In this document: piece by piece, positions 1 through 64,000 of the stretch | Layout: each line of letters begins with the position of its first letter | Position numbering within the stretch: position 1 is the stretch's first letter | NCBI GenBank assembly: GCA_002269645.1 | Contig: NIVC01001342.1 | Coordinates: forward strand, 62,001 to 126,000 | DNA length: 64,000 nucleotides | Direction: 5' to 3' | DNA from: Macrostomum lignano | Lineage: Eukaryota | Program-made: the position numbers and the translations under genes | The notes under the pieces: generated by a model | Databases searched by the model: none | The model's input: the letters and a program-made list of their open reading frames with translations, nothing else | Told to the model about the DNA's origin: nothing

Positions 1-1
1 G

Positions 2-1848
2 TCGCCTAGCAGCCTCGATCGCCAGTTGTCCGGTACGTGCTCGGCGAAGCTCCCAGTTTCCACCAAGGTGCCGAAAGAATCCGCAGCGACCAAGCCATCG
101 AGGCTGCTGCTTGTCGAGCAGTCGCCAGAGTCGCCTGCCGCGGTCGTCGATCCCGGCACGACGCCGGAAACGGCCGGCACGCCGAAGTCATCCAGAGTGC
201 TGGTTGAAGAATCCCCGGACACGGACGCCGTGACGATGCCGACAAAAGTCGCCGTTTGCACACCGACAGTGCTGGTGGAACAGTCGCCAGATGCGTCGGA
301 CAGCGCCGGCTCTTCGAAGGCGCCGGCGGATAAGTCCTTGGAGCTGTCTGTCGCAGAGTCCCCGGAAGTTGAAGTTCCAGTTCCGATCGAGCCGGAAGCA
401 GCAGTTCCGGCGCCAACCAAGCCAGAAGCCCCAGTTCCGGCGCCAACCAAACCGGAAGTGCCAGTCGCAGTGCCAATCGAACCGGAAGTGCCAGTTCCGG
501 CGCCAACCAAACCGGAAGCACCAGTTCCGGCGCCAACCAAGCCGGAAGCGCCAGTTCCGGCGCCAACCAAGCCGGAAGCGCCAGTTCCGGCGCCAACCAA
601 ACCGGAAGTGCCAGTTCCGGCGCCAACCAAACCGGAAGTGCCAGTCGCAGTACCAACCAGTGGTGCCCCGATGTTCAAGCTGCCCGAGTCGAGGCAGAAG
701 CCGGAAACCGCGGCGGCTCCATCGAAGCCGCCACAGGGCCTGGACTGGCCGGATGACAGCTTCGTGGTGAACTCCCAGCTGGCCAGGCTGTGCGACATCG
801 GCCTCACTGGCCAGCCCATCGTGCGTCAGCCGCCCGAGACCGCCGCCGACAACCCCGCCGACTGCAGCGACGCTGACGATCCCTGTGCCACCGAAGAGGG
901 CAGCTTCGTTGTGATGGATGCCAACGCCCAGGCGCTGAATGTCCTCGGCGACACCATCACTGAGTCCATGCTGGCCGCCATCGATGAGAACTCGGTTGTC
1001 AAGCGAGCCGCAGCCGACCGTCAGGGACCTCCGCAGCCGTCAACACCGGTGGTGGCCTCGTCGCCCTCCACGCCGCGGTCGATTCTGAAGGCATCGGCAT
1101 CCGCCGCCGCCAGCCCAGCCGCCCTGCTGCTGTCCCGCAAGCGACCGCTGGCCAACAACAGCGCCGACGCATCCGCTGACGGCGAGGTCGACGAGACCAG
1201 CGACGCCGAGATGGCCCCCACGCCCAGCCGGAAGCGGGTCCGGTTCGCCGACCTCAGCTTCCCGGATGTTGAGGACGCAGGCCTGGAAAAGGACGCCGAC
1301 AGCTCAGACGCTGCAGTTGGCGCGGCTCCATCGCTGACGCCCACGAAGCCGGCGCTGCCGTTCGCGGTGAAGCCGGTGACGTGCAGCGAGGCGGAGCTGT
1401 CGGCCTTCATGCGGGACACCCTCGCCGTCAAGGAGTTCGCCTTCGCCCTCGCTTTCGAGCCGCTGGACCCGACGGCCAATCGGGACGAGAACGGCCGGCC
1501 GAGGGTCATCCGGGCCGACGACGACCCGGAGCTGCGGCTCTCCTGGCCGGCCGGCCGCGTCCGCTGCGTCGGCGTCGCCCTCTGCCTGTCCGAGTCGACC
1601 GTCCACTACCTGGACCTCACCGGCCGCGCCGTGCCGCTGCGCCAGTGCCTGTCCCTGCTCAGGCGGAAGCTCGCGCTCGCCAAGAGCCTCGCCTGCTTTC
1701 ACTGCCGGCGGCAGTGGGCCGCCATGGCCAGGTGCCTCGGCTACCAGCTGGAGCCCGGCTGCCTTGTGGATCCCGGCGTGGCCGCCTGGATGCTGGACCC
1801 CGCCGGCAAGTCGCACGGCATCACCGCCGTTGTGAGTCCGAATCCTAA

Positions 1849-1891
<43 letters not shown>

Positions 1892-1912
1892 ATGTATGTC
1901 TGTCTGTATGTA

Positions 1913-1949
<37 letters not shown>

Positions 1950-1978
1950 TTCTTAGTGTCTGTCTGTCTGTCTGTCTG

Positions 1979-2015
<37 letters not shown>

Positions 2016-2078
2016 TTCTTAGTGTCTGTCTGTCTGTCTTTCTTAGTTTCTGTCTGTCTGTCTGTCTGTCTTTCTTAG

Positions 2079-2135
<57 letters not shown>

Positions 2136-4304
2136 TTGTGTCTGGCAGAATTCAATTTATTTTCTTTTCCCCGACCCCAGGCCAGCCGCTTCGCCCCAGG
2201 CGAGCTGCAGTACCTGGAAGCCACGCACCGTCGCCTGGGCGCCGTTGGTCGCCGCCGCGCCGTGGCCGAAGCTCACGCAGCGTTCGTGCTGACGCCCCGC
2301 CTGCTGGACGCCCTGGGCGCCGCCGGCCTGGCCGAGGCCTTCGCCCACCAGGAGATGCCGGCCTGCGTGCTGCTGGCCAAGGCGGAGCTCAACGGCTTCC
2401 GCATCAGCCCGGCCGAGCGGCAGCAGCTGGAGGCCCGCGTGCTCGGCCTGATGCGCTACCTGGAGGACCGAATCTGCGCCCTGGCCGGCCGCCGGGTGGC
2501 GCTCACCGACACCTCCGACCTGGCCGAGCTGCTCTTCCACCAGCTGCGCCTGCCTCGCTGCGACCTCGGCGACGCCCTCGGCCTGGGCCTCGACAGGCAG
2601 CAGCAGCAGCAGCAGGGCTCCCGCCACCAGCGGCACCGCCGGCACCCCGCCACCGACCGGGATGCGCTGGAGAAGCTACGCGACCTTCACCAGATTCCCG
2701 GCCTCATCATCGACTGGCGCCGGCTGCAGTGCGCGCTCACCCGCAGCCTGCAGCCGATTCGAATGGCCACCTGCTCAGTTGGCGAGGCGCTGAAGGTCTA
2801 CTGCGAGTACGACACCTGCACAGTGACTGGCCGGGTTGTCACCGGCCTTCCAAACCTGCAGGCGGTGCCAAAGTCTTTCACTGTTCACGTTGGACCCGAT
2901 TATGTACCCCCGAGCCGATGGGACTCAATTCCAGCTTTGGGGAAATGTATCAAGTGACCGGAAGTGCCGCTCAATCAACAGGAAGTGCCATCCAATCAAC
3001 CGGAAGTGCCGCTCCATCAACCGGAAGTGTCGCCCAATCAACCGGAAGTGCCGCTCCATCAACCGGAAGTGCCATATTTCAGCTGACCGGAAGCGCCAAT
3101 CGCCCCAGCATCCCCCAGGAAGTGAGCGTCCGTCGAATGCTGATCCCGGCAGACGGCTGCGTGCTGTTGTCAGCTGACTACTGCCAGGCGGAGTTGCGCA
3201 TCGCCGCCCACCTGTCCGCCGAGCCGCGCCTGCTGGACGCGCTGGCTCGCCCCGGGGCGGACATCTTCCGACAGCTGACCGCACAGTGGAAGGGCAAGCT
3301 GGAAGATCACGTGACCGAGGAGGAGCGGGGCCACACGAAGGCGCTGTGCTACGGCCTGCTATACGGCATGACCCCCGTGGGCCTGGCCGAGCGGCTGGGC
3401 ATCGACGAGGCCAAGGCGACCACCTTTCAGCGCTCCTTCCTGCTGCAGTTCCGAGGCCTGCAGCGCTGGATTGACAGCCTGGTGGCCAAGGTGCGCGAGA
3501 CCGGCTGGGTGTCCACCATCAGCGGCAAGAGGCGCCGGCTGCCCGCCATTTCGCACAAGGCGCCGAGCGCCAGAGCTCAGGTGAAGCGGCTGGCTGTTGA
3601 ACTTTGTGCTGGACCTTCTGGTGTTAAATTCAGCGCTACTTGTTGGCCAGTGTCAATCACTGCCTTTTGTACAGCACCTGTCAAGCCAAAGACCATTGAT
3701 CATACTTGTCAGTCAATCAGCCTGTCCATCACTACCTGTCAATCACTGCCTGTCGATCACTACCTGTCAATCACTACCTGTAAATCACTACATGTCAATT
3801 ACTACATGTTAATCACTACCTGTCAATCACTACCTGTCAATCACTACCTATCAATCACTACCTGTTAATCACCTGTCAATCACTACCTTTCAATCACTAC
3901 CTGTCAATCACCTGTCAATCACTACCTGTCAATCACCTGGCAATCTCTACCTGTCAATCACCTGTCAATCACTATCAATTCAGGCGGAGCGGCAGGCGGT
4001 GAACACGGCGGTGCAGGGCAGCGCGGCGGACATCATGAAGCAGGCCATGGCGGCCATCGACCGCGAGATGACGGCCCAGCGCAGGTGCTGCGGCCTGACG
4101 CCCCACTCTGACTGTCGCGGCGCCCACCTGCTGCTGCAAATGCACGACGAGCTGGTGTTTGAGGTGCCCGCCGCCGCCCTGACCGACTGCGCCCGCCTCG
4201 TCAGGCGCTGCATGGAGTCGGCGGCGCCGCAGCTGACGGTGCCGATGCCGGTGAAGCTGCGGACGGGCCCGAACTGGGCGGACCTGCAGGAGCTGCAGCT
4301 GTGA
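2..4304 (+). CDS. POLQ: DNA polymerase theta, C-terminal part (central region, exonuclease-like and family A polymerase domains); 5' end lies outside the window
   Basis: Exons <2-1831, 2181-~2903 (donor uncertain), 3119-3580, 3984-4304, joined in phase 0 at GT-AG sites. Motif [10 protein letters not shown], motif [28 protein letters not shown], motif [10 protein letters not shown]. The CYG-x-x-YG motif B fits POLQ better than POLN. Confidence 0.9.
1848..2140. repeat. (TCTG)n microsatellite in POLQ intron
   Basis: Direct reading; explains the SVCL/LSVC ORFs. Confidence 0.97.
2955..3075. repeat. 21-bp minisatellite (accggaagtgccgctccatca-like) in POLQ intron
   Basis: About 5 imperfect copies. 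Confidence 0.85.
3720..3980. repeat. Degenerate acctgtcaatcact tandem repeat in last POLQ intron
   Basis: Direct reading. Confidence 0.85.
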
Positions 4305-4930
4305 GCCGCTGCTGTCAGCAACTTCAATTATCTCTGCTTTCCACTGACAAACATGCGGCACGATTCAGTATTCGCTTCCTACTACTGGCTGCTACAGCTG
4401 TGTAAGTAGTCTGATTGGCGTCTGCAATGCGACAATGTACATGCGCTGTCAAAATAGGATTAAAAATGATTTTGCATTCTTTGCACTCTGATCTTGTTTC
4501 CTCTCTGATTTATTTTTTATTGTATGCAAAATTTGCACAATACGCAATTAAATTTTAATCGATTCTTTATTTATTTATTTGCTGTTTTTTTAATTCAAAT
4601 TTTACTACTAGTATTAGTAGTATGCATGCGTGGGTGCAATCTGATGCAGGTAGTGAGTGATACAAGTGTCAAATTCAAGTTGATATATCAGCACTATCCA
4701 ATGCTGACAAGCTATTTGATAGATGAATAGCTGATATCTTCTGTGAGCAGCATGATCCAGGCATACCGCAGTCTATGAGTAGTATATGACGGTGCCGTTA
4801 GTTTTCATCACAAATGCATTTTGACCGCGGTGCTCCATTTTCCGTAATCATCTCCAGCCAGCTGCTTGTCTCGAGCTGGGCCTACGAGTATCTTTTTACG
4901 CTTAAGCATTTTCTGTTGACCTTGATGCGT

Positions 4931-4947
4931 CTCTGTCTGTCTGTCTG

Positions 4948-5002
<55 letters not shown>

Positions 5003-5006
5003 GCCC

Positions 5007-5038
<32 letters not shown>

Positions 5039-5089
5039 GTCTGTCTGTCTGTCTGTCTGTCTGTGTCTGTCTGTCTGTCTGTCTGTCTG

Positions 5090-5126
<37 letters not shown>

Positions 5127-5145
5127 ATCAGTCTGTCTGTCTGAG
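4931..5145. repeat. (TCTG)n microsatellite flanked by ~37-bp imperfect direct repeats
   Basis: ttacgcttaagcattttctgttgacc before and ttacacttgagcatttcctgttaacc after the array. Confidence 0.9.
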
Positions 5146-6407
5146 GCCACGCACTAGCGCAAACATTTACACTTGAGCATTTCCTGTTAACCCTGACGCG
5201 CACGCCGCACTTTGGCCGCCTTCTCCTTCTGGTGGCAGCTGCAATAATTTATAAATAAACAGCTCTTTCTCCCGCTAATCTGTGCTTTTGCAATTCAGAA
5301 ATTTTGCATTGGTTGTTGACAATTTTTAGCATTTTTGTTTTTAAAACGATGGCGTTTGGGATTTGCGCACAAAAACGCACGCACGAAAGGCTGCTAGCGT
5401 TCAGGTCCAGTAGCTTAGCTTGTGGAGCAGCAGTGCGCAAAATGAAGTCGAATTTCGAATCTATTGAAGTATTTGACAGCCAGTATGTTCTCCGCAGGTC
5501 TATTTAATTTAAAAAAACGATTACCTAATTTACAAAAAATTCATATAATTCGCTTGTCAAGCATGGAGCTATTTGATCGTCTGCCTTCAATATGGGGGTG
5601 CAATTTTGCTCCGAGAAGCACCGTTCGCACCGATTGGCTACTGAAGATTCCTTAAGTTGTCTTAGGAAGTTGTCTGTGGTAAAGCCGTTGCAAACTGCAG
5701 TGCTGATTCATGGTAAACCATTGGAAGCTGTCAATTGAGTCCATAGCTGGTAATTTCTCAATCATGCAGCTGGAATCTGTTCGGCCGAATCGTGCACAAC
5801 TTCAGTTCATCCTGTCAAAGATGCACAGACTGGTTATTAGGCTCGGCAAAGCTGAAACAGATCGAGGATTTGCGCCGGCATCAAACAAGTACTTTGTGTG
5901 AGCTCCTTTTAAGAGTCAAGATTCTCGTACTTTGGCACAGGGTAGCGAAGCTCCTGGTGAGAGCTGGAAAATATCGGCACGGGTGCGGTTCCGCAGTTCG
6001 AATGGGCCGATAATCCAGTCCTGCAGCGTTCTCACCGATACTTATTGATCTACGAGTGCTACGTAAAGTACATCAGAGTCTGTCATAAATACAAACAATA
6101 CAAACAATACAATACAATACAAACAATAAATACAATAGAACCAGTAAAAATCAGAGAAAAACGGCTCTTGAAAATGATTTTGAAGTGCTAATTCTCTTCA
6201 CACATTCCCTGCCTCATTTTTATTCAAAATTGCAAAATTTCACCCCCCCCAAATTAAAGGCACACAAGCAATCCATGGTTTTATTCATCCATTATTAGAA
6301 TCTGACTTACATGGCCGCTCCTCTGCCGCAGCAGCAGCAAGTGTCTGTGGACCGAACCCCATGCAGTGTTTTTGAGGCCTCGGAGACGGCCGCTAAATAC
6401 ATTAGCC

Positions 6408-6740
6408 AATGGATAAATAATCAGCGGTCCCAGTTGTTGTTGTCACGTGCTGCGACCGCTGATTCTTGGCATTGTTTAGCAATTTGACGATCATTATTTG
6501 CATTTTTTATGCAGAGCAATACATTGCTACAAACAATGCATTGTTTTTAGGATCGTCAAACAGAAAAACAATGCAAAGAATCAGCGGTCGCAGCACGTGA
6601 CAACGATTTGTCTATGGCTCGCGCCGTTATTTATCCATTGTTATGCTGCTTGAGACTGCAAACAATGCAATGTTTGTAGTAATTATGTATTTTTCTGCCT
6701 AAAAATGTGAATAATGATCGTCAAATTGCTAGACAATGCA
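6408..6740. repeat. Nested inverted repeats (foldback/MITE-like)
   Basis: caatggataaataa vs ttatttatccattg; gttgtcacgtgctgcgaccgctgattct vs agaatcagcggtcgcagcacgtgacaac; cattgtttagcaatttgacgatcattatt vs aataatgatcgtcaaattgctagacaatg. Confidence 0.7.
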
Positions 6741-6849
6741 GCTGGAGTGATAAATCAAGGAATATAGAATTTGTGGTCTGAACTACGCATAAGCGGAAAA
6801 TATTATTCTGTAGTCGGCTTGTTAGTGCCGGGCACAACCGCGTCTGGGG

Positions 6850-7118
6850 GCGGGACGCTTTCATGAGACCTAAATTTCACAACGCCTAAAACCACCACAC
6901 TTCACAACGCCTAAATTTCAAAATTCCTAAAATCTTTGCTTTTCTCCTTCACATTCAGTTTTAGGTGTGAAATTTAGGCGATATGAAATTTAGGCGTTGT
7001 GAAGGGAGCTGCATTTTCCATTTTAGGCGTTATGAAATTTAGGCGTTATGAAATTTAGGTGATGTGAAGTCATGTGCTTTAGGCGTTGTGAAATTTAGGT
7101 CTTATGAAGCGCCCCCTG
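6850..7118. mobile_element. MITE-like element with ~40-bp terminal inverted repeats and internal aaatttaggcg repeats
   Basis: Left ctttcatgagacctaaatttcacaacgcctaaa; right tttaggcgttgtgaaatttaggtcttatgaag. Confidence 0.65.
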
Positions 7119-8816
7119 GGGCAGGGTGTTGTTTGATTACCTCGTGAATTTTGGGAGTGAGTGCACCAACCCCGCTTTAGCCCAAGGCCAACGAGGCGGG
7201 CCGCCCAGCGGCCAATTGCACTCTTATTGTCATGCGACAGTGAGGTGGGCCATGGGTTCCAGAGGTTTACACGTGTGTGTGCACTTTGCTAAACTCTAAT
7301 TGCAGTCTGAAACAGCTGAGTAGTACGAGCTATGAAGATGTAATATTGTGAGCCATACCCTGCTTCGCAGGCGTTCAGCTCATTCACTTGGCGTTCACCA
7401 ATATTATATCTTCATAGTACTAGAAAAATAGTTAAAAATATCTATGCAAATAGAAGTGGAAAAAACTTTAGATTCCAAATATGCGTCAGTGCGTCAGCTG
7501 GGCGATTGGGCACCCCTTCAAGCGTAAGTGGCGGAAACCAAACTTTTTTACTTTTTATACCTTTTATATAAAACTCTAAATTCCAATCATACTCGAATAT
7601 ATAGGACTTTGATACTCGTCTCTGACTCATGACGCATGACGCAAAAAAAGCTTAAATTCCAATCATTAAATAAAGGTGCTTTTCGATGTATCGGACATTG
7701 TCAGGGTAGAAAAATCACTTAAAATGGCAACAAATGTCGGACACGTTTTCAGTTGTATCAAAACAAGTAAAAGAATAATATTGAATGGTGTAATCGATGA
7801 GGTATGCATAAAGTGTTGAGACATATAGTACTACTATATGAGTATTGTTATTTCTCAAAAAATGTAAAAAAAAGTGCCCTAGACTCGTACATTTTCAATA
7901 CTAACTATAAAAAAATTCACAACCCCCATGACCTCAGAAAATTACTTAGGCGGGACACACTTTCGTTGTTTTTGACACCCTTGAGAATATTTGCTATCAG
8001 CTTCCACAAGTTAAACAGCATATTTGGAATAACAATTGAAGAGGTCTCTATAAAAAATCGAGACAATTCAGAAATCAAAATGTACCCCCCAGAAAATAAA
8101 GAAATTTATGACTTAAAAATAAATTGGGGAGTTATATGTGCAAATATGTGGATTGGGAAGAGAGAATCGTAAATAGTTCAGAATTTGAGACTGATGCTAA
8201 CTCTGTTGAGAGTAGTGGAGAGGATGACCCAGTCTGTTCATAGTACGATTGAAAAATGTGCTGCTAGCAAATTTCACATTTTTCTTGCTAAAAATGACCT
8301 TTTACAAAAAAACCCTCATCAGCATAACTGCACGCGCGTATCCTTCATTGTTCACAAAAGGCGAACTTGCTTTATCCAACGTCCCACAGTACTCAAAATC
8401 TCTTACATAGTGTATATAATACGAGTATGAGCAACAGGATCTCTCTGAGAGAAAAATCTGCCCCCCCCCTCTGTACATTCACCCTCATTCCTCTACTATT
8501 GCACAGTTTTACCAGCCGAATGCGTGTCCAGTAAAGAGAAGTGGGTGCTGAGTCAGCCGCGTTCAAGTGGCTTGCCATATAAAGGGCTTTTCCTCCAGAT
8601 CTATTTGAACAGTGAAGTGCTTGCGCGGGAGAGAGTTCTCTGAGCAGTGCAGTGCAGGAGAGAGGCTTCTGTTTTGTTCCGGAGAAAAATAAAGCATATT
8701 GCAGTTTGACTGTTTTGACCCAAGCAACGCCTGTTGTGTCTTGAACGCTAAAGACGCACCATTCGGTGGCATTAAATAGCACGGAAAGTCCTTCCGGTAC
8801 AGGAGCCGCACGAGTT

Positions 8817-11800
8817 ATGGCTGCACCACAAACTGGTGAGCCTACTTCAGTAAATGTGTCGGTTGGCAGTGCATTCTATTGCAACACTGTCCTTGTGTTA
8901 TAAATGTAGTACAAAATTAGAATCAGGGCAGAGACTCCATCCGAAAACTAGGCTAGTGTGCCTTTGGAGACGAAGAGCTTGATGATGGCTTTCATTAGCA
9001 GCTGTCATCAGCATGGAGACATACAGTATGCCGAGGGGCTTGATGATGGCTTCATTAGCAGCTGTCATCAGCATGGAGACATACAGTATGCCGAGGAGCT
9101 TGATGATGGCTTCATTAGCAGCTGTCATCAGCATGGAGACATACAGTATGCCGAGGGGCTTGATGATGGCTTCATTAGCAGCTGTCATCAGCATGGAGAC
9201 ATACAGTATGCCGAGGGGCTTGATGATGGCTTCATTAGCAGCTGTCATCAGCATGGAGACATACAGTATGCCGAGGGGCTTGATGATGGCTTCATTAGCA
9301 GCTGTCATCAGCATGGAGACATACAGTATGCCGAGGGGCTTGATGATGGCTTCATTAGCAGCTGTCATCAGCATGGAGACATACAGTATGCCGAGGAGCT
9401 TGATGATGGCTTCATTAGCAGCTGTCATCAGCATGGAGACATACAGTATGCCGAGGGGCTTGATGATGGCTTCATTAGCAGCTGTCATCAGCATGGAGAC
9501 ATACAGTATGCCGAGGAGCTTGATGATGGCTTCATTAGCAGCTGTCATCAGCATGGAGACATACAGTATGCCGAGGGGCTTGATGATGGCTTCATTAGCA
9601 GCTGTCATCAGCATGGAGACATACAGTATGCCGAGGAGCTTGATGATGGCTTCATTAGCAGCTGTCATCAGCATGGAGACATACAGTATGCCGAGGAGCT
9701 TGATGATGGCTTCATTAGCAGCTGTCATCAGCATGGAGACATACAGTATGCCGAGGAGCTTGATGATGGCTTCATTAGCAGCTGTCATCAGCATGGAGAC
9801 ATACAGTATGCCGAGGGGCTTGATGATGGCTTCATTAGCAGCTGTCATCAGCATGGAGACATACAGTATGCCGAGGAGCTTGATGATGGCTTCATTAGCA
9901 GCTGTCATCAGCATGGAGACATACAGTATGCCGAGGAGCTTGATGATGGCTTCATTAGCAGCTGTCATCAGCATGGAGACATACAGTATGCCGAGGAGCT
10001 TGATGATGGCTTCATTAGCAGCTGTCATCAGCATGGAGACATACAGTATGCCGAGGGGCTTGATGATGGCTTCATTAGCAGCTGTCATCAGCATGGAGAC
10101 ATACAGTATGCCGAGGGGCTTGATGATGGCTTCATTAGCAGCTGTCATCAGCATGGAGACATACAGTATGCCGAGGGGCTCCGTGCGCTTCAACCCATCT
10201 CTCTATTAGCCAGTCCTGGCCTCTATCCAATTCTAACCAATTCAACAATCTGATTTGCAGTTGATGCTGATATATTAACGGGTGTCAGCCAAGGCGACTC
10301 AACTGCCACAGGTGAGCATGTGCTTGCATGATTGGGCGATGGTGTTTTGTAAAAAAGAAAATCGATTATGCTAATTTAGCGCTGGTGCACCTGCGGCTGT
10401 AATTTGGTCTCGATGAAAATATACAACAGCTGAAACCGAATATTCTAAAACTCAACACTACAGTTATGAATAGGAGAGTATAGTATGATGCAGTTATGGT
10501 ATTTTTAATTTTCCTATGTACATGTACGAGTACTATAAAGTATAACCATCTAGGAACTGAATCTTTATCATGTAGCTATTGTTTCGAACATTCTGGTTCC
10601 AAATGATGCATGCGATCTTGCAGAAGATGCTTATTTTATTGCAGGTGAGACCGATCCGCCATCGATTCCACAGAGCTCGCCTCCTAAAGATAGCGGAGTC
10701 ACTCCACAAAAGGACCAAGGTGAGCATGAATTACTTTGACTTAATGAGTAGCAGTGAACTCAGCTGTCAGGTATTATTCATTATCACAAGTAGTCTGTCG
10801 ACCTTACTCTGGATTTAGTTGAAGCTCTTTAAATGCTTTTTACACACGCAGCCTCACCGACTCTCACTGAATAGCTAAAGCCTCAAATAGCGTCTTCTGT
10901 TTTGTAATATGCCATCAGGGACTGTGTTGCATTACCATTGCGCATTGTCATTGGCTAGTTAGAATGGGACAAGAAACTCGATTTTGGTTCGGAAGAATGT
11001 GGCGAAAAAGCTTTTTCTAAGTAAGCTCCGTATTTGTGTGGGCGTCTGCTGTGTATTTGTTCGCGTGAATTTTATGGCCATGGAAAGAAAGCTCAGCTTT
11101 CTTGACGGCCAAACGCGCTGACGGCCGCATTGCTTGGCATTTTTCCTGGCATGCCAGCAATCTGGGGATCCGCAGACTGCATTGGCTTCTCAGAGCCTAA
11201 GATATTTCTTCATCGCTACCGTATATTGCTTTGCAGTTGCTCCTCTCTCTCTCTCTCTCTCTCTTTATCTCTCTCTCTCTCTCTCTCTCTCATGCACGCC
11301 TCAAACCTAATCTGGCCTCTATGTGTACGGCTGGGGGTAGCTGAGAGTGCCGGTGCACGAGCGCTGCACCAATCGCAGACCGCAGGCCGCCACAATAGGG
11401 ATATTTTTATCCAAATTCAATCGAGGCTTAACTTCCCAGACTTTGTGTCGAGAGCATATTCATGAGGCCAGGCCAGTCCGCACTGCCATCAAACGGGTAA
11501 ATCAGTGTGCATTGTACATTGATCTATGTAGAGTACATCAGTCATGTAATCACACACATTTTTTACTCGTTGATAGCGGTGTGGACGAGCCTTTTTTGAG
11601 CAGAAAGGAGATAATCAATATTTTCCAACCTGTGAAATGTAAATTATTAATTTTTTCATTAGCTCATGGCAAGCAACCAACAATAAATAGTGAAGGAACA
11701 ACGTATTACCCATCTTAACCTATAGCGCTGCAGTGATGTACCTGCGAGAATGGAATTGCAAGCGCGAGATAAAAAACATAATTGGAAATTTTTGCTTCGG

Positions 11801-14800
11801 GAAATTGGACATTGTCGGGTAGCATCGCACCGAACAAACTGAACCTTCTTTGTGATTAGAAGTTCAGGATGTACACTGAAATTAGTAAGATAGCAGGTAG
11901 AAATTAGTTACAAGCGTATCAATGAGTTTGTGACACCGTGCGTACTGCTTACGCTTTACCGCTGTAGAGAAAATAAGACTAAAAACACTAGAACTAAATT
12001 AGATGTTAAATTGAATACTAAGATACGCCAGTAAGTGGGCGCAGGGCCCAAACAAGTATATTTATATGACTAATTTAGAGGGGGGTTGACTCCAGATAAT
12101 AAGGAGAGGGGTGAAGTGCGCGACTGAAGAGAGAGGCGAGAATGGAGAACCAATCAGAAGGCAGCAAGGGAGAGAGAGAGATAAGAATAACAAGATTGAG
12201 CTAGACAGAGAGAGAGAAAACGGAGTAAACAGAGACAATGTGAAGGTGAACTAAAGAAATGACTAGGAAAGTCGCGACACTCCCCCCAAAAAATGGAACA
12301 TTTTTTGAATTTTCGAGTACCATTACCAATTGAAATTAATGAGTTAGAATTAGGTCGAATTAAATTGAAAAACACATTCACAATAAATGGTGTATAAAAC
12401 GATTTGAAAAATACATAATGACTAAGAATTTGAATACAAAAACAGTAGAGCGAATGCAAAATATTAAGACCGAATTTTAAACTTAGATTTTTATTGAGTA
12501 GTTTTTGAACCAATGAGAAGACTGAAAAGACTGAATATATCCACCCTCCCCCTTAAAAATTAGCAATTTTTAATTGTAAATGGCTAGTACAGTTTAGAGA
12601 AAACATTAACATTGTCAGTTGAGTAAGAGAGCTGAGATGAGAGAGATGAGATGAGATGAGAATCAAGTTGATGAAAAGAACAACTGGAGACGACTAGAGA
12701 CAACTGGAGACACTGACAAGAGAGGAGGGGACCGAGTGAAGAAAGTTTGACAAAGACCGGTGAGATTGACTGCCGACACCGACTCCGAAGACGTGACGAC
12801 GGCCCGAGTTGAATTGTGAATATGCCGCCGGCACCGACTCCGAAGACGAGACCGACAGCCCGAGTTGAAATGCGAATATGCTGCCGGCACCGACTCCGAA
12901 GACGAGACCGACAGCCCGAGTTGAAATGTGAATATGCTGCCGGCACCGACTCCGAAGACGAGACCGGCAACCAGAGATGAGACGATTGAGAGGCCGGCAG
13001 ACGAGACGATTGAGAGGCCGGCAACCAGAGACGAGACGATTGAGAGGCCGGCAACCAGAGACGAGACGATTGAGGCCGGCAACCAGAGACGAGACGATTG
13101 AGAGGCCGGCAACGAGACGATTGAGAGGCCGGCAACGAGACGATTGAGAGGCCGGCAACGAGACGATTGAGAGGCCGGCAACCAGAGACGAGACGATTGA
13201 GAGGCCGGTAGACGAGACGATTGAGAAGCCGGCAAGCAGAGACGAGACGATTGAGGCCGGCAACCAGAGAGGAGACGATTGAGAGGCCGGCAACGAGACG
13301 ATTGAGAGGCCGGCAAGCAGAGACGAGACGATTAGGAGTCGATGACGGGATGACGAGATGACTGGTGTAGGGCTACGACAACGACGATGGCATGGCCTTT
13401 GCCAGCCTTACTGTATTGACTGAATTATTTTTCATTGGGCGCCATGTAGAGAAAATAAGACTAAAAACACTAGAACTAAATTAGATGTTAAATTGAATAC
13501 TAAGATACGCCAGTAAGTGGGCGCAGGGCCCAAACAAGTATATTTATATGACTAATTTAGAGGGGGGTTGACTCCAGATAATAAGGAGAGGGGTGAAGTG
13601 CGCGACTGAAGAGAGAGGCGAGAATGGAGAACCAATCAGAAGGCAGCAAGGGAGAGAGAGAGATAAGAATAACAAGATTGAGCTAGACAGAGAGAGAGAA
13701 AACGGAGTAAACAGAGACAATGTGAAGGTGAACTAAAGAAATGACTAGGAAAGTCGCGACAACCGCAGCTTCACCTGTTTTGCATTTCAGTTGAACAACG
13801 CTGCGTTGCGGTATTCAGCAGCAACTTGTCTTCGGAATCTCCTGAAGCAAAAGCCGGAAATGAATATTTTAAATTCATTAAAAGCTGCGGCTTTTCCTCG
13901 AATCCGGATTCCAGTCAGCTCCAGCTAAACCAGCTGATCAAGCGTGATCTTTCGGGCACAAGATTTTCAGTTGTTGTCGTGAATGATAAGGAAATCGGGA
14001 ATTCGCTGAGCTTACAGAACACTCTCGAAGACATTAAAAAATCCAAAACGCAGCGCTGCCTGCTTGTCTACTGCAAGGTTGACAGCAACCGGTCGTTCGA
14101 TACTTCGGTTGACTTTTCTGAGAGCTTCTACCAAGAAAGTTACAAAAACATTTTCTGCTTGTATAAAGTTGCAGCGGCTGATCGGATCGAAAATTTTTTC
14201 AAGTCCTTGAAGGAACATCAAACTCTGCATTGGCAGACGAATTGCATCGGGTCAATTATTCGTAAAGAATCATTCAAAACTTCCATCAAGGAAAAAGGGA
14301 TTGTTGATCTCAAATACGGCACACCTGAATTCGTGCGCTTTCGACAGCCTTGCCGATTTAATGAGAAAAGTAGAGATTATCTTAAAGAGGACTCAAAACT
14401 GCTCAGAACTCAGGATTTGCAGCAGATGAAGCAAGACGCAACAAAAAACGAAGATAAAATGGGTTACTATGAGCGCCATGGCGAACCAACTGCTCTTGTT
14501 GTCAATTGCGTGACCACTGGTGGCGCTGACGCACTCGAAGGTTCAAAAGTAGACAGTGACCGACTGTGCTACTTGTTTGAGAACATGCTGTTTGGTGTAG
14601 TGCAATTTAACAACCTGAAGGCGAGCGAGCTGATTCGTACGGCTGAAGAGTTTAAGGAGCATCACAACCTGTGGATTCTCGTCATAACTGCTTTTGAAAA
14701 AGACGGTAAAATTGAGTGCTCGGACGGCTTAACAGTAACTGAAGCCGAAATTATCAGTGCTTTAAAAAACACTGGCAATCGGTCAGCTCCAAAGCTCGTG

Positions 14801-15253
14801 ATATTCAACTTACGAATAAAAGGAGTTGAGCAAGAATCCACTGACGGTACAAAGGAAAAGGCCGACGCTAGACGGACGAATATCCCATATAATTGCCGGG
14901 AGCTGGCGCAGTATCTTAGAATATCCATGAATACAGATGAATCACATCACAGCCAAGCTGGCCTGGTCACGTGCAGGTATACTGAGCCTCTTTGCGATAA
15001 AACTGGCAGCGAACTGGTCAAAAGCATCTGTACTGCATATTACAAGCATGCCGATAGTAAGGACGTGGTTTCACTAATCAACGAAGTCAACAAATTATTT
15101 CGCCGCCCCTCAATGGATGGTTTCGATGAAAAGCCACGATGGACGTGGCTAACGCACAGAAACTTCTTCTTGTGCAAGACAGACGCGGAGCAGCCGTCGC
15201 ACGAAAAGTCGAATGGAAAAGGAAATTCTTCGCAAGAAAAAAAAGGTTGGTAG
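8817..15253 (+). CDS. Caspase-like gene A, catalytically dead (pseudo-caspase) with N-terminal alpha/beta domain
   Basis: Model: ATG exon 8817-8835 (MAAPQT), micro-exons 10261-10311 and 10645-10719 (both phase 1-1), large exon 13791-15253. Caspase-fold landmarks ALVVN...GSKVDSDRL..LF, PKLVIF, GSELVKSIC, NFFL. No His-Gly dyad; the catalytic Cys position reads N-L-R (Arg codon at 14813). The large exon is well supported, the 5' exons are inferred. Confidence 0.75.
8980..10180. repeat. 60-bp tandem array, about 20 near-identical copies, in first intron of gene A
   Basis: Unit ttgatgatggcttcattagcagctgtcatcagcatggagacatacagtatgccgagg(g/a)gc; no spacers; a single copy exists at ~24123-24186. Confidence 0.97.
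11963..13761 (-). mobile_element. Non-autonomous mini LTR retroelement (TRIM-like), family 1
   Basis: 317-bp LTRs at 11963-12279 and 13445-13761 (TGTA...GACA, no differences seen). 5-bp TSD ACCGC. Minus-strand PBS TGGCGCCCAA (10-nt match to tRNA-Lys PBS). PPT-like ttttttggggggag next to the other LTR. Internal ~1.17 kb of short tandem repeats with no gag/pol. Confidence 0.92.
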
Positions 15254-15575
15254 AATTGTTCCAATTAGGCTTGCAGAAGTTACCAAACGCTTCTGTAAAA
15301 ATGATAATACGAGCGTACGCTTCGTATCCTGCAAGCGTAGCGTTACGCTCATATGATGAAATTCCTTTCGACTGCTTGTACAGTTCATACAGTTCAGATA
15401 ATAACTCTTGAGTGCTTGAAACAATACTGGATGATGGGGTCTCCAATTGGGTATTGTTTTCTGGAACGTGACGGTTGAGTTTGACAATGTGAAATTCGAG
15501 TTTGAAAAATTTCAGTAAGTTAAAAAATGCATGTGAATACCCCGAGTCACTTTATGAAACTTCTAAATTTCAGAA

Positions 15576-17044
15576 ATGCCTGCAGGGCCAAGCGGTTTTC
15601 AACCAGGTAAAATAAAATTTTGTTTTCATGTCGAAGTTATAAATTTCTTGCACAATAATTTACGTGTCAAATTGTCTTTTTAGGTTCCCACCAGGCGCTG
15701 ATACTGTTGGACAGCGGCATCCAACAAAACGATGGGGAAATTTTAAAGAAAGCTCAAGATTTCGAAAAACTTCTTGCTGCCAGTGGCTACCAGGTAAGGG
15801 CAGAGGAAGTTGAGATAACAGAAAAGTTTGAGCTATTCTGCACCCCCAGTGCAGTCACATGTAATGCGAAGTTCGTTCTGGCTCTCCTTGTCTACACTAC
15901 GTATCGCGACCTGCAGCAATTCAAGAATAAACTTGAAAAACAAGCAAGCAATGCTAAGGACATTGTTGTTTTTTCATGCGAAATCGGATCGCAGAATGAA
16001 CAGCAAGTAACGAAAATCAGTGACAAAATGTTTCACGTTAGCGTTCGTAACAGTGCAAAAGTAATCTCTGAATGTATTCAGAAGTGGCTGGATAAAGTTA
16101 AAATCAGACAGCAAGCAGAACAACTCCAGGGTGGAAAAGAATTCCCTGTGATACCGCTTCCGCGACGACGCGAAGAAACATTAAATACAGATGAAGCTTT
16201 GGTTTTTTCGAATGTTGGACACGACGAAGAAGTAAAAGAACCGATTGAAGGGAAAAACACTATTTCAAAACCTGAGGGGAAGCGCCCACGCCTCCTGATA
16301 GTCAGCAACGCTATATTCCCTAAATGTGAGGATGACAGACTGGCCAGTCTGTACGATACTGCAGTTCTGCGTCATCTTTTCCAGCAGTTTTACTACCGAA
16401 TTTCCATCTGGCACAATTTGAGCTCCGAAGCTTTGCGAACAGTGGTTGAGGAGTTCTCCAGCCTTAAAGATCACAGCAAAACCTCTGTTATCGTTTTTAT
16501 GTCACACGGAGAGCTCGGAAAAATTACGGGAGTTGATGACAAAAGCGTTGAGGAAAACGATCTGTTTGAATCCCTAAACAACATTAAAGAGCAGAAGCTT
16601 GTAGTCATTCAATCCTGCAGACACCGCGGTGCTGAACGAAATGTCGTCTGTAAAATACCGGCTAACACGATAGTTGCTTACTCCACCGCTCCTGGAGACT
16701 ATAGTAGTCGAAAGGACGGTTATGGTAGCAGGTTTGTTCTCACCCTCTGCCAGGCCTTTGCTGATTATGTTCGTGACATTCCGAATGAGCAACTGGATGT
16801 TATTGAGATCAGCAAGTTCGTTAACTATCGCATGATGCACTATTATGAAAAGCCTAATTATCCTGATGAGCCTAGTCATCTTGCTACAGATAGCCACCAG
16901 TGGCAGCTGCCGTGTTGGACAGCCACAACAACAGAGAAGTTCTGGTTGGTTAATGCGGACAACAAGGCGGACAATAATGCGGACAATAATGCGGACAATA
17001 ATGCGGAAAATAATGCGGATAATGAAGACAATTCAGTTGCCTGA
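15576..17044 (+). CDS. Caspase gene B, intact catalytic dyad, with N-terminal alpha/beta domain
   Basis: ATG exon 15576-15606 (MPAGPSGFQP), 77-nt intron, exon 15684-17044. SHG (His at 16505), QSCR (Cys at 16616), S1 arginines in DDRLAS and YSSRKDG, GSRF, EKFWL. Confidence 0.9.
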
Positions 17045-18699
17045 TCAGATGGACTGAGGAGCCTGAGGCAAGGCCAGAACAATTTAAAAGCAAATAAAAC
17101 TAATAATAGCTACAACTGACTGACAAAGCATGTCCTTTACCCTTTGCTTATAGTGTTGATGCTCATTCACACCACATCTTAAAACCAGGCCAAGCTTAAT
17201 AATGTTAATCACGTGGCTTTTTAAATTTTTTCAGTGCCGTAATTTGATAGCAGTGTGAGCGAGCGTGACGCGTAAATCTTGACTCAAAAATATTTGCATG
17301 ATTTGTTTACGCTCTCATTCAAGGCTTAATCTTACTCTGAAGATCAAATCAAATGCTCAGCTTACAAGACTTGCTTTTTCGATTGCTAATTCATCAGTTA
17401 TTGCTATCATTAGAGTATACTCTGTAAAAATGAAATAAAAATCGATTGGAATCTTTATATCAGATAATACATAGTTTATCATTTCAGTTGGTTCCCCAAT
17501 CAATTAGCCCCAGCGTATGTATATTAAACATGAGTACAGCTGTGCAGGTTTTTTAGGTATTGCCATGCTATCACGCAATTGCACACAAACTCAAATCAGT
17601 TGACTAGCATACGCCATTGCCCAATATTGAAGTCATTTTAAATAAATCATTCAATTGCTCAATTCATTCTTATACGTAAAGCATGAAATTTGAAACGAAT
17701 TCCTCACGTTACCAGGGCGGGGAAAGAGTACAAAGTTTATTAAAGGCTGAGCAATTTGATTGATTCTCCAGTAAAAATGGTATTTATAAGCAGATTTTTA
17801 TGAAACAGTGTTTCTGTCAAATAGGTCAATGCATGTTTTCAAATTTGAAAAATGATTTCTCTCTAAGTTAAGGGCGGCTCTCACATAAATTAATTATTTA
17901 ATATTGTCACCTGTTCTGCATTATATTGCAGTTATAATTTATTATATATTATATCGCATTACCTTACATTGTATTTAGCTAGCATGTGTCGCGTGTCTGT
18001 GTGAGACTTTCTTGGCTTTAAACCCTCTTGAGCACCTTTTGTGTCTGATTTTGCTTCTTATAACTTTGCAATTGTAGTTTTTGCATGTTAGTTACATTTA
18101 GCTATTTTATAAGCTAAAAATTGAAGTTAATAATTTTCCTCTGCCATTAATACACTTTTTGACTAATGCCATTCTCCCCTGGTGCTTCAGTCGTGGGCTG
18201 GAACACCCGTGCACGCCACTTCCTTGAGCAGTTTCTATTCGGCAGGGTTAACATCTGTGCTGTGCTCGAGGAATCGTCTCTAAGCAGGTAGCAGGGAATG
18301 AAGCACCGCGCGATCCCCACCAATTTTTCGATTCTGACAATTTTTTCAAGGGATTCAAAGTTCAATTTTATTAAAGAATCGTGAAGAAACCTAATAAGGT
18401 GTCGGAGCTGCTTTATTTTGTCTTTTGATTCAAAATACGCTGGTAGCTACTCATTTCAAATATGTACTTTACTGCACGGGTGCTGGTTTGAGTCTTTGCT
18501 ATTCTGCTTTCTATTTATGATTATCTATAATCAAAGAAAACTAATTTCAATAATAAAAATCTATAAATCAGTTTCTTCGTTATATAATACTTTTTATCAT
18601 AAGTTCGTGTGTAGAACCGATTGTTGTTAAATCATTATTTATTCCACAGAATCTGCTGCTTCATTGCGTTCTTTTTATTTCTGAGAAAGTATCTAATCG

Positions 18700-18754
18700 C
18701 CATCACCATCATCAGCATCACCATCATCATCACCATCACCATCATCACCATCAA

Positions 18755-18790
<36 letters not shown>

Positions 18791-18800
18791 TATAACCATC

Positions 18801-18832
<32 letters not shown>

Positions 18833-19750
18833 CATCATAATCATTATAACCATCATCATCATCATCATCATCATCATTATCATCATCATTATAACCATCA
18901 TCATCATCATCACCATCACGATCACCATCATCATTATCATCATCATCATCATCATCATAATCACCATCTTCTTCTTCTTCTTCTTCCACCTTTTTTTCGC
19001 CTCCCGGCGTAGGTGGCACCCTGTGTTTCGGGCGTTTCCTCTTCTTGTCACTCGCCGCATGCTCTCTCGTGCCGTGCCATGTTGGTTGCTGACAGCCATC
19101 TCTTACAGTATCGACATTCTGCTCTCTTCCTTTTGTGGATCCTTGCTATCATTCTCGCCGCTTCGTCGTTCGTCCTCGGTCCTTCCATTGCATGGGGCTC
19201 CTCCTCGCACTTCTTCCTGTGTCTTGCGTAGTTAGTCTTACTGATCCACTTTTTACAGTTGTTACATTCTCTTCTTGTGCCTTCCGTCCTGCCTCCCGTG
19301 CACCATTTCTCGTGATTTTTTCTTGTCGCTTCCGTTCTGAACTCGCTGTTGCATCTCTCGCATCTCATTCTTATGCCCGTATCGGTCTTGTGCATTCTTT
19401 TTTGGTGGATGGCTAAGCCTCCTCTCGATCTGCATACTTTACCGCAGTTCTTTTCCCAACACCTGAAACCTGTCAGTTCGTTTTCATCCGTTTGAGTGCT
19501 GTTGAGCTGGTTTTGTTCCTCCCGTCCTTCGTCGTCTCTTTCTGCACCCTTGCATCTCAGCCGTTCGATCTTTTGCCACTCGACGTTTCTTTTCCTGATG
19601 ATCTCTTTCCACTTGATCCTGTCGTTCGCGTATTGTCCTACCTTGAGTGGATCGAGTTTTGTTTTCCGGACCAGCTTTTTCCAGTAGGTGATGATTGTAG
19701 TTCTTCTCTTCTTCTGTCTTCCCCCCAGACTTCCCCCCATCATCATCAAG
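18700..19750 (-). mobile_element. 5'-truncated non-LTR retrotransposon (RTE-like) 3' end with (GAT)n tail
   Basis: ORF 19048-19749 carries the LINE C-terminal ANDRIKWKEII motif and four C2H2/C2HC fingers (CxxxxCGKVCRSRGGLAIHQKRMH etc.), followed by a ~270-bp (CAT)n array at 18700-18970. No RT domain remains. Confidence 0.6.
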
Positions 19751-21664
19751 GACGAGTCCCCCGGTCGTCAGCAGTGAACATCAAGCGAAGATCATCACCT
19801 GCTAGCTATCAGCGAAGACTGGGACAGCATCATCCCGGGTCTACGGCTGCGGAGCATCAAGCCGATTCGGTCACTGTGGATTGCCTGGTCTCCGGCTGTT
19901 GAGTTTCTGATTTGTTGGGTAAGAGGCTACCTAGACTTGCTTGATTGGGTGATCCCCTATCTGTCCCCTGTTTCAGTAGCTGGATTAGGCGCACACTTTT
20001 GCTCATTTTGTTCAGTAGTGCTGTTACTGAGGCAGAAATCACTTAATAATACTGCTAGTAGTCTGAAACTCCAATTCAATCTGAGGTGTGAAGAGATATA
20101 AGAAGGTTAAATCTAACAGTTATTTTATTTCTTTGTTCGCCGATGGCTCAGATGAGTAGCTAAGCTAGTAGGCACCGGTCACAGTGGACCAATGGCCAGG
20201 CAGTTCTCAGTCGATCAATCAATCAAATCAGTGAGCAAAACTGCCAGAAGTGCAGAATCGGCGCCAGAGATGTACTTTGTGCACTCTAGGTTAGCCAAGC
20301 GGCTCGGGTAATGAATCATGCGAGGTCTCCGAAGTTCGAGTTAGTCTATCATCAGCGCTATGGGAGGCTAGTTGGCGCGTTGAAGGCCAAAAGTACATAC
20401 CTTCGTATTTAGCAATGTAATAGTACATGTAGCTACCCCATAGACTCGCCACTGCAAGAATCCCCTGCACAAGTCCCCTCTGTACCTGCATGGCCAATGC
20501 GATCTAGTCCCAGCAGTGTCCCTTATCATCGGCTATGACTTCGAGATTGACAGCAAAAAGACACTAGTTGGCAGGTAAGTGCAAAGCCCCTTCTAGTCGG
20601 AAGCCCGATTTCGAGAGTCCCGGTGTGGTGAGCCAGGACGCACGGGCTGGTGGCAGCGAGTTAGCTTAGTCTGCGGATTAGCTAATTTCTACCTTTAAAA
20701 TTCTCCCTGCTTGTCTCTCGCTGTCCCTCTCTTAGCTATAGGACCTAGACTGCTCGCCACACGATCAAGCTACCATGGGGCTGACCATCTGACAGGAGTG
20801 GGGGGCCAGGACTCTAATTGATTTATTTCTGAGGCCTGAGGCCCGAAGGCTTCCTCACAAGGGGCCTGAAAGGTCGAAACCCATCAATTTAATGAATCGT
20901 AAATTTATGATTTCTAAAGTTCATATGAGAATGTAGCGATACTATTGGTATTGTCAATTTTCAAGCATTTAACACGGTTTTAAAGTAAAGTAAAATTATT
21001 CAGACACTTTCTCAATACCACTAGCAGCACATTGGCCGTGCAATTTTATAATTTTTGGAGGCTAACATCATTAAAACATTACACTGCGGAGACAGGAAAA
21101 AAAGTCATTTTTGCATCACAAAATCAAACGATAGCATTTGATCTCTGTTAATGAAGATTACCATTCTTTTAATTTAGGATGCAAAAGATGTCAGTCTGTT
21201 GTATTTTATACATGTAAGTTTTTTCCTAATATATATTAGGAACATATATCTATATTTTTTTATTTTTACAAGCCAAAAGTTATAATTACTCACTAGTGAC
21301 ATTATTAGCTAAAATATTTTGTTTTGCTTCGTCTTGAAGCAAGTATATATATGATGCAGAATATAAAGTGTGAAAAAGTGACACAAAAATAAAATAAATT
21401 CATAGAGTATAAAAAATGAAAACTAGGAAGATGAAACTCATTAACGCGCAACTATTAGTATATAAAATACAGCAGAGTAACATGTTGTGCACGCTAAATT
21501 AAAATAATGGTCGTCCTCGTCCTCATCCTCCAGAAAGAAATGCTTTGGATAGTATATTTTGTGATTAAAACATATTCTCCTCTCTACAGTGTATTTTTAC
21601 GGAAATCAGCCTCCAAAACAATTACAGGATCTCTGAATCTGACTGTATCGTGGGTTGCTTTCAC

Positions 21665-21895
21665 AAGCTCGAAATTTCACAACATCGAAACCAGTTATTT
21701 TCATAAGCTCGAAATTTCACAACATCGAAAATTTCAGCAGCCGACTTCATATTCATAAGCTCGAAATTTTACAAGCTCGAAATTTCACAACCTCGAAAAC
21801 CATTTTAGCAGCCACTTTCACAAACCCGAAACTTCATAAGCTCGAAATTTCATATCCTCGAAAATTTTAGCAGGCGACTTCATAAGCTCGAAAGC
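21665..21895. repeat. Degenerate aagctcgaaatttcacaac tandem repeat
   Basis: Direct reading, about 6 copies. Confidence 0.75.
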
Positions 21896-22734
21896 TAGAG
21901 TGAAAAATACAAATACAGTATATTTTCGAGGTTCACCAAGCCACCAAGACATGGCACTACTATAGGCTCGCCCACGGGGGTAGGGGGGAGAGCTTTTATT
22001 GAATTTAATTGATTTGACTCTTATAGTTTTACTTAGTTTTACTACTGTACTGATTTAATCTGTTTTATTTTTCTAAACTCGATCACTAAAATACTAAAGT
22101 ATCGCACTAATTGGAAACCAAAATACATCAATTGCGTAAGAGCCCCCTCAGGGCTGAAGCGCAGGGCCTTCGTTTGCTCATTACTTATCAATGAATGAAT
22201 GAATGAATGAAAGGAAAAAGATTTCGTATATAGCCGCGAACAGAATTCGAATTACATACAAATTCGTAATTCACATACGGACAGTTCCCAGAATAATACA
22301 TAAGTTTGTCTGTCACTCATTTTGCGCAAGACACCCAGACACTGCATGTAAAAAACTGCAAAAGGACTTTTAACAGCTTTGTCATACAGACAGATCAACA
22401 GACAGACAGACGGCTTTTGCAGCAGCTACTTATCTACATGCACCTAGGCGCTGGGTAAATGTTTTAGCAGACAAAAAACCAAATACTTTTACCAAGTGCT
22501 GCTCTGTCTAAGAAGAATAATTTATTCTTTTTTCTCTTCATTATATATTCATTAACTGCGTATTAACTGCTGCGTATTACATTTGTTATATTACAGCCAT
22601 ATTTCCGGTGGTCTAAGCCGCGTTGTAGGCCATGAAGTTATCGTACTCTTCACAAATTTAAAGCAAATTTACTGTTTTAATTCTTGGCAAAACTTTTCTC
22701 GTTCATAAAATACTGGTGGACTCAGTATTCGTCT

Positions 22735-23245
22735 CAATTGGCGCCTAAGGTCAAATTTGGCGCCAGGACCCCCAAAATTGGCGCCGAAAGCTAAATTTGG
22801 CGCCAGGATCCCCAAATTTGCGCCAGGATCGCCGAAATGCTGAAATCAGCTCGAGAGGACCCAAACTAGCCCTGGAAAGCTCAAACTAGCGCTGGAGAGC
22901 TCAAATTGGCGCGGGAAAGCTCGAATTGGCGCCGAAAGCTAAATTTGGCGCCAGGATCCCCAAATTTGCGCCAGGATAGCCGAAATGCTGAAATCAGCTC
23001 GAGAGGACCCAAACTAGCCCTGGAAAGCTCAAACTAGCGCTGGAAAGCTCAAATTGGCGCGGGAAAGCTCGAATTGGCGCCGGAAGCTAAATTTGGCGCC
23101 AGGATCCCCAAATTGGCGCCAGGATCGCCGAATCAGCGCTGGAATGTGCCAACGGGCGTAGAAGTGGCAGCATATATCAGCTTGCTACTTTTTGGCGCCG
23201 ATTTTAATATACCGGCGCCAATTTCAGCCTTTGGGCGCCTATTTT
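22735..23245. repeat. ggcgcc-rich repeat with internal tandem duplication and inverted ends (foldback-like)
   Basis: Repeated aaatttggcgccaggatcccc and aagctcaaactagc blocks; ggcgccaaattt inverted at the right end. Confidence 0.6.
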
Positions 23246-23897
23246 AGCGCCCTGGCAAGGTCAATGCATTTAGTTCTCACGCGATGGAGCCAAAAAAAAT
23301 TTTTTCTTTTTTTTGAATTAGTGCCATGTATCTTGCCAACCAATACGAGTCAAGTTCTGGCGTCTGCTTCTCCACAGCCGCCTTGCTGGGTCCCGTTAAC
23401 AAGCTTTTTTTAGCGTGGGAAACTGTCTGACTCACTCATTGGATCCCCCGAGTCCACGGGTGCAAGGGCTAGCCAAGGTGGACCCACGGTGGAGCCACCT
23501 GGCTAGCCACGTATTTTTTGTTTAGTGGACTGCATGGCTAGCCTGGGAAAATGCTCTGCTGAAACAGCTGCATTGCCCCCCCCCCTCTGTACAAGTACAT
23601 TCACCCTCATTCCTCTACTACTGCACAGTTTAACCAGCCGAATGTGTGTCCGTTAAAGAGAAGCTGACTGAGTCAGCCGCGTTCCCGTGGCTTGCCATAT
23701 ATGGGGCTTTTTCTCCAGATTTTTTTGTGTGAAGCGCTTGCGCTGGAGAGAGTTCTCTTTTTTTCGGAGCAAAATAAAGCTTATTGCAGTTTGACTGTTT
23801 TGACCCAAGCAACGCCTGTTGTGTCTTGAACGCTAAAGACGCACCTTTCCGTTCAAATAGCACGGAAAGTTCTTCCGGTACAGGAGCCGCACGAGTT

Positions 23898-24447
23898 ATG
23901 GCTGAAACCGGTGAGCAAAAGCTGAGCAAAGCGTGATTTAAGCTCAGCTGTCCATACGAGCGTAATTGTCTCTTCGTGTATTGAGCCTACTTCAGTAAAT
24001 GTGTCGGTTGGCAGTGCATTCTATTGCAACACTGTCCTTGTGTTATAAATGTAGTACAAAATTAGAATCAGGGCAGAGACTCCATCCGAAAACTAGATTA
24101 GTGTGCCTTTGGAGACGAAGAGCTTGATGATGGCTTTCATTAGCAGCTGTCATCAGCATGGAGACATACAGTATGCCGAGGGGCTCCGTGCGCTTCAACC
24201 CATCTCTCTATTAGCCAGCCCTGACCTCTATCCAATTCTAACCAATTCAACAATCTGATTTCCGATTTCCAGTTGGATCTCTTGTAGCGGATCGCAACCA
24301 AAGCATCTCAGCTCCAGCGGCCACAGGTGAGAACTTGCATTGGGCGATGGTGTTTGTGAAGAAGACAATCGATTATATAAATTTAGCGCTGCTCTACCTG
24401 CAGCTGTAATTTGGTCGGGGATTTGCAGACTGCATTGGTTTCTCTCT

Positions 24448-24532
<85 letters not shown>

Positions 24533-27005
24533 GTCTCTCATGCACGCCTTAAACCTAACCTACTCCTTGTACAAGTATTCAATAAATAAAAATTTTAGCG
24601 TTAGAGAAGTTGAAAACAGAAGTAGACTTTTGAACCTCGTTAGTGGAGACGTGCTTCTAAGAAGTGACGTGAGCGCGTGTCCAGTAAGAGGGCCTGGTAG
24701 AGAGAAATGGGTGAAGAGGTCCAACAGCAGTCAGTGGTGGCGCTCTCCCGCGTTTCCATAACCTGCAAGGCTGAGCTGCATGGGTCTCTCCTACAGATAT
24801 TTTTGAGCAGTGCAGTGCTTGCGCAGGAGAGAGGGTTCTGTTCCGGGGAAAAATAAAGCTTATTGCAGTTTGGCTGTCTCGATCCAAGCAACGCCTATTG
24901 TGTTTTGAACGCTAAAGGCAGATTCATTTTTTCAACGGCATCAAAGAGCATAGAAGGTCCTTCCGGCGCAGGAGCCCCGGAAGTTATATTCAGCTCACAA
25001 GAAGTTGAGCAAAAGTCGAGCAAAGCCTGCTTTAAGCTTAGCTGACGATAATTGTCTCTTCGTGTAATGAACTCTTGTCAGGAACACAGGGAAGGATAGA
25101 GAGCTTATATTACGTAATTAGCTGGTAGAACCATAGCCTACTCTAGTGAATGTGTGTCAGCAGCAGTGCATTCTATTACAACACTGTTCCTGTGTCATAA
25201 ATGTAGGACAAATTTAGAAGCAATTTTGTGCGGTTGCTATTTTGTAAAAATTAATTCTGGTACGCCGCCATAGCCATGGAAATATTTTGAATAACTGTTA
25301 AAGTTATTACTACTAGCTCTAGTCTGCGTATGGAGACGAATAGCTTGATGATGGCTTTTCATCAGCATGGATGCATAATACAGTATATCACTGATGACCC
25401 TGCTGAGGAGCTACGTACGCTTCAACCCAACTCTCTATTAGCCGGTCCTGGCGGCCTCTATCTAATTCTAACAACCAATTCAACAATCTGAATTGCAGTT
25501 ACGGATTGCAGACATAGCAGCACAACTTCAACAGGTGAGAATGTGCTTGAATGATTGGGGCAACGGTGTTTTGTGCAGAACCGGATGCGTTACTGCTCCG
25601 ATACTCAGCCCCAAACGCAAACTTTTTAACGCAAATCTTTTTTAATTGCATTTCAGACAGGAAGGCATTCTTTTTGAATATCACATCGAATACAGACTTC
25701 AAAAAGTACCTGGAGGACTGCGATTTTCAGTTGAAAGAATGCAATAACATTGATGAATGTACGAATCTGCTCACTGCTGAGAAGTCAGTTAAACTACAAG
25801 CAGTTCTTGTAGTGCATTCTGACAGTTCGGAACTCGATGATCAACTTAAGGCTCTATTCGAGGCATTCGATAGTGGCGAAAATGGTCAGCTGGAAAGACT
25901 TCTGATTGTTTGTGGAAACAAGGATCTGAAGGAGAAGCTGCGTGACAAAAAGAATCAACAAGCAATATTACTAAACGTGAATTTCCTATGTACGAGTAAA
26001 AAAGACGAAGAAGACACAGATGAAAGTGAGCTAAACGAGATCGCAGGCATGTTAATTGAAAACGAAAATCTTCAAAACACAGTTATAAATTTCAGTAGGA
26101 GCTCTAAAGACAAAATCGATAGTAGAAAATTCTACTATATTCCTGGCGGCGCCGGGTTTACGTTTTCGAGGAATCGTCTGAAAGAAAAAATCCCAAAATA
26201 TATCAAAACAGAAAACACTTCTGAAAACACAGAAAACAGAAAACCACCTTACAAACCACACAAGAATCGCGCTCTCATTCTTGTGAGCAAATCGCTACAC
26301 GATGACAAATCTGATTTGGGCAGAAGTGCAAGGATGGACGTTACGAATCTGCAAGACGCACTTGAGCACGCCAAATTTAGTTCTCATCAATGCAAAACAA
26401 TCACTGTAGATTTTGACTCTGTAGAATATGAGAACCTGTTCAAAAATGAGAACAATGAACAGCCGTCAGAGGATTCCAGGCCTTCCCATGTGGTTGTCAT
26501 CCTTGCTGAAAAGACCGAAGTCGAGAAAGCTAACACACTGCTCACTAAAATTAGCCAAGGCAGTTGTTTTTCCAACTCGCACAGGCTGGTTGTTGTTCAT
26601 CTGCGAGAGCGCTTAGATGTGATTACCATGGATGATCGAACTGCAGGGGAAGTTACTGATTCAGCGTCTGATGGTCCAACTCCAGACTTGCACTTTCACA
26701 AACAAAGCGGTCTGATCATAGTCAGATCTGAATCAACCCCTGCTGATGCCTGTTCCCTCCTGGGTAGCCGCTTCGTGCTCGCTCTGTGCTCAGCAATTTA
26801 CTTCGGTGCCGGCAACACAGATGTGGCTTCAATGATCTGCCCCATCAACAGCATCGTCAAGAACGGCTTTTCAAACAAACTTTGCGCGAACTTTGCGGAT
26901 CAAAATGTTGAAAATAATCTGCTTCTCCCGTACTGGATTGTGCAGACAACCGATGAATTCTTTCTTGACGAGGATAACGGTAAATTCACATTTGAACTGT
27001 CATGA
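23898..27005 (+). CDS. Caspase-like gene C, catalytically dead (pseudo-caspase), paralog of gene A
   Basis: Model: ATG exon 23898-23910 (MAET), micro-exons 24273-24326 and 25499-25534 (phase 1-1), large exon 25657-27005. Caspase landmarks RALILV...GRSARMDVTNL, RLVVVHLR, ST(P)...GSRFVLALC, EFFL. No His-Gly; Arg (26604) at the catalytic Cys position. The 5' region is clearly homologous to the 5' region of gene A. Confidence 0.72.
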
Positions 27006-27312
27006 CTACTTTATATTGTTTTACAAGTGTGTATTACCACATTTCGTTAGATATGGTACACATAATGGCGCTCAGATGAGTACAGATCAAATCACTTACG
27101 AACTCATAAAATCACAGCTGCTAATAATATAGAATTCAACAGTAGCTGTCATAGGCGCAGTCATGCAAATGGTCGAAAATATTCCATAAGCCAGGATCGG
27201 AGGTTGAAGATTTATTAAAAAACTAATGGTTAACATGTAGAAACAGATTAAAGTTAGCCAGATAAAATTGAATTATCTCACATTTCCAACAAAAAAATCC
27301 TATATCTACACT

Positions 27313-28767
27313 AGTAAGCATAAATTAAAATATTTAAAAAAAAATTTGAACCTTGCCATTGATTTCATTTCAGTGCCATCAAAGACACAACCAAAAACCA
27401 AACGTAAGGCAAAATTTAATTTTATTCAGAACTTTGTTGACTCGCATCTACAGTAATTCTGTCTAAAAATTTTAGCATTCGAACCATCAACAACAGCTCT
27501 CATCCTTGCCAAGCAAATGGAGAAGAAAGTTGACGGACTCCGCATTGCTCTGGAGGCAAATGGATGGAAAGTGCACGCTGAATATGGAGACTTTCAGACA
27601 GCACCAGACGACACTTCAAAGTTTACAGTTGTAATTGCTAGCTACGAGCTAGCTAGCGATAGCACATTTGAAAAAGATGATAAACTTGGCGTTTGGATTA
27701 AAACTGATAGTGAGCAGCGAAAGGAAAAAATAATTGAACTCCTTAATAAATTTGATAAATCAGAGACAGTCACGCTGTGCTCTTGTGCTGTCGGTTCGGA
27801 AGGTTTTGACTGCACTTGCAAGAAGTGCAAAGACAGTGCAAGTCATGAACCACTGATCTGCGTCAACTGCAAAGAGTGCGTCCGCTGCAGAGACAAACCT
27901 AAATCGTCATCGAAGAAAGTTTGCAAAAAATGTGGCCTGGCTAAATTTTACCGTGCAATCACAGTCGATCCAGCCACAGTCGATCCGGAAATACCCGTGC
28001 CGGAATGCTCTAGTAGTGAAGAGACAAAAAGCAGCAGCGAGGCACTGTGGAAGCTGACACAGCCAGATGAAAAACAAAGCTATTCAACTCCCGATCCCAG
28101 CACCCGCGTGCTCATCATCAACAATCTCATATTCGGCAGACATGGCAATCGCTTGGGTTCCGAGAAAGACACTCAGAGACTGTTAAAAGTGTTCACTGAA
28201 TTGGGATTCAAAGTTTCAATCAGAACCAATCTGACAGGGAAACAAATACATGATTTAGAGTTAAAAGATGACGTTGCTATTCTTGTACTAATGACTCACG
28301 GTATAGTAGGATACCTGTACGGATGCGACGATGATGATGCAAAAGAAAAAGATATTCTACAAAAGTTTGCCGGAAAAAGAACCGATAAACCGAAGCTGCT
28401 GATTTTCCAGGTGTGTCGCAACTATAGCGACGGTGTGTCGGACGAAAAAAACGAGCGCGAACCTCTGCCTGAATACGAGGACGTCATTGTGGCGCACTCA
28501 ACTGTGCCACTAGAGACGAGTGCGAGAGAGGGGTCAAAGGGGTCTCGATTCATCACTTCGCTATGCTCGGTGTTCCAGCAGTTTGGTAAGGAAGAAGACG
28601 TCGTGTCCATGATCGAGCGAGTCAATTACGAAATGGCGCACAAAAATTCAGCCGATAAGCGGCAGGTGTCCTCCTGGCTGGTGCGAATGGACAAAAAGTT
28701 TTTCCTGGCTCCGGCTGAGCAGAGAGCAGCTGGTAAAGCAGTTCAGCAACAACAGCAGAGCCAATAG
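27313..28767 (+). CDS. Caspase gene D, intact catalytic dyad, with N-terminal alpha/beta domain and Cys-rich insert; paralog of gene B
   Basis: Model: A at 27313, 60-nt intron, exon 27374-27403, 72-nt intron, exon 27476-28767. VLIINN...RLGSEKD, THG (His 28297), QVCR (Cys 28414), TSAREG, GSRF, KKFFL. Confidence 0.9.
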
Positions 28768-29109
28768 CAGCAGCAGAACCAGGAAAAGAAAAAGAAAAGA
28801 AAGCCGAGTAGCTTAAATTGCTTCAGGAATGGTACATGAGCAAGTTGTACCTGACAAGATCGACTTGTTGCTGTCGCACTGACATTAAGTTATGTGAAAT
28901 TCTCATTATTTAAATCCATATGCGATTTGAAAACTTGCTAACATTGCTTTTGCGACTTCAAATTTTGGATTTGAGTTTTCTCTCGCCTTGGGGTTTCAAG
29001 CGATGCGAGTTTTGGTTCGTTTTAGTTTAACTCGAATGTTTGTGAAAATATGTAATATTAATATCGAAATGTAAATCTAAATGTAAAAATAGTATATCGA
29101 ATATTTAGG

Positions 29110-29780
29110 TGCCACTCAACATCATTCCCCTCAGTGCCACTCAGCATCATTCCCCTCAGTATCACTCAGCATCATTCCCCTCAGTATTACTCAGCATCAT
29201 TCCACTCAGTATCACTCAGCATCATTCCCCTCAATGCCACTCAGCATCATTCCCCTCAGTGCCACTCAGCATCATTCCCCTCAGTGTCACTCAGCATCAT
29301 TCCCTTCAGTATCACTCAGCATCATTCCCTTCAGTATCACTCAGCATCATTCCCCTCAGTGCCACTCAGCATCATTCCCCTCAGTGCCACTCAGCATCAT
29401 TCCCTTCAGTATCACTCAGCATCATTCCCCTCAGTGCCACTCAGCATCATTCCCCTCAGTGCCACTCAGCATCATTTCCCTCAGTGCCACTCAGCATCAT
29501 TCCCCTCAGTATCACTCAGCATCATTCCCCTCAGTGCCACTCAGCATCATTCCCCTCAGTATCACTCAGCATCATTCCCCTCAATGCCACTCAGCATCAT
29601 TCCCCTCAGTGCCACTCAGCATCATTCCCTTCAGTATCACTCAGCATCATTCCCTTCAGTATCACTCAGCATCATTTCCCTCAGTGCCACTCAGCATCAT
29701 TCCCCTCAGTGCCACTCAGCATCATTTCCCTCAGTCCCCGACTCCCCACTCAGCATTAATCTTCCCAGTCCCACTCAACA
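29110..29780. repeat. 25-bp minisatellite cactcagcatcattcccctcagtgc
   Basis: About 26 copies; source of ORFs 29109/29134/29234. Confidence 0.95.
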
Positions 29781-31024
29781 TCATTAAATTAATCATCATT
29801 CTTAAAACTTAACAAACAAACCAAGAGACCACAGGCCTTTAACAGTTATGGGTAGTTAAATTCCCTCTCGACTCAAAAAATAATTAAAAACAGCTGTGCA
29901 TCTTGCTTGAGGCTCCAAGCAGGCGTTTCCACAGATGTACAAGTAAGTGCTGGCAGTGGGTGGAGTTTTACCAACAATTAATCCTTCAGATGTATTAAGG
30001 TTGCAGTTACATGTGATGCAGCCTCCGTTTCTGTCGTGTGGACTTTTTGTGCGTGTGATGTTTTTAAATTACTGATCTGATCTGTCCTCACTTTAAGTTT
30101 GCTGTCTCTTAAAAAAATGTTTTTAATTGGATATGCTAAGTTTTGTTAATCACCTTTTAGCTTGCTCTTGCAAAAATTGTTTTAAAACATATATATTGAA
30201 ACTGTGCGTTATTTATCAAGAATTTTTGTTTGCTTTAAAGTAATTTTTGTATCAGATATGTTTTGTCTGTCTGGATATCTGGATATCTATTGAAACATAG
30301 TTATTAGATTTTAGTTTTCTGTCGATTTAAAAGTATGTTTGCAGTGATGCTAAGTTTATTTATTTGTCCCTTTTTCATAGTTTGCTCTTGCGTTAAATTT
30401 TTTATAAACATATATCTATTAAAACCTTTAATTATTAAGAATTTTATTTTGCTGTCTGTTATAATAAAAACTATTACAATTATCTGAAAATTGCGTATTT
30501 TTTGTTTAAGCTCTTTACTTAGCATGCTGATTATCTTTCTTTTATCAACAACTTTATAATTTGCTTCTGCCTAAATCTGCAGGTCTTGCTGTCCCTGAAA
30601 ACTTACCTAATTAACTATATGAAACATAACATAAAATATTAAACATTCCAGTTTAGCCATCTAGCCAAAAATCGATATGAATCAGCGCTTTTATGTATCT
30701 TTTCAACAATTTTAATTAGCCAAAAGTGAGTCAAACCAAAATGTACCGAGCTAACGTGGAGAGCCAATCGCAGAGCTTCCGTGGAACCAATTAAATAGCT
30801 ACACGAGCTCAACATGTTAAACCAGATTCCACCGTACGTGCTAATCGTAAAGCCATGGATGAAGGAATATCATGAATTGCTCATCTGCGAAATGTCTTTG
30901 GCCCAGACCCGCCCCAATCTTGGGATTGTACCCAAGGACCACTGTATATAACAGTCTAGTAGTTCTTGATTGTGCCCCGTTTCAATTAAACTTATTGGCT
31001 GAGTGAGTCCCCGAAGTCACCGAG

Positions 31025-32138
31025 TGCACTCACTCACTCACTTACTCACTCACTCACTCACTCACTCATTCACTCACTCACTCACTCACTCACTCACTCA
31101 CTCACTCATTCACTCACTCACTCACTCACTCACTCACTCACTCACTCACTCACTCATTCACTCACTCACTCACTTACTCATTCATTCACTCACTCACTCA
31201 CTCACTCACTCACTCACTCATTCATTCACTCACTCACTCACTCACTCATTCACTCACTCACTCACTAACTCACACTCACTCACTCACTCACTAACTCACA
31301 CTTACTCACTCACTCACTCACTCACTCACTCACTCACTCACTCACTCACTCACTAACTCACACTCACTCACTCACTAACTCACACTTACTCACTCACTCA
31401 CTCACTCACTCACTCACTCACTCACTCACTCACTCACTCACTCACTCACTCACTCACTTACTCACTCACTCACTCACTCACTCACTCATTCACTCACTCA
31501 CTCACTCACTCATTCATTCACTCACTCACTTACTAACTCACTCACTCACTCACTCACTCACTCACTCATTCACTCACTCACTTACTAACTCACACTCACT
31601 CACTCACTCACTAACTCACACTTACTCACTCACTCACTCACTCACTCACTCACTCACTCACTCACTCACTCACTCACTCACTCACTCACTCACTCACTCA
31701 CTCACTCACTCACTCACACTCACTCACTCACTCACTCACTCACTCACTCACACTCACTCACTCACTCACTCACTCACTCATTCACTCACTCACTTACTAA
31801 CTCACACTCACTCACTCACTCACTAACTCACACTTACTCACTCACTCACTCACTCACTCACTCACTCACTCACTCACTCACTCACTCACTCACTCACTCA
31901 CTCACTCACTCACTCACTCACTCACTCACTCACTCACACTCACTCACTCACTCACTCACTCACTCACTCATTCACTCACTCACTCACTCACTCACTCACT
32001 CACTCACTCACTCACTCACTCACTCACTCACTCACTCACTCACTCACTCACTCACTCACTCACTCACTCACTCACTCACACTCACTCACTCACTCACTCA
32101 CTCACTCACTCACACTCACTCACTCACTCACTCACTCA
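31025..32138. repeat. (CACT)n microsatellite, ~1.1 kb
   Basis: Direct reading. Confidence 0.97.
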
Positions 32139-32594
32139 ATAATGATTTCGAAAATTGAACAATTCAAAAAGCATACCAATCGTGCGTGAGCATACTCGTT
32201 ATGAGTTGGAACTCGGGTGAGACGATGGTAGATCCGTTTGAGAATCTGTGGAAAAGATTTATACTTTCTTTTTTTATTAGATTTATAAAAAGATTTTATT
32301 TCACAGTGGCGGCATTCTCATTCAATTTCAAAGTGAGCAATGTGTCCCAGCAGTAACATCTAAATGCTGCGATGCCATGCACCTGCCAGGTAAGCAAAGC
32401 CATGATGCACCGCAATAAAACACCTCACTAGAGACTTCATGGGGACTCAGCTGGAAGCAGCAACGGGGGAACAAAGAGTTTATCAATTTTACAGAAACGC
32501 AGGTAACCGAATGAAAGCAGCAGGCGCTGAGGGTTGCGGAATAAGCAGACACAGTTGAGTAGGAGTAGCGCTGATTGACACTGGCTGAGCACAG

Positions 32595-33355
32595 GGATCC
32601 AGGTGCGGGACTGAGGGATCCAGGTGCCGGACTGAGGGATCCAGGTGCGGGACTGAGGGATCCAGGTGCCGGACTGAGGGATCCAGGTGTGGGACTGAGG
32701 GATCCAGGTGCCGGACTGAGGGATCCAGGTGTGGGACTGAGGGATCCAGGTGCCGGACTGAGGGATCCAGGTGCGGGACTGAGGGATCCAGGTGCCGGAC
32801 TGAGGGATCCAGGTGTGGGACTGAGGGATCCAGGTGCCGGACTGAGGGATCCAGGTGTGGGACTGAGGGATCCAGGTGCCGGACTGAGGGATCCAGGTGC
32901 GGGACTGAGAGATCCAGGTGCGGGACTGAGGGATCCAGTTGCGATACTGAGGAATCCAGGTGCGGGACTGAGGGATCCGGGTGTGGGACTGAGAGATCCG
33001 GGTGTGGAACTGAGGGATCCGGGTGTGGGACTGAGAGATCCGGGTGTGGAACTGAGGGATCCGGGTGTGGAACTGAGGGATCCGGGTGTGGGACTGAGGG
33101 ATCCAGGTGTGGGACTGAGGAATCCAGGTGCGGGACTGAGGAATCCAGGTGCGGGACTGAGTGATTTAGGTGCGGGACTGAGGCATCCAGGTGCGAGACT
33201 GAGTGATTTAGGTGCGGGACTGAGGAATACAGGTGCAAGACTGAGAGATCCAGGTGCGGGACTAAAGGATTCAGGTGCGGGACTAAGGCATCCAGGTGCG
33301 GGACTAAGGCATCCAGGTGCGGGACTGAGTGATTTGGGTGCGGGATTGAGAGATC
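32595..33355. repeat. 21-bp minisatellite gatccaggtgcgggactgagg just downstream of the DSTYK stop
   Basis: Direct reading; degeneracy gradient toward 33350. Confidence 0.93.
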
Positions 33356-33386
33356 TAGTGCTGGGGTGTCCAGTTCAGCCCGGGCG

Positions 33387-36300
33387 TCACAGCAAGTCGC
33401 TGACGAGGTGCCCGGATGGCGGGCCGCCGGCCTGGCAGGCGGGGGAGGCGGGGGCGGCCCGAGCCTCTGCCAGCAGGGCCTGCAGGGTCGGCAGGAGGTC
33501 GCCAGGCAGCGGGCGGCGGTCGGGAAGGCCGTCCCAGCAGTGCCGCATGAGGTCCCAGCACTGGTCGGTGAAGGCCGGGAGCCGCTCCGGCCGCACGCCG
33601 CGCTTCACGGAGCTCCACAGGGCGTCCTTGCTGCTGCACTGCTCGAAGTTGTGCGGCAGGCGCACCGTGTCGGCGCACACGTACCAGAACAGGATGCCGA
33701 AGGCGTACACATCCACCTGCGGTTGGGGAGTGCTTGGCATTGCAGCATGACTGTGTACACATCCACCTGCGGCTGGGGAGTGCTTGGCATTGCAGCATGA
33801 CTGTGCACACATCCACCTGCGGCTGGGGAGTGCTTGGAATTGCAGCATGACTGTGCCAGATATGGAGCTGACTGTGCCAGATATGGTGCTGATTGTGCCA
33901 GATATGGAGCTGATTGTGCCAGATATGGAGCTGTCTGTGCCAGATATGGAGCTGATTGTGCCAGATATGGAGCTGATTGTGCCAGATATGGAGCTGATTG
34001 TGCCAGATATGGAGCTGATTGTGCCAGATATGGAGCTGATTGTGCCAGATATGGAGCTGACTGTGCCAGATATGGAGCTGATTTGTACAAGAAAATCAGT
34101 CCCGGATCAAGGGTAAGCACCCCAAACAATTCCAACACAAACGAATCCGCAGGCGCCCCGATGAGTCATAGCTGAGTCAGCACCCAAAATAACTCAAACA
34201 CAAATCCGCAGGCGCCCCGATGAGTCATAGCAGGGTCAGCACCCAAAATAACTCAAACACAAATCCGCAGGCGCCCCGATGAGTCATAGCAGGGTCAGCA
34301 CCCAAAACAACTCCAGCACAAATCCGCAGGCGCCCCCATGAGTCATAGCAGGGTCAGCACCCAAAACAACTCCAGCACAAATCCGCAGGCGCCCCGATGA
34401 GTCATAGCTGGGTCAGCACCCCAAATAACTCAAACACAAAGCCGCAGGCGCACCGATGAGTCATAGCTGCCGGTGAACAGCTCGGGCGGCATGTGGATCG
34501 GGGTGCCCACGATGCTGCCGCTCATCATGGCGTGCGGCTTGCAGAAGCCGAGGTCCGTCAGCTTGGCGCGGCTGCGCCTGTCCAGCAGCACGTTCTTCAG
34601 CTTGACGTCGCGGTGCACCAGGCCGCGGCTGTGCAGGAACCGGATGCCCTCCACCACGTCGCAGGCCACCTGCAGTCTGGAGGGGGAGGTGTGCGATGGC
34701 TGAGGATGGGATCAGGGTGGGATCAGGATGGGATCATGATAGATCAGGGTGAGATCAGGATGCGATCAGGGTGAGATCAGGATGGGATCATGATCGATCA
34801 GGGTGAGATTAGGATGCGATCAGGGTGGAATCAGGGTGGTATCAGGGTGGGATCAGGGTGGGTAGCTGAGGATGGGATCAGAGTGAGATCAGGATGGGAT
34901 CGGGGTGGTATTAGGGTGGGATTAGGATGGGATCAGGATGGGATCAGGGTGAGAGACTGAGGATATGATCAAGGTGGGAGGCTGAATATGGGAGCAGGGT
35001 GGAATCAGGATGGGATCAGGGTGAGAGGCTGAGGATATGATCGAGGTGGGAGGCTGATGATGGGAGCAGGGTGGAATCAGGGTGAGAGGCTGAGGATATG
35101 AACAAGGTGGGAGGCTGAATATGGGATCAGGGTGGTATCAGGATGGTATCAGGATGGGATCAGGATGGGATCATGACGGGATCAGGATGGGATCAGGATG
35201 GGATCAGGATGGGATCAGGATGGGATCAGGATGGGATCAGGATGGGATGCAAGCAGGCAGTATTGGCAATCGCGGTGACATGCGGGAGCGGCAATCATGA
35301 GGAGCGGCACGGGCTGTCGGTGGCACTGCGGTGTCACCTGGCAGCGAAGCTGAGCGAGCCGAACTGAATGGCGCGGTGCAGGTCGCAGCCCATCAGCTCC
35401 GAGATGATGAGAATCTCCGGCGAGGCTGCGGCTGAGGCGCCGAGCACGCAGATCTCGGAGTCGGTGAGGCCGCCGTCGCCGCTGCCGACCCCGCCGCCGC
35501 CATAGGCATAGTTGGTGACGACGCCCAGCACGGGGACGATGCGCTCGTGAGGCGGCAGCTGCCTGCGCAAATGCGAGGCACTGATTAGCAACTGGCGGCC
35601 TCCACTGGCTGAGTGACTGGGTAAGACGTTCGTTTCTTAGAAAGACTTAATCTGTCTTAATTGCATATTTGTACTAGCAGAAAGGTTAGTTTAAAGGTTT
35701 TATATCTCTGCAATTAATATGAAGCGTAAATTGAGCCTTCAAATATTTTCTAAGAAACGTAAATTCCGCCTTCAAATATTTTCTAAGAAACGTAAATTGA
35801 GCCTTCAAATATTTTCTAAGAAACGTAAATTCAGCCTTCAAATATTTTCTAAGAAACGTAAATTGAGTTTTCAAATATTTTCTAAGAAACGTAAATTTTG
35901 CCTTCAAATATTTTCTAAGAAACGTAAATTTTGCCTTCAAATATTTTCTAAGAAACTTAAATTAAGTTTTTAAATATTTTCTAAGAAACGAAGCGTCTCG
36001 GCCCCTCAACCTCAGCCGCAACCAAACGAAACAGCCGCATCAAAGCAAGCAATTAATTTATTGCTCCCGAGGATTTTCCAATTTAAACCCCGTTACTCGC
36101 TACTGATATTGCTAGCCAGTCAGTAGGCTAGTTGGGGCATGCAAATCTGTCTGGCTCGAGGGCCGCCACCTGTCAGTCCAGGCCAGGCCCCGGCCCAGGG
36201 CCACGTGCAGGTCGCGGGGCAGGCGGGCCATCGCCAGCAGCACCGCCGGCTCCGCCAGCCGCCTGTCGATGGCGCAGCCGAGGATGCGCGCGACTCTGGC

Positions 36301-39300
36301 GTGCTCAGGCAGCTGCCTTGGGGTGGCCGGGCGGCGTGTCGGAGACGAAGGGGATCATAAATTGTGCGATGGGGCGCGGAATCTGACTTCTTGGGGCATT
36401 CATCCGCATTTACCACAAAATGACAATTCTACTGCGAGAAAAGAATGAAATAAATAATTATGATAATTCACGGTTACCCCGGCTGTGTAGCGGATAATCT
36501 GGAACACTACTATATGAAATACTGTATAGACTGCAGTCACATGAGGTCACACCAAGTCACAAAAGCTCACAAAAAGTCACCGAAGCTCACACAAAGCCAC
36601 ATAAGCTAACATAGAGTCACAGAAGCTCACACAGAGTCACACGAGCTCACTGGGTGTAATAGAACTCCAATGCCAGGTCATTCCAGTGCTTGTCATCCGG
36701 CGGCACCACCGACTTGATGGCCACGGGGCTGCGGCCGCCCCAGGAGTCGCAGCTGTACACAATGCCATACTGGCCGCGCCCGATCTCGCGGGAGAACTGC
36801 GGCATGCCTGAGGGTAAGAAGGGGTTCGATTTCGGCATGTGTTACTAAGGCCCAGCTCACCATAGAGAGTCATGTCCCAGCTCACCATAGAGTCATGTCC
36901 CAGCTCACCATAGAGTCATGTCCCAGCTCACCATAGAGTCATGTCTCAGCTCACCATAGAGAGTCATGTCCCAGCTCACCATAGAGAGTCATGTCCCAGC
37001 TCACCATAGAGAGTCATGTCCCAGCTCACCATAGAGAGTCATGTCCCAGCTCACCATAGAGAGTCATGTCTCAGCTCACCATAGAGAGTCATGTCCCAGC
37101 TCACCATAGAGAGTCATGTCCCAGCTCACCATAGAGAGTCATGTCTCAGCTCACCATAGAGAGTCATGTCCCAGCTCACCATAGAGAGTCATGTCCCAGC
37201 TCACCATAGAGAGTCATGTCCCAGCTCACCATAGAGAGTCATGTCTCAGCTCACCATAGAGAGTCATGTCCCAGCTCACTATAGAGAGTCATGTCCCAGC
37301 TCACCATAGAGAGTCATGTCCCGGACAGAGGCGGACTCCAGCGCCAGGCGGGCGATGCGGGGCGCGTGGCGGCAGCGGATCCGGTCGCGCTGCTCTTCGC
37401 ACGCGCGGGTCCGGGCAGATTTTCGCTCCTCGAGCTGCCGCATGGCAACCAGGAAGGCCTCGTGCGCGGCCCGGATGCGCTCGGACAGGTGGGCGCACAT
37501 GTGCCGGGCCAGGCGCTGGTCGGACAGCCCGTCCAGCATGTCCGAAGCCACGCGGCGGCGCCAGCTCGCGTCCAGCTTGGGCGCCGATGCCCACGGCAGG
37601 GAGCCGGCCAGCTGAAGGGGCAGATCAGGAGCCAGTCAGGACAGACACAGCCAGTCAGGAGATAGACAGTCAGAACAGACACAGACAGTCAGGACAGACA
37701 CAGTCAGTCAGGACAGACACAGTCAGTCAGGACAGACACAGCCAGTCAGGACAGACACAGCCAGTCAAGACAGACACAGCCAGTCAGGACAGACACAGCC
37801 AGTCAAGACAGACAGCCAGTCAGGACAGACACAGCCAGTCAGGAGATAGACAGTCAGGACAGACACAGACAGTCATGACAGACACAGCCAGTCAGGACAG
37901 ACACAGCCAGTCAGGACAGACACAGCCAGTCAGGACAGACACAGCCAGTCAGGACAGACACAGCCAGTCAGGACAGACACAGCCAGTCAAGACAGACAGC
38001 CAGTCAGGACAGACACAGCCAGTCAGGACAGACACAGCGAAGGTCGGCAGGCGGTCTCGCCCTCAGAGATGCTCACCTCCCTGAGCAGGTTTCTAAACGA
38101 GCGCGCATAGGAGGACCCGGAGCGCGCCGTGACCTCCACCTGGTAGGCTGCGCTGATGATTCGCCGCAGGGCCTCCGTGGCGCTGCAGTCGCCGTCCTCG
38201 AGGCCCTCGAGACAGCGGGTCAGCGTGCCCGCGTAGGCGTCCCTGAAGAGGCTGACGGAGCGGACCAGCTGCTCGCCGATAGCCACCCCGAGCCGGGACA
38301 TCACCAGCTCCCGAATCTCGAATTCGCACCGTCGGCAGTCGCCTTCTGAGCCACCGCCTGCGAACTGGTACTCGGCCGCCGCGGTCAGCAAGCTCTCCCG
38401 CATCCCCGACAGGGTGGCCGCCACCAGCTGCCGCATCTCCTCCTGCTTGCTGTCTGCCACCTCGCACAGCGAGTCGAACAGCTGCTGCTCCTGCCGCTGG
38501 GCGAACTGAATCTTGCGGGGCGTCACCATCAGGTCGCTATGGGTCGGGGCGGGTTCGGTGGGGCATGAGCTACGAGTTGGTGCGTCAGGAACAACGAGTC
38601 AGTGGGTCAGGAACAGCCGGTCAGTGGGTCAAGAACAGAGTTCATTGGGTCAGGAACAGCGAGTCAGTGGGTCAGGAACAGCCGGTCAGTGGGTCAATAA
38701 CAAGGTTTATTGGGTCAGGATCAGCGAGTCAGTGGGTCAGGAACAGCCGGTCAGTGGGTCAAGAACAGGGTTCATTGGGTCAGGAACAGCGAGTCAGTGG
38801 GTCAGGAACAGCCGGTCAGTGGGTCAAGAAAAGGGTTCATTGGGTCAGGAACAGCGAGTCAGTGGGTCAGGAACAGCCGGTCAGTGGGTCAAGAAAAAGG
38901 GTTCATTGGGTCAGGAACAGCGAGTCAGTGGGTCAGGAACAGCCGGTCAGTGGGTCAAGAAAAGGGTTCATTGGGTCAGGAACAGCGAGTCAGTGGGTCA
39001 GGAACAGCCGGTCAGTGGGTCAAGAAAAAGGGTTCATTGGGTCAGGAACAGCGAGTCAGTGGGTCAGGAACAGCCGGTCAGAGGGTCAAGAACAGAGTTC
39101 ATTGGGTCAGGAACAGCGAGTCAGTGGGTCAGGAACAGCCGGTCAGTGGGTCAAGAACAGGGTTCATTGGGTCAGGAACAGCAAGTCAGTGGGTCAGGAA
39201 CAGCCGGTCAGTGGGTCAAGAACAGGGTTCATTGGGTCAGGAACAGCGAGTCAGTGGGTCAGGAACAGCAAGTTAGTGGGTCAGGAACAGCGAGTCAGTG

Positions 39301-41032
39301 GGTCAGGAACAGCGGGTCAGTAGGGTTAGGAGCATCAGCCGGGCTCGCACCGTGACAGGTCAAAGGCCAGCAGGATGAAGTTGTTGAGGGCGGCGCAGTG
39401 GGCCTGGTTCAGCAGGACGGCCGCCCGCACCAGAATCCGCTGCAGGGCCCGCCGAACGAAGGCAACAAGTCGCGGCCAGCCCGCCTGGAAGTCGTCCAGC
39501 AGCTCGGAGGTCGCCGAGGTGCCCAAGGCCGCCGTCGCCGCCTCCTCCTTGGCTTCGGCGGTGTCAGGGAGGCCGAGCTCCCGCAGCTGGCCGCGCAGCC
39601 GCTCGGCCAACTGGGGATTCGCCGACTCTGCAGGCGGTGGCGGCGGCCGCGCGATCAGGACTGCGGAGGGAGCCGCCGCGGTCGACAGCAGCTGCTGGAG
39701 GTCGCGCGCCTCGGCGGGCGTCAGGCAGCGCTCGCGCGGCAGGGCGCAGAGGCAAATCAGCGGCGGCGCGGCGGCTGTGAAGTCTCCGTCGCCGGCCACC
39801 AGCAGTTCGGCGCCGTCCCGCAGCAGCGGGTGATTAAGCGGCACCTCCAGCACCAGGGCGGTAGAGTCGCCGCAGTCGGGCGGCAGGCGAAGGTCGGCCT
39901 CGTCAAGCGCCGCAGCGGTGGCGGCGGTCGGCGAGGCGGCGGAGAAGCGGAGCCGCACGGGGCGCCAGGCGGGGCCGTCCGCGTCGTCTGGACAGGCGGT
40001 TGACGGGGCGGATGGTGAATTAAACTCGGCAATCTCCCAGAGCCTTTGCACATCCCAAACTGCAGCTCAAAACTTTTAAAAATGCGCTGTCAGTGGCAGG
40101 CAAATTTTCAAATTTTCAAACGTGAGGAACATACAGAAAGATTTTGGAAGCAAAGATTACCACCCAGTAAATGCTCATATGCATTATGAAACTAGGATGC
40201 TACTATTAAAACCGAGTCATCAAAGGCCAGCAGTTCGAACCTTCATTTGCCGATGTCCCCAAAGGCAGGAGGCAGCAGTGCAGCAGGTGATTGGCCAGAT
40301 GGTTGCGGGCGCAACGGCTCTGGCCAAACACGAGTAGCGTGGGTGGCTGGTGCAGCAGCTGCTGCAGTTCAGCCTCAACTGGTGGCTCTAGGCGAGCAAA
40401 AATCTCTCGAGGTGGCCAATCTAGACAAATTCAAACAAGACAGTTTGTGAAAATTGAATTAGCTCTTAATATGATTCTGCCAATTGGATTCTGATGACTA
40501 TAGTGCTTTTTGAATCTTAAGCTTATATTAGAATTGTCTAATCTTATTTAGATGTGAAATTTTACTAAGAATAGTTAATTTAATAAAATTACTAAAATAA
40601 GTATTTTTATTAATTTTATGAAAATTTAGTTAAAACTAAGACACCTTATGATTTTCAGATGGTTCTTTATGAGTTTTTAAACTAACACTTTGGATACTAA
40701 ATAAAAATGTCCTAACATATGTCAATACTAAATATTTCCCAAACTTTTAATAAAACTGGCCAAGTAGTAATCTGTATTATAGGAAAAGCTGCAAAAAGAT
40801 AGACCTAAGAGTGCTAACATATGAAATATACTTTACACTACAAAAATAGCTGAATGTAAAAGCTGTACCAGTACTCACCTGATACTAAAGCCCCAGATGA
40901 TTCACTGTGCAGAAAATCAATAGAGCTTGAATTTGATGCATCCAAGAAAGCTGTCAGTGTTTCTTTATAGATTCTGCGTAGTTGGTTAATGCATGAATTA
41001 AATTTATAGAATTCAGCATTTAAAGATGCCAT
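33387..41032 (-). CDS. DSTYK: Dual serine/threonine and tyrosine protein kinase (dusty, RIPK5)
   Basis: Exons on minus: 41032-40879, 40420-40241, 40059-39351, 38536-38077, 37611-37305, 36807-36651, [36316-36170 or 35562-35338], 34676-34454, 33716-33387, all phases compatible. Diagnostic strings [69 protein letters not shown]. Confidence 0.95.
33716..34470. repeat. Three adjacent minisatellites in last DSTYK intron: 50-bp acceptor-containing unit (x3), 21-bp unit (33850-34085), 59-bp donor-derived unit (x6)
   Basis: Direct reading; period measured from recurring motifs at 33716/33766/33816 and 34144/34203/34262/34321/34380/34439. Confidence 0.9.
34700..35245. repeat. Degenerate gggatcagg-type intronic repeat
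   Basis: Direct reading. Confidence 0.85.
35715..35990. repeat. AT-rich ~33-bp tandem repeat (aaatattttctaagaaacgtaaattcagccttc)
   Basis: About 8 copies, lying between the two alternative DSTYK exons. Confidence 0.9.
36170..36316 (-). CDS. DSTYK: Alternative (putatively mutually exclusive) DSTYK kinase exon 7a
   Basis: 147 nt, AG/GT bounded, phase 2-2, encodes [49 protein letters not shown], homologous to exon 7b at 35562-35338. Not shown in this frame in the ORF track. Confidence 0.8.
36858..37330. repeat. 25-bp (some 23-bp) tandem array built from a DSTYK exon end plus 5' splice site
   Basis: Minus-strand unit GGGACATGACTCTCTATG|GTGAGCT, about 19 copies; the first copy is the true junction at 37305. 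Confidence 0.92.
37625..38035. repeat. cagccagtcaggacagacac-type intronic minisatellite
   Basis: Direct reading. Confidence 0.9.
38590..39320. repeat. Composite gtgggtcaggaacagc minisatellite in DSTYK intron
   Basis: Direct reading; source of ORFs 38513/38565/38710. Confidence 0.92.
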
Positions 41033-42207
41033 TGTTATGCTGTTAACTATTGATTATGTATAATTTATACACAAAAAATTACATCAACCAGATTCATCAA
41101 CTCGACAACAAGCAAAACAACTCAGACGTGCTGTATTGCATGCACTCCATCAACAGTGAAAAACTCACTGTTTATAGTAGTTCACATATCATAGCACACA
41201 ACATCATAGTTCACATAGTGTAGTGTAAACTGAGGTCTGGGCAGTAATAGTAAAAGGAATAAGACAGATGATAGTTCCTAGAAAAGCGAAGAAACAAAAA
41301 TAGACTATTTTTAAAGCATCTAGCGTACTAAATCTTAAAATAAGAAACGTTTTTTAATATTTAAAAATATATTTATCTAAATGAAGCTCTCTGCATTGAT
41401 TTTCACTTAAACATAAAACATTAATTGAATCTTTTGTTTTATTAGCCTAACTCCACAATCTCAACGCGTCAATTTCGTTTTTAAATATTTTTAAGACTTC
41501 ATTTTTGTATGTTTGTTTCTAACTTCTTTTTCATGCAACTGTTGGTAATGGTGTCTGCCTTGCAAATTAAAAGGTTTATTGATTATGTTTAAAAGTCCAC
41601 ATAGCTTGAGCTTTTGAATACTAGTGAGACAAATATAAGTCTTGTGAAGTTAAATCATGCATGCAACGAAGATTGGTTTAATTATTTTTGGCCTACTATT
41701 ATGCTATCTTGGTTTTCCTGTGTGTAAGTTCATAAATCAAAATCGACATTTTTAAAATAAAAATTGATCAAATATGCCTAATTTTAGTATATGGGTTTTA
41801 AATTGCACTTTAGGCTAACATTTAGCACATGCTACACATTCTTGCTACACAAATAATGTAGCATTCTTATTTGATAATGAGCAACCTGATTATAAGTATT
41901 GACATTTCCTTACCCAAGTTTGGAAAAAGCAATTTATACATATTATATTGGATTTTGTAAAGACTTATAGATTGCATACCAATTTAATTGTAGCATTGCA
42001 ATTGAAATTAAATTGTTCAATAATTTATTGCTTATTCACTTTTAGTTTTAATTATTTTGGAACAAAGTAGAAAAAATATCAAATAAACTTAAAATTAAAA
42101 GTAAAGTATAACAAAATACTAAAATTAGCAATATGAAAGGGGGTCTAAAATTGGTTATATTTTAGGCTGATTTTGACTATGTATATATTGAAGTTTCATA
42201 TTTTGTA

Positions 42208-43175
42208 CAAGGGGTGTCCAAAAAGTAGTCATACTTTTAACCATAGCTCTCATTCTATAGCTTCCTGTGATTCAAAATTTTTTGAACTGATAGCAGCAAA
42301 TCTTTTCTACAGACTGCTTTTGGAATTTTTAAAATTGATACCAGATTACAAAAGTTATACCTATAAAAGTAACAGTACTTGTACCATAGAGTTACACAAA
42401 TTATAGGCTAAGCTCTATAAGGTCCATGCCAAGTAAGCTTCAATGAATTGTTGATTTCAGCTTGTCCAACCTGTCAGCAATCTCTCAACTCTCTAATGGT
42501 CATTTGGGAGTCCTTGTCAAGAAGATCCAGAATAGTCCGCCAGTACATCAGGTTGATGAACATATGGCCATCCTGTCTAATGCTGATCTGCCAAGTCAGT
42601 CCTTCCCTTGCTAAACTGTTCCATCCATTGATAAACTGTCATTTTGCTGACCGCAGAGGATGTAAGCAGAGCAAGGTTTTGCATAAATTTCTAAGGCACT
42701 ATGGCTAGCGTCCCAAAGAGTGAAGATGGTACTTTGCTGAGCAACAACTGAGTACACACCCATGTGTGTTGTTGAGTATGGGCAATGAAATCATGAACAA
42801 ATGGCAAAATGCAAGCTCCTCTGTTTGCAAATAAAGTAATGAATTTAATGCTTTATTTTTATACGCATGATCCCCTCTATAGACAAATTTCACTTAGCCA
42901 CAATGAGCATCATTTTGTAATAGGGCCTTGGTATTACTTAAATAAGACATTTATCAATGCCTTCTTAATGAATGAGTACAGAACTCGACTATTATAAATT
43001 TTGATATAGTTTGTGTAACTCTATGGTAAAGATGCTATTACTTTTGTAGGTATAAATTTTGTTCTCTAGTATTAATTTTAAAAATTCAAAAAGTAGTCCT
43101 TTAGAAAAGATTTTTCGCTATCAGTTCATAAAATTTTAAATCATAGGAAGCTATAGAATGCAAGCAAGCAAGCAA
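42208..43175 (-). mobile_element. Decayed, internally deleted Tc1/mariner element
   Basis: TA followed by caaggggtgtcc at the left end; long imperfect inverted repeats (~42245-42405 vs ~42995-43165). Minus-strand remnant KMTVYQWMEQFSKGRTDLADQH*TGWP resembles the mariner N-terminal HTH, with stops and frameshifts. Confidence 0.6.
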
Positions 43176-43421
43176 ACCATTTTTTTCATTTTTAGTATAA
43201 CTGGTTGAAGAAAATCGGCCAAGAATTGCAATCTCTAGAGCATTATGGATATCAAACCTTAGAGATTTAGTATATTTAGATTTTTTTTCATTTTTAGTAT
43301 AACTGATGATATCACAATCTGGCAAAATACTATAAATTGTAAATTGTTAAAAGATTAAGTATTTCCTTAAAATTAACTACTTTGTTCTGCAAAGGAAATT
43401 TTAAACTATGTTACTTTTGAG

Positions 43422-43691
43422 CAGGGGCGTAGCCAAGAACTTCCTATGGGGGGGATGCACCAAGGTGAATTTTATATGGGGGGATACACCAAGGTGAATT
43501 TTCTATGAGGGGATACACCAAGGTGAATTTTCTATGGGGGGATGCACCAAGGTGAATTTTCTATGGGGGGATACACCAAGGTCAAAGTGCTATGACAGTC
43601 ATATGGTAGCATGTATAGCAACAAAGGGCAACAAAAAAGTTTTGGTCTTTGGGGGGATACATCCCCCCATCCCTCCTTCCCTATGCCCTCG
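43422..43691. mobile_element. hAT-type MITE
   Basis: 8-bp TSD cttttgag on both sides; starts caggggcgtag with an imperfect inverted end ctatgccctcg; internal ~31-bp repeats. Confidence 0.7.
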
Positions 43692-44451
43692 CTTTTGAGC
43701 CAAACAAAATCTTGCTAATGCTACTTAACTTATGCTATCTAAAAAGAAGTTATATCATAATATAATACTTAATGACATTGTGTGTAATTAAAAATAATAG
43801 TAATATTTTACATTTTACTTTTTGCACATATAACAGTTTTGATAAATGATTATATATAAACGTTTTTAGTATAATCATGCATATACCAGTATATTACCAT
43901 GAACTTAAATATAGGTCTAAGTATATATAGTACCAAAGTATGTATCTACCTATAATATATATCCTAAAATTTGTCTATCTGTTTGTATACAATTTAAGTC
44001 TTAATTCTAAGCATAATTTTTGACTTAATGTTTTAATTTAATTGCTACTATGCTGAGATTATAAAAATTGCATCAAATTAGAAAAGTTTTGTTCTTTGTT
44101 ATTGAATATTCTTAAATCTTAAAAAATTATTGTCTTTATAAAACCTTAAGTTAATTAATTTTTGTGTTTTTAACTAATGTTGGTCTTATTGATATAAAAC
44201 TTTCCTAATAGAAAACCTTAAGCTTATTCAAAAGGTTCTTTTCAAAATGTAAATGAAATTGTAACAATAGTAAAAATTGCAAAAAACTGTCAATTTATAA
44301 ATTTTGTCTGTTTCCCACCATCAATCAAGCCAAATTTTGGCTTCAATAACTTTACTTTTTATCCATTCAGACCATGCAATGGGACAGTTTAGACTATAAT
44401 TGCAGATAAATTCTTTTGCTCATACTGCTCACACTGTGCATTGATTCTTAG

Positions 44452-47400
44452 GTGCGCCACCGCCGCCAGCTGATGAGGAGGCTGCAGTGGACAGTGCAGC
44501 TGCTGCCCATCGCCGGAAACCCGCCAGACTCGATAGTCCAGATGCTGCTGCTGCCCAGGTGCGGCCAACACCGCGGCCTAAAAGCCGAATTGTTGAGGCC
44601 GTTGCTGCTGCTGATGAGGGTCACGACAGGTGAGGCTCTCGTTATGAACTTCTCTCTGTGCGAATCCCGGTTGAGTCGCTAAGTTGATTGATCATTATTT
44701 TCAGTCCTTGCCTATTAGTCACGCCCTGACCCATTAGAGTCACTCTCTGACCCACTGGAGAGTCACTCCCTGACCCACTGGAGAGTCACTCCCTGACCCA
44801 CTGGAGAGTCACTCCCTGACCCACTGGAGAGTCACTCCCTGAGCTACTGGAGAGTCACTCCCTGACCCATTGGAGAGTCACTCCCTGACCCATTGGAGAG
44901 TCACTCCCTGATCCATTGGAGAGTCACTCCCTGACCCATTGGAGAGTCACTCCCTGACCTACTGGAGAGTCACTCCCTGACCCATTGGAGAGTCACTCCC
45001 TGACCCATTGGAGAGTCACTCCCTGACCCATTGGAGAGTCACTCCCTGACCCACTGGAGAGTCACTCCCTGACCCACTGGAGAGTCACTCCCTGACCCAT
45101 TGGAGAGTCACTCCCTGACCCACTGGAGAGTCACTCCCTGACCCATTGGAGAGTCACTCCCTGACCCATTGGAGAGTCACTCCTTGACCCACTGGAGAGT
45201 CACTCCCTGAGCTACTGGAGAGTCACTCCCTGACCCATTGGAGAGTCACTCCCTGACCCATTGGAGAGTCACTCCCTGATCCATTGGAGAGTCACTCCCT
45301 GACCCATTGGAGAGTCACTCCCTGACCTACTGGAGAGTCACTCCCTGACCCATTGGAGAGTCACTCCCTGACCCATTGGAGAGTCACTCCCTGACCCATT
45401 GGAGAGTCACTCCCTGACCCATTGGAGAGTCACTCCCTGACCCACTGGAGAGTCACTCCCTGACCCATTGGAGAGTCACTCCCTGACCCACTGGAGAGTC
45501 ACTCCCTGACCCATTGGAGAGTCACTCCCTGACCCACTGGAGAGTCACTCCCTGACCCACTGGAGAGTCACTCCCTGACCCATTGGAGAGTCACTCCCTG
45601 ACCCACTGGAGAGTCACTCCCTGACCTACTGGAGAGTCACTCCCTGACCCACTGGAGAGTCACTCCCTGACCCACTGGAGAGTCACTCCCTGACCCATTG
45701 GAGAGTCACTCCCTGACCCATTGGAGAGTCACTCCCTGACCCACTGGAGAGTCACTCCCTGACCCACTGGAGAGTCACTCCCTGACCCATTGGAGAGTCA
45801 CTCCCTGACCCATTGGAGAGTCATTCCCTGACCCACTGGAGAGTCACTCCCTGACCCATTGGAGAGTCACTCCCTGACCCACTGGAGAGTCACTCCCTGA
45901 CCCATTGGAGAGTCATTCCCTGACCCACTGGAGAGTCACTCCCTGACCCACTGGAGAGTCACTCCCTGACCCACTGGAGAGTCACTCCCTGACCCATTGG
46001 AGAGTCACTCCCTGACCCACTGGAGAGTCACTCCCTGACCCACTGGAGAGTCATTCTTCCCACTCTGCAGGCGCAAGGACGAAAAGCCGTCACTGAAGCC
46101 GCCGCCGGCTCGCCCGAAAATCAAGGAGGCTGTCGATTCCGCCCCGGCCGCTCCCGCCGCCCCCGCCGCCGCGTCGCCCCGCCGGTCCCCGTGGCCGAAG
46201 CAGCTGCTGTCCGACTCGGAGGCGTGCGCGGCCACCGTCCGCTTGCTGTGCAGCCGCTCCGTGCTGGACAACAACTTCGCCGTGCTGGACTGCCTGCAGC
46301 GGGACCAGTCCGTGGCCGACCGCGTCCCCTCCGCCTGCCAGCACGAGATCTGGCAGCTGAAGTTCAACCTCACCCACAATGTCAAGTTTGACTTGGCCGC
46401 CAACGGTGCCTGCCAGGAGGACCTGCAGCGCCTGAGCGACTGCAATGGCCTGCAGCCCGGCCAGGGCCTGCGCGTCTCCTGCCTGATCGAGAACAGCCGC
46501 AAGGTTCGATCCCCGGACTGCGTGGCCCTGCTCAGGCGCCTGGAGCCCATCGTGTTCAGCGACTTCCGGCTGGTCCGGCCCTTCGCCAAGGCCTGCTCCG
46601 AGGATGTGCAACGGCTGCGCTGCGGCCGCCTCGGCACCCAGCCTTCAACGGAAGCTGAGGAAGTTGAGAACAGCCTGCCGAAGAGCCAGGTGGGCTGGGA
46701 GCTTGGATGAGCAATGAAATTTCTAGCTCTGAGCAGGATATTGGAAATTGGAACCTGACAACCCTGAAACCTTCCAACACAACCCTGAAACCTTCCAACA
46801 CAACCCTGAAACCTTCCAACACAACCCTGAAACCTTCCAACACCACCCTGAAACCTTCCAACACAACCTGGAACCTCCAGACAAGCCTCACCGTGAAACG
46901 AAAAATTATATGGGTTTTCCCATATTATCGTTTCCTTCTGCCAACAGTTCAGGAAGACAACGAACAATGGACCTGATGGTAACTTTCTCTGTGATCTCTA
47001 GAGTCACATTCTCAAACTTCAGGCGAGGATCTTTCCTCTTCAATCAGTATATTTTATAAGCTAGCACACTGTACGCGAGCAACGAGGAATAGGAGCAGTA
47101 GGGAGAGAGAGAGTGGGATTTCGAGGCCCAATAGGCAGTGTCGGTCAGAGGTTGTGCATGCATCACGCGAGGGTCGCATGGCTGGGCTTCTTGCTCGCCG
47201 ATCATCAGGACTATTTTTAGGCATGCAGATCTTGTGCATCTGGGGAGTTGCTGCCAAGGCTGGATGCTTGTTCACGCATCACGCGCGTGTCAGCTGATTT
47301 CTCCCATCCTCTTGCTAACGGCGCCTTCGTTTCACTTCAGTCGCTCTTTTTTCAGGGAAGCGAGGCCCTCCGAGCTCTGTTGAAAATAAGCTTGGAGCAA

Positions 47401-50400
47401 TGATGACATGGCGTACAGTTGTGCATTTGCTTGCGATACGCAGTCCCACTTGGTAACTTGCAGTTGAGTTGATGTTGTTGAAGCACGAAACTTGGTCAAG
47501 GGGCAAAGTGAACTTGTGACAACAGTGGATGAATTGTACCAGCATATCCTCTTGACTATTTAATCAGATCTGAGAGGGGGATTGACGTGAACTCGGAAAC
47601 TCGACAAATTGAATGGGCTTTTCGATGCCCTAAACAGTGACGCAAATAGGACTGGACACGGAGACTCGACAAATTGAAACAGCGTCTGGTAGACAGTCAA
47701 ATCTGGATGCTGGCTGAAGGTACATTGCAGTTAAATATGACGTCGGAAAAATACCGTCTTGACCAAATTGATTGTGTAGATCTCTCAACGAAAGTTTCTT
47801 CTCGGAAGGGTAAACTGTGTCGCTTCTTGATCTTCGTCCATTGGTCTTGTTTAGTTCGAAGTTTTCCTTTACTGAAGGCAGGAAAGTCTCAGTTCTCGAT
47901 TCATTCGAATGGCTGTTGAAGACATGCAGCAGAGCGATAACTGCATGGTACCTGAGACTTCTGTCTAGCGGCGACTCACGCGGTCAGTGGAACCAATTGA
48001 AACGAAAAATTATATGGGTTTTCCCATATTATCGTTTCCTTCTGCCAACAGTTCAGGAAGACAACGAACAATGGACCTGATGGTAACTTTCTCTGTGATC
48101 TCTAGAGTCACATTCTCAAACTTCAGGCGAGGATCTTTCCTCTTCAATCAGTATATTTTATAAGCTAGCACACTGTACGCGAGCAACGAGGAATAGGAGC
48201 AGTAGGGAGAGAGAGAGTGGGATTTCGAGGCCCAATAGGCAGTGTCGGTCAGAGGTTGTGCATGCATCACGCGAGGGTCGCATGGCTGGGCTTCTTGCTC
48301 GCCGATCATCAGGACTATTTTTAGGCATGCAGATCTTGTGCATCTGGGGAGTTGCTGCCAAGGCTGGATGCTTGTTCACGCATCACGCGCGTGTCAGCTG
48401 ATTTCTCCCATCCTCTTGCTAACGGCGCCTTCGTTTCACTTCAACCGCACCCCGGAACCTCCATCCAGACAAGCCTCACTGCATCCCGGAACCTCCATCC
48501 AGACAAGCCTCACCGCACCCCGGAACCTCCAGACAAGCCTCACCGCACCCCGGAACCTTCAGACAAGCCTCACCGCACCCCGGAACCTCCAGACAAGCCT
48601 CACCGCACCCCGGAACCTCCAGACAAGCCTCACCGCACCCCAGAACCTTCAGACAAGCCTCACCGCACCCCGGAACCTCCATCCAGACAAGCCTCACTGC
48701 ATCCCGGAACCTCCATCCAGACAAGCCTCACTGCATCCCGGAACCTCCAGACAAGCCTCACCGCACCCCGGAACCTTCAGACAAGCCTCACCGCACCCCG
48801 GAACCTTCAGACAAGCCTCACCGCACCCCGGAACCTTCAGACAAGCCTCACCGCACCCCGGAACCTCCAGACAAGCCTCACCGCACCCCGGAACCTCCAG
48901 ACAAGCCTCACCGCACCCCAGAACCTTCAGACAAGCCTCACCGCACCCCGGAACCTCCATCCAGACAAGCCTCACTGCATCCCGGAACCTCCATCCAGAC
49001 AAGCCTCACCGCACCCCGGAACCTCCAGACAAGCCTCACCGCACCCCGGAACCTCCAGACAAGCCTCACCGCACCCCAGAACCTTCAGACAAGCCTCACC
49101 GCACCCCGGAACCTCCATCCAGACAAGCCTCACTGCATCCCGGAACCTCCATCCAGACAAGCCTCACTGCATCCCGGAACCTCCAGACAAGCCTCACCGC
49201 ACCCCGGAACCTTCAGACAAGCCTCACCGCACCCCGGAACCTTCAGACAAGCCTCACCGCACCCCGGAACCTCCAGACAAGCCTCACCGCACCCCAGAAC
49301 CTCCAGACAAGCCTCACCGCACCCCGGAACCTCCAGACAAGCCTCACCGCACCCCGGAACCTTCAGACAAGCCTCACCGCACCCCGGAACCTCCAGACAA
49401 GCCTCACCGCACCCCGGAACCTTCAGACAAGCCTCACCGCACCCCGGAACCTTCAGACAAGCCTCACCGCACCCCGGAACATCCAGACAAGCCTCACCGC
49501 ACCCCAGAACCTCCAGACAAGCCTCACCGCACCCCGCACCCTTGCAGGGCAAGACCATCGCCTGCCTGAGCCGCAGGGCCAGCGACCTCGGCAAGTCCTG
49601 CCGCCACCAGCTGCTCCGCCTCGCTGAGCTGCAGTCGGACGATTTCCAAAACGACAGGCAGCTGTTCTACGCCTGCCGCGAGGACCGCGAGCGCCTCTGC
49701 GGTGACGTCACCTCAGGCGACGGCCGGGTGTTCAGCTGCCTTGGCCGGCAGGCGCCCGACTCGCTGTCCGGTGGCTGCAAGAAGGAGCTGCAGCGGGTGC
49801 ACTCGCTGATGCAGTACGACTACAGGGTTGAGCACCGGTTCGCCCAGGCCTGCCAGGACGACTTGAAGAAGCACGAATGCGACGTGGGCAGCGAGGATGA
49901 CACCAAGGAGCACGGGATGGTGCGGGCGCTGCTGTGCTTGGAGAACGCCATCATGACCCAGGGCGCAGAAGCTGTGGACACCGAGTGCAAGCGCCAGATG
50001 CTCAAGGTTTGTCCTGGGCTGTTTGGGAATGTTGGGAAAGCTTTTCTTCACTGGGGGGGGGTAATTTAATATGGAAATTGGCTTTAAATGGTAATTAATC
50101 TCCCTATAGGATAATCCAGTCTAGAGATAATCTCCCTATGGGATAATCCAGTCAGTCAGGAAAGTCATGCAATCCGAAATCCCACGGGCCAAGCCAGCCA
50201 TCTGCTCGGGAACCCGCAGGTGCGGGCCGAGTACCTGTCGGAGCCGGAGCTGGAGCCAGAGCTGAAGAAGAAGTGCTCACCGCAGATTGAGTACTGCCGC
50301 AAGGAGGAGTCCGTCCACGACCAGCAGCTGCTGCACTGCATCATGCGCCGAGTGCAGGAGGCCACGGACCCCGACAGCGTGGCCGAATGCGGCGCCGCCG

Positions 50401-53400
50401 TCGCCAAGCTGCTGCGGGTTGCCATGCCAACCAGGAACCTGCAGGTGGACCCGGTGCTGACCGAGAGCTGTCGCGGCGAGCTGGACTCGAAGTGCGCCCG
50501 CTCGGAGCACAAGAATGGCTACGTCTGCCTGAAGACCCTCGTTGCCAACGAGCCCGAGTCGGTTGGCCGCGAGTGCGCCGACCGCCTCGCTGAGCTGGAG
50601 TACTTCGAGAACCGCGACTTCAAGCTCAACGACCGGCTGTACAGGGCCTGCAGGCAGCCGGCCGCCTCTCTCTGCAACGCCAGCAAGGACTGGTTCCAGA
50701 CTGACCGCGACCAGGGCTACCAGCCCGCCGCTGTGGTCTACAACTGCCTCTTCCACCACATGCACAGGGCTGGCAACAGGTGGGCGGCCTCATCTACCAG
50801 CCTCCCATTCTCAATTTCCAGCCTTCCATTCTACATCTCCTAAAATCTCATTCTTTATCTCCCAGCATCCTAGCCTCCTACTGGCCATCTCAAAAAATCC
50901 CATTCTTCATTTCCCAGCATCCTAGCCTCCTACTGGCCATCTCAAAAAATCCCATTCTTCATCTCCCAGCATCCTAACCTCCTACTGGCCATCTCAAAAA
51001 ATCCCATTCTTCATATCCCAGCATCCTAGCCTCCTACTGGCCATCTCAAAAAATCCCATTCTTCATCTCCCAGCATCCTAGCCTCCTACTGGCCATCTCA
51101 AAAAATCCCATTCTTCATTTCCCAGCATCCTAGCCTCCTACTGGCCATCTCAAAAAATCCCATTCTTCATCTCCCAGCATCCTAGCCTCCTACTGGCCAT
51201 CTCAAAAAATCCCATTCTTCATCTCCCAGCATCCTAGCCTCCTACTGGCCATCTCAAAAAATCCCATTCTTAATCTACCAGCCTCCTAGCCTCCTATTCT
51301 TCATCTTCCAGCTTCCAATTCTCAATCTCCCAATTTTCCCATTCTCCATCTCAAAGAATCCCATTCTTTATCTCCCAGCATCTTACTCGTAGCCTCCCAT
51401 TCCTCATCCCCAGCCTCCCATTCTCCACTTCCAGCGTCCCTATCTCCTTTCCAAGAATCCTATTCTTCATTTCCATCCTCCCATTCTCCATCCCACAGCC
51501 TTCGATTCTCCATTTCCCAGCATCCAATTCTCCAAATCTGCAGTTTGTACAGCTTCATCATCCAGCCTTCCAATACCCACCCCGCAGCAAAGTGCCGCAG
51601 GACTGCAGCAAGGAGCTGATCCGCAGCCTGGAGGAGCGGGCGAGCCGAGTCAAGCTGGACCCCCGGCTGTACGGGCCCTGCATCACGGACCTGTCCAACA
51701 GGTGCATGAAAGACTCCGGCACTGGCAAAGAGTTCCGCTGTCTGCAGGACAACTTGCCGGAGCTCGCCGAGTCCTGCAGGGCCGCCGTCCGCGAACTCAC
51801 AGCCGCCGCTAGCCGCGACATCCGGCTGAGCCCCGATGCCATCATGGTGCGCAGCTGCCTGCCTTTTGCCCAGGCCCACTGCAACAAGGACTCCGAATCA
51901 GCTGGTGAGGGTGAGGGCGTCGTCAGAGCTTGCGTTTCCTACTGCTACGTTATCACCCACCCACTGCTACGTTATCACCCACCCACTGCTACGTTATCAC
52001 CCTCCCACAGCTCGGTGATCACCCACCCACAGCTCGGTGATCACCCACCCACAGCTTGGTGATCACACACTCACATCTCGGTGATCACCCACCCACAGCT
52101 CGGTGATCACCCACCAACCAACAGCTCGGTGATCACCCACCCACAGCTCGGTGATCACCCACAAACAGCTCAGTGATCACCCACCCACAGCTCGGTGATC
52201 ACCCACTCACTGCTCGGTGATCACCCACCCACAGCTCGGTGATCACCCACCAACCAACAGCTCGGTGATCACCCACCCACAGCTCGGTGATCACCCACCA
52301 ACCAACAGCTCGGTGATCACCCACCCACAGCTCGGTGATCACCCACAAACAGCTCAGTGATCACCCACCCACAGCTCGGTGATCACCCACCCACAGCTCG
52401 GTGATCACCCACCAACAGCTCGGTGATCACCCACCCACAGCTCGGTGATCACCCACCAACAGCTCGGTGATCACCCACCCACAGCTCGGTGATCACCCAC
52501 CAACAGCTCGACCCGTAAACAATCACACAAGTGGCACCCCAATCACAACTCTTACCTTTCCTTACCCCTCTTACCCCGCCCAGACTCCACCATGGAGTGC
52601 CTCATCCGGCTGCTGAAGCACCCCGACATGCCGGAGAAGTGCCGGGCCGGGGTTGCGCACCACCAGCTCATCGCCCTGGACGACGTGAGCTTCTCGTACG
52701 CCTTCTCGCAAGCCTGCGGCCCCACCATCACCGGCCAGTGTCCGGGCGTGGCCACCAAAAAGGACGCCGTCCGCTGCCTGTCCGAGATGGTGCGCAACGA
52801 CACCCTGACTGAGCAGACCCAGCGGGTGCCGGCCAAGTGCCGCGCCAAGCTCACCTTCGAGATGCTGCAGCGCGGCCAGTCCGTGGACCTGGACCCCCGG
52901 CTCCAGCGGGCCTGCAAAGCCGACCTGGAGAGCGTCTGCAGCGACGCCGCCGACCCGCTGGCCTGCCTGAAGGACAATGTCCGCAGCCTCAGCCCCCGCT
53001 GCCACCGGGTGGTGTTCCGCCGGCAGAAGATGCAGATGGACATGCCGACCTACGATGCCAGGCTGATGAAGCGCTGCCGGGCCATGATCAGCCAGCACTG
53101 CTCCGAGAAGGCCGGCAACCCCACCGAGCTGTTCACCTGCCTGCGCGAGCGAATGCACGACGATGACTTTGACAAGCGCTGCCGCAGGGTCATCTACAAG
53201 CGGCTGCGCGTGCAGCAGACCGACTATGAGCTCAACCCGGAGCTTAAGAGGGCCTGCCGGCGCGACATCACCAAGTGAGCACTCCACACTGATAGTGTGT
53301 CACTCCGCAGTGATAGTGTGTCACTCCGCAGTGATATTGTGTCACTCCGCAGTGATATTGTGTCACTCCGCAGTGATAGCGTGTCACTCCGCATTGATAG

Positions 53401-54611
53401 TGTGTCACTCCGCATTTATAGCGTGTCACTCCGCATTGATAGTGTGTCACTCCGCATTGATAGTGTGTCACTCCGCATTGATAGTGTGTCACTCCGCATT
53501 GATAGTGTGTCACTTTCTAGTGTTTGATGTGTCTGTCAGTGATGCTGTGTCACTATCCATTGTCATGTGTCACTCTGCACTCCCATGTGTCACTCTGCAT
53601 TCCCATCCCATGTGTCACTCTGCACTCCCATGTGTCACTCTGCATTCCCATGTGCCACTCTGCATTCCCATGTGCCACTCTGCATTCCCATGTGCCACTC
53701 TGCATTCCCATGTGTCACTCTGCATTCCCATGTGCCACTCTGCATTCCCATGTGCCACTCTGCATTCCCATGTGCCACTCTGCATTCCCATGTGCCACTC
53801 TGCATTCCCATGTGCCACTCTGCATTCCCATGTGTCACTCTGCATCGCCAGGTACTGCTCCAAGGAGCTGAAGTCGGCCGGGGACAACCGGTTCAAGTCC
53901 ACGCAGGACCAGCTGCAGGACACGGTGATGCAGTGCCTGCGCCGCGTCAGCACCGAGGGCAAGCAGCCGCTGCGGCAGCGCTGCCACCGCTACCTGCGTG
54001 ACATCCTGTTCGAGTACAACATGAACTACCGGCTGGAGCCGCGCCTGGCCCGCGCCTGCAAGCCGGTGGTGCAGCAGCTCTGCCAGGAGGAGGCCGCGGA
54101 CGCCGAGCCGGAGACGGGCGCCGGCGGCAGCCTGCTGGGCGTCACCGAGTGCTTGAAGCGGGCCGCCGCCCAGGACAAAATCCCCAAGGAGCACGCGGCC
54201 TGCCGTCACGAGGTGCTGCTGCTGTTCAAGGACATGGGCGCCGACATCCACGTGGACCCGGTGCTGTACCAGGCCTGTTCCTTCGAGATCCGCAACCTGT
54301 GCCGCGGCGTGCCGCTGGGCAACGGCCGGCAGATGTCCTGCGCAGTCAGCCTGTTCAAGGACAGCCAGGCCAACCAAATGATCTCCAAGCGCTGCCGCGA
54401 CCGCCTCAAGGAGCGCGTGGACCTCATGGAGGCCGCCTTCAAGGCCGCCCCTCCGGAGAGTCTGCGCGACGTGATGGGGCAGATGTCGGCCTCGCCATCC
54501 CGGATGTACTTCCTGCTGGTGGGGCTGCTGCTGGTCCTCGGTCTGCTGGTTGTCGGCATCTGCGCCGGCCGCGTGACCAAGCGAGTCCAAGTGGATATGA
54601 AAAACCGCTGA
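44452..54611 (+). CDS. GLG1: Golgi glycoprotein 1 (cysteine-rich FGF receptor / E-selectin ligand 1); signal-peptide exon not located
   Basis: Exons 44452-44629 (less certain), 46071-46689, 49548-50006, 50220-50779, 51588-51904, 52584-53274, 53852-54611 with compatible phases. Many Cys-rich GLG1 repeats (D-x-x-L-x-P-x-L-x-x-A-C), C-terminal TM helix and tail CAGRVTKRVQVDMKNR. Confidence 0.93.
44720..46055. repeat. 23-bp minisatellite ccactggagagtcactccctgac, ~1.3 kb
   Basis: Direct reading. Confidence 0.96.
46894..48443 (-). mobile_element. Non-autonomous mini LTR retroelement (TRIM-like), family 2, in GLG1 intron
   Basis: 446-bp LTRs at 46894-47339 and 47998-48443 (TG...CA, no differences seen). 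4-bp TSD ACCG inside a minisatellite unit. Minus-strand PBS TGGTTCCACTGACCG resembling the tRNA-Glu PBS with one bulge; purine run gaaaaaaagagcgac at the other LTR. 658-bp internal region without gag/pol. Confidence 0.88.
48444..49540. repeat. ~30-bp minisatellite gcaccccggaacctccagacaagcctcacc
   Basis: Direct reading; interrupted at its left end by the LTR element. Confidence 0.95.
50860..51290. repeat. ~52-bp intronic minisatellite (catcctagcctcctactggccatctcaaaaaatcccattcttcatctcccag)
   Basis: About 8 copies. Confidence 0.92.
52010..52510. repeat. ~22-bp minisatellite agctcggtgatcacccacccac
   Basis: Direct reading. Confidence 0.92.
53285..53845. repeat. Two adjacent ~21-bp minisatellites (gatagtgtgtcactccgcatt; tgcattcccatgtgccactc) filling a GLG1 intron
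   Basis: Direct reading; read through in ORF 53163-54611. Confidence 0.92.
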
Positions 54612-57600
54612 GTAGCTTCGATTAGGATTTGCCTACTAACAGTAGCTTGCAGCGTATTTTAGCTAGATTATATCGATAGACTGGGCTACTGGCTGGGTGT
54701 TGGAATGGACTTGATTGCCCCATTAGCCCCCGAGTCACGTGAGAATTCGACCAGCCACTCTGCATTCCCACAGCCGCCCATCTTCTCTTGTTGCTGTTGT
54801 TGTCCTTGTATTTGTTAAAATCCTGCAACTTTATTGCTTAGTTAGACATCATATTTAACCGGCCGTCTCTTTTCTGTCTATGATTTGCATCTTAGCTACT
54901 GTTAGTAGACTATAAGTGCTCGACTTACTTTCATTTTTCATTTTTATTGGTTTTGTTTTTTATCCATTAAATTCAAGCAGTTTGGAGCTGTTAAACTAGT
55001 AAGGCGCTTAGCACACTACTTGCAGTAGCGGATTTGAGAGAAAGTTTTTCCTTTTTCTACATTATTGTTGTCGCAGTAATTAACTGATGTATATGTTGTT
55101 TTTTTATTTGACGCTTACTGTAATATTTGTAATATTTGTGTTTTCCTTCTGTTTTGTCCGAGAGTTCGAAGCCTGAGCTGTTGCTCTTGTTCGCCCCCCT
55201 CCAGTGTGTGGCTTCTGTTTGCCTTGACGTTGCTTCTTTGCGAATTTCTGCTTCTAAATTAGCCCAGAAAATTTATGCATCATCTGTTTACGCGGAGTCG
55301 TGTTGTTTTTCTACTCTTTTTCTCTGAATCGACCTCTTTTTTGCGCGTGCCCGAGATTGGGACTAACTGAGCCGATCCCGGTAGCCAATCGGAGTTGCCC
55401 GGCCTTGGCCTGCCAGCCAATCAGAGCGAGGCAGGCCCGGCAAGCAGCAGCTGCCCCCTCATCATTTTTTAAATCTTGGACCATACCACATTATTTACTC
55501 TTGCTCGAAACTTTCTCATTCGCTGTTGGCTGAGGTGCAACGGAAACCCGACCGATATCGAAATACCGACCGTTTACCTGTCTGATATGAGTTCAGGCCT
55601 CATTCTAATCTTTGTTTTTGTGTCTTTATTGCTAATTGACTCTTCACAGTTTGCTGTATTTCTGTGTTATCCACCTAATTGAAATATCAAATTCTATTCG
55701 AAAGCAAAATACACTTTAAGCCACGGCTTCTTATCATCAAAAGGCTCTTTGAACTTTTTTGTTATACATTTCTGCTATCATTACGCCAATGCCGCTTGAG
55801 GTTGCCTTTAATATTCTAGTCTGCTTCATTCGACTGTCTAAAACCTGCTTGGTCTTGTTACCTGCAACGACTTCATCAACGAAGGCACCGTTTTCATCAG
55901 GAGACGCATTTAAATTAAGCGCATGTACGATTGTGGACCTTACATATACGAGCTTTGTTCACAAGAAGAGCAAATGGAGTTGCATGATTTACTTGCAAAT
56001 TGGGGTAGCATTTGAAGCTGCTACCTCAGAGTCAGAGATATCCGGGGGCATCGCATTCCAGCTTGCCATTGACTTTTAAGTGTGATGCTATGGCGCTCAA
56101 CACAAGTACAAAGTCATCGAAGGCACTTGAGGGGGACATGCAAGCGGGCCAGGAATAAATCCAAAACTACATGGATGCATGTTCAACCACCAGATTCCCC
56201 CCCCCGGTGAGTGAAAAGCTACTTTAATTGTACAGGACCTTGTTGCTGCGGTTCTTTTACGAAGTCTGCAAACAAGATGGATTGTCTCCATCGCCGCAGG
56301 ACTAAAACGTATTGCCTGTACCAGCAGTAAACAATCACGCGCGTACATGTACTTGTGGACTTCTTTGGTGGTCAGCTGGACTTCAATTAAATCATAATCA
56401 CGTACTCAATAAATGCTGCAGTGAAGATTTCTACCAAAACAATGTCTAGATCTTAAGTCAAAGCGCAGGAGTGCTACGTACATGTAAATAACACGATTTC
56501 CAGGCATACTAAAGAGATAATAAAACTATATATACATGTATTACAGCTATGATTATATCCATCAAGCTCATATCCAAGATCTATCTTATGAGATCTTATA
56601 TCCAAGAAGCCCAAATTAAGGATACAAATTTCAAACTTTGCCTTTATATAAAAGCCTTAAACTAAATTTGTGAAGAATAAAGCTTGAAACTTGACTAACT
56701 GGTTCAAAAGTTTACACTAAATGAACAAATTTGCAGATTTACGCGTTGTCTTCGGAAAGATGAATTAAAATTCACACAATGAGACTGAGCCTATGTCGTA
56801 AGTAAATAAAGAATTTTATATTGTTAAATAGCATTTTTCTAAAGGAAATTCGAAGAAATTATTAAATCATAATTTAACCTTGATCGAGTCTGGTCAAGCC
56901 CCTAGTACTCGTCTTCGTCAATCTCACACTATTTCAATTTTATAATACTAATATGCTAAAAAAAATTGAAAAATCTATAAAAACATAAGCTATACAGCGT
57001 TTTAATAAATTATTTATGTAAAATGAAAAGTTATTTGTTTTTTCATTCTTCTGAGAGCGCGAAAATTTAAGCTTAAAAGTTCATAAGAATGACCTCTCTT
57101 TGAACCCTATTTTTACCGCTTACTAAGGTGCATTTGCCCGTTGCACCGTAGCTCTAGCAGCTCTACCTCGTTAACACGAAGAAATATATTAGTCATCGCT
57201 CAGCACGTTGTAGACCTTGAAAACTCGCTTATTAATTTCAGAATAATGTTTTGCTGGTTTTGACTTTCATAGGCTTAAATCCAATTGTTGGATGCCCCCT
57301 GATTCCACTAGATTAATTTGAGAAAAATTTAAATATCTACAATATAAAAAATTAAGAAATGTATTCAAGATTTATTGGTAGTGGACGACAGCTCTTTTCT
57401 ACAATATATTCAGTGAGTGATGTATGATGCTGCTAGTATGAGTACTTACTGGGCCTAACTAGTAATACTACTATGAAAAGGCCTAATATATGTGCTAAAA
57501 TGCAATGCATCTTAAAGAGAACACCTTTTGTTTTTATATCGATATTTTTTGTAATATTTTTGTATTTATTTACATAATTTTTTTACCAGTATAAAATTCA

Positions 57601-57990
57601 ATTCCTACATAAATCAGAAGGCTCAAAGTGCCAAACCAAAATCGTAAAAGTTTATTAAGGGAATGAAGAATTAAATTTTTAGTGTTTTCTTTTAATGCAA
57701 CTCTGCAGTTTAAAAACATATTTTTAATCAATTTGTTTTTCTAAATCACAAGACTTTGATTTGCCTAGGCTTTTTAAGTCTAAAAGCATTTGTTTTAATG
57801 GCCTTGCCAATACCTTATGTATTATATTTATAATTTGATAATATTGTAATAATTAAAATGAATGTATAATTTATTACTTTTTTCAATAATTTTGATAAAT
57901 AATATGCTTTATTGTTAGAATTTGATATTTAAAATGGCTTTTTATTCTTGCATAAGTAATTTATTCTTTTTTTCATTCAATATTAAGTAC

Positions 57991-58279
57991 GGTAATGGCT
58001 AGAGTTCTGGCACTAGAATCCATTTTCTAATGGCTATGGATCCGGCAGTCTTCTGCAAGCAGTTATCTACTTATGAAGTCTTGAACTTTAAAAATATCTT
58101 GATTCGAATCTCATCGTTTCATTTTGATCTTATCTTGAACAAAATTTCAATATCAACCACCCATTAAAAAGTAAATGTTTCCATTATATTTATACCCATA
58201 AATTGCACTACTGGAATACAATTGCCGGATCCATAGCCATTAGAAAATGGGTTCCAGTGCCGGAACTCTAGCCATTGCC
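57991..58279. mobile_element. Mutator-like MITE
   Basis: 9-bp TSD attaagtac; ~57-bp TIR ggtaatggctagagttctggcactagaatccattttctaatggctatggatccggca with an inverted copy at the right end. Confidence 0.85.
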
Positions 58280-59293
58280 ATTAAGTACACCTTTTTCAAA
58301 CAAAAAAAATTTCAACTTTTTTTCAAATTATTCTTTTAAATAGAAGTAGGCTCATTCCATATAAGATGGACATATTTGGAAAATAGAAAAAAGTCAATAT
58401 TTTTGCTTGCCATTGCCTAATTAGCCTATTTTTTTACCAAATGTTTATATTGTGCAATATATACAATCTAAGAATAAAGGAATGGTAAAATGTTGGATTA
58501 GTATGTTATCAATTGGCAAAAAGTCATTTTTGTAAAAATTTGGACATTTTTCGAAGCAAAAGACATCATTAAGATTTTGTACCTTTTAAAAACAAATAGA
58601 AAGCTTTTGAAGGTTGAAACAAACTATAGATAAAAGTATAGTACTTGCATCATCAGATAAAAGCATTGGTGACCAAATAATCTATTATATTTTTAATGTA
58701 TTAGTACCTCAAAGTTACTGAATTGACAGAAAAAAATATGTTATGACCATAATGTTATGACCATAAGGCTGCCTTTTCTTTTGTATCTTTGTTGCCTTTT
58801 GAGTTTATATATTCTAATAAAAGAGTATGATTTCTAAAGATGTTCTTAGTCAAATTTTAAAAATGTATTGCAAAATATCAAAAATGAAAAATGTTATAAG
58901 ACTTTTACCTTTTAGTTTCTATATGTCAAAAATCCTGTCGTTACGACCATAAGTGTCATTTAAGGTTTAATAGCATCTATACTAATGATGATATCTATAT
59001 GAAACTCTATAAATATATTCTAGACAAAATAATCTTTCATTTAAAATATTGGTTTAGTATATTCTATTATTAGATTTCATTTTATAAGTAAAAATAACCT
59101 GTCATGTTACGACCATGCTTATATGGAATGAGCCAGTAGGAGTCTATCTATCACTAATATTATACATGCGCAATGGACGATCTGGCCACTGGCAAGGGGC
59201 CCAGCCAATGCAAGTCACAAAAATGGCCACCCAAAAATTACTGGTGAAGTACTACTTAGATGACAAGGCATTTGGCTTTTTTAATACAGTTAT

Positions 59294-59649
59294 TTTTTAT
59301 TAGACAGGGGGTTGTGTGCACCCTGGCGCACTTTAAGCAACATAGGCACACAACCGGCGAGAGGCATTACTGCCCATTCCGCCGACTCCCCTGAGCAGGC
59401 ATATAAGCGCGCGGATACGTTACGCAGACACACACTCACACAGGAGTGTACAGCGGCCCTAACTTTATCAACTGTTAGGCATGTACACTTCAATGCGCCT
59501 TGGGGGGTTGGCTCTCAAGGCCGTTAATTGCACAGGCGAGCCAAGCCGAAATTCCAATTCATCCCCAAATTAATGTGGCTGCACTTGGAATCGAGCCTGG
59601 GTTGCTGGCACACCAGAGCAGCTGCGCTACCGCTGGGCTACGGCCCCCC
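59294..59649 (-). mobile_element. tRNA-derived SINE
   Basis: 13-bp TSD ttaatacagttat; minus-strand head GGGGCCGTAGCCCAGCGG...GGCTCGATTCC with A and B boxes; short A-rich tail. Confidence 0.85.
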
Positions 59650-60005
59650 TTAATACAGTTATAGTTACTTCTGCCGTTTACCCAAGATTATGTTTATTTT
59701 GCCTAGGTTTCTTTCATAGGCAAGCAAGTAAGTCGCATGGCCAGTCTAAATCAGGGGGGTTGCGCCTGTATGAGTAATATATTTCATTATCTATTAAAAT
59801 GCCTCTCATCTTGCATAGGGGCCTAACCTTACATTTTAGCAATGCCTTTGATTTCTTTTTTGGCTTTACTTCAAGTCCGATAGTCTTAGGCTCAAGAGTA
59901 GACACTTCAGAATTAATAAATGTTTCCAGGCTGCTTAAAACAGCTGCTTTGAGTCTGAAAATTATTTTTTTATATGGAGAATCACTTTCCTGCACTTAAT
60001 TTTAG

Positions 60006-62071
60006 ACTGTCAGCCAGCAGCAAAGACGGCAGTTCAATGTGCATGAGCACACTGCCATGAGCCTGCTCAGGAAGAATGGGATTCTGGTGCCTGACTTTGA
60101 GCTGGCCAGCTCTGCTGATGAGGTCTACACATTTGCTAGAGAGCTCGGTGAGCTGGGCTGCGATGCATTGAATCAGATCGCTACCAACCTCCCCCCCCCC
60201 CAACTCACTGGGACCGCCACCCCCTCCCAAACTCACTGGGACCGCCACCCCCTCCCAAACTCACTGGGACCGCCACCCCCTCCAAAACTCACTGGGACCG
60301 CCACCCCCTCCAAACTCACTGGGACCGCCACCCCAAACTCACTGGGACCGCCACCCCAAACTCACTGGGACCGCCACCCCAAACTCACTGGGACCGCCAC
60401 CCCAAACTCACTGGGACCGCCACCCGCGCACTCCGTCAGAGCGGCGCACCGGCAGGCCGCAGGTGATGCTGAAGGCGCAAGTGCTGGCAGGCGGGCGGTC
60501 CCGCGGCGAGTGGAGCAGCGGCCTGGCCGGCGGCGGCGTCCGTCTGGCGGCTGGGGCGGATGAAGCGCGGCTGCTGGCGCAGGGGATGCTGGGCCACCGG
60601 CTGCGCACCCGGCAGACGGGTCCGGAGGGCCGGCCCTGCCACCGCCTGCTTGTGGTGGAGCCGGCCAAGCCGGTGCGCGAGTTCTACCTGGCGGTTGCCA
60701 TGGATACGGGGGGCAGCGGCGGCCCGATCCTTATGGCCGCTCGGCTCGGCGGCACCGGCATCGAGGAGGCGGCGTCCAGCGTGGTGGCCCGGCCGCTGGG
60801 CCCGGAGGCGGCGCTGTCCGGGGCGGGCGCGGCCGAGGTGGCGGAGCGGGTGCTGGGGCTGGCCGGCCGGGAGGCGGAGTCCGCGGCGCGATTCGCTCAG
60901 CAGCTCTGCAGGATGTTCAGCGCTTCTGACGCCACGCTGCTGGAGGTGAACCCGGCGGCTGTGGACTCGCACGGCCAGGGTGAGTCTCCGTTTGCATTGC
61001 CCGCTGCTGACTGCTGTTAGTAGCAGCGCTGGAGTTTTTTGTTCTTGTGGATTTCATCACGATAAGTCGTTGACTTGCCGCATTCATTATTAGCGGTCGA
61101 TGGGAGATTTTTGAGACATTGTTCCCGCTGCGTGGGGATTAAGTATATCGTAGATAGGAGCTCATAGCCATGGGATCAATTTTAGGCGCCATAGATCCTC
61201 CGCATTAGATAATCTAACCATAGGATCTCTACTATGGAATGTATCTATTTATGGGACAAATCTCCTATAGAATAAATCTCCCTAAAGAATCAATCTCCCC
61301 ATAGGATAAATCTCCTTATATGATAAATCTCCCCTATGCAATAAATCTCCTCATAGGATAAATTTCCCCTTAGGATAAATCTCCCCATACGATAAATCTC
61401 CCATAGGATAAATCTCCCCATACATGTAGGATAAATCTCAACATAGAATAATCTCCCCATAGGATAAATCTCCCAAGGGATAAATCTCCTATAGGAAAAA
61501 TCTCCCTATGCAATAAATCTCCCCTAGATAATTTCCCCACTCCAAACCCGCAGTGCTGTGCCTGGACTGCAAGCTCAACGTGGACTCGAACGCGCGCTTC
61601 CGCCAGCCGGAGCTCTGCAGCGCCCGCGACTGGGCCCAGGAGGACCCGCGCGACGCTACGGCGGCCGGCTGCGGCCTGAAGTACGTCGGCATGGATGGCG
61701 ACATCGGCTGCCTGGTGAACGGCGCGGGCCTGGCCATGGCCACCATGGACATCGTCAAGCTGCACGGCGGCGAGCCCGCCAACTTCCTTGACGTCGGCGG
61801 CACCGTCACGGCCAAGCAGGTGGCGCAGGCGCTGGACATCATCGGCTCGGACGGCCGCGTCACCGCCGCGCTGGTGAACATCTTCGGCGGCATCGTCCGC
61901 TGCGACGTCGTGGCGGAGGGCCTCGTCTCCGCGCTGCAGCGCCTTCGGCCTGGCCTGCCCGTGGTGGTCCGGCTGCAGGGCAACCGCGGCAGCGAGGCCA
62001 GGCAGCTGCTGCGCAGGGAGGGCGGCGCCGCCGTCAGCGTCTGCGAGTGCCTGGACGAGGCGGCCAGGATG
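60006..62071 (+). CDS. SUCLA2: Succinyl-CoA ligase beta subunit, SUCLA2-like (ADP-forming type); first and last exons unresolved
   Basis: Exons 60006-60147, 60440-60979, 61554-62071 (phases 1,1 compatible). QQQRRQFNVHEH, LKAQVLAGGR, REFYLA, LLEVNP, GCLVNGAGLAMATMDIVKLHGGEPANFLDVGG, VNIFGGIVRCD, LDEAARM. The MATMDI-x-KLHGG and DEAARM strings favour SUCLA2 over SUCLG2. Confidence 0.85.
60190..60425. repeat. ~23-bp intronic minisatellite aaactcactgggaccgccacccc
   Basis: Direct reading. Confidence 0.9.
61255..61530. repeat. Degenerate ataggataaatctcccc intronic repeat
   Basis: Direct reading. Confidence 0.8.
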
Positions 62072-62119
62072 GTAAGGACTGCGGAGTCCTTGGCGCTGGC
62101 TTCCTTGGGAGGGTTTGCT

Positions 62120-63420
62120 CTTGGTCATACTGTGCTCATGGTCATGCTGTGCTCATGGTCATGCTGTGCTCATGGTCATTGTGTGCTCATGGTCATTGTG
62201 TGCTCATGGTCATGCTGTGCTCATGGTCATACAATGCTCATGGTCAGGCTGTGCTCATGGTCATTGTGTGCTCATGGTCATTGTGTGCTCCAGGTCATGC
62301 TGTGCTCATGGTAATGCTGTGCTCATGGTCATGCTGTGATCATGGTCATGCTGTGCTCATGGTCATGCTGTGCTCATGGTCATGCTGTGCTCATGGTCAT
62401 TGTGTGCTCATGGTCATTGCACTCATGGTCATGTTGTGCTCATGGTAATGCTGTGCTCATGGTCATGCTGTGCTCATGGTCATTCTGTGCTCATGGTAAT
62501 GCTGTGCTCATGGTTATGCTGTGCTCATGGTCATGCTGTGATCATGGTTATTGTGTGCTCATGCTCAGGCTATGCTCATGGTAATGCTGTGCTCATGGTC
62601 ATTGTGCGCTCTTGGTCATTGTGTGCTCCTGGTCATTGTGAGCTCATGGTCATGCTGTGCTCATGATCATGCTGTGCTTATAATCATGCTGTGCTTATAA
62701 TCATGCTGTGCTCATGGTCATGCTGTGCTCATGGTCATGCTGTGCTCATGGTCATTGTGTGCTCATGGTCATTGCACTCATGGTCATGTTGTGCTCATGG
62801 TAATGCTGTGCTCATGGTCATGCTGTGCTCATGGTCATGCTGTGCTCATGGTAATGCTGTGCTCATAGTCATGCTGTGCTCATGATCATGCTGTGCTCAT
62901 GGTAATTCTGTGCTCATGATCATGCTGTGCTCATGGTAACTCTGTGCTCATGATCATGCTGTGCTCATGATCATGCTGTGCTAATGGTCATGCTGTGCTC
63001 ATGGTCATGCTGTGCTCATGGTCATGCTGTGCTCATGGTCATGCTGTGCTCATGATCATGCTGTGCTCATGGTTATTGTGTGCTCATGCTCAGGCTATGC
63101 TCATGGTCATGCTGTGCTCATGGTTATTGTGTGCTCATGCTCAGGCTATGCTCATGGTCATTGTGTGCTCATAGTCATGCTGTGCTCATGGTAATGCTGT
63201 GCTCATGATCATGCTGTGCTCATGGTAATTCTGTGCTCATGATCATGCTGTGCTCATGATCATGCTGTGCTCATGGTCATGCTGTGCTCATGGTCATGCT
63301 GTGCTCATGGTCATGCTGTGCTCATGATCATGCTGTGCTCATGGTAATGCTCATAGTTACGCTGTGCTCATGATCATGCTGTGCTCATGGTCATGCTCAT
63401 ATTTACGCTGTGCTCATGTA
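62120..63420. repeat. 17-bp minisatellite ctgtgctcatggtcatg, ~1.3 kb
   Basis: Direct reading; source of CSWSCCAHGH/VLMVML ORFs. Confidence 0.96.
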
Positions 63421-64000
63421 CATGATCTGATGTCTTTATAAATCCCCTATATAAACACAGCAACCCGAAGGTCAAGCAGTGCGCTTTCTCCTGAGCAGCC
63501 AGAAGGAGATTCGCACAGTCAGCGGTCATGAAATCCAGTAGCGGCTGAGCAGCCGTAGTAACCCCGCACTCCATGGGCCCCCGTAAAATAACGAAGCTAA
63601 TTTCGAACCCCGGCTTTGCCCCCCCTCCTGGCTTCCGCCCGAGTTCACCGGCCGGCAGCTCACGGTTGGCCGGGCCCTGCAGTTAATTGGGCCGTCCGCA
63701 TCGATTGCCCTGCCTGCCCGGGGCAGGGGTCCTTCGTCCCACTCTTCCCTTCCCGACCCCGCCGTTCCCAAGGCTGTGTGGGCCAAAGGTGAAACCCAGT
63801 GCTTGCGTGGCCTGGGGACTGGCAGGGCAGGCCGCGGTGCCCAAATCCGCTTTCTTGGCTTAATGCGATTTGGTGCTGACTTTTGTGCCAGTTTTACTCT
63901 TTATCTCAGATCCTCTTTATCCCATTAGCTTCAGATCAGATTCCACACCTCAATATCCTATTCATAGCATCCCACACCTCCTTATACCATCTATATAAGA

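What the first reader, a model, noticed from the sequence alone, without database searches (positions are those of the whole stretch)
8817..28767. Duplicated two-gene module: pseudo-caspase immediately followed by an intact caspase
Seen: four co-oriented caspase-fold genes in the order dead(A)-active(B) ... dead(C)-active(D). A and C share homologous 5' flanks and micro-exon layout. B and D share a distinct layout: a ~60-nt first intron, a 10-codon MP-starting exon and a 72-77-nt phase-1 intron. In both copies the active gene starts about 0.3 kb after the dead gene's stop. The proteins have diverged heavily, yet the pairing and open frames are retained. Known: cFLIP/CFLAR is a dead paralog linked to caspase-8/10 that heterodimerises with and tunes it. 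Inference: this is an independently evolved regulator/effector caspase pair maintained as a unit, possibly an innate-immune or cell-death switch. None of the four shows a recognisable CARD, DED or death domain.
Basis: partly seen in the sequence, partly recalled or inferred. Interest (0 to 1): 0.9.

Follow-up and report, generated by a model that had tools for sequence, protein, structure and literature searches.

The report
Flatworm dead-plus-active caspase tandem genes
Two neighbouring loci in the flatworm Macrostomum lignano each encode a catalytically dead caspase copy followed by an intact caspase, but they are probably single genes that splice the two halves into one protein rather than regulator/effector gene pairs, and the same layout occurs at several other loci in this genome.

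Summary
The window is Macrostomum lignano contig NIVC01001342.1. It carries four co-oriented caspase-like reading frames in the order dead (A), active (B), dead (C), active (D). B and D keep the His/Cys dyad and both S1 arginines. A and C lack all four residues.

The "two-gene module" reading is only partly supported.
- The public RNA-seq-based model for this locus (BOX15_Mlig027753g1) splices A in frame into B's first exons, over A's stop codon.
- Older UniProt models do the same for C into D.
- Paralogous loci (Mlig018970, Mlig020397, Mlig007987, A0A1I8GLC7) encode dead and active halves as one continuous protein of 691–1017 aa.
- All junction introns are phase 1, so the 0.3 kb "intergenic" gaps behave as introns.

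Each half also starts with an unannotated ~150-aa domain that weakly resembles a degenerate caspase large (p20) subunit.

A quartet test favours A+C|B+D (95%) and rejects A+B|C+D (0.6%). Whether the dead state arose only once is unresolved. The near-identical 5' flanks of A and C are recent (gene conversion), not a relic of the duplication.

Nothing supports an immune role. Tandem dead/active caspase models also exist in insects, shrimp and molluscs. Moderate interest: an uncharacterised, lineage-expanded variant of a known theme.

The parts
8817..8835 (+). Gene A exon 1 (MAAPQT plus one base; phase-1 donor gtgagc)
   Evidence: Matches the GenBank model P0003/BOX15_Mlig027753g1, whose coding sequence starts at window 8817.
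10261..10311 (+). Gene A micro-exon 2 (phase 1 to 1)
   Evidence: tblastn of P0003 at 100% identity; ttgcag/gtgagc boundaries.
10645..10719 (+). Gene A micro-exon 3 (GETDPPSIPQSSPPKDSGVTPQKDQ). It has a homologue in paralogue P0002 but none upstream of C in this window.
13791..15253 (+). Gene A main exon. N-terminal alpha/beta domain ~13796-14278. Pseudo-caspase domain ~14480-15178, with Phe at the His position (14693-14695) and Leu at the Cys position (14810-14812). Stop codon 15251-15253.
   Evidence: Pfam C14 3.5e-7; alignment to CED-3; hhalign 96% to B+D; residue table.
15246..15573 (+). 328-nt phase-1 intron of the annotated transcript (donor AAG|GTTGGT, acceptor tttcag|AA). It removes A's stop and joins A in frame to B's exon 2. 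It contains no AATAAA or ATTAAA.
   Evidence: The P0003 junction reads ...QEKK|EMPAGPSGFQP|GSHQ. The fused A-B frame is 997 aa with no stop.
15574..15606 (+). B exon 2: AA followed by ATG CCT ... (MPAGPSGFQP plus one base). A possible own 5'UTR exon ends at 15515, followed by a 58-nt intron (inferred only).
15684..17044 (+). Gene B main exon. N-terminal domain ~15686-16105. Active caspase domain ~16280-16954, with His 16505-16507 (SHG) and Cys 16616-16618 (QSCRH). AATAAA lies at 17093. B is not annotated as a protein in the public databases searched.
   Evidence: Pfam 2.4e-28; Protein Data Bank (PDB) caspase-3/7 hits; no database entry except P0003's 37-aa overlap.
18189..18283 (+). Terminal coding exon of the annotated isoform. 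It is reached from a donor inside B's N-terminal domain (15793|gtaagg), so this isoform encodes A, 47 aa of B and a 31-aa tail, and skips B's protease domain.
23898..23910 (+). Gene C exon 1 (MAET plus one base), homologous to A exon 1 (inferred model)
24273..24326 (+). Gene C micro-exon 2 (phase 1 to 1), homologous to A exon 2 and to the N-terminus of P0002 (inferred)
25499..25534 (+). Optional second copy of the micro-exon, lying in a partial duplicate of C's 5' module (24804-25574). It is open and phase 1 to 1. Whether it is used is unknown.
25657..27005 (+). Gene C main exon. N-terminal domain ~25659-26051. Pseudo-caspase domain ~26262-26972, with Glu at the His position (26508-26510) and Leu at the Cys position (26601-26603). 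Phase-1 donor ACG|GTAAAT at 26979|26980, nine codons before the stop.
   Evidence: No Pfam hit; hhalign E 3.6e-5; family HMM E 2.6e-22.
27374..27403 (+). D exon 2 (the TG of the start codon plus PSKTQPKTK plus one base). The A of the ATG would come from an upstream exon ending at 27313, across a 60-nt intron (inferred). Alternatively the exon is joined in frame to C's donor at 26979.
27476..28767 (+). Gene D main exon. N-terminal domain ~27490-27951, with a Cys-rich insert at 27778-27933. Active caspase domain ~28096-28713, with His 28297-28299 (THG) and Cys 28414-28416 (QVCRN).
   Evidence: Pfam 3.6e-33; PDB caspase-7 8.6e-20; the UniProt models P0001 and P0002 join C's donor to this exon's acceptor.
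8461..10409 (+). 5' module of A (promoter region, exon 1, intron 1 with a 60-bp x20 tandem repeat at 8977-10180, exon 2). It is 79-99% identical in DNA to 23577-24416 upstream of C, and partly to 24804-25574.
   Evidence: Self-blastn; Tandem Repeats Finder. The module is absent from the paralogous loci L002-L004.

Best explanation
The window holds two adjacent members of a multigene family so far found only in Macrostomum lignano.

Each locus is most likely one transcription unit with the architecture [N-domain + pseudo-caspase]-[N-domain + active caspase]. The halves are joined in frame by splicing of phase-1 introns. The 'stop codons' of A and C and the ~0.3 kb 'intergenic' gaps lie inside those introns.

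The main product would be a single polypeptide (A-B 997 aa; C-D 893-903 aa) with only one working active site, in the C-terminal domain.

Inferred mechanism: caspases form their active sites only as dimers across the beta6/alpha5 face. The tethered dead domain keeps that p10-side face better than its p20 side. It would therefore act as the built-in dimer partner of the single active domain. This is a covalent version of the cFLIP(L)-procaspase-8 heterodimer, or of separase's pseudo-protease plus active-protease pair.

Alternative splicing could set the ratio of dead-only to dead+active product. The annotated A isoform skips B's protease domain, and stop codons follow the donors.

Shown: domain content, loss of catalytic residues, in-frame junctions, annotated fused transcripts, recurrence at other loci, and constraint on the dead halves.

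Inferred: dimer-like packing, the regulatory role, and isoform control.
For: 1. The window is 100% identical to NIVC01001342.1 of assembly GCA_002269645.1. That assembly's gene models come from RNA-seq assemblies (StringTie/TACO, TBONE, TransDecoder; PMC5730564).
2. Its model P0003 uses the junction 15245|15574, reading A straight into B's exons in frame.
3. P0001 and P0002 (UniProt models from another assembly) fuse C to D through 26979|27476.
4. All fused frames are open.
5. A profile search of 1.84 billion proteins returns M. lignano paralogues as the top non-self hits:
   - P0004, 691 aa: [N][dead][active]
   - P0005, 1017 aa: [N][dead][N][active]
   - P0006, 838 aa: [dead][N][active]
   - P0171, 849 aa: the full four-part layout
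   Each has exactly one R-H-C-R site, in the last domain.
6. At their loci the dead reading frame also ends a few codons after a consensus phase-1 donor (GTGAGT or GTAAGT). The active half begins at a phase-1 acceptor. The intron is only 70 + 76 nt in L002, 305 nt in L003 and about 2.4 kb in L004. Four transcript-derived junctions, all in frame, would arise by chance with a probability of about (1/3)^4.
7. No polyadenylation signal lies between A's stop and B's exon 2. AATAAA follows B's stop by about 45 nt.
8. The M. lignano spliced leader ends in ATG (PMC8629364). Joined to B's or D's exon-2 acceptor, that ATG is out of frame and terminates early. This argues against an operon or trans-splicing resolution of the pairs.
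9. Constraint on the dead halves:
   - pN 0.359 against a saturated pS 0.774 for the P5/P4 dead units, compared with 0.442/0.754 for their active units.
   - The P4/P5 dead domains are 52% identical, against 39% for their active domains.
   - Dead domains are more conserved on the p10 (interface) side than the p20 side, 35% against 27%.
10. The AlphaFold2 model of P0004 has pLDDT 71. Its dead domain scores 78-92 and shows the canonical caspase strand/helix order. pTM is 0.66, about twice what one rigid domain of 230/691 residues could give. The best fold matches are CED-3 and caspases-9, -3 and -7.
Against: - No read-level RNA data could be inspected. The fused junctions rest on deposited models.
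- The C-D fusion comes only from ab initio predictions. C and D are not annotated in GenBank.
- The annotated A isoform does not include B's protease domain. No public model contains B's full frame, so a full A-B fusion protein is not documented.
- The fusion donors in the window are weaker (GTTGGT, GTAAAT) than those at the paralogous loci, and the introns are longer.
- B and D both keep an ATG-Pro start preceded by a plausible ~60-nt intron. D's ATG exists only if that intron is spliced. This suggests independent active-only transcripts.
- ATTAAA variants occur after C's stop.
- The first AlphaFold2 model, of C itself, was unusable (pLDDT 41.7).
Confidence: 0.55

Rival explanations
1. One reading: A, B, C and D are four separate genes. 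Each dead gene is a trans-acting regulator (cFLIP-like) of the adjacent active caspase. The fused database models are read-through or prediction artefacts.
For: - Each dead frame has its own stop, and each active gene has its own ATG-Pro start.
- A GT...AG intron of 58-60 nt precedes that exon in both B and D. D's ATG is created only by that splice.
- ATTAAA signals follow C's stop.
- P0001 and P0002 are ab initio models.
- About 7% of M. lignano assembled transcripts are multi-gene precursors (PMC5730564).
- In L003 the active half has an in-frame ATG 22 nt upstream of the acceptor, which could give a stand-alone 248-aa caspase.
Against: - Transcript-derived models at four loci cis-splice the halves in frame.
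- In L002 the two halves are separated only by 70- and 76-nt introns, which leaves no room for a promoter.
- No polyadenylation signal follows A.
- Phase-1 compatibility is kept at every locus examined.
Confidence: 0.25
2. Operon model: each pair is a dicistronic unit. Spliced-leader trans-splicing at the acceptor of B's or D's exon 2 resolves it into separate dead and active mRNAs.
For: - About 15% of M. lignano genes lie in operons, with typical intergenic distances of 100 bp to 1 kb (PMC8629364).
- The pairs are co-oriented and 0.3 kb apart.
- The acceptors tttcag|AAATG and tttcag|TGCC look like outron acceptors.
Against: - The spliced leader ends in ATG. At either acceptor that ATG opens an out-of-frame reading that stops after 17 codons (B) or 63 codons (D) and overlaps the real start.
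- The TBONE pipeline cuts models at mapped spliced-leader sites, and it did not cut P0003 at 15574.
Confidence: 0.08
3. A and C are decaying pseudogenes left by tandem duplication of active caspases and have no function. The ordering is coincidental.
For: A and C have lost all four catalytic and S1 residues. C is so diverged that Pfam misses it. C and D are not annotated in GenBank.
Against: - The 449-487-codon frames are open, with a chance probability near 1e-13, despite saturated synonymous divergence.
- Structural core motifs are kept.
- A is transcribed and annotated.
- The same dead-first order recurs at five or more further loci.
- Dead units show pN well below pS.
Confidence: 0.05

Closest known systems
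cFLIP(L)/CFLAR with caspase-8/-10 (vertebrates)
   Same: A caspase-like domain that has lost its catalytic residues sits next to active paralogues in the genome. Pairing with the active protomer across the caspase dimer interface is known for cFLIP(L) (my own knowledge and PMC7586951). Here it is only inferred.
   Different: These proteins have no DEDs. The dead domains nest inside a Macrostomum-specific clade, so they are not CFLAR orthologues. Dead and active halves appear to be joined in one polypeptide rather than recruited to a death-inducing signalling complex. Both halves carry an extra N-terminal p20-like domain.
Separase (clan CD, family C50): pseudo-protease domain plus active protease domain in one chain
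   Same: A degenerate caspase-fold domain sits immediately N-terminal to an active caspase-fold protease domain in the same polypeptide and supports it. This comparison rests on my own knowledge of the separase structures and was not tested here.
   Different: There is no sequence relationship. The flatworm domains are true family C14A caspases: Pfam PF00656, with CED-3 and caspase-3/-7 as best matches. No separase-type helical region is present.
C. elegans CSP-2/CSP-3 caspase-like inhibitors of CED-3
   Same: Lineage-specific, catalytically inert caspase paralogues that restrain an active caspase by binding it (my own knowledge).
   Different: CSP-3 is only a small-subunit-like fragment and is encoded at a separate locus. 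Here the dead unit is a full p20+p10 domain placed in cis.
Invertebrate proteins with two or three caspase (CASc) domains
   Same: They carry tandem caspase domains in one gene model, some with a degenerate copy. Examples are Drosophila gunungcola LOC128254441 (dead + active), Penaeus vannamei LOC113826633 (active + 2 degenerate), and Physella and Mytilus models. Four two-CASc caspases are reported in Mytilus coruscus (PMC10967218). A transcript-like contig assembled from a public sequencing run encodes a 520-aa dead+active protein.
   Different: None carries the N-terminal domain, which the HMM finds almost only in M. lignano proteins. None has been studied functionally. The order and number of dead copies differ.

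Membership tests
Caspase, peptidase family C14A (B and D) | Caspase domain detectable by sequence and fold | tested here: met
   Pfam PF00656 at 2.4e-28 (B) and 3.6e-33 (D). PDB caspase-3/-7 and CED-3 hits at 1e-11 to 1e-19.
Caspase, peptidase family C14A (B and D) | Catalytic His (xHG) and Cys (QxCxx) dyad | tested here: met
   B has SHG and QSCRH. D has THG and QVCRN. The residue after Arg is His or Asn rather than Gly.
Caspase, peptidase family C14A (B and D) | S1 pocket arginines (Arg179/Arg341, caspase-1 numbering) that give Asp specificity | tested here: met
   The R-H-C-R pattern is present at HMM-aligned columns in B, D and every active paralogue. Asp specificity itself was not assayed.
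Caspase, peptidase family C14A (B and D) | Proteolytic activity and activation by dimerisation or linker cleavage | not testable with these tools
   Needs recombinant enzyme assays. B's inter-subunit linker is very short and has no Asp.
Pseudo-caspase (A and C) | Caspase fold retained | tested here: met
   A: Pfam 3.5e-7, CED-3 3.5e-6, hhalign 96%. C: hhalign 71%, E 3.6e-5, and family HMM 2.6e-22. C's own AlphaFold2 model was too poor to use. The dead domain of paralogue P0004 models as a caspase fold at pLDDT 78-92.
Pseudo-caspase (A and C) | Loss of catalytic residues | tested here: met
   A has Leu/Phe/Leu and C has Gly/Glu/Leu at the Arg179/His/Cys columns. Arg341 is also lost in both.
Pseudo-caspase (A and C) | Maintained by selection rather than decaying | tested here: met
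   Open frames with chance probability near 1e-13. For A-C, pN is 0.55 against a null of 0.73, with pS saturated. Paralogue dead units give pN 0.36 against pS 0.77. A true dN/dS could not be computed because dS is saturated.
cFLIP/CFLAR orthologue | Tandem N-terminal death effector domains | tested here: not met
   Pfam finds no DED, CARD or death domain in A-D. The N-terminal region has no Pfam family.
cFLIP/CFLAR orthologue | Phylogenetic grouping with caspase-8/-10/CFLAR rather than with lineage-specific caspases | tested here: not met
   All M. lignano dead and active domains form one group, separate from 10 outgroup caspases (100% bootstrap for the split). The best PDB matches are effector-type caspases and CED-3.
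cFLIP/CFLAR orthologue | Heterodimerises with and modulates the active caspase | not testable with these tools
   No multimer prediction, predicted aligned error or model coordinates were available. pTM 0.66 for P0004 hints at fixed inter-domain packing.
   Quartet bootstrap: AC|BD 94.7%, AD|BC 4.7%, AB|CD 0.6%. In the neighbour-joining tree the dead clade has 59% support. Caveats: the distances are saturated, and a dead-domain HMM from P4-P6 scores D as high as A. A single origin of the dead state is therefore unresolved.
Spliced-leader-resolved operon | Downstream gene receives the spliced leader at its first acceptor, giving a translatable mRNA | tested here: not met
   The leader's terminal ATG is out of frame at both acceptors. 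The annotated model is not cut there. Read-level spliced-leader data were not available.

The most novel reading that the evidence does not exclude
These loci encode natural single-chain caspase heterodimers. A tethered pseudo-caspase serves as the obligatory dimer partner of one active domain. Alternative splicing at the dead/active junction would then yield dead-only, fused or active-only products from one locus. This would be a cFLIP(L)/cFLIP(S)-style life-or-death rheostat that evolved independently in a flatworm, caught part-way through gene fission at the A-B and C-D loci. Asp-containing motifs just after beta6 (LDED in C, KTD in A, ITD in P0004) could let the protease release its own partner.
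Probability: 0.2. Interest if true: 0.65.

Novelty: new variant of a known kind. Interest (0 to 1): 0.42.

Why it matters
Pseudo-caspases that tune active caspases are known from very few systems: cFLIP in vertebrates and CSP-2/-3 in nematodes. A flatworm family in which the dead partner is wired in cis to the active protease, and has been kept through repeated duplication, would be an independent origin of that logic. It would also be a natural test of whether one active site per caspase dimer is enough.

M. lignano is transgenic and RNAi-tractable, so this can be tested.

There are practical points for annotators too. The public annotation of this locus is incomplete: B's full frame is in none of the protein databases searched, and C and D have no GenBank gene model on this contig. 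In addition, a ~150-aa N-terminal domain shared by the whole family has no Pfam model.

Limits: the architecture also appears in uncharacterised gene models of other invertebrates, and no link to immunity or to any phenotype is shown.

Tried and rejected
- The word-indexed homologue search returned almost only self hits: P0001/P0002 for D, P0003 for A, and nothing for B. It reached no paralogues. The exhaustive profile search was needed.
P0001 and P0002 have no contig on record. No read-level or transcript-contig evidence for this locus could be obtained.
- An hhalign of C against an alignment that included P0002 was invalid, because P0002 contains C's own C-terminus. It was redone locally with B+D only.
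- AlphaFold2 of C with a 4-sequence alignment gave pLDDT 41.7 and was not used for fold search.
- The fold search of the P0004 model returns only single-domain caspase hits and does not report which part of the query matched. It says nothing about the N-domain or the inter-domain packing.
- dN/dS could not be estimated for any pair because pS is 0.73-0.84, which is saturated. Only pN-versus-pS and pN-versus-shuffled-null comparisons are reported.
- The A-B and C-D junction regions share no DNA similarity. The A/C 5' module is absent from the paralogous loci.
- Literature searches for these gene identifiers and for tandem pseudo-caspase/caspase proteins found nothing specific.
- The idea that the shared 5' flanks reflect the original module duplication was rejected, because the exons' synonymous sites are saturated.

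Full report
**Identity of the window.** The A reading frame matches GenBank protein PAA-series BOX15_Mlig027753g1 (P0003) at 100%. The contig carrying it, NIVC01001342.1 of Macrostomum lignano assembly GCA_002269645.1, is 100% identical to the window over the 28,283 bases compared. Window position 1 corresponds to record position 62001. This is therefore a free-living flatworm genome with short GT-AG introns.

**The observation.** Four long + strand frames are present.
- Pfam's caspase domain hits A weakly (3.5e-7) and hits B and D strongly (2.4e-28, 3.6e-33). It does not hit C.
- B and D match solved caspase-3/-7 and CED-3 structures.
- A matches CED-3 at 3.5e-6, with Ala-Phe-Glu where CED-3 has Ser-His-Gly.
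- C alone finds no solved caspase. It aligns colinearly to a B+D profile (hhalign E 3.6e-5). It scores E 2.6e-22 against an HMM built only from the active domains of paralogues.
- A family alignment and HMM-column read-out give Arg-His-Cys-Arg (S1 Arg, catalytic His, catalytic Cys, S1 Arg) in B, D and every active paralogue. At the first three columns A has Leu/Phe/Leu and C has Gly/Glu/Leu, and the second S1 Arg is also lost in both.

- A and C share homologous first exons and phase-1 micro-exons.
- B has a 58-nt intron and D a 60-nt intron in front of a 10-codon Met-Pro exon. In D the ATG is split A|TG across that intron.
- B has a 77-nt and D a 72-nt phase-1 intron after that exon.
- The gap from the dead gene's stop to the active gene's ATG is 323 nt (A-B) and 308 nt (C-D).

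**One gene or two.**
- The GenBank annotation of this assembly is built from RNA-seq assemblies, cut at mapped spliced-leader and poly(A) sites, with coding sequences called by TransDecoder (PMC5730564).
- Its model for this locus, P0003, runs through A's four exons. It leaves A at a phase-1 donor two codons before the stop (15245|GTTGGT) and enters the acceptor of B's Met-Pro exon (15574). It continues through B's 77-nt intron and 110 nt of B's main exon. It then leaves at a strong donor inside B (15793|GTAAGG) for a terminal exon at 18189-18283.
- A's "stop" and the "intergenic" 328 nt are therefore an intron in the only transcript-based model. That isoform encodes the pseudo-caspase plus a 78-aa tail.
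- B's full frame is in none of the protein databases searched.
- For C-D, two UniProt models, P0001 (same locus, older assembly) and P0002 (a paralogue whose D part is 89% identical), join a phase-1 donor nine codons before C's stop (26979|GTAAAT) to the acceptor of D's main exon.
- I checked that the full fusions are open: A-B 997 aa and C-D 893 or 903 aa.

**Paralogues.** A profile of A-D searched against 1.84 billion representative proteins returned M. lignano proteins as its best non-self hits.
- Mlig018970g1 (P0004, 691 aa): [N][dead][active]
- Mlig020397g1 (P0005, 1017 aa): [N][dead][N][active]
- Mlig007987g1 (P0006, 838 aa): [dead][N][active]
- Mlig012807g1 (P0007) and Mlig005710g1 (P0011): [N][active]
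- UniProt A0A1I8GLC7 (P0171, 849 aa): the full four-part layout

Each fused protein has a single catalytic site, in its last domain.

At the three loci I fetched, the dead reading frame again ends just after a consensus phase-1 donor, and the active half starts at a phase-1 acceptor.
- In L002 the halves are separated only by a 70-nt intron, a ~120-nt exon (which contains an ATG, like B's and D's small exon) and a 76-nt intron.
- In L003 the intron is 305 nt, and in L004 about 2.4 kb.

The A-B and C-D junctions are thus homologous to ordinary introns of a tandem-domain gene. In-frame joining at four transcript-derived junctions is unlikely to be chance.

**The operon alternative.** M. lignano has many operons resolved by spliced-leader trans-splicing. 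However, its leader ends in ATG (PMC8629364). Placed on B's or D's acceptor, that ATG opens an out-of-frame reading.

**What keeps the two-gene reading alive.**
- The window's fusion donors are weak.
- B and D retain their own Met-Pro starts, each with a plausible upstream intron.
- ATTAAA signals follow C's stop.
- I could not inspect reads.

I rate the single-unit model at about 0.55 and strictly separate genes at about 0.25.

**The N-terminal domain.** All units begin with a ~150-aa alpha/beta region that has no Pfam family. An HMM of it finds essentially only M. lignano proteins among the 150 best caspase hits. Profile-profile comparison aligns it colinearly with the caspase p20 half (75%, E 2.4e-5). 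A frequently retained Cys-Arg sits at the QACRG position, but there is no His. In the AlphaFold2 model of P0004 it has the b1-a1-b2-a2-b3-a3-b4 order at pLDDT 56-70. I regard it as a probable degenerate caspase-like half-domain. This is inference.

**Phylogeny and selection.**
- A neighbour-joining tree separates the M. lignano family from the outgroup caspases. It places A, C and the three other dead domains together at only 59% bootstrap.
- A four-taxon bootstrap favours A+C|B+D in 94.7% of replicates and A+B|C+D in 0.6%.
- However, a dead-domain HMM from P4-P6 does not prefer A and C over D, and the distances are saturated. A single origin of the dead state is not established.
- A and C do share Leu-Arg at the Cys-Arg position, whereas P4-P6 share Trp or Tyr.
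- Synonymous sites are saturated in every comparison (pS 0.73-0.84). Non-synonymous differences are well below saturation. The P5/P4 dead units give pN 0.359, against 0.442 for their active units. A-C gives 0.551, against a shuffled null of 0.728.
- The P4/P5 dead domains are more alike (52%) than their active domains (39%). Dead domains are better conserved on the p10 side, which carries the dimer interface, than on the p20 side.
- Together with frames that would stay open by chance with probability near 1e-13, this shows the dead halves are maintained.

**The 5' flanks.** The stretches 8461-8841, 8837-9040 and 10112-10409 match 23577-24416 at 79%, 99% and 83% DNA identity. Yet the adjoining main exons are saturated at silent sites. 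The shared promoter, exon 1, intron 1 and exon 2 module must have been homogenised recently by gene conversion or segmental transfer between neighbours 15 kb apart. It is absent from the other loci. It is not a trace of the old duplication.

**Mechanism (inferred).** Caspase active sites form on dimerisation across beta6/alpha5. A tethered, catalytically empty caspase domain that preserves that face is best read as a built-in partner, giving a single-site enzyme. This resembles cFLIP(L)-procaspase-8 in trans and separase's pseudo-protease/active-protease pair in cis (both from my own knowledge). The P0004 model's pTM of 0.66 exceeds what one 230-residue domain in 691 could give, which suggests a defined multi-domain packing. 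I could not see which interface is used. Splicing choices at the junction could shift output between dead-only and fused forms.

**Comparison and novelty.**
- These are not CFLAR orthologues. They have no DEDs and sit in a lineage-specific clade.
- Tandem caspase models with degenerate copies exist in Drosophila gunungcola, Penaeus vannamei, Physella, Mytilus and others. They have been noted in a mussel survey (PMC10967218). A transcript-like contig from an unidentified sample encodes a 520-aa dead+active protein.
- A lophotrochozoan caspase survey that included M. lignano does not mention this family (PMC11463336). No paper cites these gene identifiers.
- Nothing in the neighbourhood suggests immunity.

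The finding is a real, uncharacterised, lineage-expanded variant of a known theme. It is of moderate rather than high interest.

Noticed in passing
window 8977-10180, compared with 24116-24185: A 60-bp unit is repeated 20 times at 99% identity in intron 1 of A. The homologous intron of C has one copy. The 204 bases that start both introns (8837-9040 and 23982-24185) are 99% identical, far above the 79-83% of the surrounding flank.
   Followed up: partly
window 11963-12279 and 13445-13761: A perfect 317-bp direct repeat brackets G+C-rich minisatellites (12626-13333; periods 23, 30, 56 and 181) inside A's 3-kb third intron. It could be a recent tandem duplication, a repeat-flanked insertion or an assembly artefact.
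   Followed up: no
window 23577-24416 and 24804-25574: C's 5' module is partly duplicated. In the second copy the start codon is destroyed (ATATTC), but an open phase-1 micro-exon remains (25499-25534) that could be spliced in. The homologue of A's third micro-exon (PPKD-containing) is missing upstream of C. A (CT)n tract lies there instead (24455-24539), and A has one at 11243-11291.
   Followed up: partly
window 27778-27933 (D N-terminal domain): A Cys-rich insert, CSCAVGSEGFDCTCKKCKDSASHEPLICVNCKECVRCRDKPKSSSKKVCKKC, carries several CxxC pairs and looks like a zinc-binding module. It is absent from B and from the other paralogues. It has no Pfam match.
   Followed up: partly
window 16951-17023 (B C-terminus): A 12-nt repeat of about six copies encodes an (ADNN)n acidic/Asn tail at the end of B.
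   Followed up: no
window 15707-17044; 23898-28767: There are annotation gaps. B's full frame is in none of the protein databases searched. C and D have no GenBank gene model on this contig and exist only as fused UniProt predictions from an older assembly. One of those (P0001) drops part of C's p20 region and alters D's C-terminus.
   Followed up: yes
window 18701-19749: A (CATCAT)n tract at 18701-18968 lies next to a minus-strand 233-aa frame (19048-19749). That frame has weak C2H2/XAF1-type zinc-finger matches below Pfam thresholds. It may be a mobile-element remnant between the two caspase loci.
   Followed up: partly
L002 3318-4274 and L004 13908-15192: The paralogous tandem loci have additional stand-alone short caspase genes next to them (318 aa, Mlig005126g1, and 325 aa). 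The 318-aa one groups with P0006's active domain at 100% bootstrap. The family therefore sits in larger caspase clusters.
   Followed up: partly
window 1-4000, 46000-54700, 60000-62400: The flanking genes look like housekeeping genes: a PolQ-like helicase/polymerase upstream, a GLG1-like protein with Cys_rich_FGFR repeats, and a succinyl-CoA ligase-type CoA-ligase domain. Several G+C-rich (60-66%) blocks are full of short tandem repeats that produce long spurious reading frames.
   Followed up: partly

Follow-up and report, generated by a model that had tools for sequence, protein, structure and literature searches.

What does a run of four caspase-like open frames encode in the flatworm Macrostomum lignano, when the region ahead of each caspase domain resembles no death-fold prodomain? 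The 64,000-nucleotide stretch analysed here (the window) belongs to contig NIVC01001342.1 (GCA_002269645.1), and its bases 1-28283 align to that contig at 100% identity. Within the window, the frames A (13791-15253), B (15684-17044), C (25657-27005) and D (27476-28767) all lie on the + strand, as does every feature given below. An earlier note took them for four separate caspase-family proteins; gene models and in-frame introns give two genes instead, and the frames very probably make up the large exons of two adjacent genes, A-B (8817-17044) and C-D (23898-28767). Each gene most likely fuses a dead caspase copy, placed first, with a live one, placed second. The explanation that we favour, with modest confidence that applies to it jointly, is that of two paralogous, head-to-tail genes for two-module proteins, in which a dead and a live caspase are combined with alpha/beta domains (N-domains) from a lineage-restricted, fast-evolving family. 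Our verdict on the architecture, previously put forward as unusual, is that it is so, though not unprecedented.

Each of the four large exons begins at an AG acceptor in phase 1, A and C each have a GT donor in that phase too (AAG/GTTGGT and AACG/GTAAAT, 2 and 8 codons ahead of their respective stops), and conserved in-frame phase-1 GT-AG introns link A to B and C to D across gaps of only ~430-470 bp between large exons. No ATG occurs near the start of exons A and B, and the assembled coding sequences are open throughout (A-B, 997 aa; C-D, 893-905 aa). The A-B gene begins with exon 0 (8817-8835; ATG, encoding MAAPQT, ending in phase 1 with its GT donor at 8836), which is the start of NCBI model P0003, followed by exon 1 (10261-10311; VDADILTGVSQGDSTAT, phase 1-1), located with its AG and GT through a tblastn match of P0003 at 100% identity, and exon 2 (10645-10719; GETDPPSIPQSSPPKDSGVTPQKDQ, phase 1-1), part of a low-complexity leader. 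P0003 then proceeds from these leader exons to exon A (13791-15245; 485 codons, phase 1-1), a 33-nt mini-exon (15574-15606; EMPAGPSGFQP, phase 1-1) and exon B (15684-17044), which closes with an (ADNN)n tail and a stop codon, with AATAAA ~45 nt 3' of that stop. The corresponding NCBI gene, BOX15_Mlig027753g1 (window 8817-18283), holds A and B in one gene. P0003, the sole isoform annotated here, reads just 37 codons of exon B before an internal donor takes it to an exon at 18188-18280, and it therefore skips the live caspase domain; the full A-B product, joining A to the live caspase of B, is a protein predicted from sequence.

In the C-D gene, a putative exon 0 (23898-23910; ATG, MAET, phase 1, GT donor), present in none of the models seen, aligns with A-B exon 0 (ATG and donor conserved, with a 6-nt deletion), and a putative exon 1 (24273-24326; GSLVADRNQSISAPAAT, phase 1-1) shares homology with exon 1 of A-B and with the N-terminus of the paralogue P0002. 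More speculatively, a 36-nt candidate at 25499-25534 (TDCRHSSTTST, phase 1-1) may be an extra exon; it duplicates the exon-1 region and retains both AG and GT, and the coding sequence is open with or without it. Two UniProt models, P0001 (identical to the C-D locus) and P0002, both splice exon C (25657-26979; 441 codons, phase 1-1) to exon D (27476-28767), with the junction reading DEDN/AFEPS. Ahead of A and C, the protein N-terminus is a low-complexity, Ser/Thr/Pro-rich leader of 22-48 aa. Since the gene models splice A to B and C to D, the N-domains of B and D are internal, and B and D are probably the second modules of two-module proteins; the N-terminal placement proposed for all four domains is thereby retained only for A and C, as first modules, and there behind leader exons.

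Alternatively, spliced-leader trans-splicing of polycistronic precursors would yield four separate proteins with truly N-terminal alpha/beta domains. Such trans-splicing is widespread in M. lignano, in which ~7% of transcripts are multi-gene precursors (PMC5730564); besides the short A-B and C-D spacing, the in-frame stops of A and C lie just past the donors, and the mini-exon before B starts AA-ATG and would yield MPAGPSGFQPGSHQALILL..., so that a trans-spliced, separately translated B is possible. However, the A-B or C-D gap is bridged by a splice in three independent gene models, and the annotation, which is RNA-seq based and sets gene boundaries at trans-splice and poly(A) sites mapped by experiment (PMC5730564), left A and B together in g1. 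An ATG is missing both ahead of the first strand of exon D and from the candidate mini-exon within the C-D intron, and the conserved phase-1 symmetry holds both joins in frame. We consider four independent products improbable.

The caspase fold claimed for all four frames is indeed found in each, though A and C have lost the catalytic residues. Pfam PF00656 (Peptidase_C14) matches A (14492-15178; E=4e-7), B (16292-16954; E=3e-28, with PDB caspase-3/-7/CED-3 at ~1e-11) and D (28108-28713; E=4e-33, with PDB caspase-7 at 9e-20). The degenerate domain of exon C (26271-26972) alone gave no Pfam or PDB match; it is homologous to those of A (z=11.7) and D (z=7.0), and mutual homology extends among all four caspase domains (z 4.3-43). 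In a MAFFT alignment of the four, the catalytic motifs read SHG/QSCRH in B and THG/QVCRN in D, versus AFE/FNLRI in A and LAE/VHLRE in C. Domain A has Phe (14693-14695) for His and Leu (14810-14812) for Cys, with TAFE opposite the LSHG of CED-3, and domain C has neither His nor Cys at the equivalent positions (26505-26507 and 26601-26603); A and C are therefore pseudo-caspases. The dyad is kept in B (His275, 16505-16507; Cys312, 16616-16618) and D (His275, 28297-28299; Cys314, 28414-28416), along with the Arg/Gln/Arg aspartate pocket, and on these residues both are most likely live caspases.

In matching Pfam Peptidase_C14 and PDB caspase-7/-3/CED-3, and in retaining dyad and pocket, the C-terminal domains of B and D resemble effector-type caspases (caspase-3/-7, CED-3; MEROPS C14A). 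They differ in (i) the ~200-residue alpha/beta-plus-linker region ahead of them in place of a short prodomain, (ii) their place in the latter half of a protein with two modules, and (iii) for B, a very short intersubunit linker without Asp. Pairing of a dead caspase-fold domain with a live paralogue, which here would be an inferred one, recalls FLIP(L)/caspase-8, and FLIP(L) has likewise lost both His and Cys, as in A and C (PMC7586951); there, however, the two domains belong to two polypeptides (PMC7586951), whereas here they apparently share one, and the flatworm proteins lack DEDs. Another architectural likeness is provided by Mytilus coruscus, for which caspases with two CASc domains per predicted protein, many without the QACxG cysteine, have been described (PMC10967218). 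Those bivalve proteins also hold two caspase-fold domains in one predicted chain (PMC10967218), but belong to another lineage, the likeness being one of architecture, and each flatworm module adds an alpha/beta domain.

That added domain occupies ~13791-14270 in A, followed by a linker, and a core of ~15684-15990 in B, followed by helices to ~16126 and a coil linker to 16291; in C it spans ~25657-26060, again followed by a linker (the limits in B and C being drawn from AlphaFold secondary structure), and in D a core at 27476-27807 precedes a Cys-rich insert (27808-27936) and a linker to 28107. Of the pre-caspase region, for which the earlier note suggested fold searches with the first ~170-230 residues, only ~100-150 residues look structured, while the other 60-100, which lead to the caspase domain, are predicted as coil (pLDDT <40). 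All sixteen peptide strings quoted in the earlier note are found at the starts of the four frames, and the composite opening pattern (four hydrophobic residues, then phi-x-x-phi-[LIVM]-x-x-x-[G/D]-aromatic) occurs in the first 36 residues of every large exon, although the "x-V/L" said to follow the aromatic residue is missing from A (GFSS). Composition-preserving shuffles give the pattern at 0.0003-0.0011 per sequence, and only 3 of 860 six-frame 50-mers of the window contain it; the shared opening motif is well beyond chance, though the pattern was defined post hoc. Past this motif, sequence similarity is significant between the N-domains of B and D (Smith-Waterman z=4.9, 0/300 shuffles) and in no other pair (z<0.6), and a B+D profile scores A and C no better than 43/500 and 109/500 shuffled decoys, respectively, which is not significant.

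This divergence suits a reading in which the pre-caspase regions of A and C, past the short opening, are unrelated to B and D and represent rapidly drifting spacers with amphipathic alternation only: neither region has significant similarity to anything else, pLDDT is low throughout, and secondary-structure orders in B and C are unlike. On the other hand, all four carry the opening motif at an equal distance from the exon start, frames of 200+ codons have stayed open in a region of ~40% GC, and C shows regular (beta-alpha)5 periodicity. The N-domain of D is also 98% identical to that of P0002 while the caspase domains are 86.5% identical, so this N-domain is not a decaying spacer. Drifting spacers are decidedly improbable in our estimation, and genuine domains remain the preferred interpretation.

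As to fold, AlphaFold models of the B and C N-domains were built on effectively four sequences and reached mean pLDDT of 48 and 45 and pTM of 0.44 and 0.35. The C model has (beta-alpha)5 order, and its top Foldseek matches, though weak, are consistently flavodoxin-like, namely CheY-type receiver domains, flavodoxin and designed Rossmann 2x2 folds (E 7e-3 to 0.2; target-normalised TM 0.45-0.64). A near-single-sequence model may merely idealise an alternating pattern. The likeness of this low-confidence model to receivers and flavodoxins comes without sequence similarity, and the domain lacks the acidic pocket, Thr and Lys of receivers. In the B model a pair of strands takes the place of helix 2 of C, and its best structural matches reach no E-value below 0.13; with confidence this low and element orders that differ, a fold common to all four is at most conjectural. 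The proposed flavodoxin-like fold thus draws on C and not on B, and a (beta-alpha)5 arrangement is the most likely topology. Both models alternate strands and helices with no helical bundle, and no CARD, DED, DD or PYD match was obtained, which supports the earlier contention that the regions do not fit all-helical death folds.

TIR or SEFIR identity, also suggested previously, would make these immune-signalling caspases; TIR is itself (beta-alpha)5 flavodoxin-like, so the predicted C topology is compatible with it. Nevertheless, Pfam TIR, TIR_2 and SEFIR give no match at E<=10, TIR proteins are missing from the PDB sequence searches, and the best 50 Foldseek matches of each model include neither TIR nor SEFIR, leaving this identity scarcely credible.

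The second earlier suggestion, a degenerate p20 domain, deserves more weight. Here the N-domains would be worn-down caspase/clan-CD p20-like half-domains that arose by internal duplication, so that each gene would comprise four caspase-fold units in a row. The opening strand and helix ending in G-aromatic-x-V resemble caspase alpha1-"LGF.V"-beta2, with LRIALEANGWKV in the D N-domain resembling LLKVFTELGFKV in the D caspase; all four N-domains have a Cys-ending hydrophobic strand 86-104 residues into the module (LLVYC, VVFSC, LLIVC, TLCSC), and His54 in C closes predicted strand 3. Moreover, hhalign, when forced to align N-domain and caspase, yields a collinear alignment in which the N-domain Cys falls on its catalytic counterpart, the helix3-strand4-Cys segment is the best local alignment between the D N-domain and D caspase domain, and a caspase fold without strand 6 would count as flavodoxin-like, so that the Foldseek result is compatible with this origin. 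Yet significance is lacking by every route: z<=2.0 in 16/16 N-domain versus caspase pairwise comparisons, hhalign P of 0.15-0.26 (probability <0.5%), no Pfam Peptidase_C14 or other clan-CD match at E<=10, and no caspase among the top 50 Foldseek matches. The C model also places a helix, missing from caspases, between strands 4 and 5, and the N-domain measures ~135 residues versus ~230. We regard such a duplication as unlikely.

The favoured lineage-restricted family is consistent with the sequence searches, in which the four N-domain regions have no Pfam or PDB match at E<=10, including CARD, DED and Death. The B+D profile, the only query of the index-free search of 1.84 billion representative proteins, recovered M. 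lignano proteins only, and word-index searches agree. Prodomains outside the death fold (ankyrin, kinase, Z-binding, PARP, ROC) are on record for lophotrochozoan caspases, among them a kinase-prodomain caspase in M. lignano, and the same survey reports no further unexpected prodomain in flatworms (PMC11463336). The present proteins share with these a pre-catalytic region that is neither CARD nor DED, but differ in that their N-domain matches no Pfam family.

In the arrangement that we propose, each protein of ~900-1000 residues would comprise two copies of one module, i.e., an alpha/beta domain of ~100-140 residues, a disordered linker of 60-100 residues and a caspase-fold (C14) domain, with the 22-48-residue leader preceding the first. 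As neither CARD nor DED is available to pair two zymogens, the dead domain would be a built-in, same-chain partner for the live one, by analogy with FLIP(L)/caspase-8, and the alpha/beta domains may serve in regulation, spacing or oligomerisation without catalytic activity of their own. Autoprocessing may occur as well: Asp sites just past the dead domains (FFLCKTD/A and FFLDED/N) could be cut by the live domain, splitting the two halves.

Over bases 1-28283, the window is 100% identical to contig NIVC01001342.1 of the Macrostomum lignano Mlig_3_7 assembly (GCA_002269645.1), which places its start at record position 62001. In this region of the genome of M. lignano, a free-living flatworm, the four plus-strand open frames described in the earlier note, and all peptides quoted from them, were confirmed in the sequence, with the exon starts coinciding with AG acceptors at 13791, 15684, 25657, and 27476. 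Rather than the four proteins proposed there, however, the region most likely encodes two genes of two modules each, a module consisting of an alpha/beta N-domain, a linker, and a caspase-fold domain. The first gene would join large exons A (open frame 13791-15253) and B (15684-17044), and the second would join C (open frame 25657-27005) and D (27476-28767). Exon A contains a phase-1 donor (AAG/GTTGGT) two codons ahead of its stop, exon C contains another (AAC G/GTAAAT) eight codons ahead of its stop, and exons B and D open at phase-1 acceptors; the A-to-B and C-to-D joins are thus in frame. In two UniProt models, P0001 (identical to this locus) and P0002 (a paralogue), exon C is spliced straight to exon D (DEDN/AFEPS). 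The NCBI model of A-B, P0003 (BOX15_Mlig027753g1; gene span 8817-18283), successively contains exon 0 (8817-8835; MAAPQT), exon 1 (10261-10311), exon 2 (10645-10719), exon A, a 33-nt mini-exon (15574-15606; EMPAGPSGFQP), and exon B. Canonical in-frame joins and three gene models, i.e., sequence and annotation together, support two caspase-fold domains per polypeptide.

No ATG lies near the start of exon A or exon B, and in exon D the first ATG occurs only past the first strand. The 5′ exons were located via P0003 and P0002, with tblastx/blastn between the upstream regions mostly returning shared repeats; upstream of C, homologues were placed for exon 0 (23898-23910, with conserved ATG and donor) and, by homology to its A-B counterpart, exon 1 (24273-24326). 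Both assembled coding sequences are open, at 997 aa for A-B and 893-905 aa for C-D. Of the domains previously termed N-terminal, those of B and D would be internal, while a leader precedes the first module; the true N-terminus is most likely this 22-48 residue, Ser/Thr/Pro-rich leader, which has no death fold.

All introns of both genes (8817-28767) are phase 1 and all internal exons are 1-1 symmetric, including small exons of 33, 36, 51, 54, and 75 nt, so that the frame would survive the skipping or duplication of a module. P0003, the sole NCBI-annotated A-B isoform, leaves exon B after 37 codons (donor after 15793, ...ASGYQ) for an exon at 18188-18280, retaining the dead caspase domain and skipping the live one; an isoform of this type could be regulatory or an assembly artefact. 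The NCBI annotation is transcript-based, and trans-splice and poly(A) sites that had been mapped define its gene limits (PMC5730564). The A-B mini-exon starts AA-ATG, so a B mRNA that is trans-spliced separately is a possible, though less likely, alternative. Under the two-gene reading that we prefer, the local annotation is corrected, as the NCBI record holds only the truncated A-B isoform and no C-D gene; a literature search on gene id Mlig027753 returned no match. Within the C-D intron, a candidate 30-nt phase 1-1 mini-exon (VPSKTQPKTK, 27374-27403), situated 72 nt before exon D, mirrors the real A-B mini-exon, for which the distance to exon B is 77 nt. Neither UniProt model uses this candidate, a look-up of the P0002 locus for its conservation returned no record, and its assignment is speculation.

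Among the caspase-fold domains, Pfam PF00656 (Peptidase_C14; cut-off 21.4 bits) matched A (30.3 bits, 4e-7), B (99.7 bits, 3e-28), and D (115.5 bits, 4e-33). That of C gave no match in Pfam, nor in a PDB search on its own, and is homologous to those of A (z=11.7) and D (z=7.0); PDB searches with the caspase-fold domains yielded caspase-7, caspase-3, and CED-3. The catalytic His and Cys are kept in B (SHG, QSCRH) and D (THG, QVCRN), and both are lost in A (AFE, FNLRI) and C (LAE, VHLRE), making the latter two pseudo-caspases. As read from the alignment, the S1 aspartate pocket (equivalents of Arg179, Gln283, and Arg341) is present in B (DRLAS, QSC, SSR) and in D (NRLGS, QVC, SAR), with Leu in place of the first pocket Arg in A. 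Since A and C have Leu-Arg in common at the Cys position, their sequences suggest that the loss of catalytic residues is older than the A-B/C-D gene duplication. The B intersubunit linker is very short and without Asp. The C-terminal tail of B (16957-17041; NADNKADNNADNNADNNAENNADNEDN) is of (ADNN)n-like low complexity with many xxxD motifs. With the C pseudo-caspase as query, tblastn also gave weak matches at 62080-62879 (E 0.5-5), which were put down to chance.

With respect to the N-domains, a composite form of the opening pattern in the earlier note is present in all four, and past that point the B-D pair alone shows significant similarity. Each domain has, in its first 36 residues, four hydrophobics followed by phi-x-x-phi-[LIVM]-x-x-x-[G/D]-aromatic, a pattern which, though defined after the fact, occurs in composition-preserving shuffles at 0.0003-0.0011 per sequence and in 3/860 six-frame 50-mers of the window; the shared opening is beyond chance. 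B and D gave a Smith-Waterman score of 60 (z=4.9, 0/300 shuffles), with z<0.6 for the other five pairs. A B+D profile had no significant match to A or C, for which 43/500 and 109/500 shuffled decoys, respectively, scored equally. A MAFFT alignment of all four was considered untrustworthy past its first 45 columns.

Searches further afield point to a restricted family. At E<=10, Pfam returned no CARD, DED, Death, TIR, SEFIR, C14, or other clan-CD match for the four N-regions; Melibiase_2_C, Fringe, and PGA_cap, all under cut-offs, were dismissed as noise. By sequence, neither the N-domains of B, A, and C nor the B+D profile retrieved anything from the PDB beyond noise (kinesin, XPB, UBR1, and endonuclease 4; E 0.3-5). 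Against 1.84 billion representative proteins, HMMER with the B+D profile recovered only P0002 and P0003, both from M. lignano, three word-index searches recovered only P0001-P0003, and database relatives of all four open frames were exclusively M. lignano proteins. From these sequence comparisons, the N-domain family appears lineage-restricted, with M. lignano as its sole source in these databases. Nor does the N-domain read as a decaying spacer, since that of D outdoes its caspase domain in identity to the paralogue P0002 (98.2% over the N-domain core and 96% over the Cys-rich part and linker, vs 86.5% over the caspase domain). Directly after its N-domain core, module D carries a 43-residue Cys-rich insert (27808-27936) with 11 Cys and 1 His (CxCxxC, CxxCxxCxxC, CxxC), which is absent from B and conserved in P0002. 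It looks like a small zinc-binding element; it had no Pfam match and only noise in the PDB (UBR1 and a PHD finger, E 1-5).

AlphaFold models were obtained for the N-domains of B and C, from alignments of roughly four effective sequences. The B model (mean pLDDT 48, pTM 0.44; block means of 34-83 over residues 1-100) places a strand at 4-10, a helix at 13-33, strands at 37-43, 49-52, 57-60, and 66-71, and a helix at 74-89; past residue 100, where pLDDT falls below 50, helices are predicted at 106-114 and 125-148, with coil from ~149. Foldseek of this model against the PDB gave no match below E=0.13. The C model (mean pLDDT 45, pTM 0.35) differs in element order, being a regular (beta-alpha)5 over residues 2-135 (strands 2-7, 25-29, 48-55, 81-86, and 107-112, with a helix after every one) and coil thereafter. 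For this low-confidence model, the top Foldseek matches were all of flavodoxin-like type, comprising receiver domains (DctD, AdeR, ETR1, Spo0F, and PhoP), flavodoxin, and designed Rossmann 2x2 proteins, at E 7e-3 to 0.2 and target-normalised TM 0.45-0.64. As a CheY-like receiver, the C N-domain was rejected for want of phospho-acceptor residues; the corresponding positions read ITSN after strand 1, HSD ending strand 3, and CGN ending strand 4, with no Lys after strand 5.

The expectation that a death fold would be lacking was borne out by the absence of Pfam matches, the low-complexity leader, and low-confidence models with 5-6 strands; together, the models support N-domains that are alpha/beta in nature and not death folds, while one fold for all four was not demonstrable from B and C. 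A flavodoxin-like topology, also anticipated, is weakly supported, fitting the C model through its weak matches but not the B model, with its other element order and lack of a match. TIR/SEFIR, the specific form suggested, was found neither by Pfam nor among the 50 best matches that Foldseek gave in the PDB for the B and C models; with models of such low confidence, a distant TIR-like fold keeps a small probability.

Could the N-domains be worn caspase halves, i.e., of clan-CD, p20-like origin? Their opening, a strand and then a helix that ends in G-aromatic-x-V, is reminiscent of the caspase alpha1-LGF.V-beta2 motif, and in each of the four a Cys closes a hydrophobic strand 86-104 residues into the module. 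In the C model, His54 (25815-25817) ends predicted strand 3 and Cys86 (25911-25913) ends strand 4, which would match the clan-CD dyad in topology, the equivalence being topological only. Of these two residues, only the Cys is also present in the remaining N-domains; where C has His at the end of the earlier strand (VVHSD, lacking the Gly), the others have N, Y, or K. Forced hhalign alignments with the caspase domains are collinear and set the N-domain Cys on the catalytic Cys, yet are not significant in global or local mode (P 0.15-0.26), and Smith-Waterman comparisons reached no more than z=2.0 in 16/16 cases. Moreover, strands 4 and 5 of the C model are separated by a helix with no counterpart in caspases, and no caspase was among the model's top Foldseek matches, although a caspase fold minus strand 6 counts as flavodoxin-like, so that the Foldseek result leaves the p20 question undecided. 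With no significant pairwise, hhalign, or Pfam similarity, the internal C14 duplication offered in the earlier note was not upheld, and we consider a p20-like origin unlikely. Less probable still is its extension, whereby each gene would encode a four-unit caspase-fold array (p20-like relic, dead, p20-like relic, live) in which in-chain pseudo-dimerisation replaces death-fold recruitment. Were this so, the strand-4 Cys would have been kept in four of four relics, with a His/Cys pair in C, such that relics might bind substrate or retain cryptic activity, and the route to caspase activation would be new, needing no adaptor platform.

In the usual account of caspase activation, death-fold adaptors gather zymogens. 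Because no death fold was found here, we propose instead that the dead caspase domain would most plausibly serve as a same-chain partner of the live domain, by analogy with FLIP(L) and caspase-8, although those two partners are distinct polypeptides (PMC7586951). The alpha/beta domains would then be regulatory or oligomerisation elements, and self-separation could occur at Asp sites straight after the dead domains (FFLCKTD/A, FFLDED/N). Given its very short, Asp-free intersubunit linker, B may act as a single chain. FADD has been lost in flatworms, and parasitic flatworms are without DED caspases too (PMC11463336). A caspase with its own dead partner and a repeated non-death-fold alpha/beta module would provide a natural test of covalent pseudo-dimerisation replacing induced proximity; with the family apparently restricted to M. 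lignano in the databases searched, its general significance is limited as long as no orthologues are known.

Lophotrochozoan caspases with non-death-fold prodomains, including a kinase-prodomain caspase of M. lignano, have been catalogued, in a survey that recorded nothing else out of the ordinary among flatworm prodomains (PMC11463336). From Mytilus coruscus, proteins containing a pair of CASc domains have been reported (PMC10967218), similar to the two caspase-fold domains in one M. lignano polypeptide indicated by the gene models. In view of both precedents, no new category is created; what is new is the tandem of dead and live caspase with a repeated alpha/beta module not assigned to a family, an architecture that is unusual and testable.

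Intron 0 of A-B carries a 60-bp tandem repeat (20 copies, 99% match, 8977-10180), one unit of which lies at the matching place upstream of C (24116-24185), and the 5′ regions of the two genes share ~80-99% identical repeat-rich sequence. Further tandem arrays lie at 12770-13333, 18701-18968, 24455-24539, and 29109-29735; the types comprise 23/30/56-bp repeats (intron 2 of A-B), (CATCAT)n, (CT)n, and a 25-bp x 25 array downstream of D. These arrays account for the long, repetitive pseudo-ORFs among the ORFs listed. In the interval that separates the caspase genes, a minus-strand 233-aa ORF (19048-19749) has no Pfam match and a number of Cys/His spacings of C2H2-like type; it may be transposon-derived. 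A plus-strand ORF at 53163-54608, unrelated to the caspase genes, has Cys_rich_FGFR repeats (Pfam 3.5e-21) of the kind seen in proteins of the Golgi apparatus protein 1 type. At the start of the window, in a region of 61-66% GC, plus-strand positions 26-3865 hold the 3′ part of a DNA polymerase theta-like gene (Pfam DNA_pol_A, 2e-43), where the 2157-aa helicase-polymerase product of the NCBI record ends.
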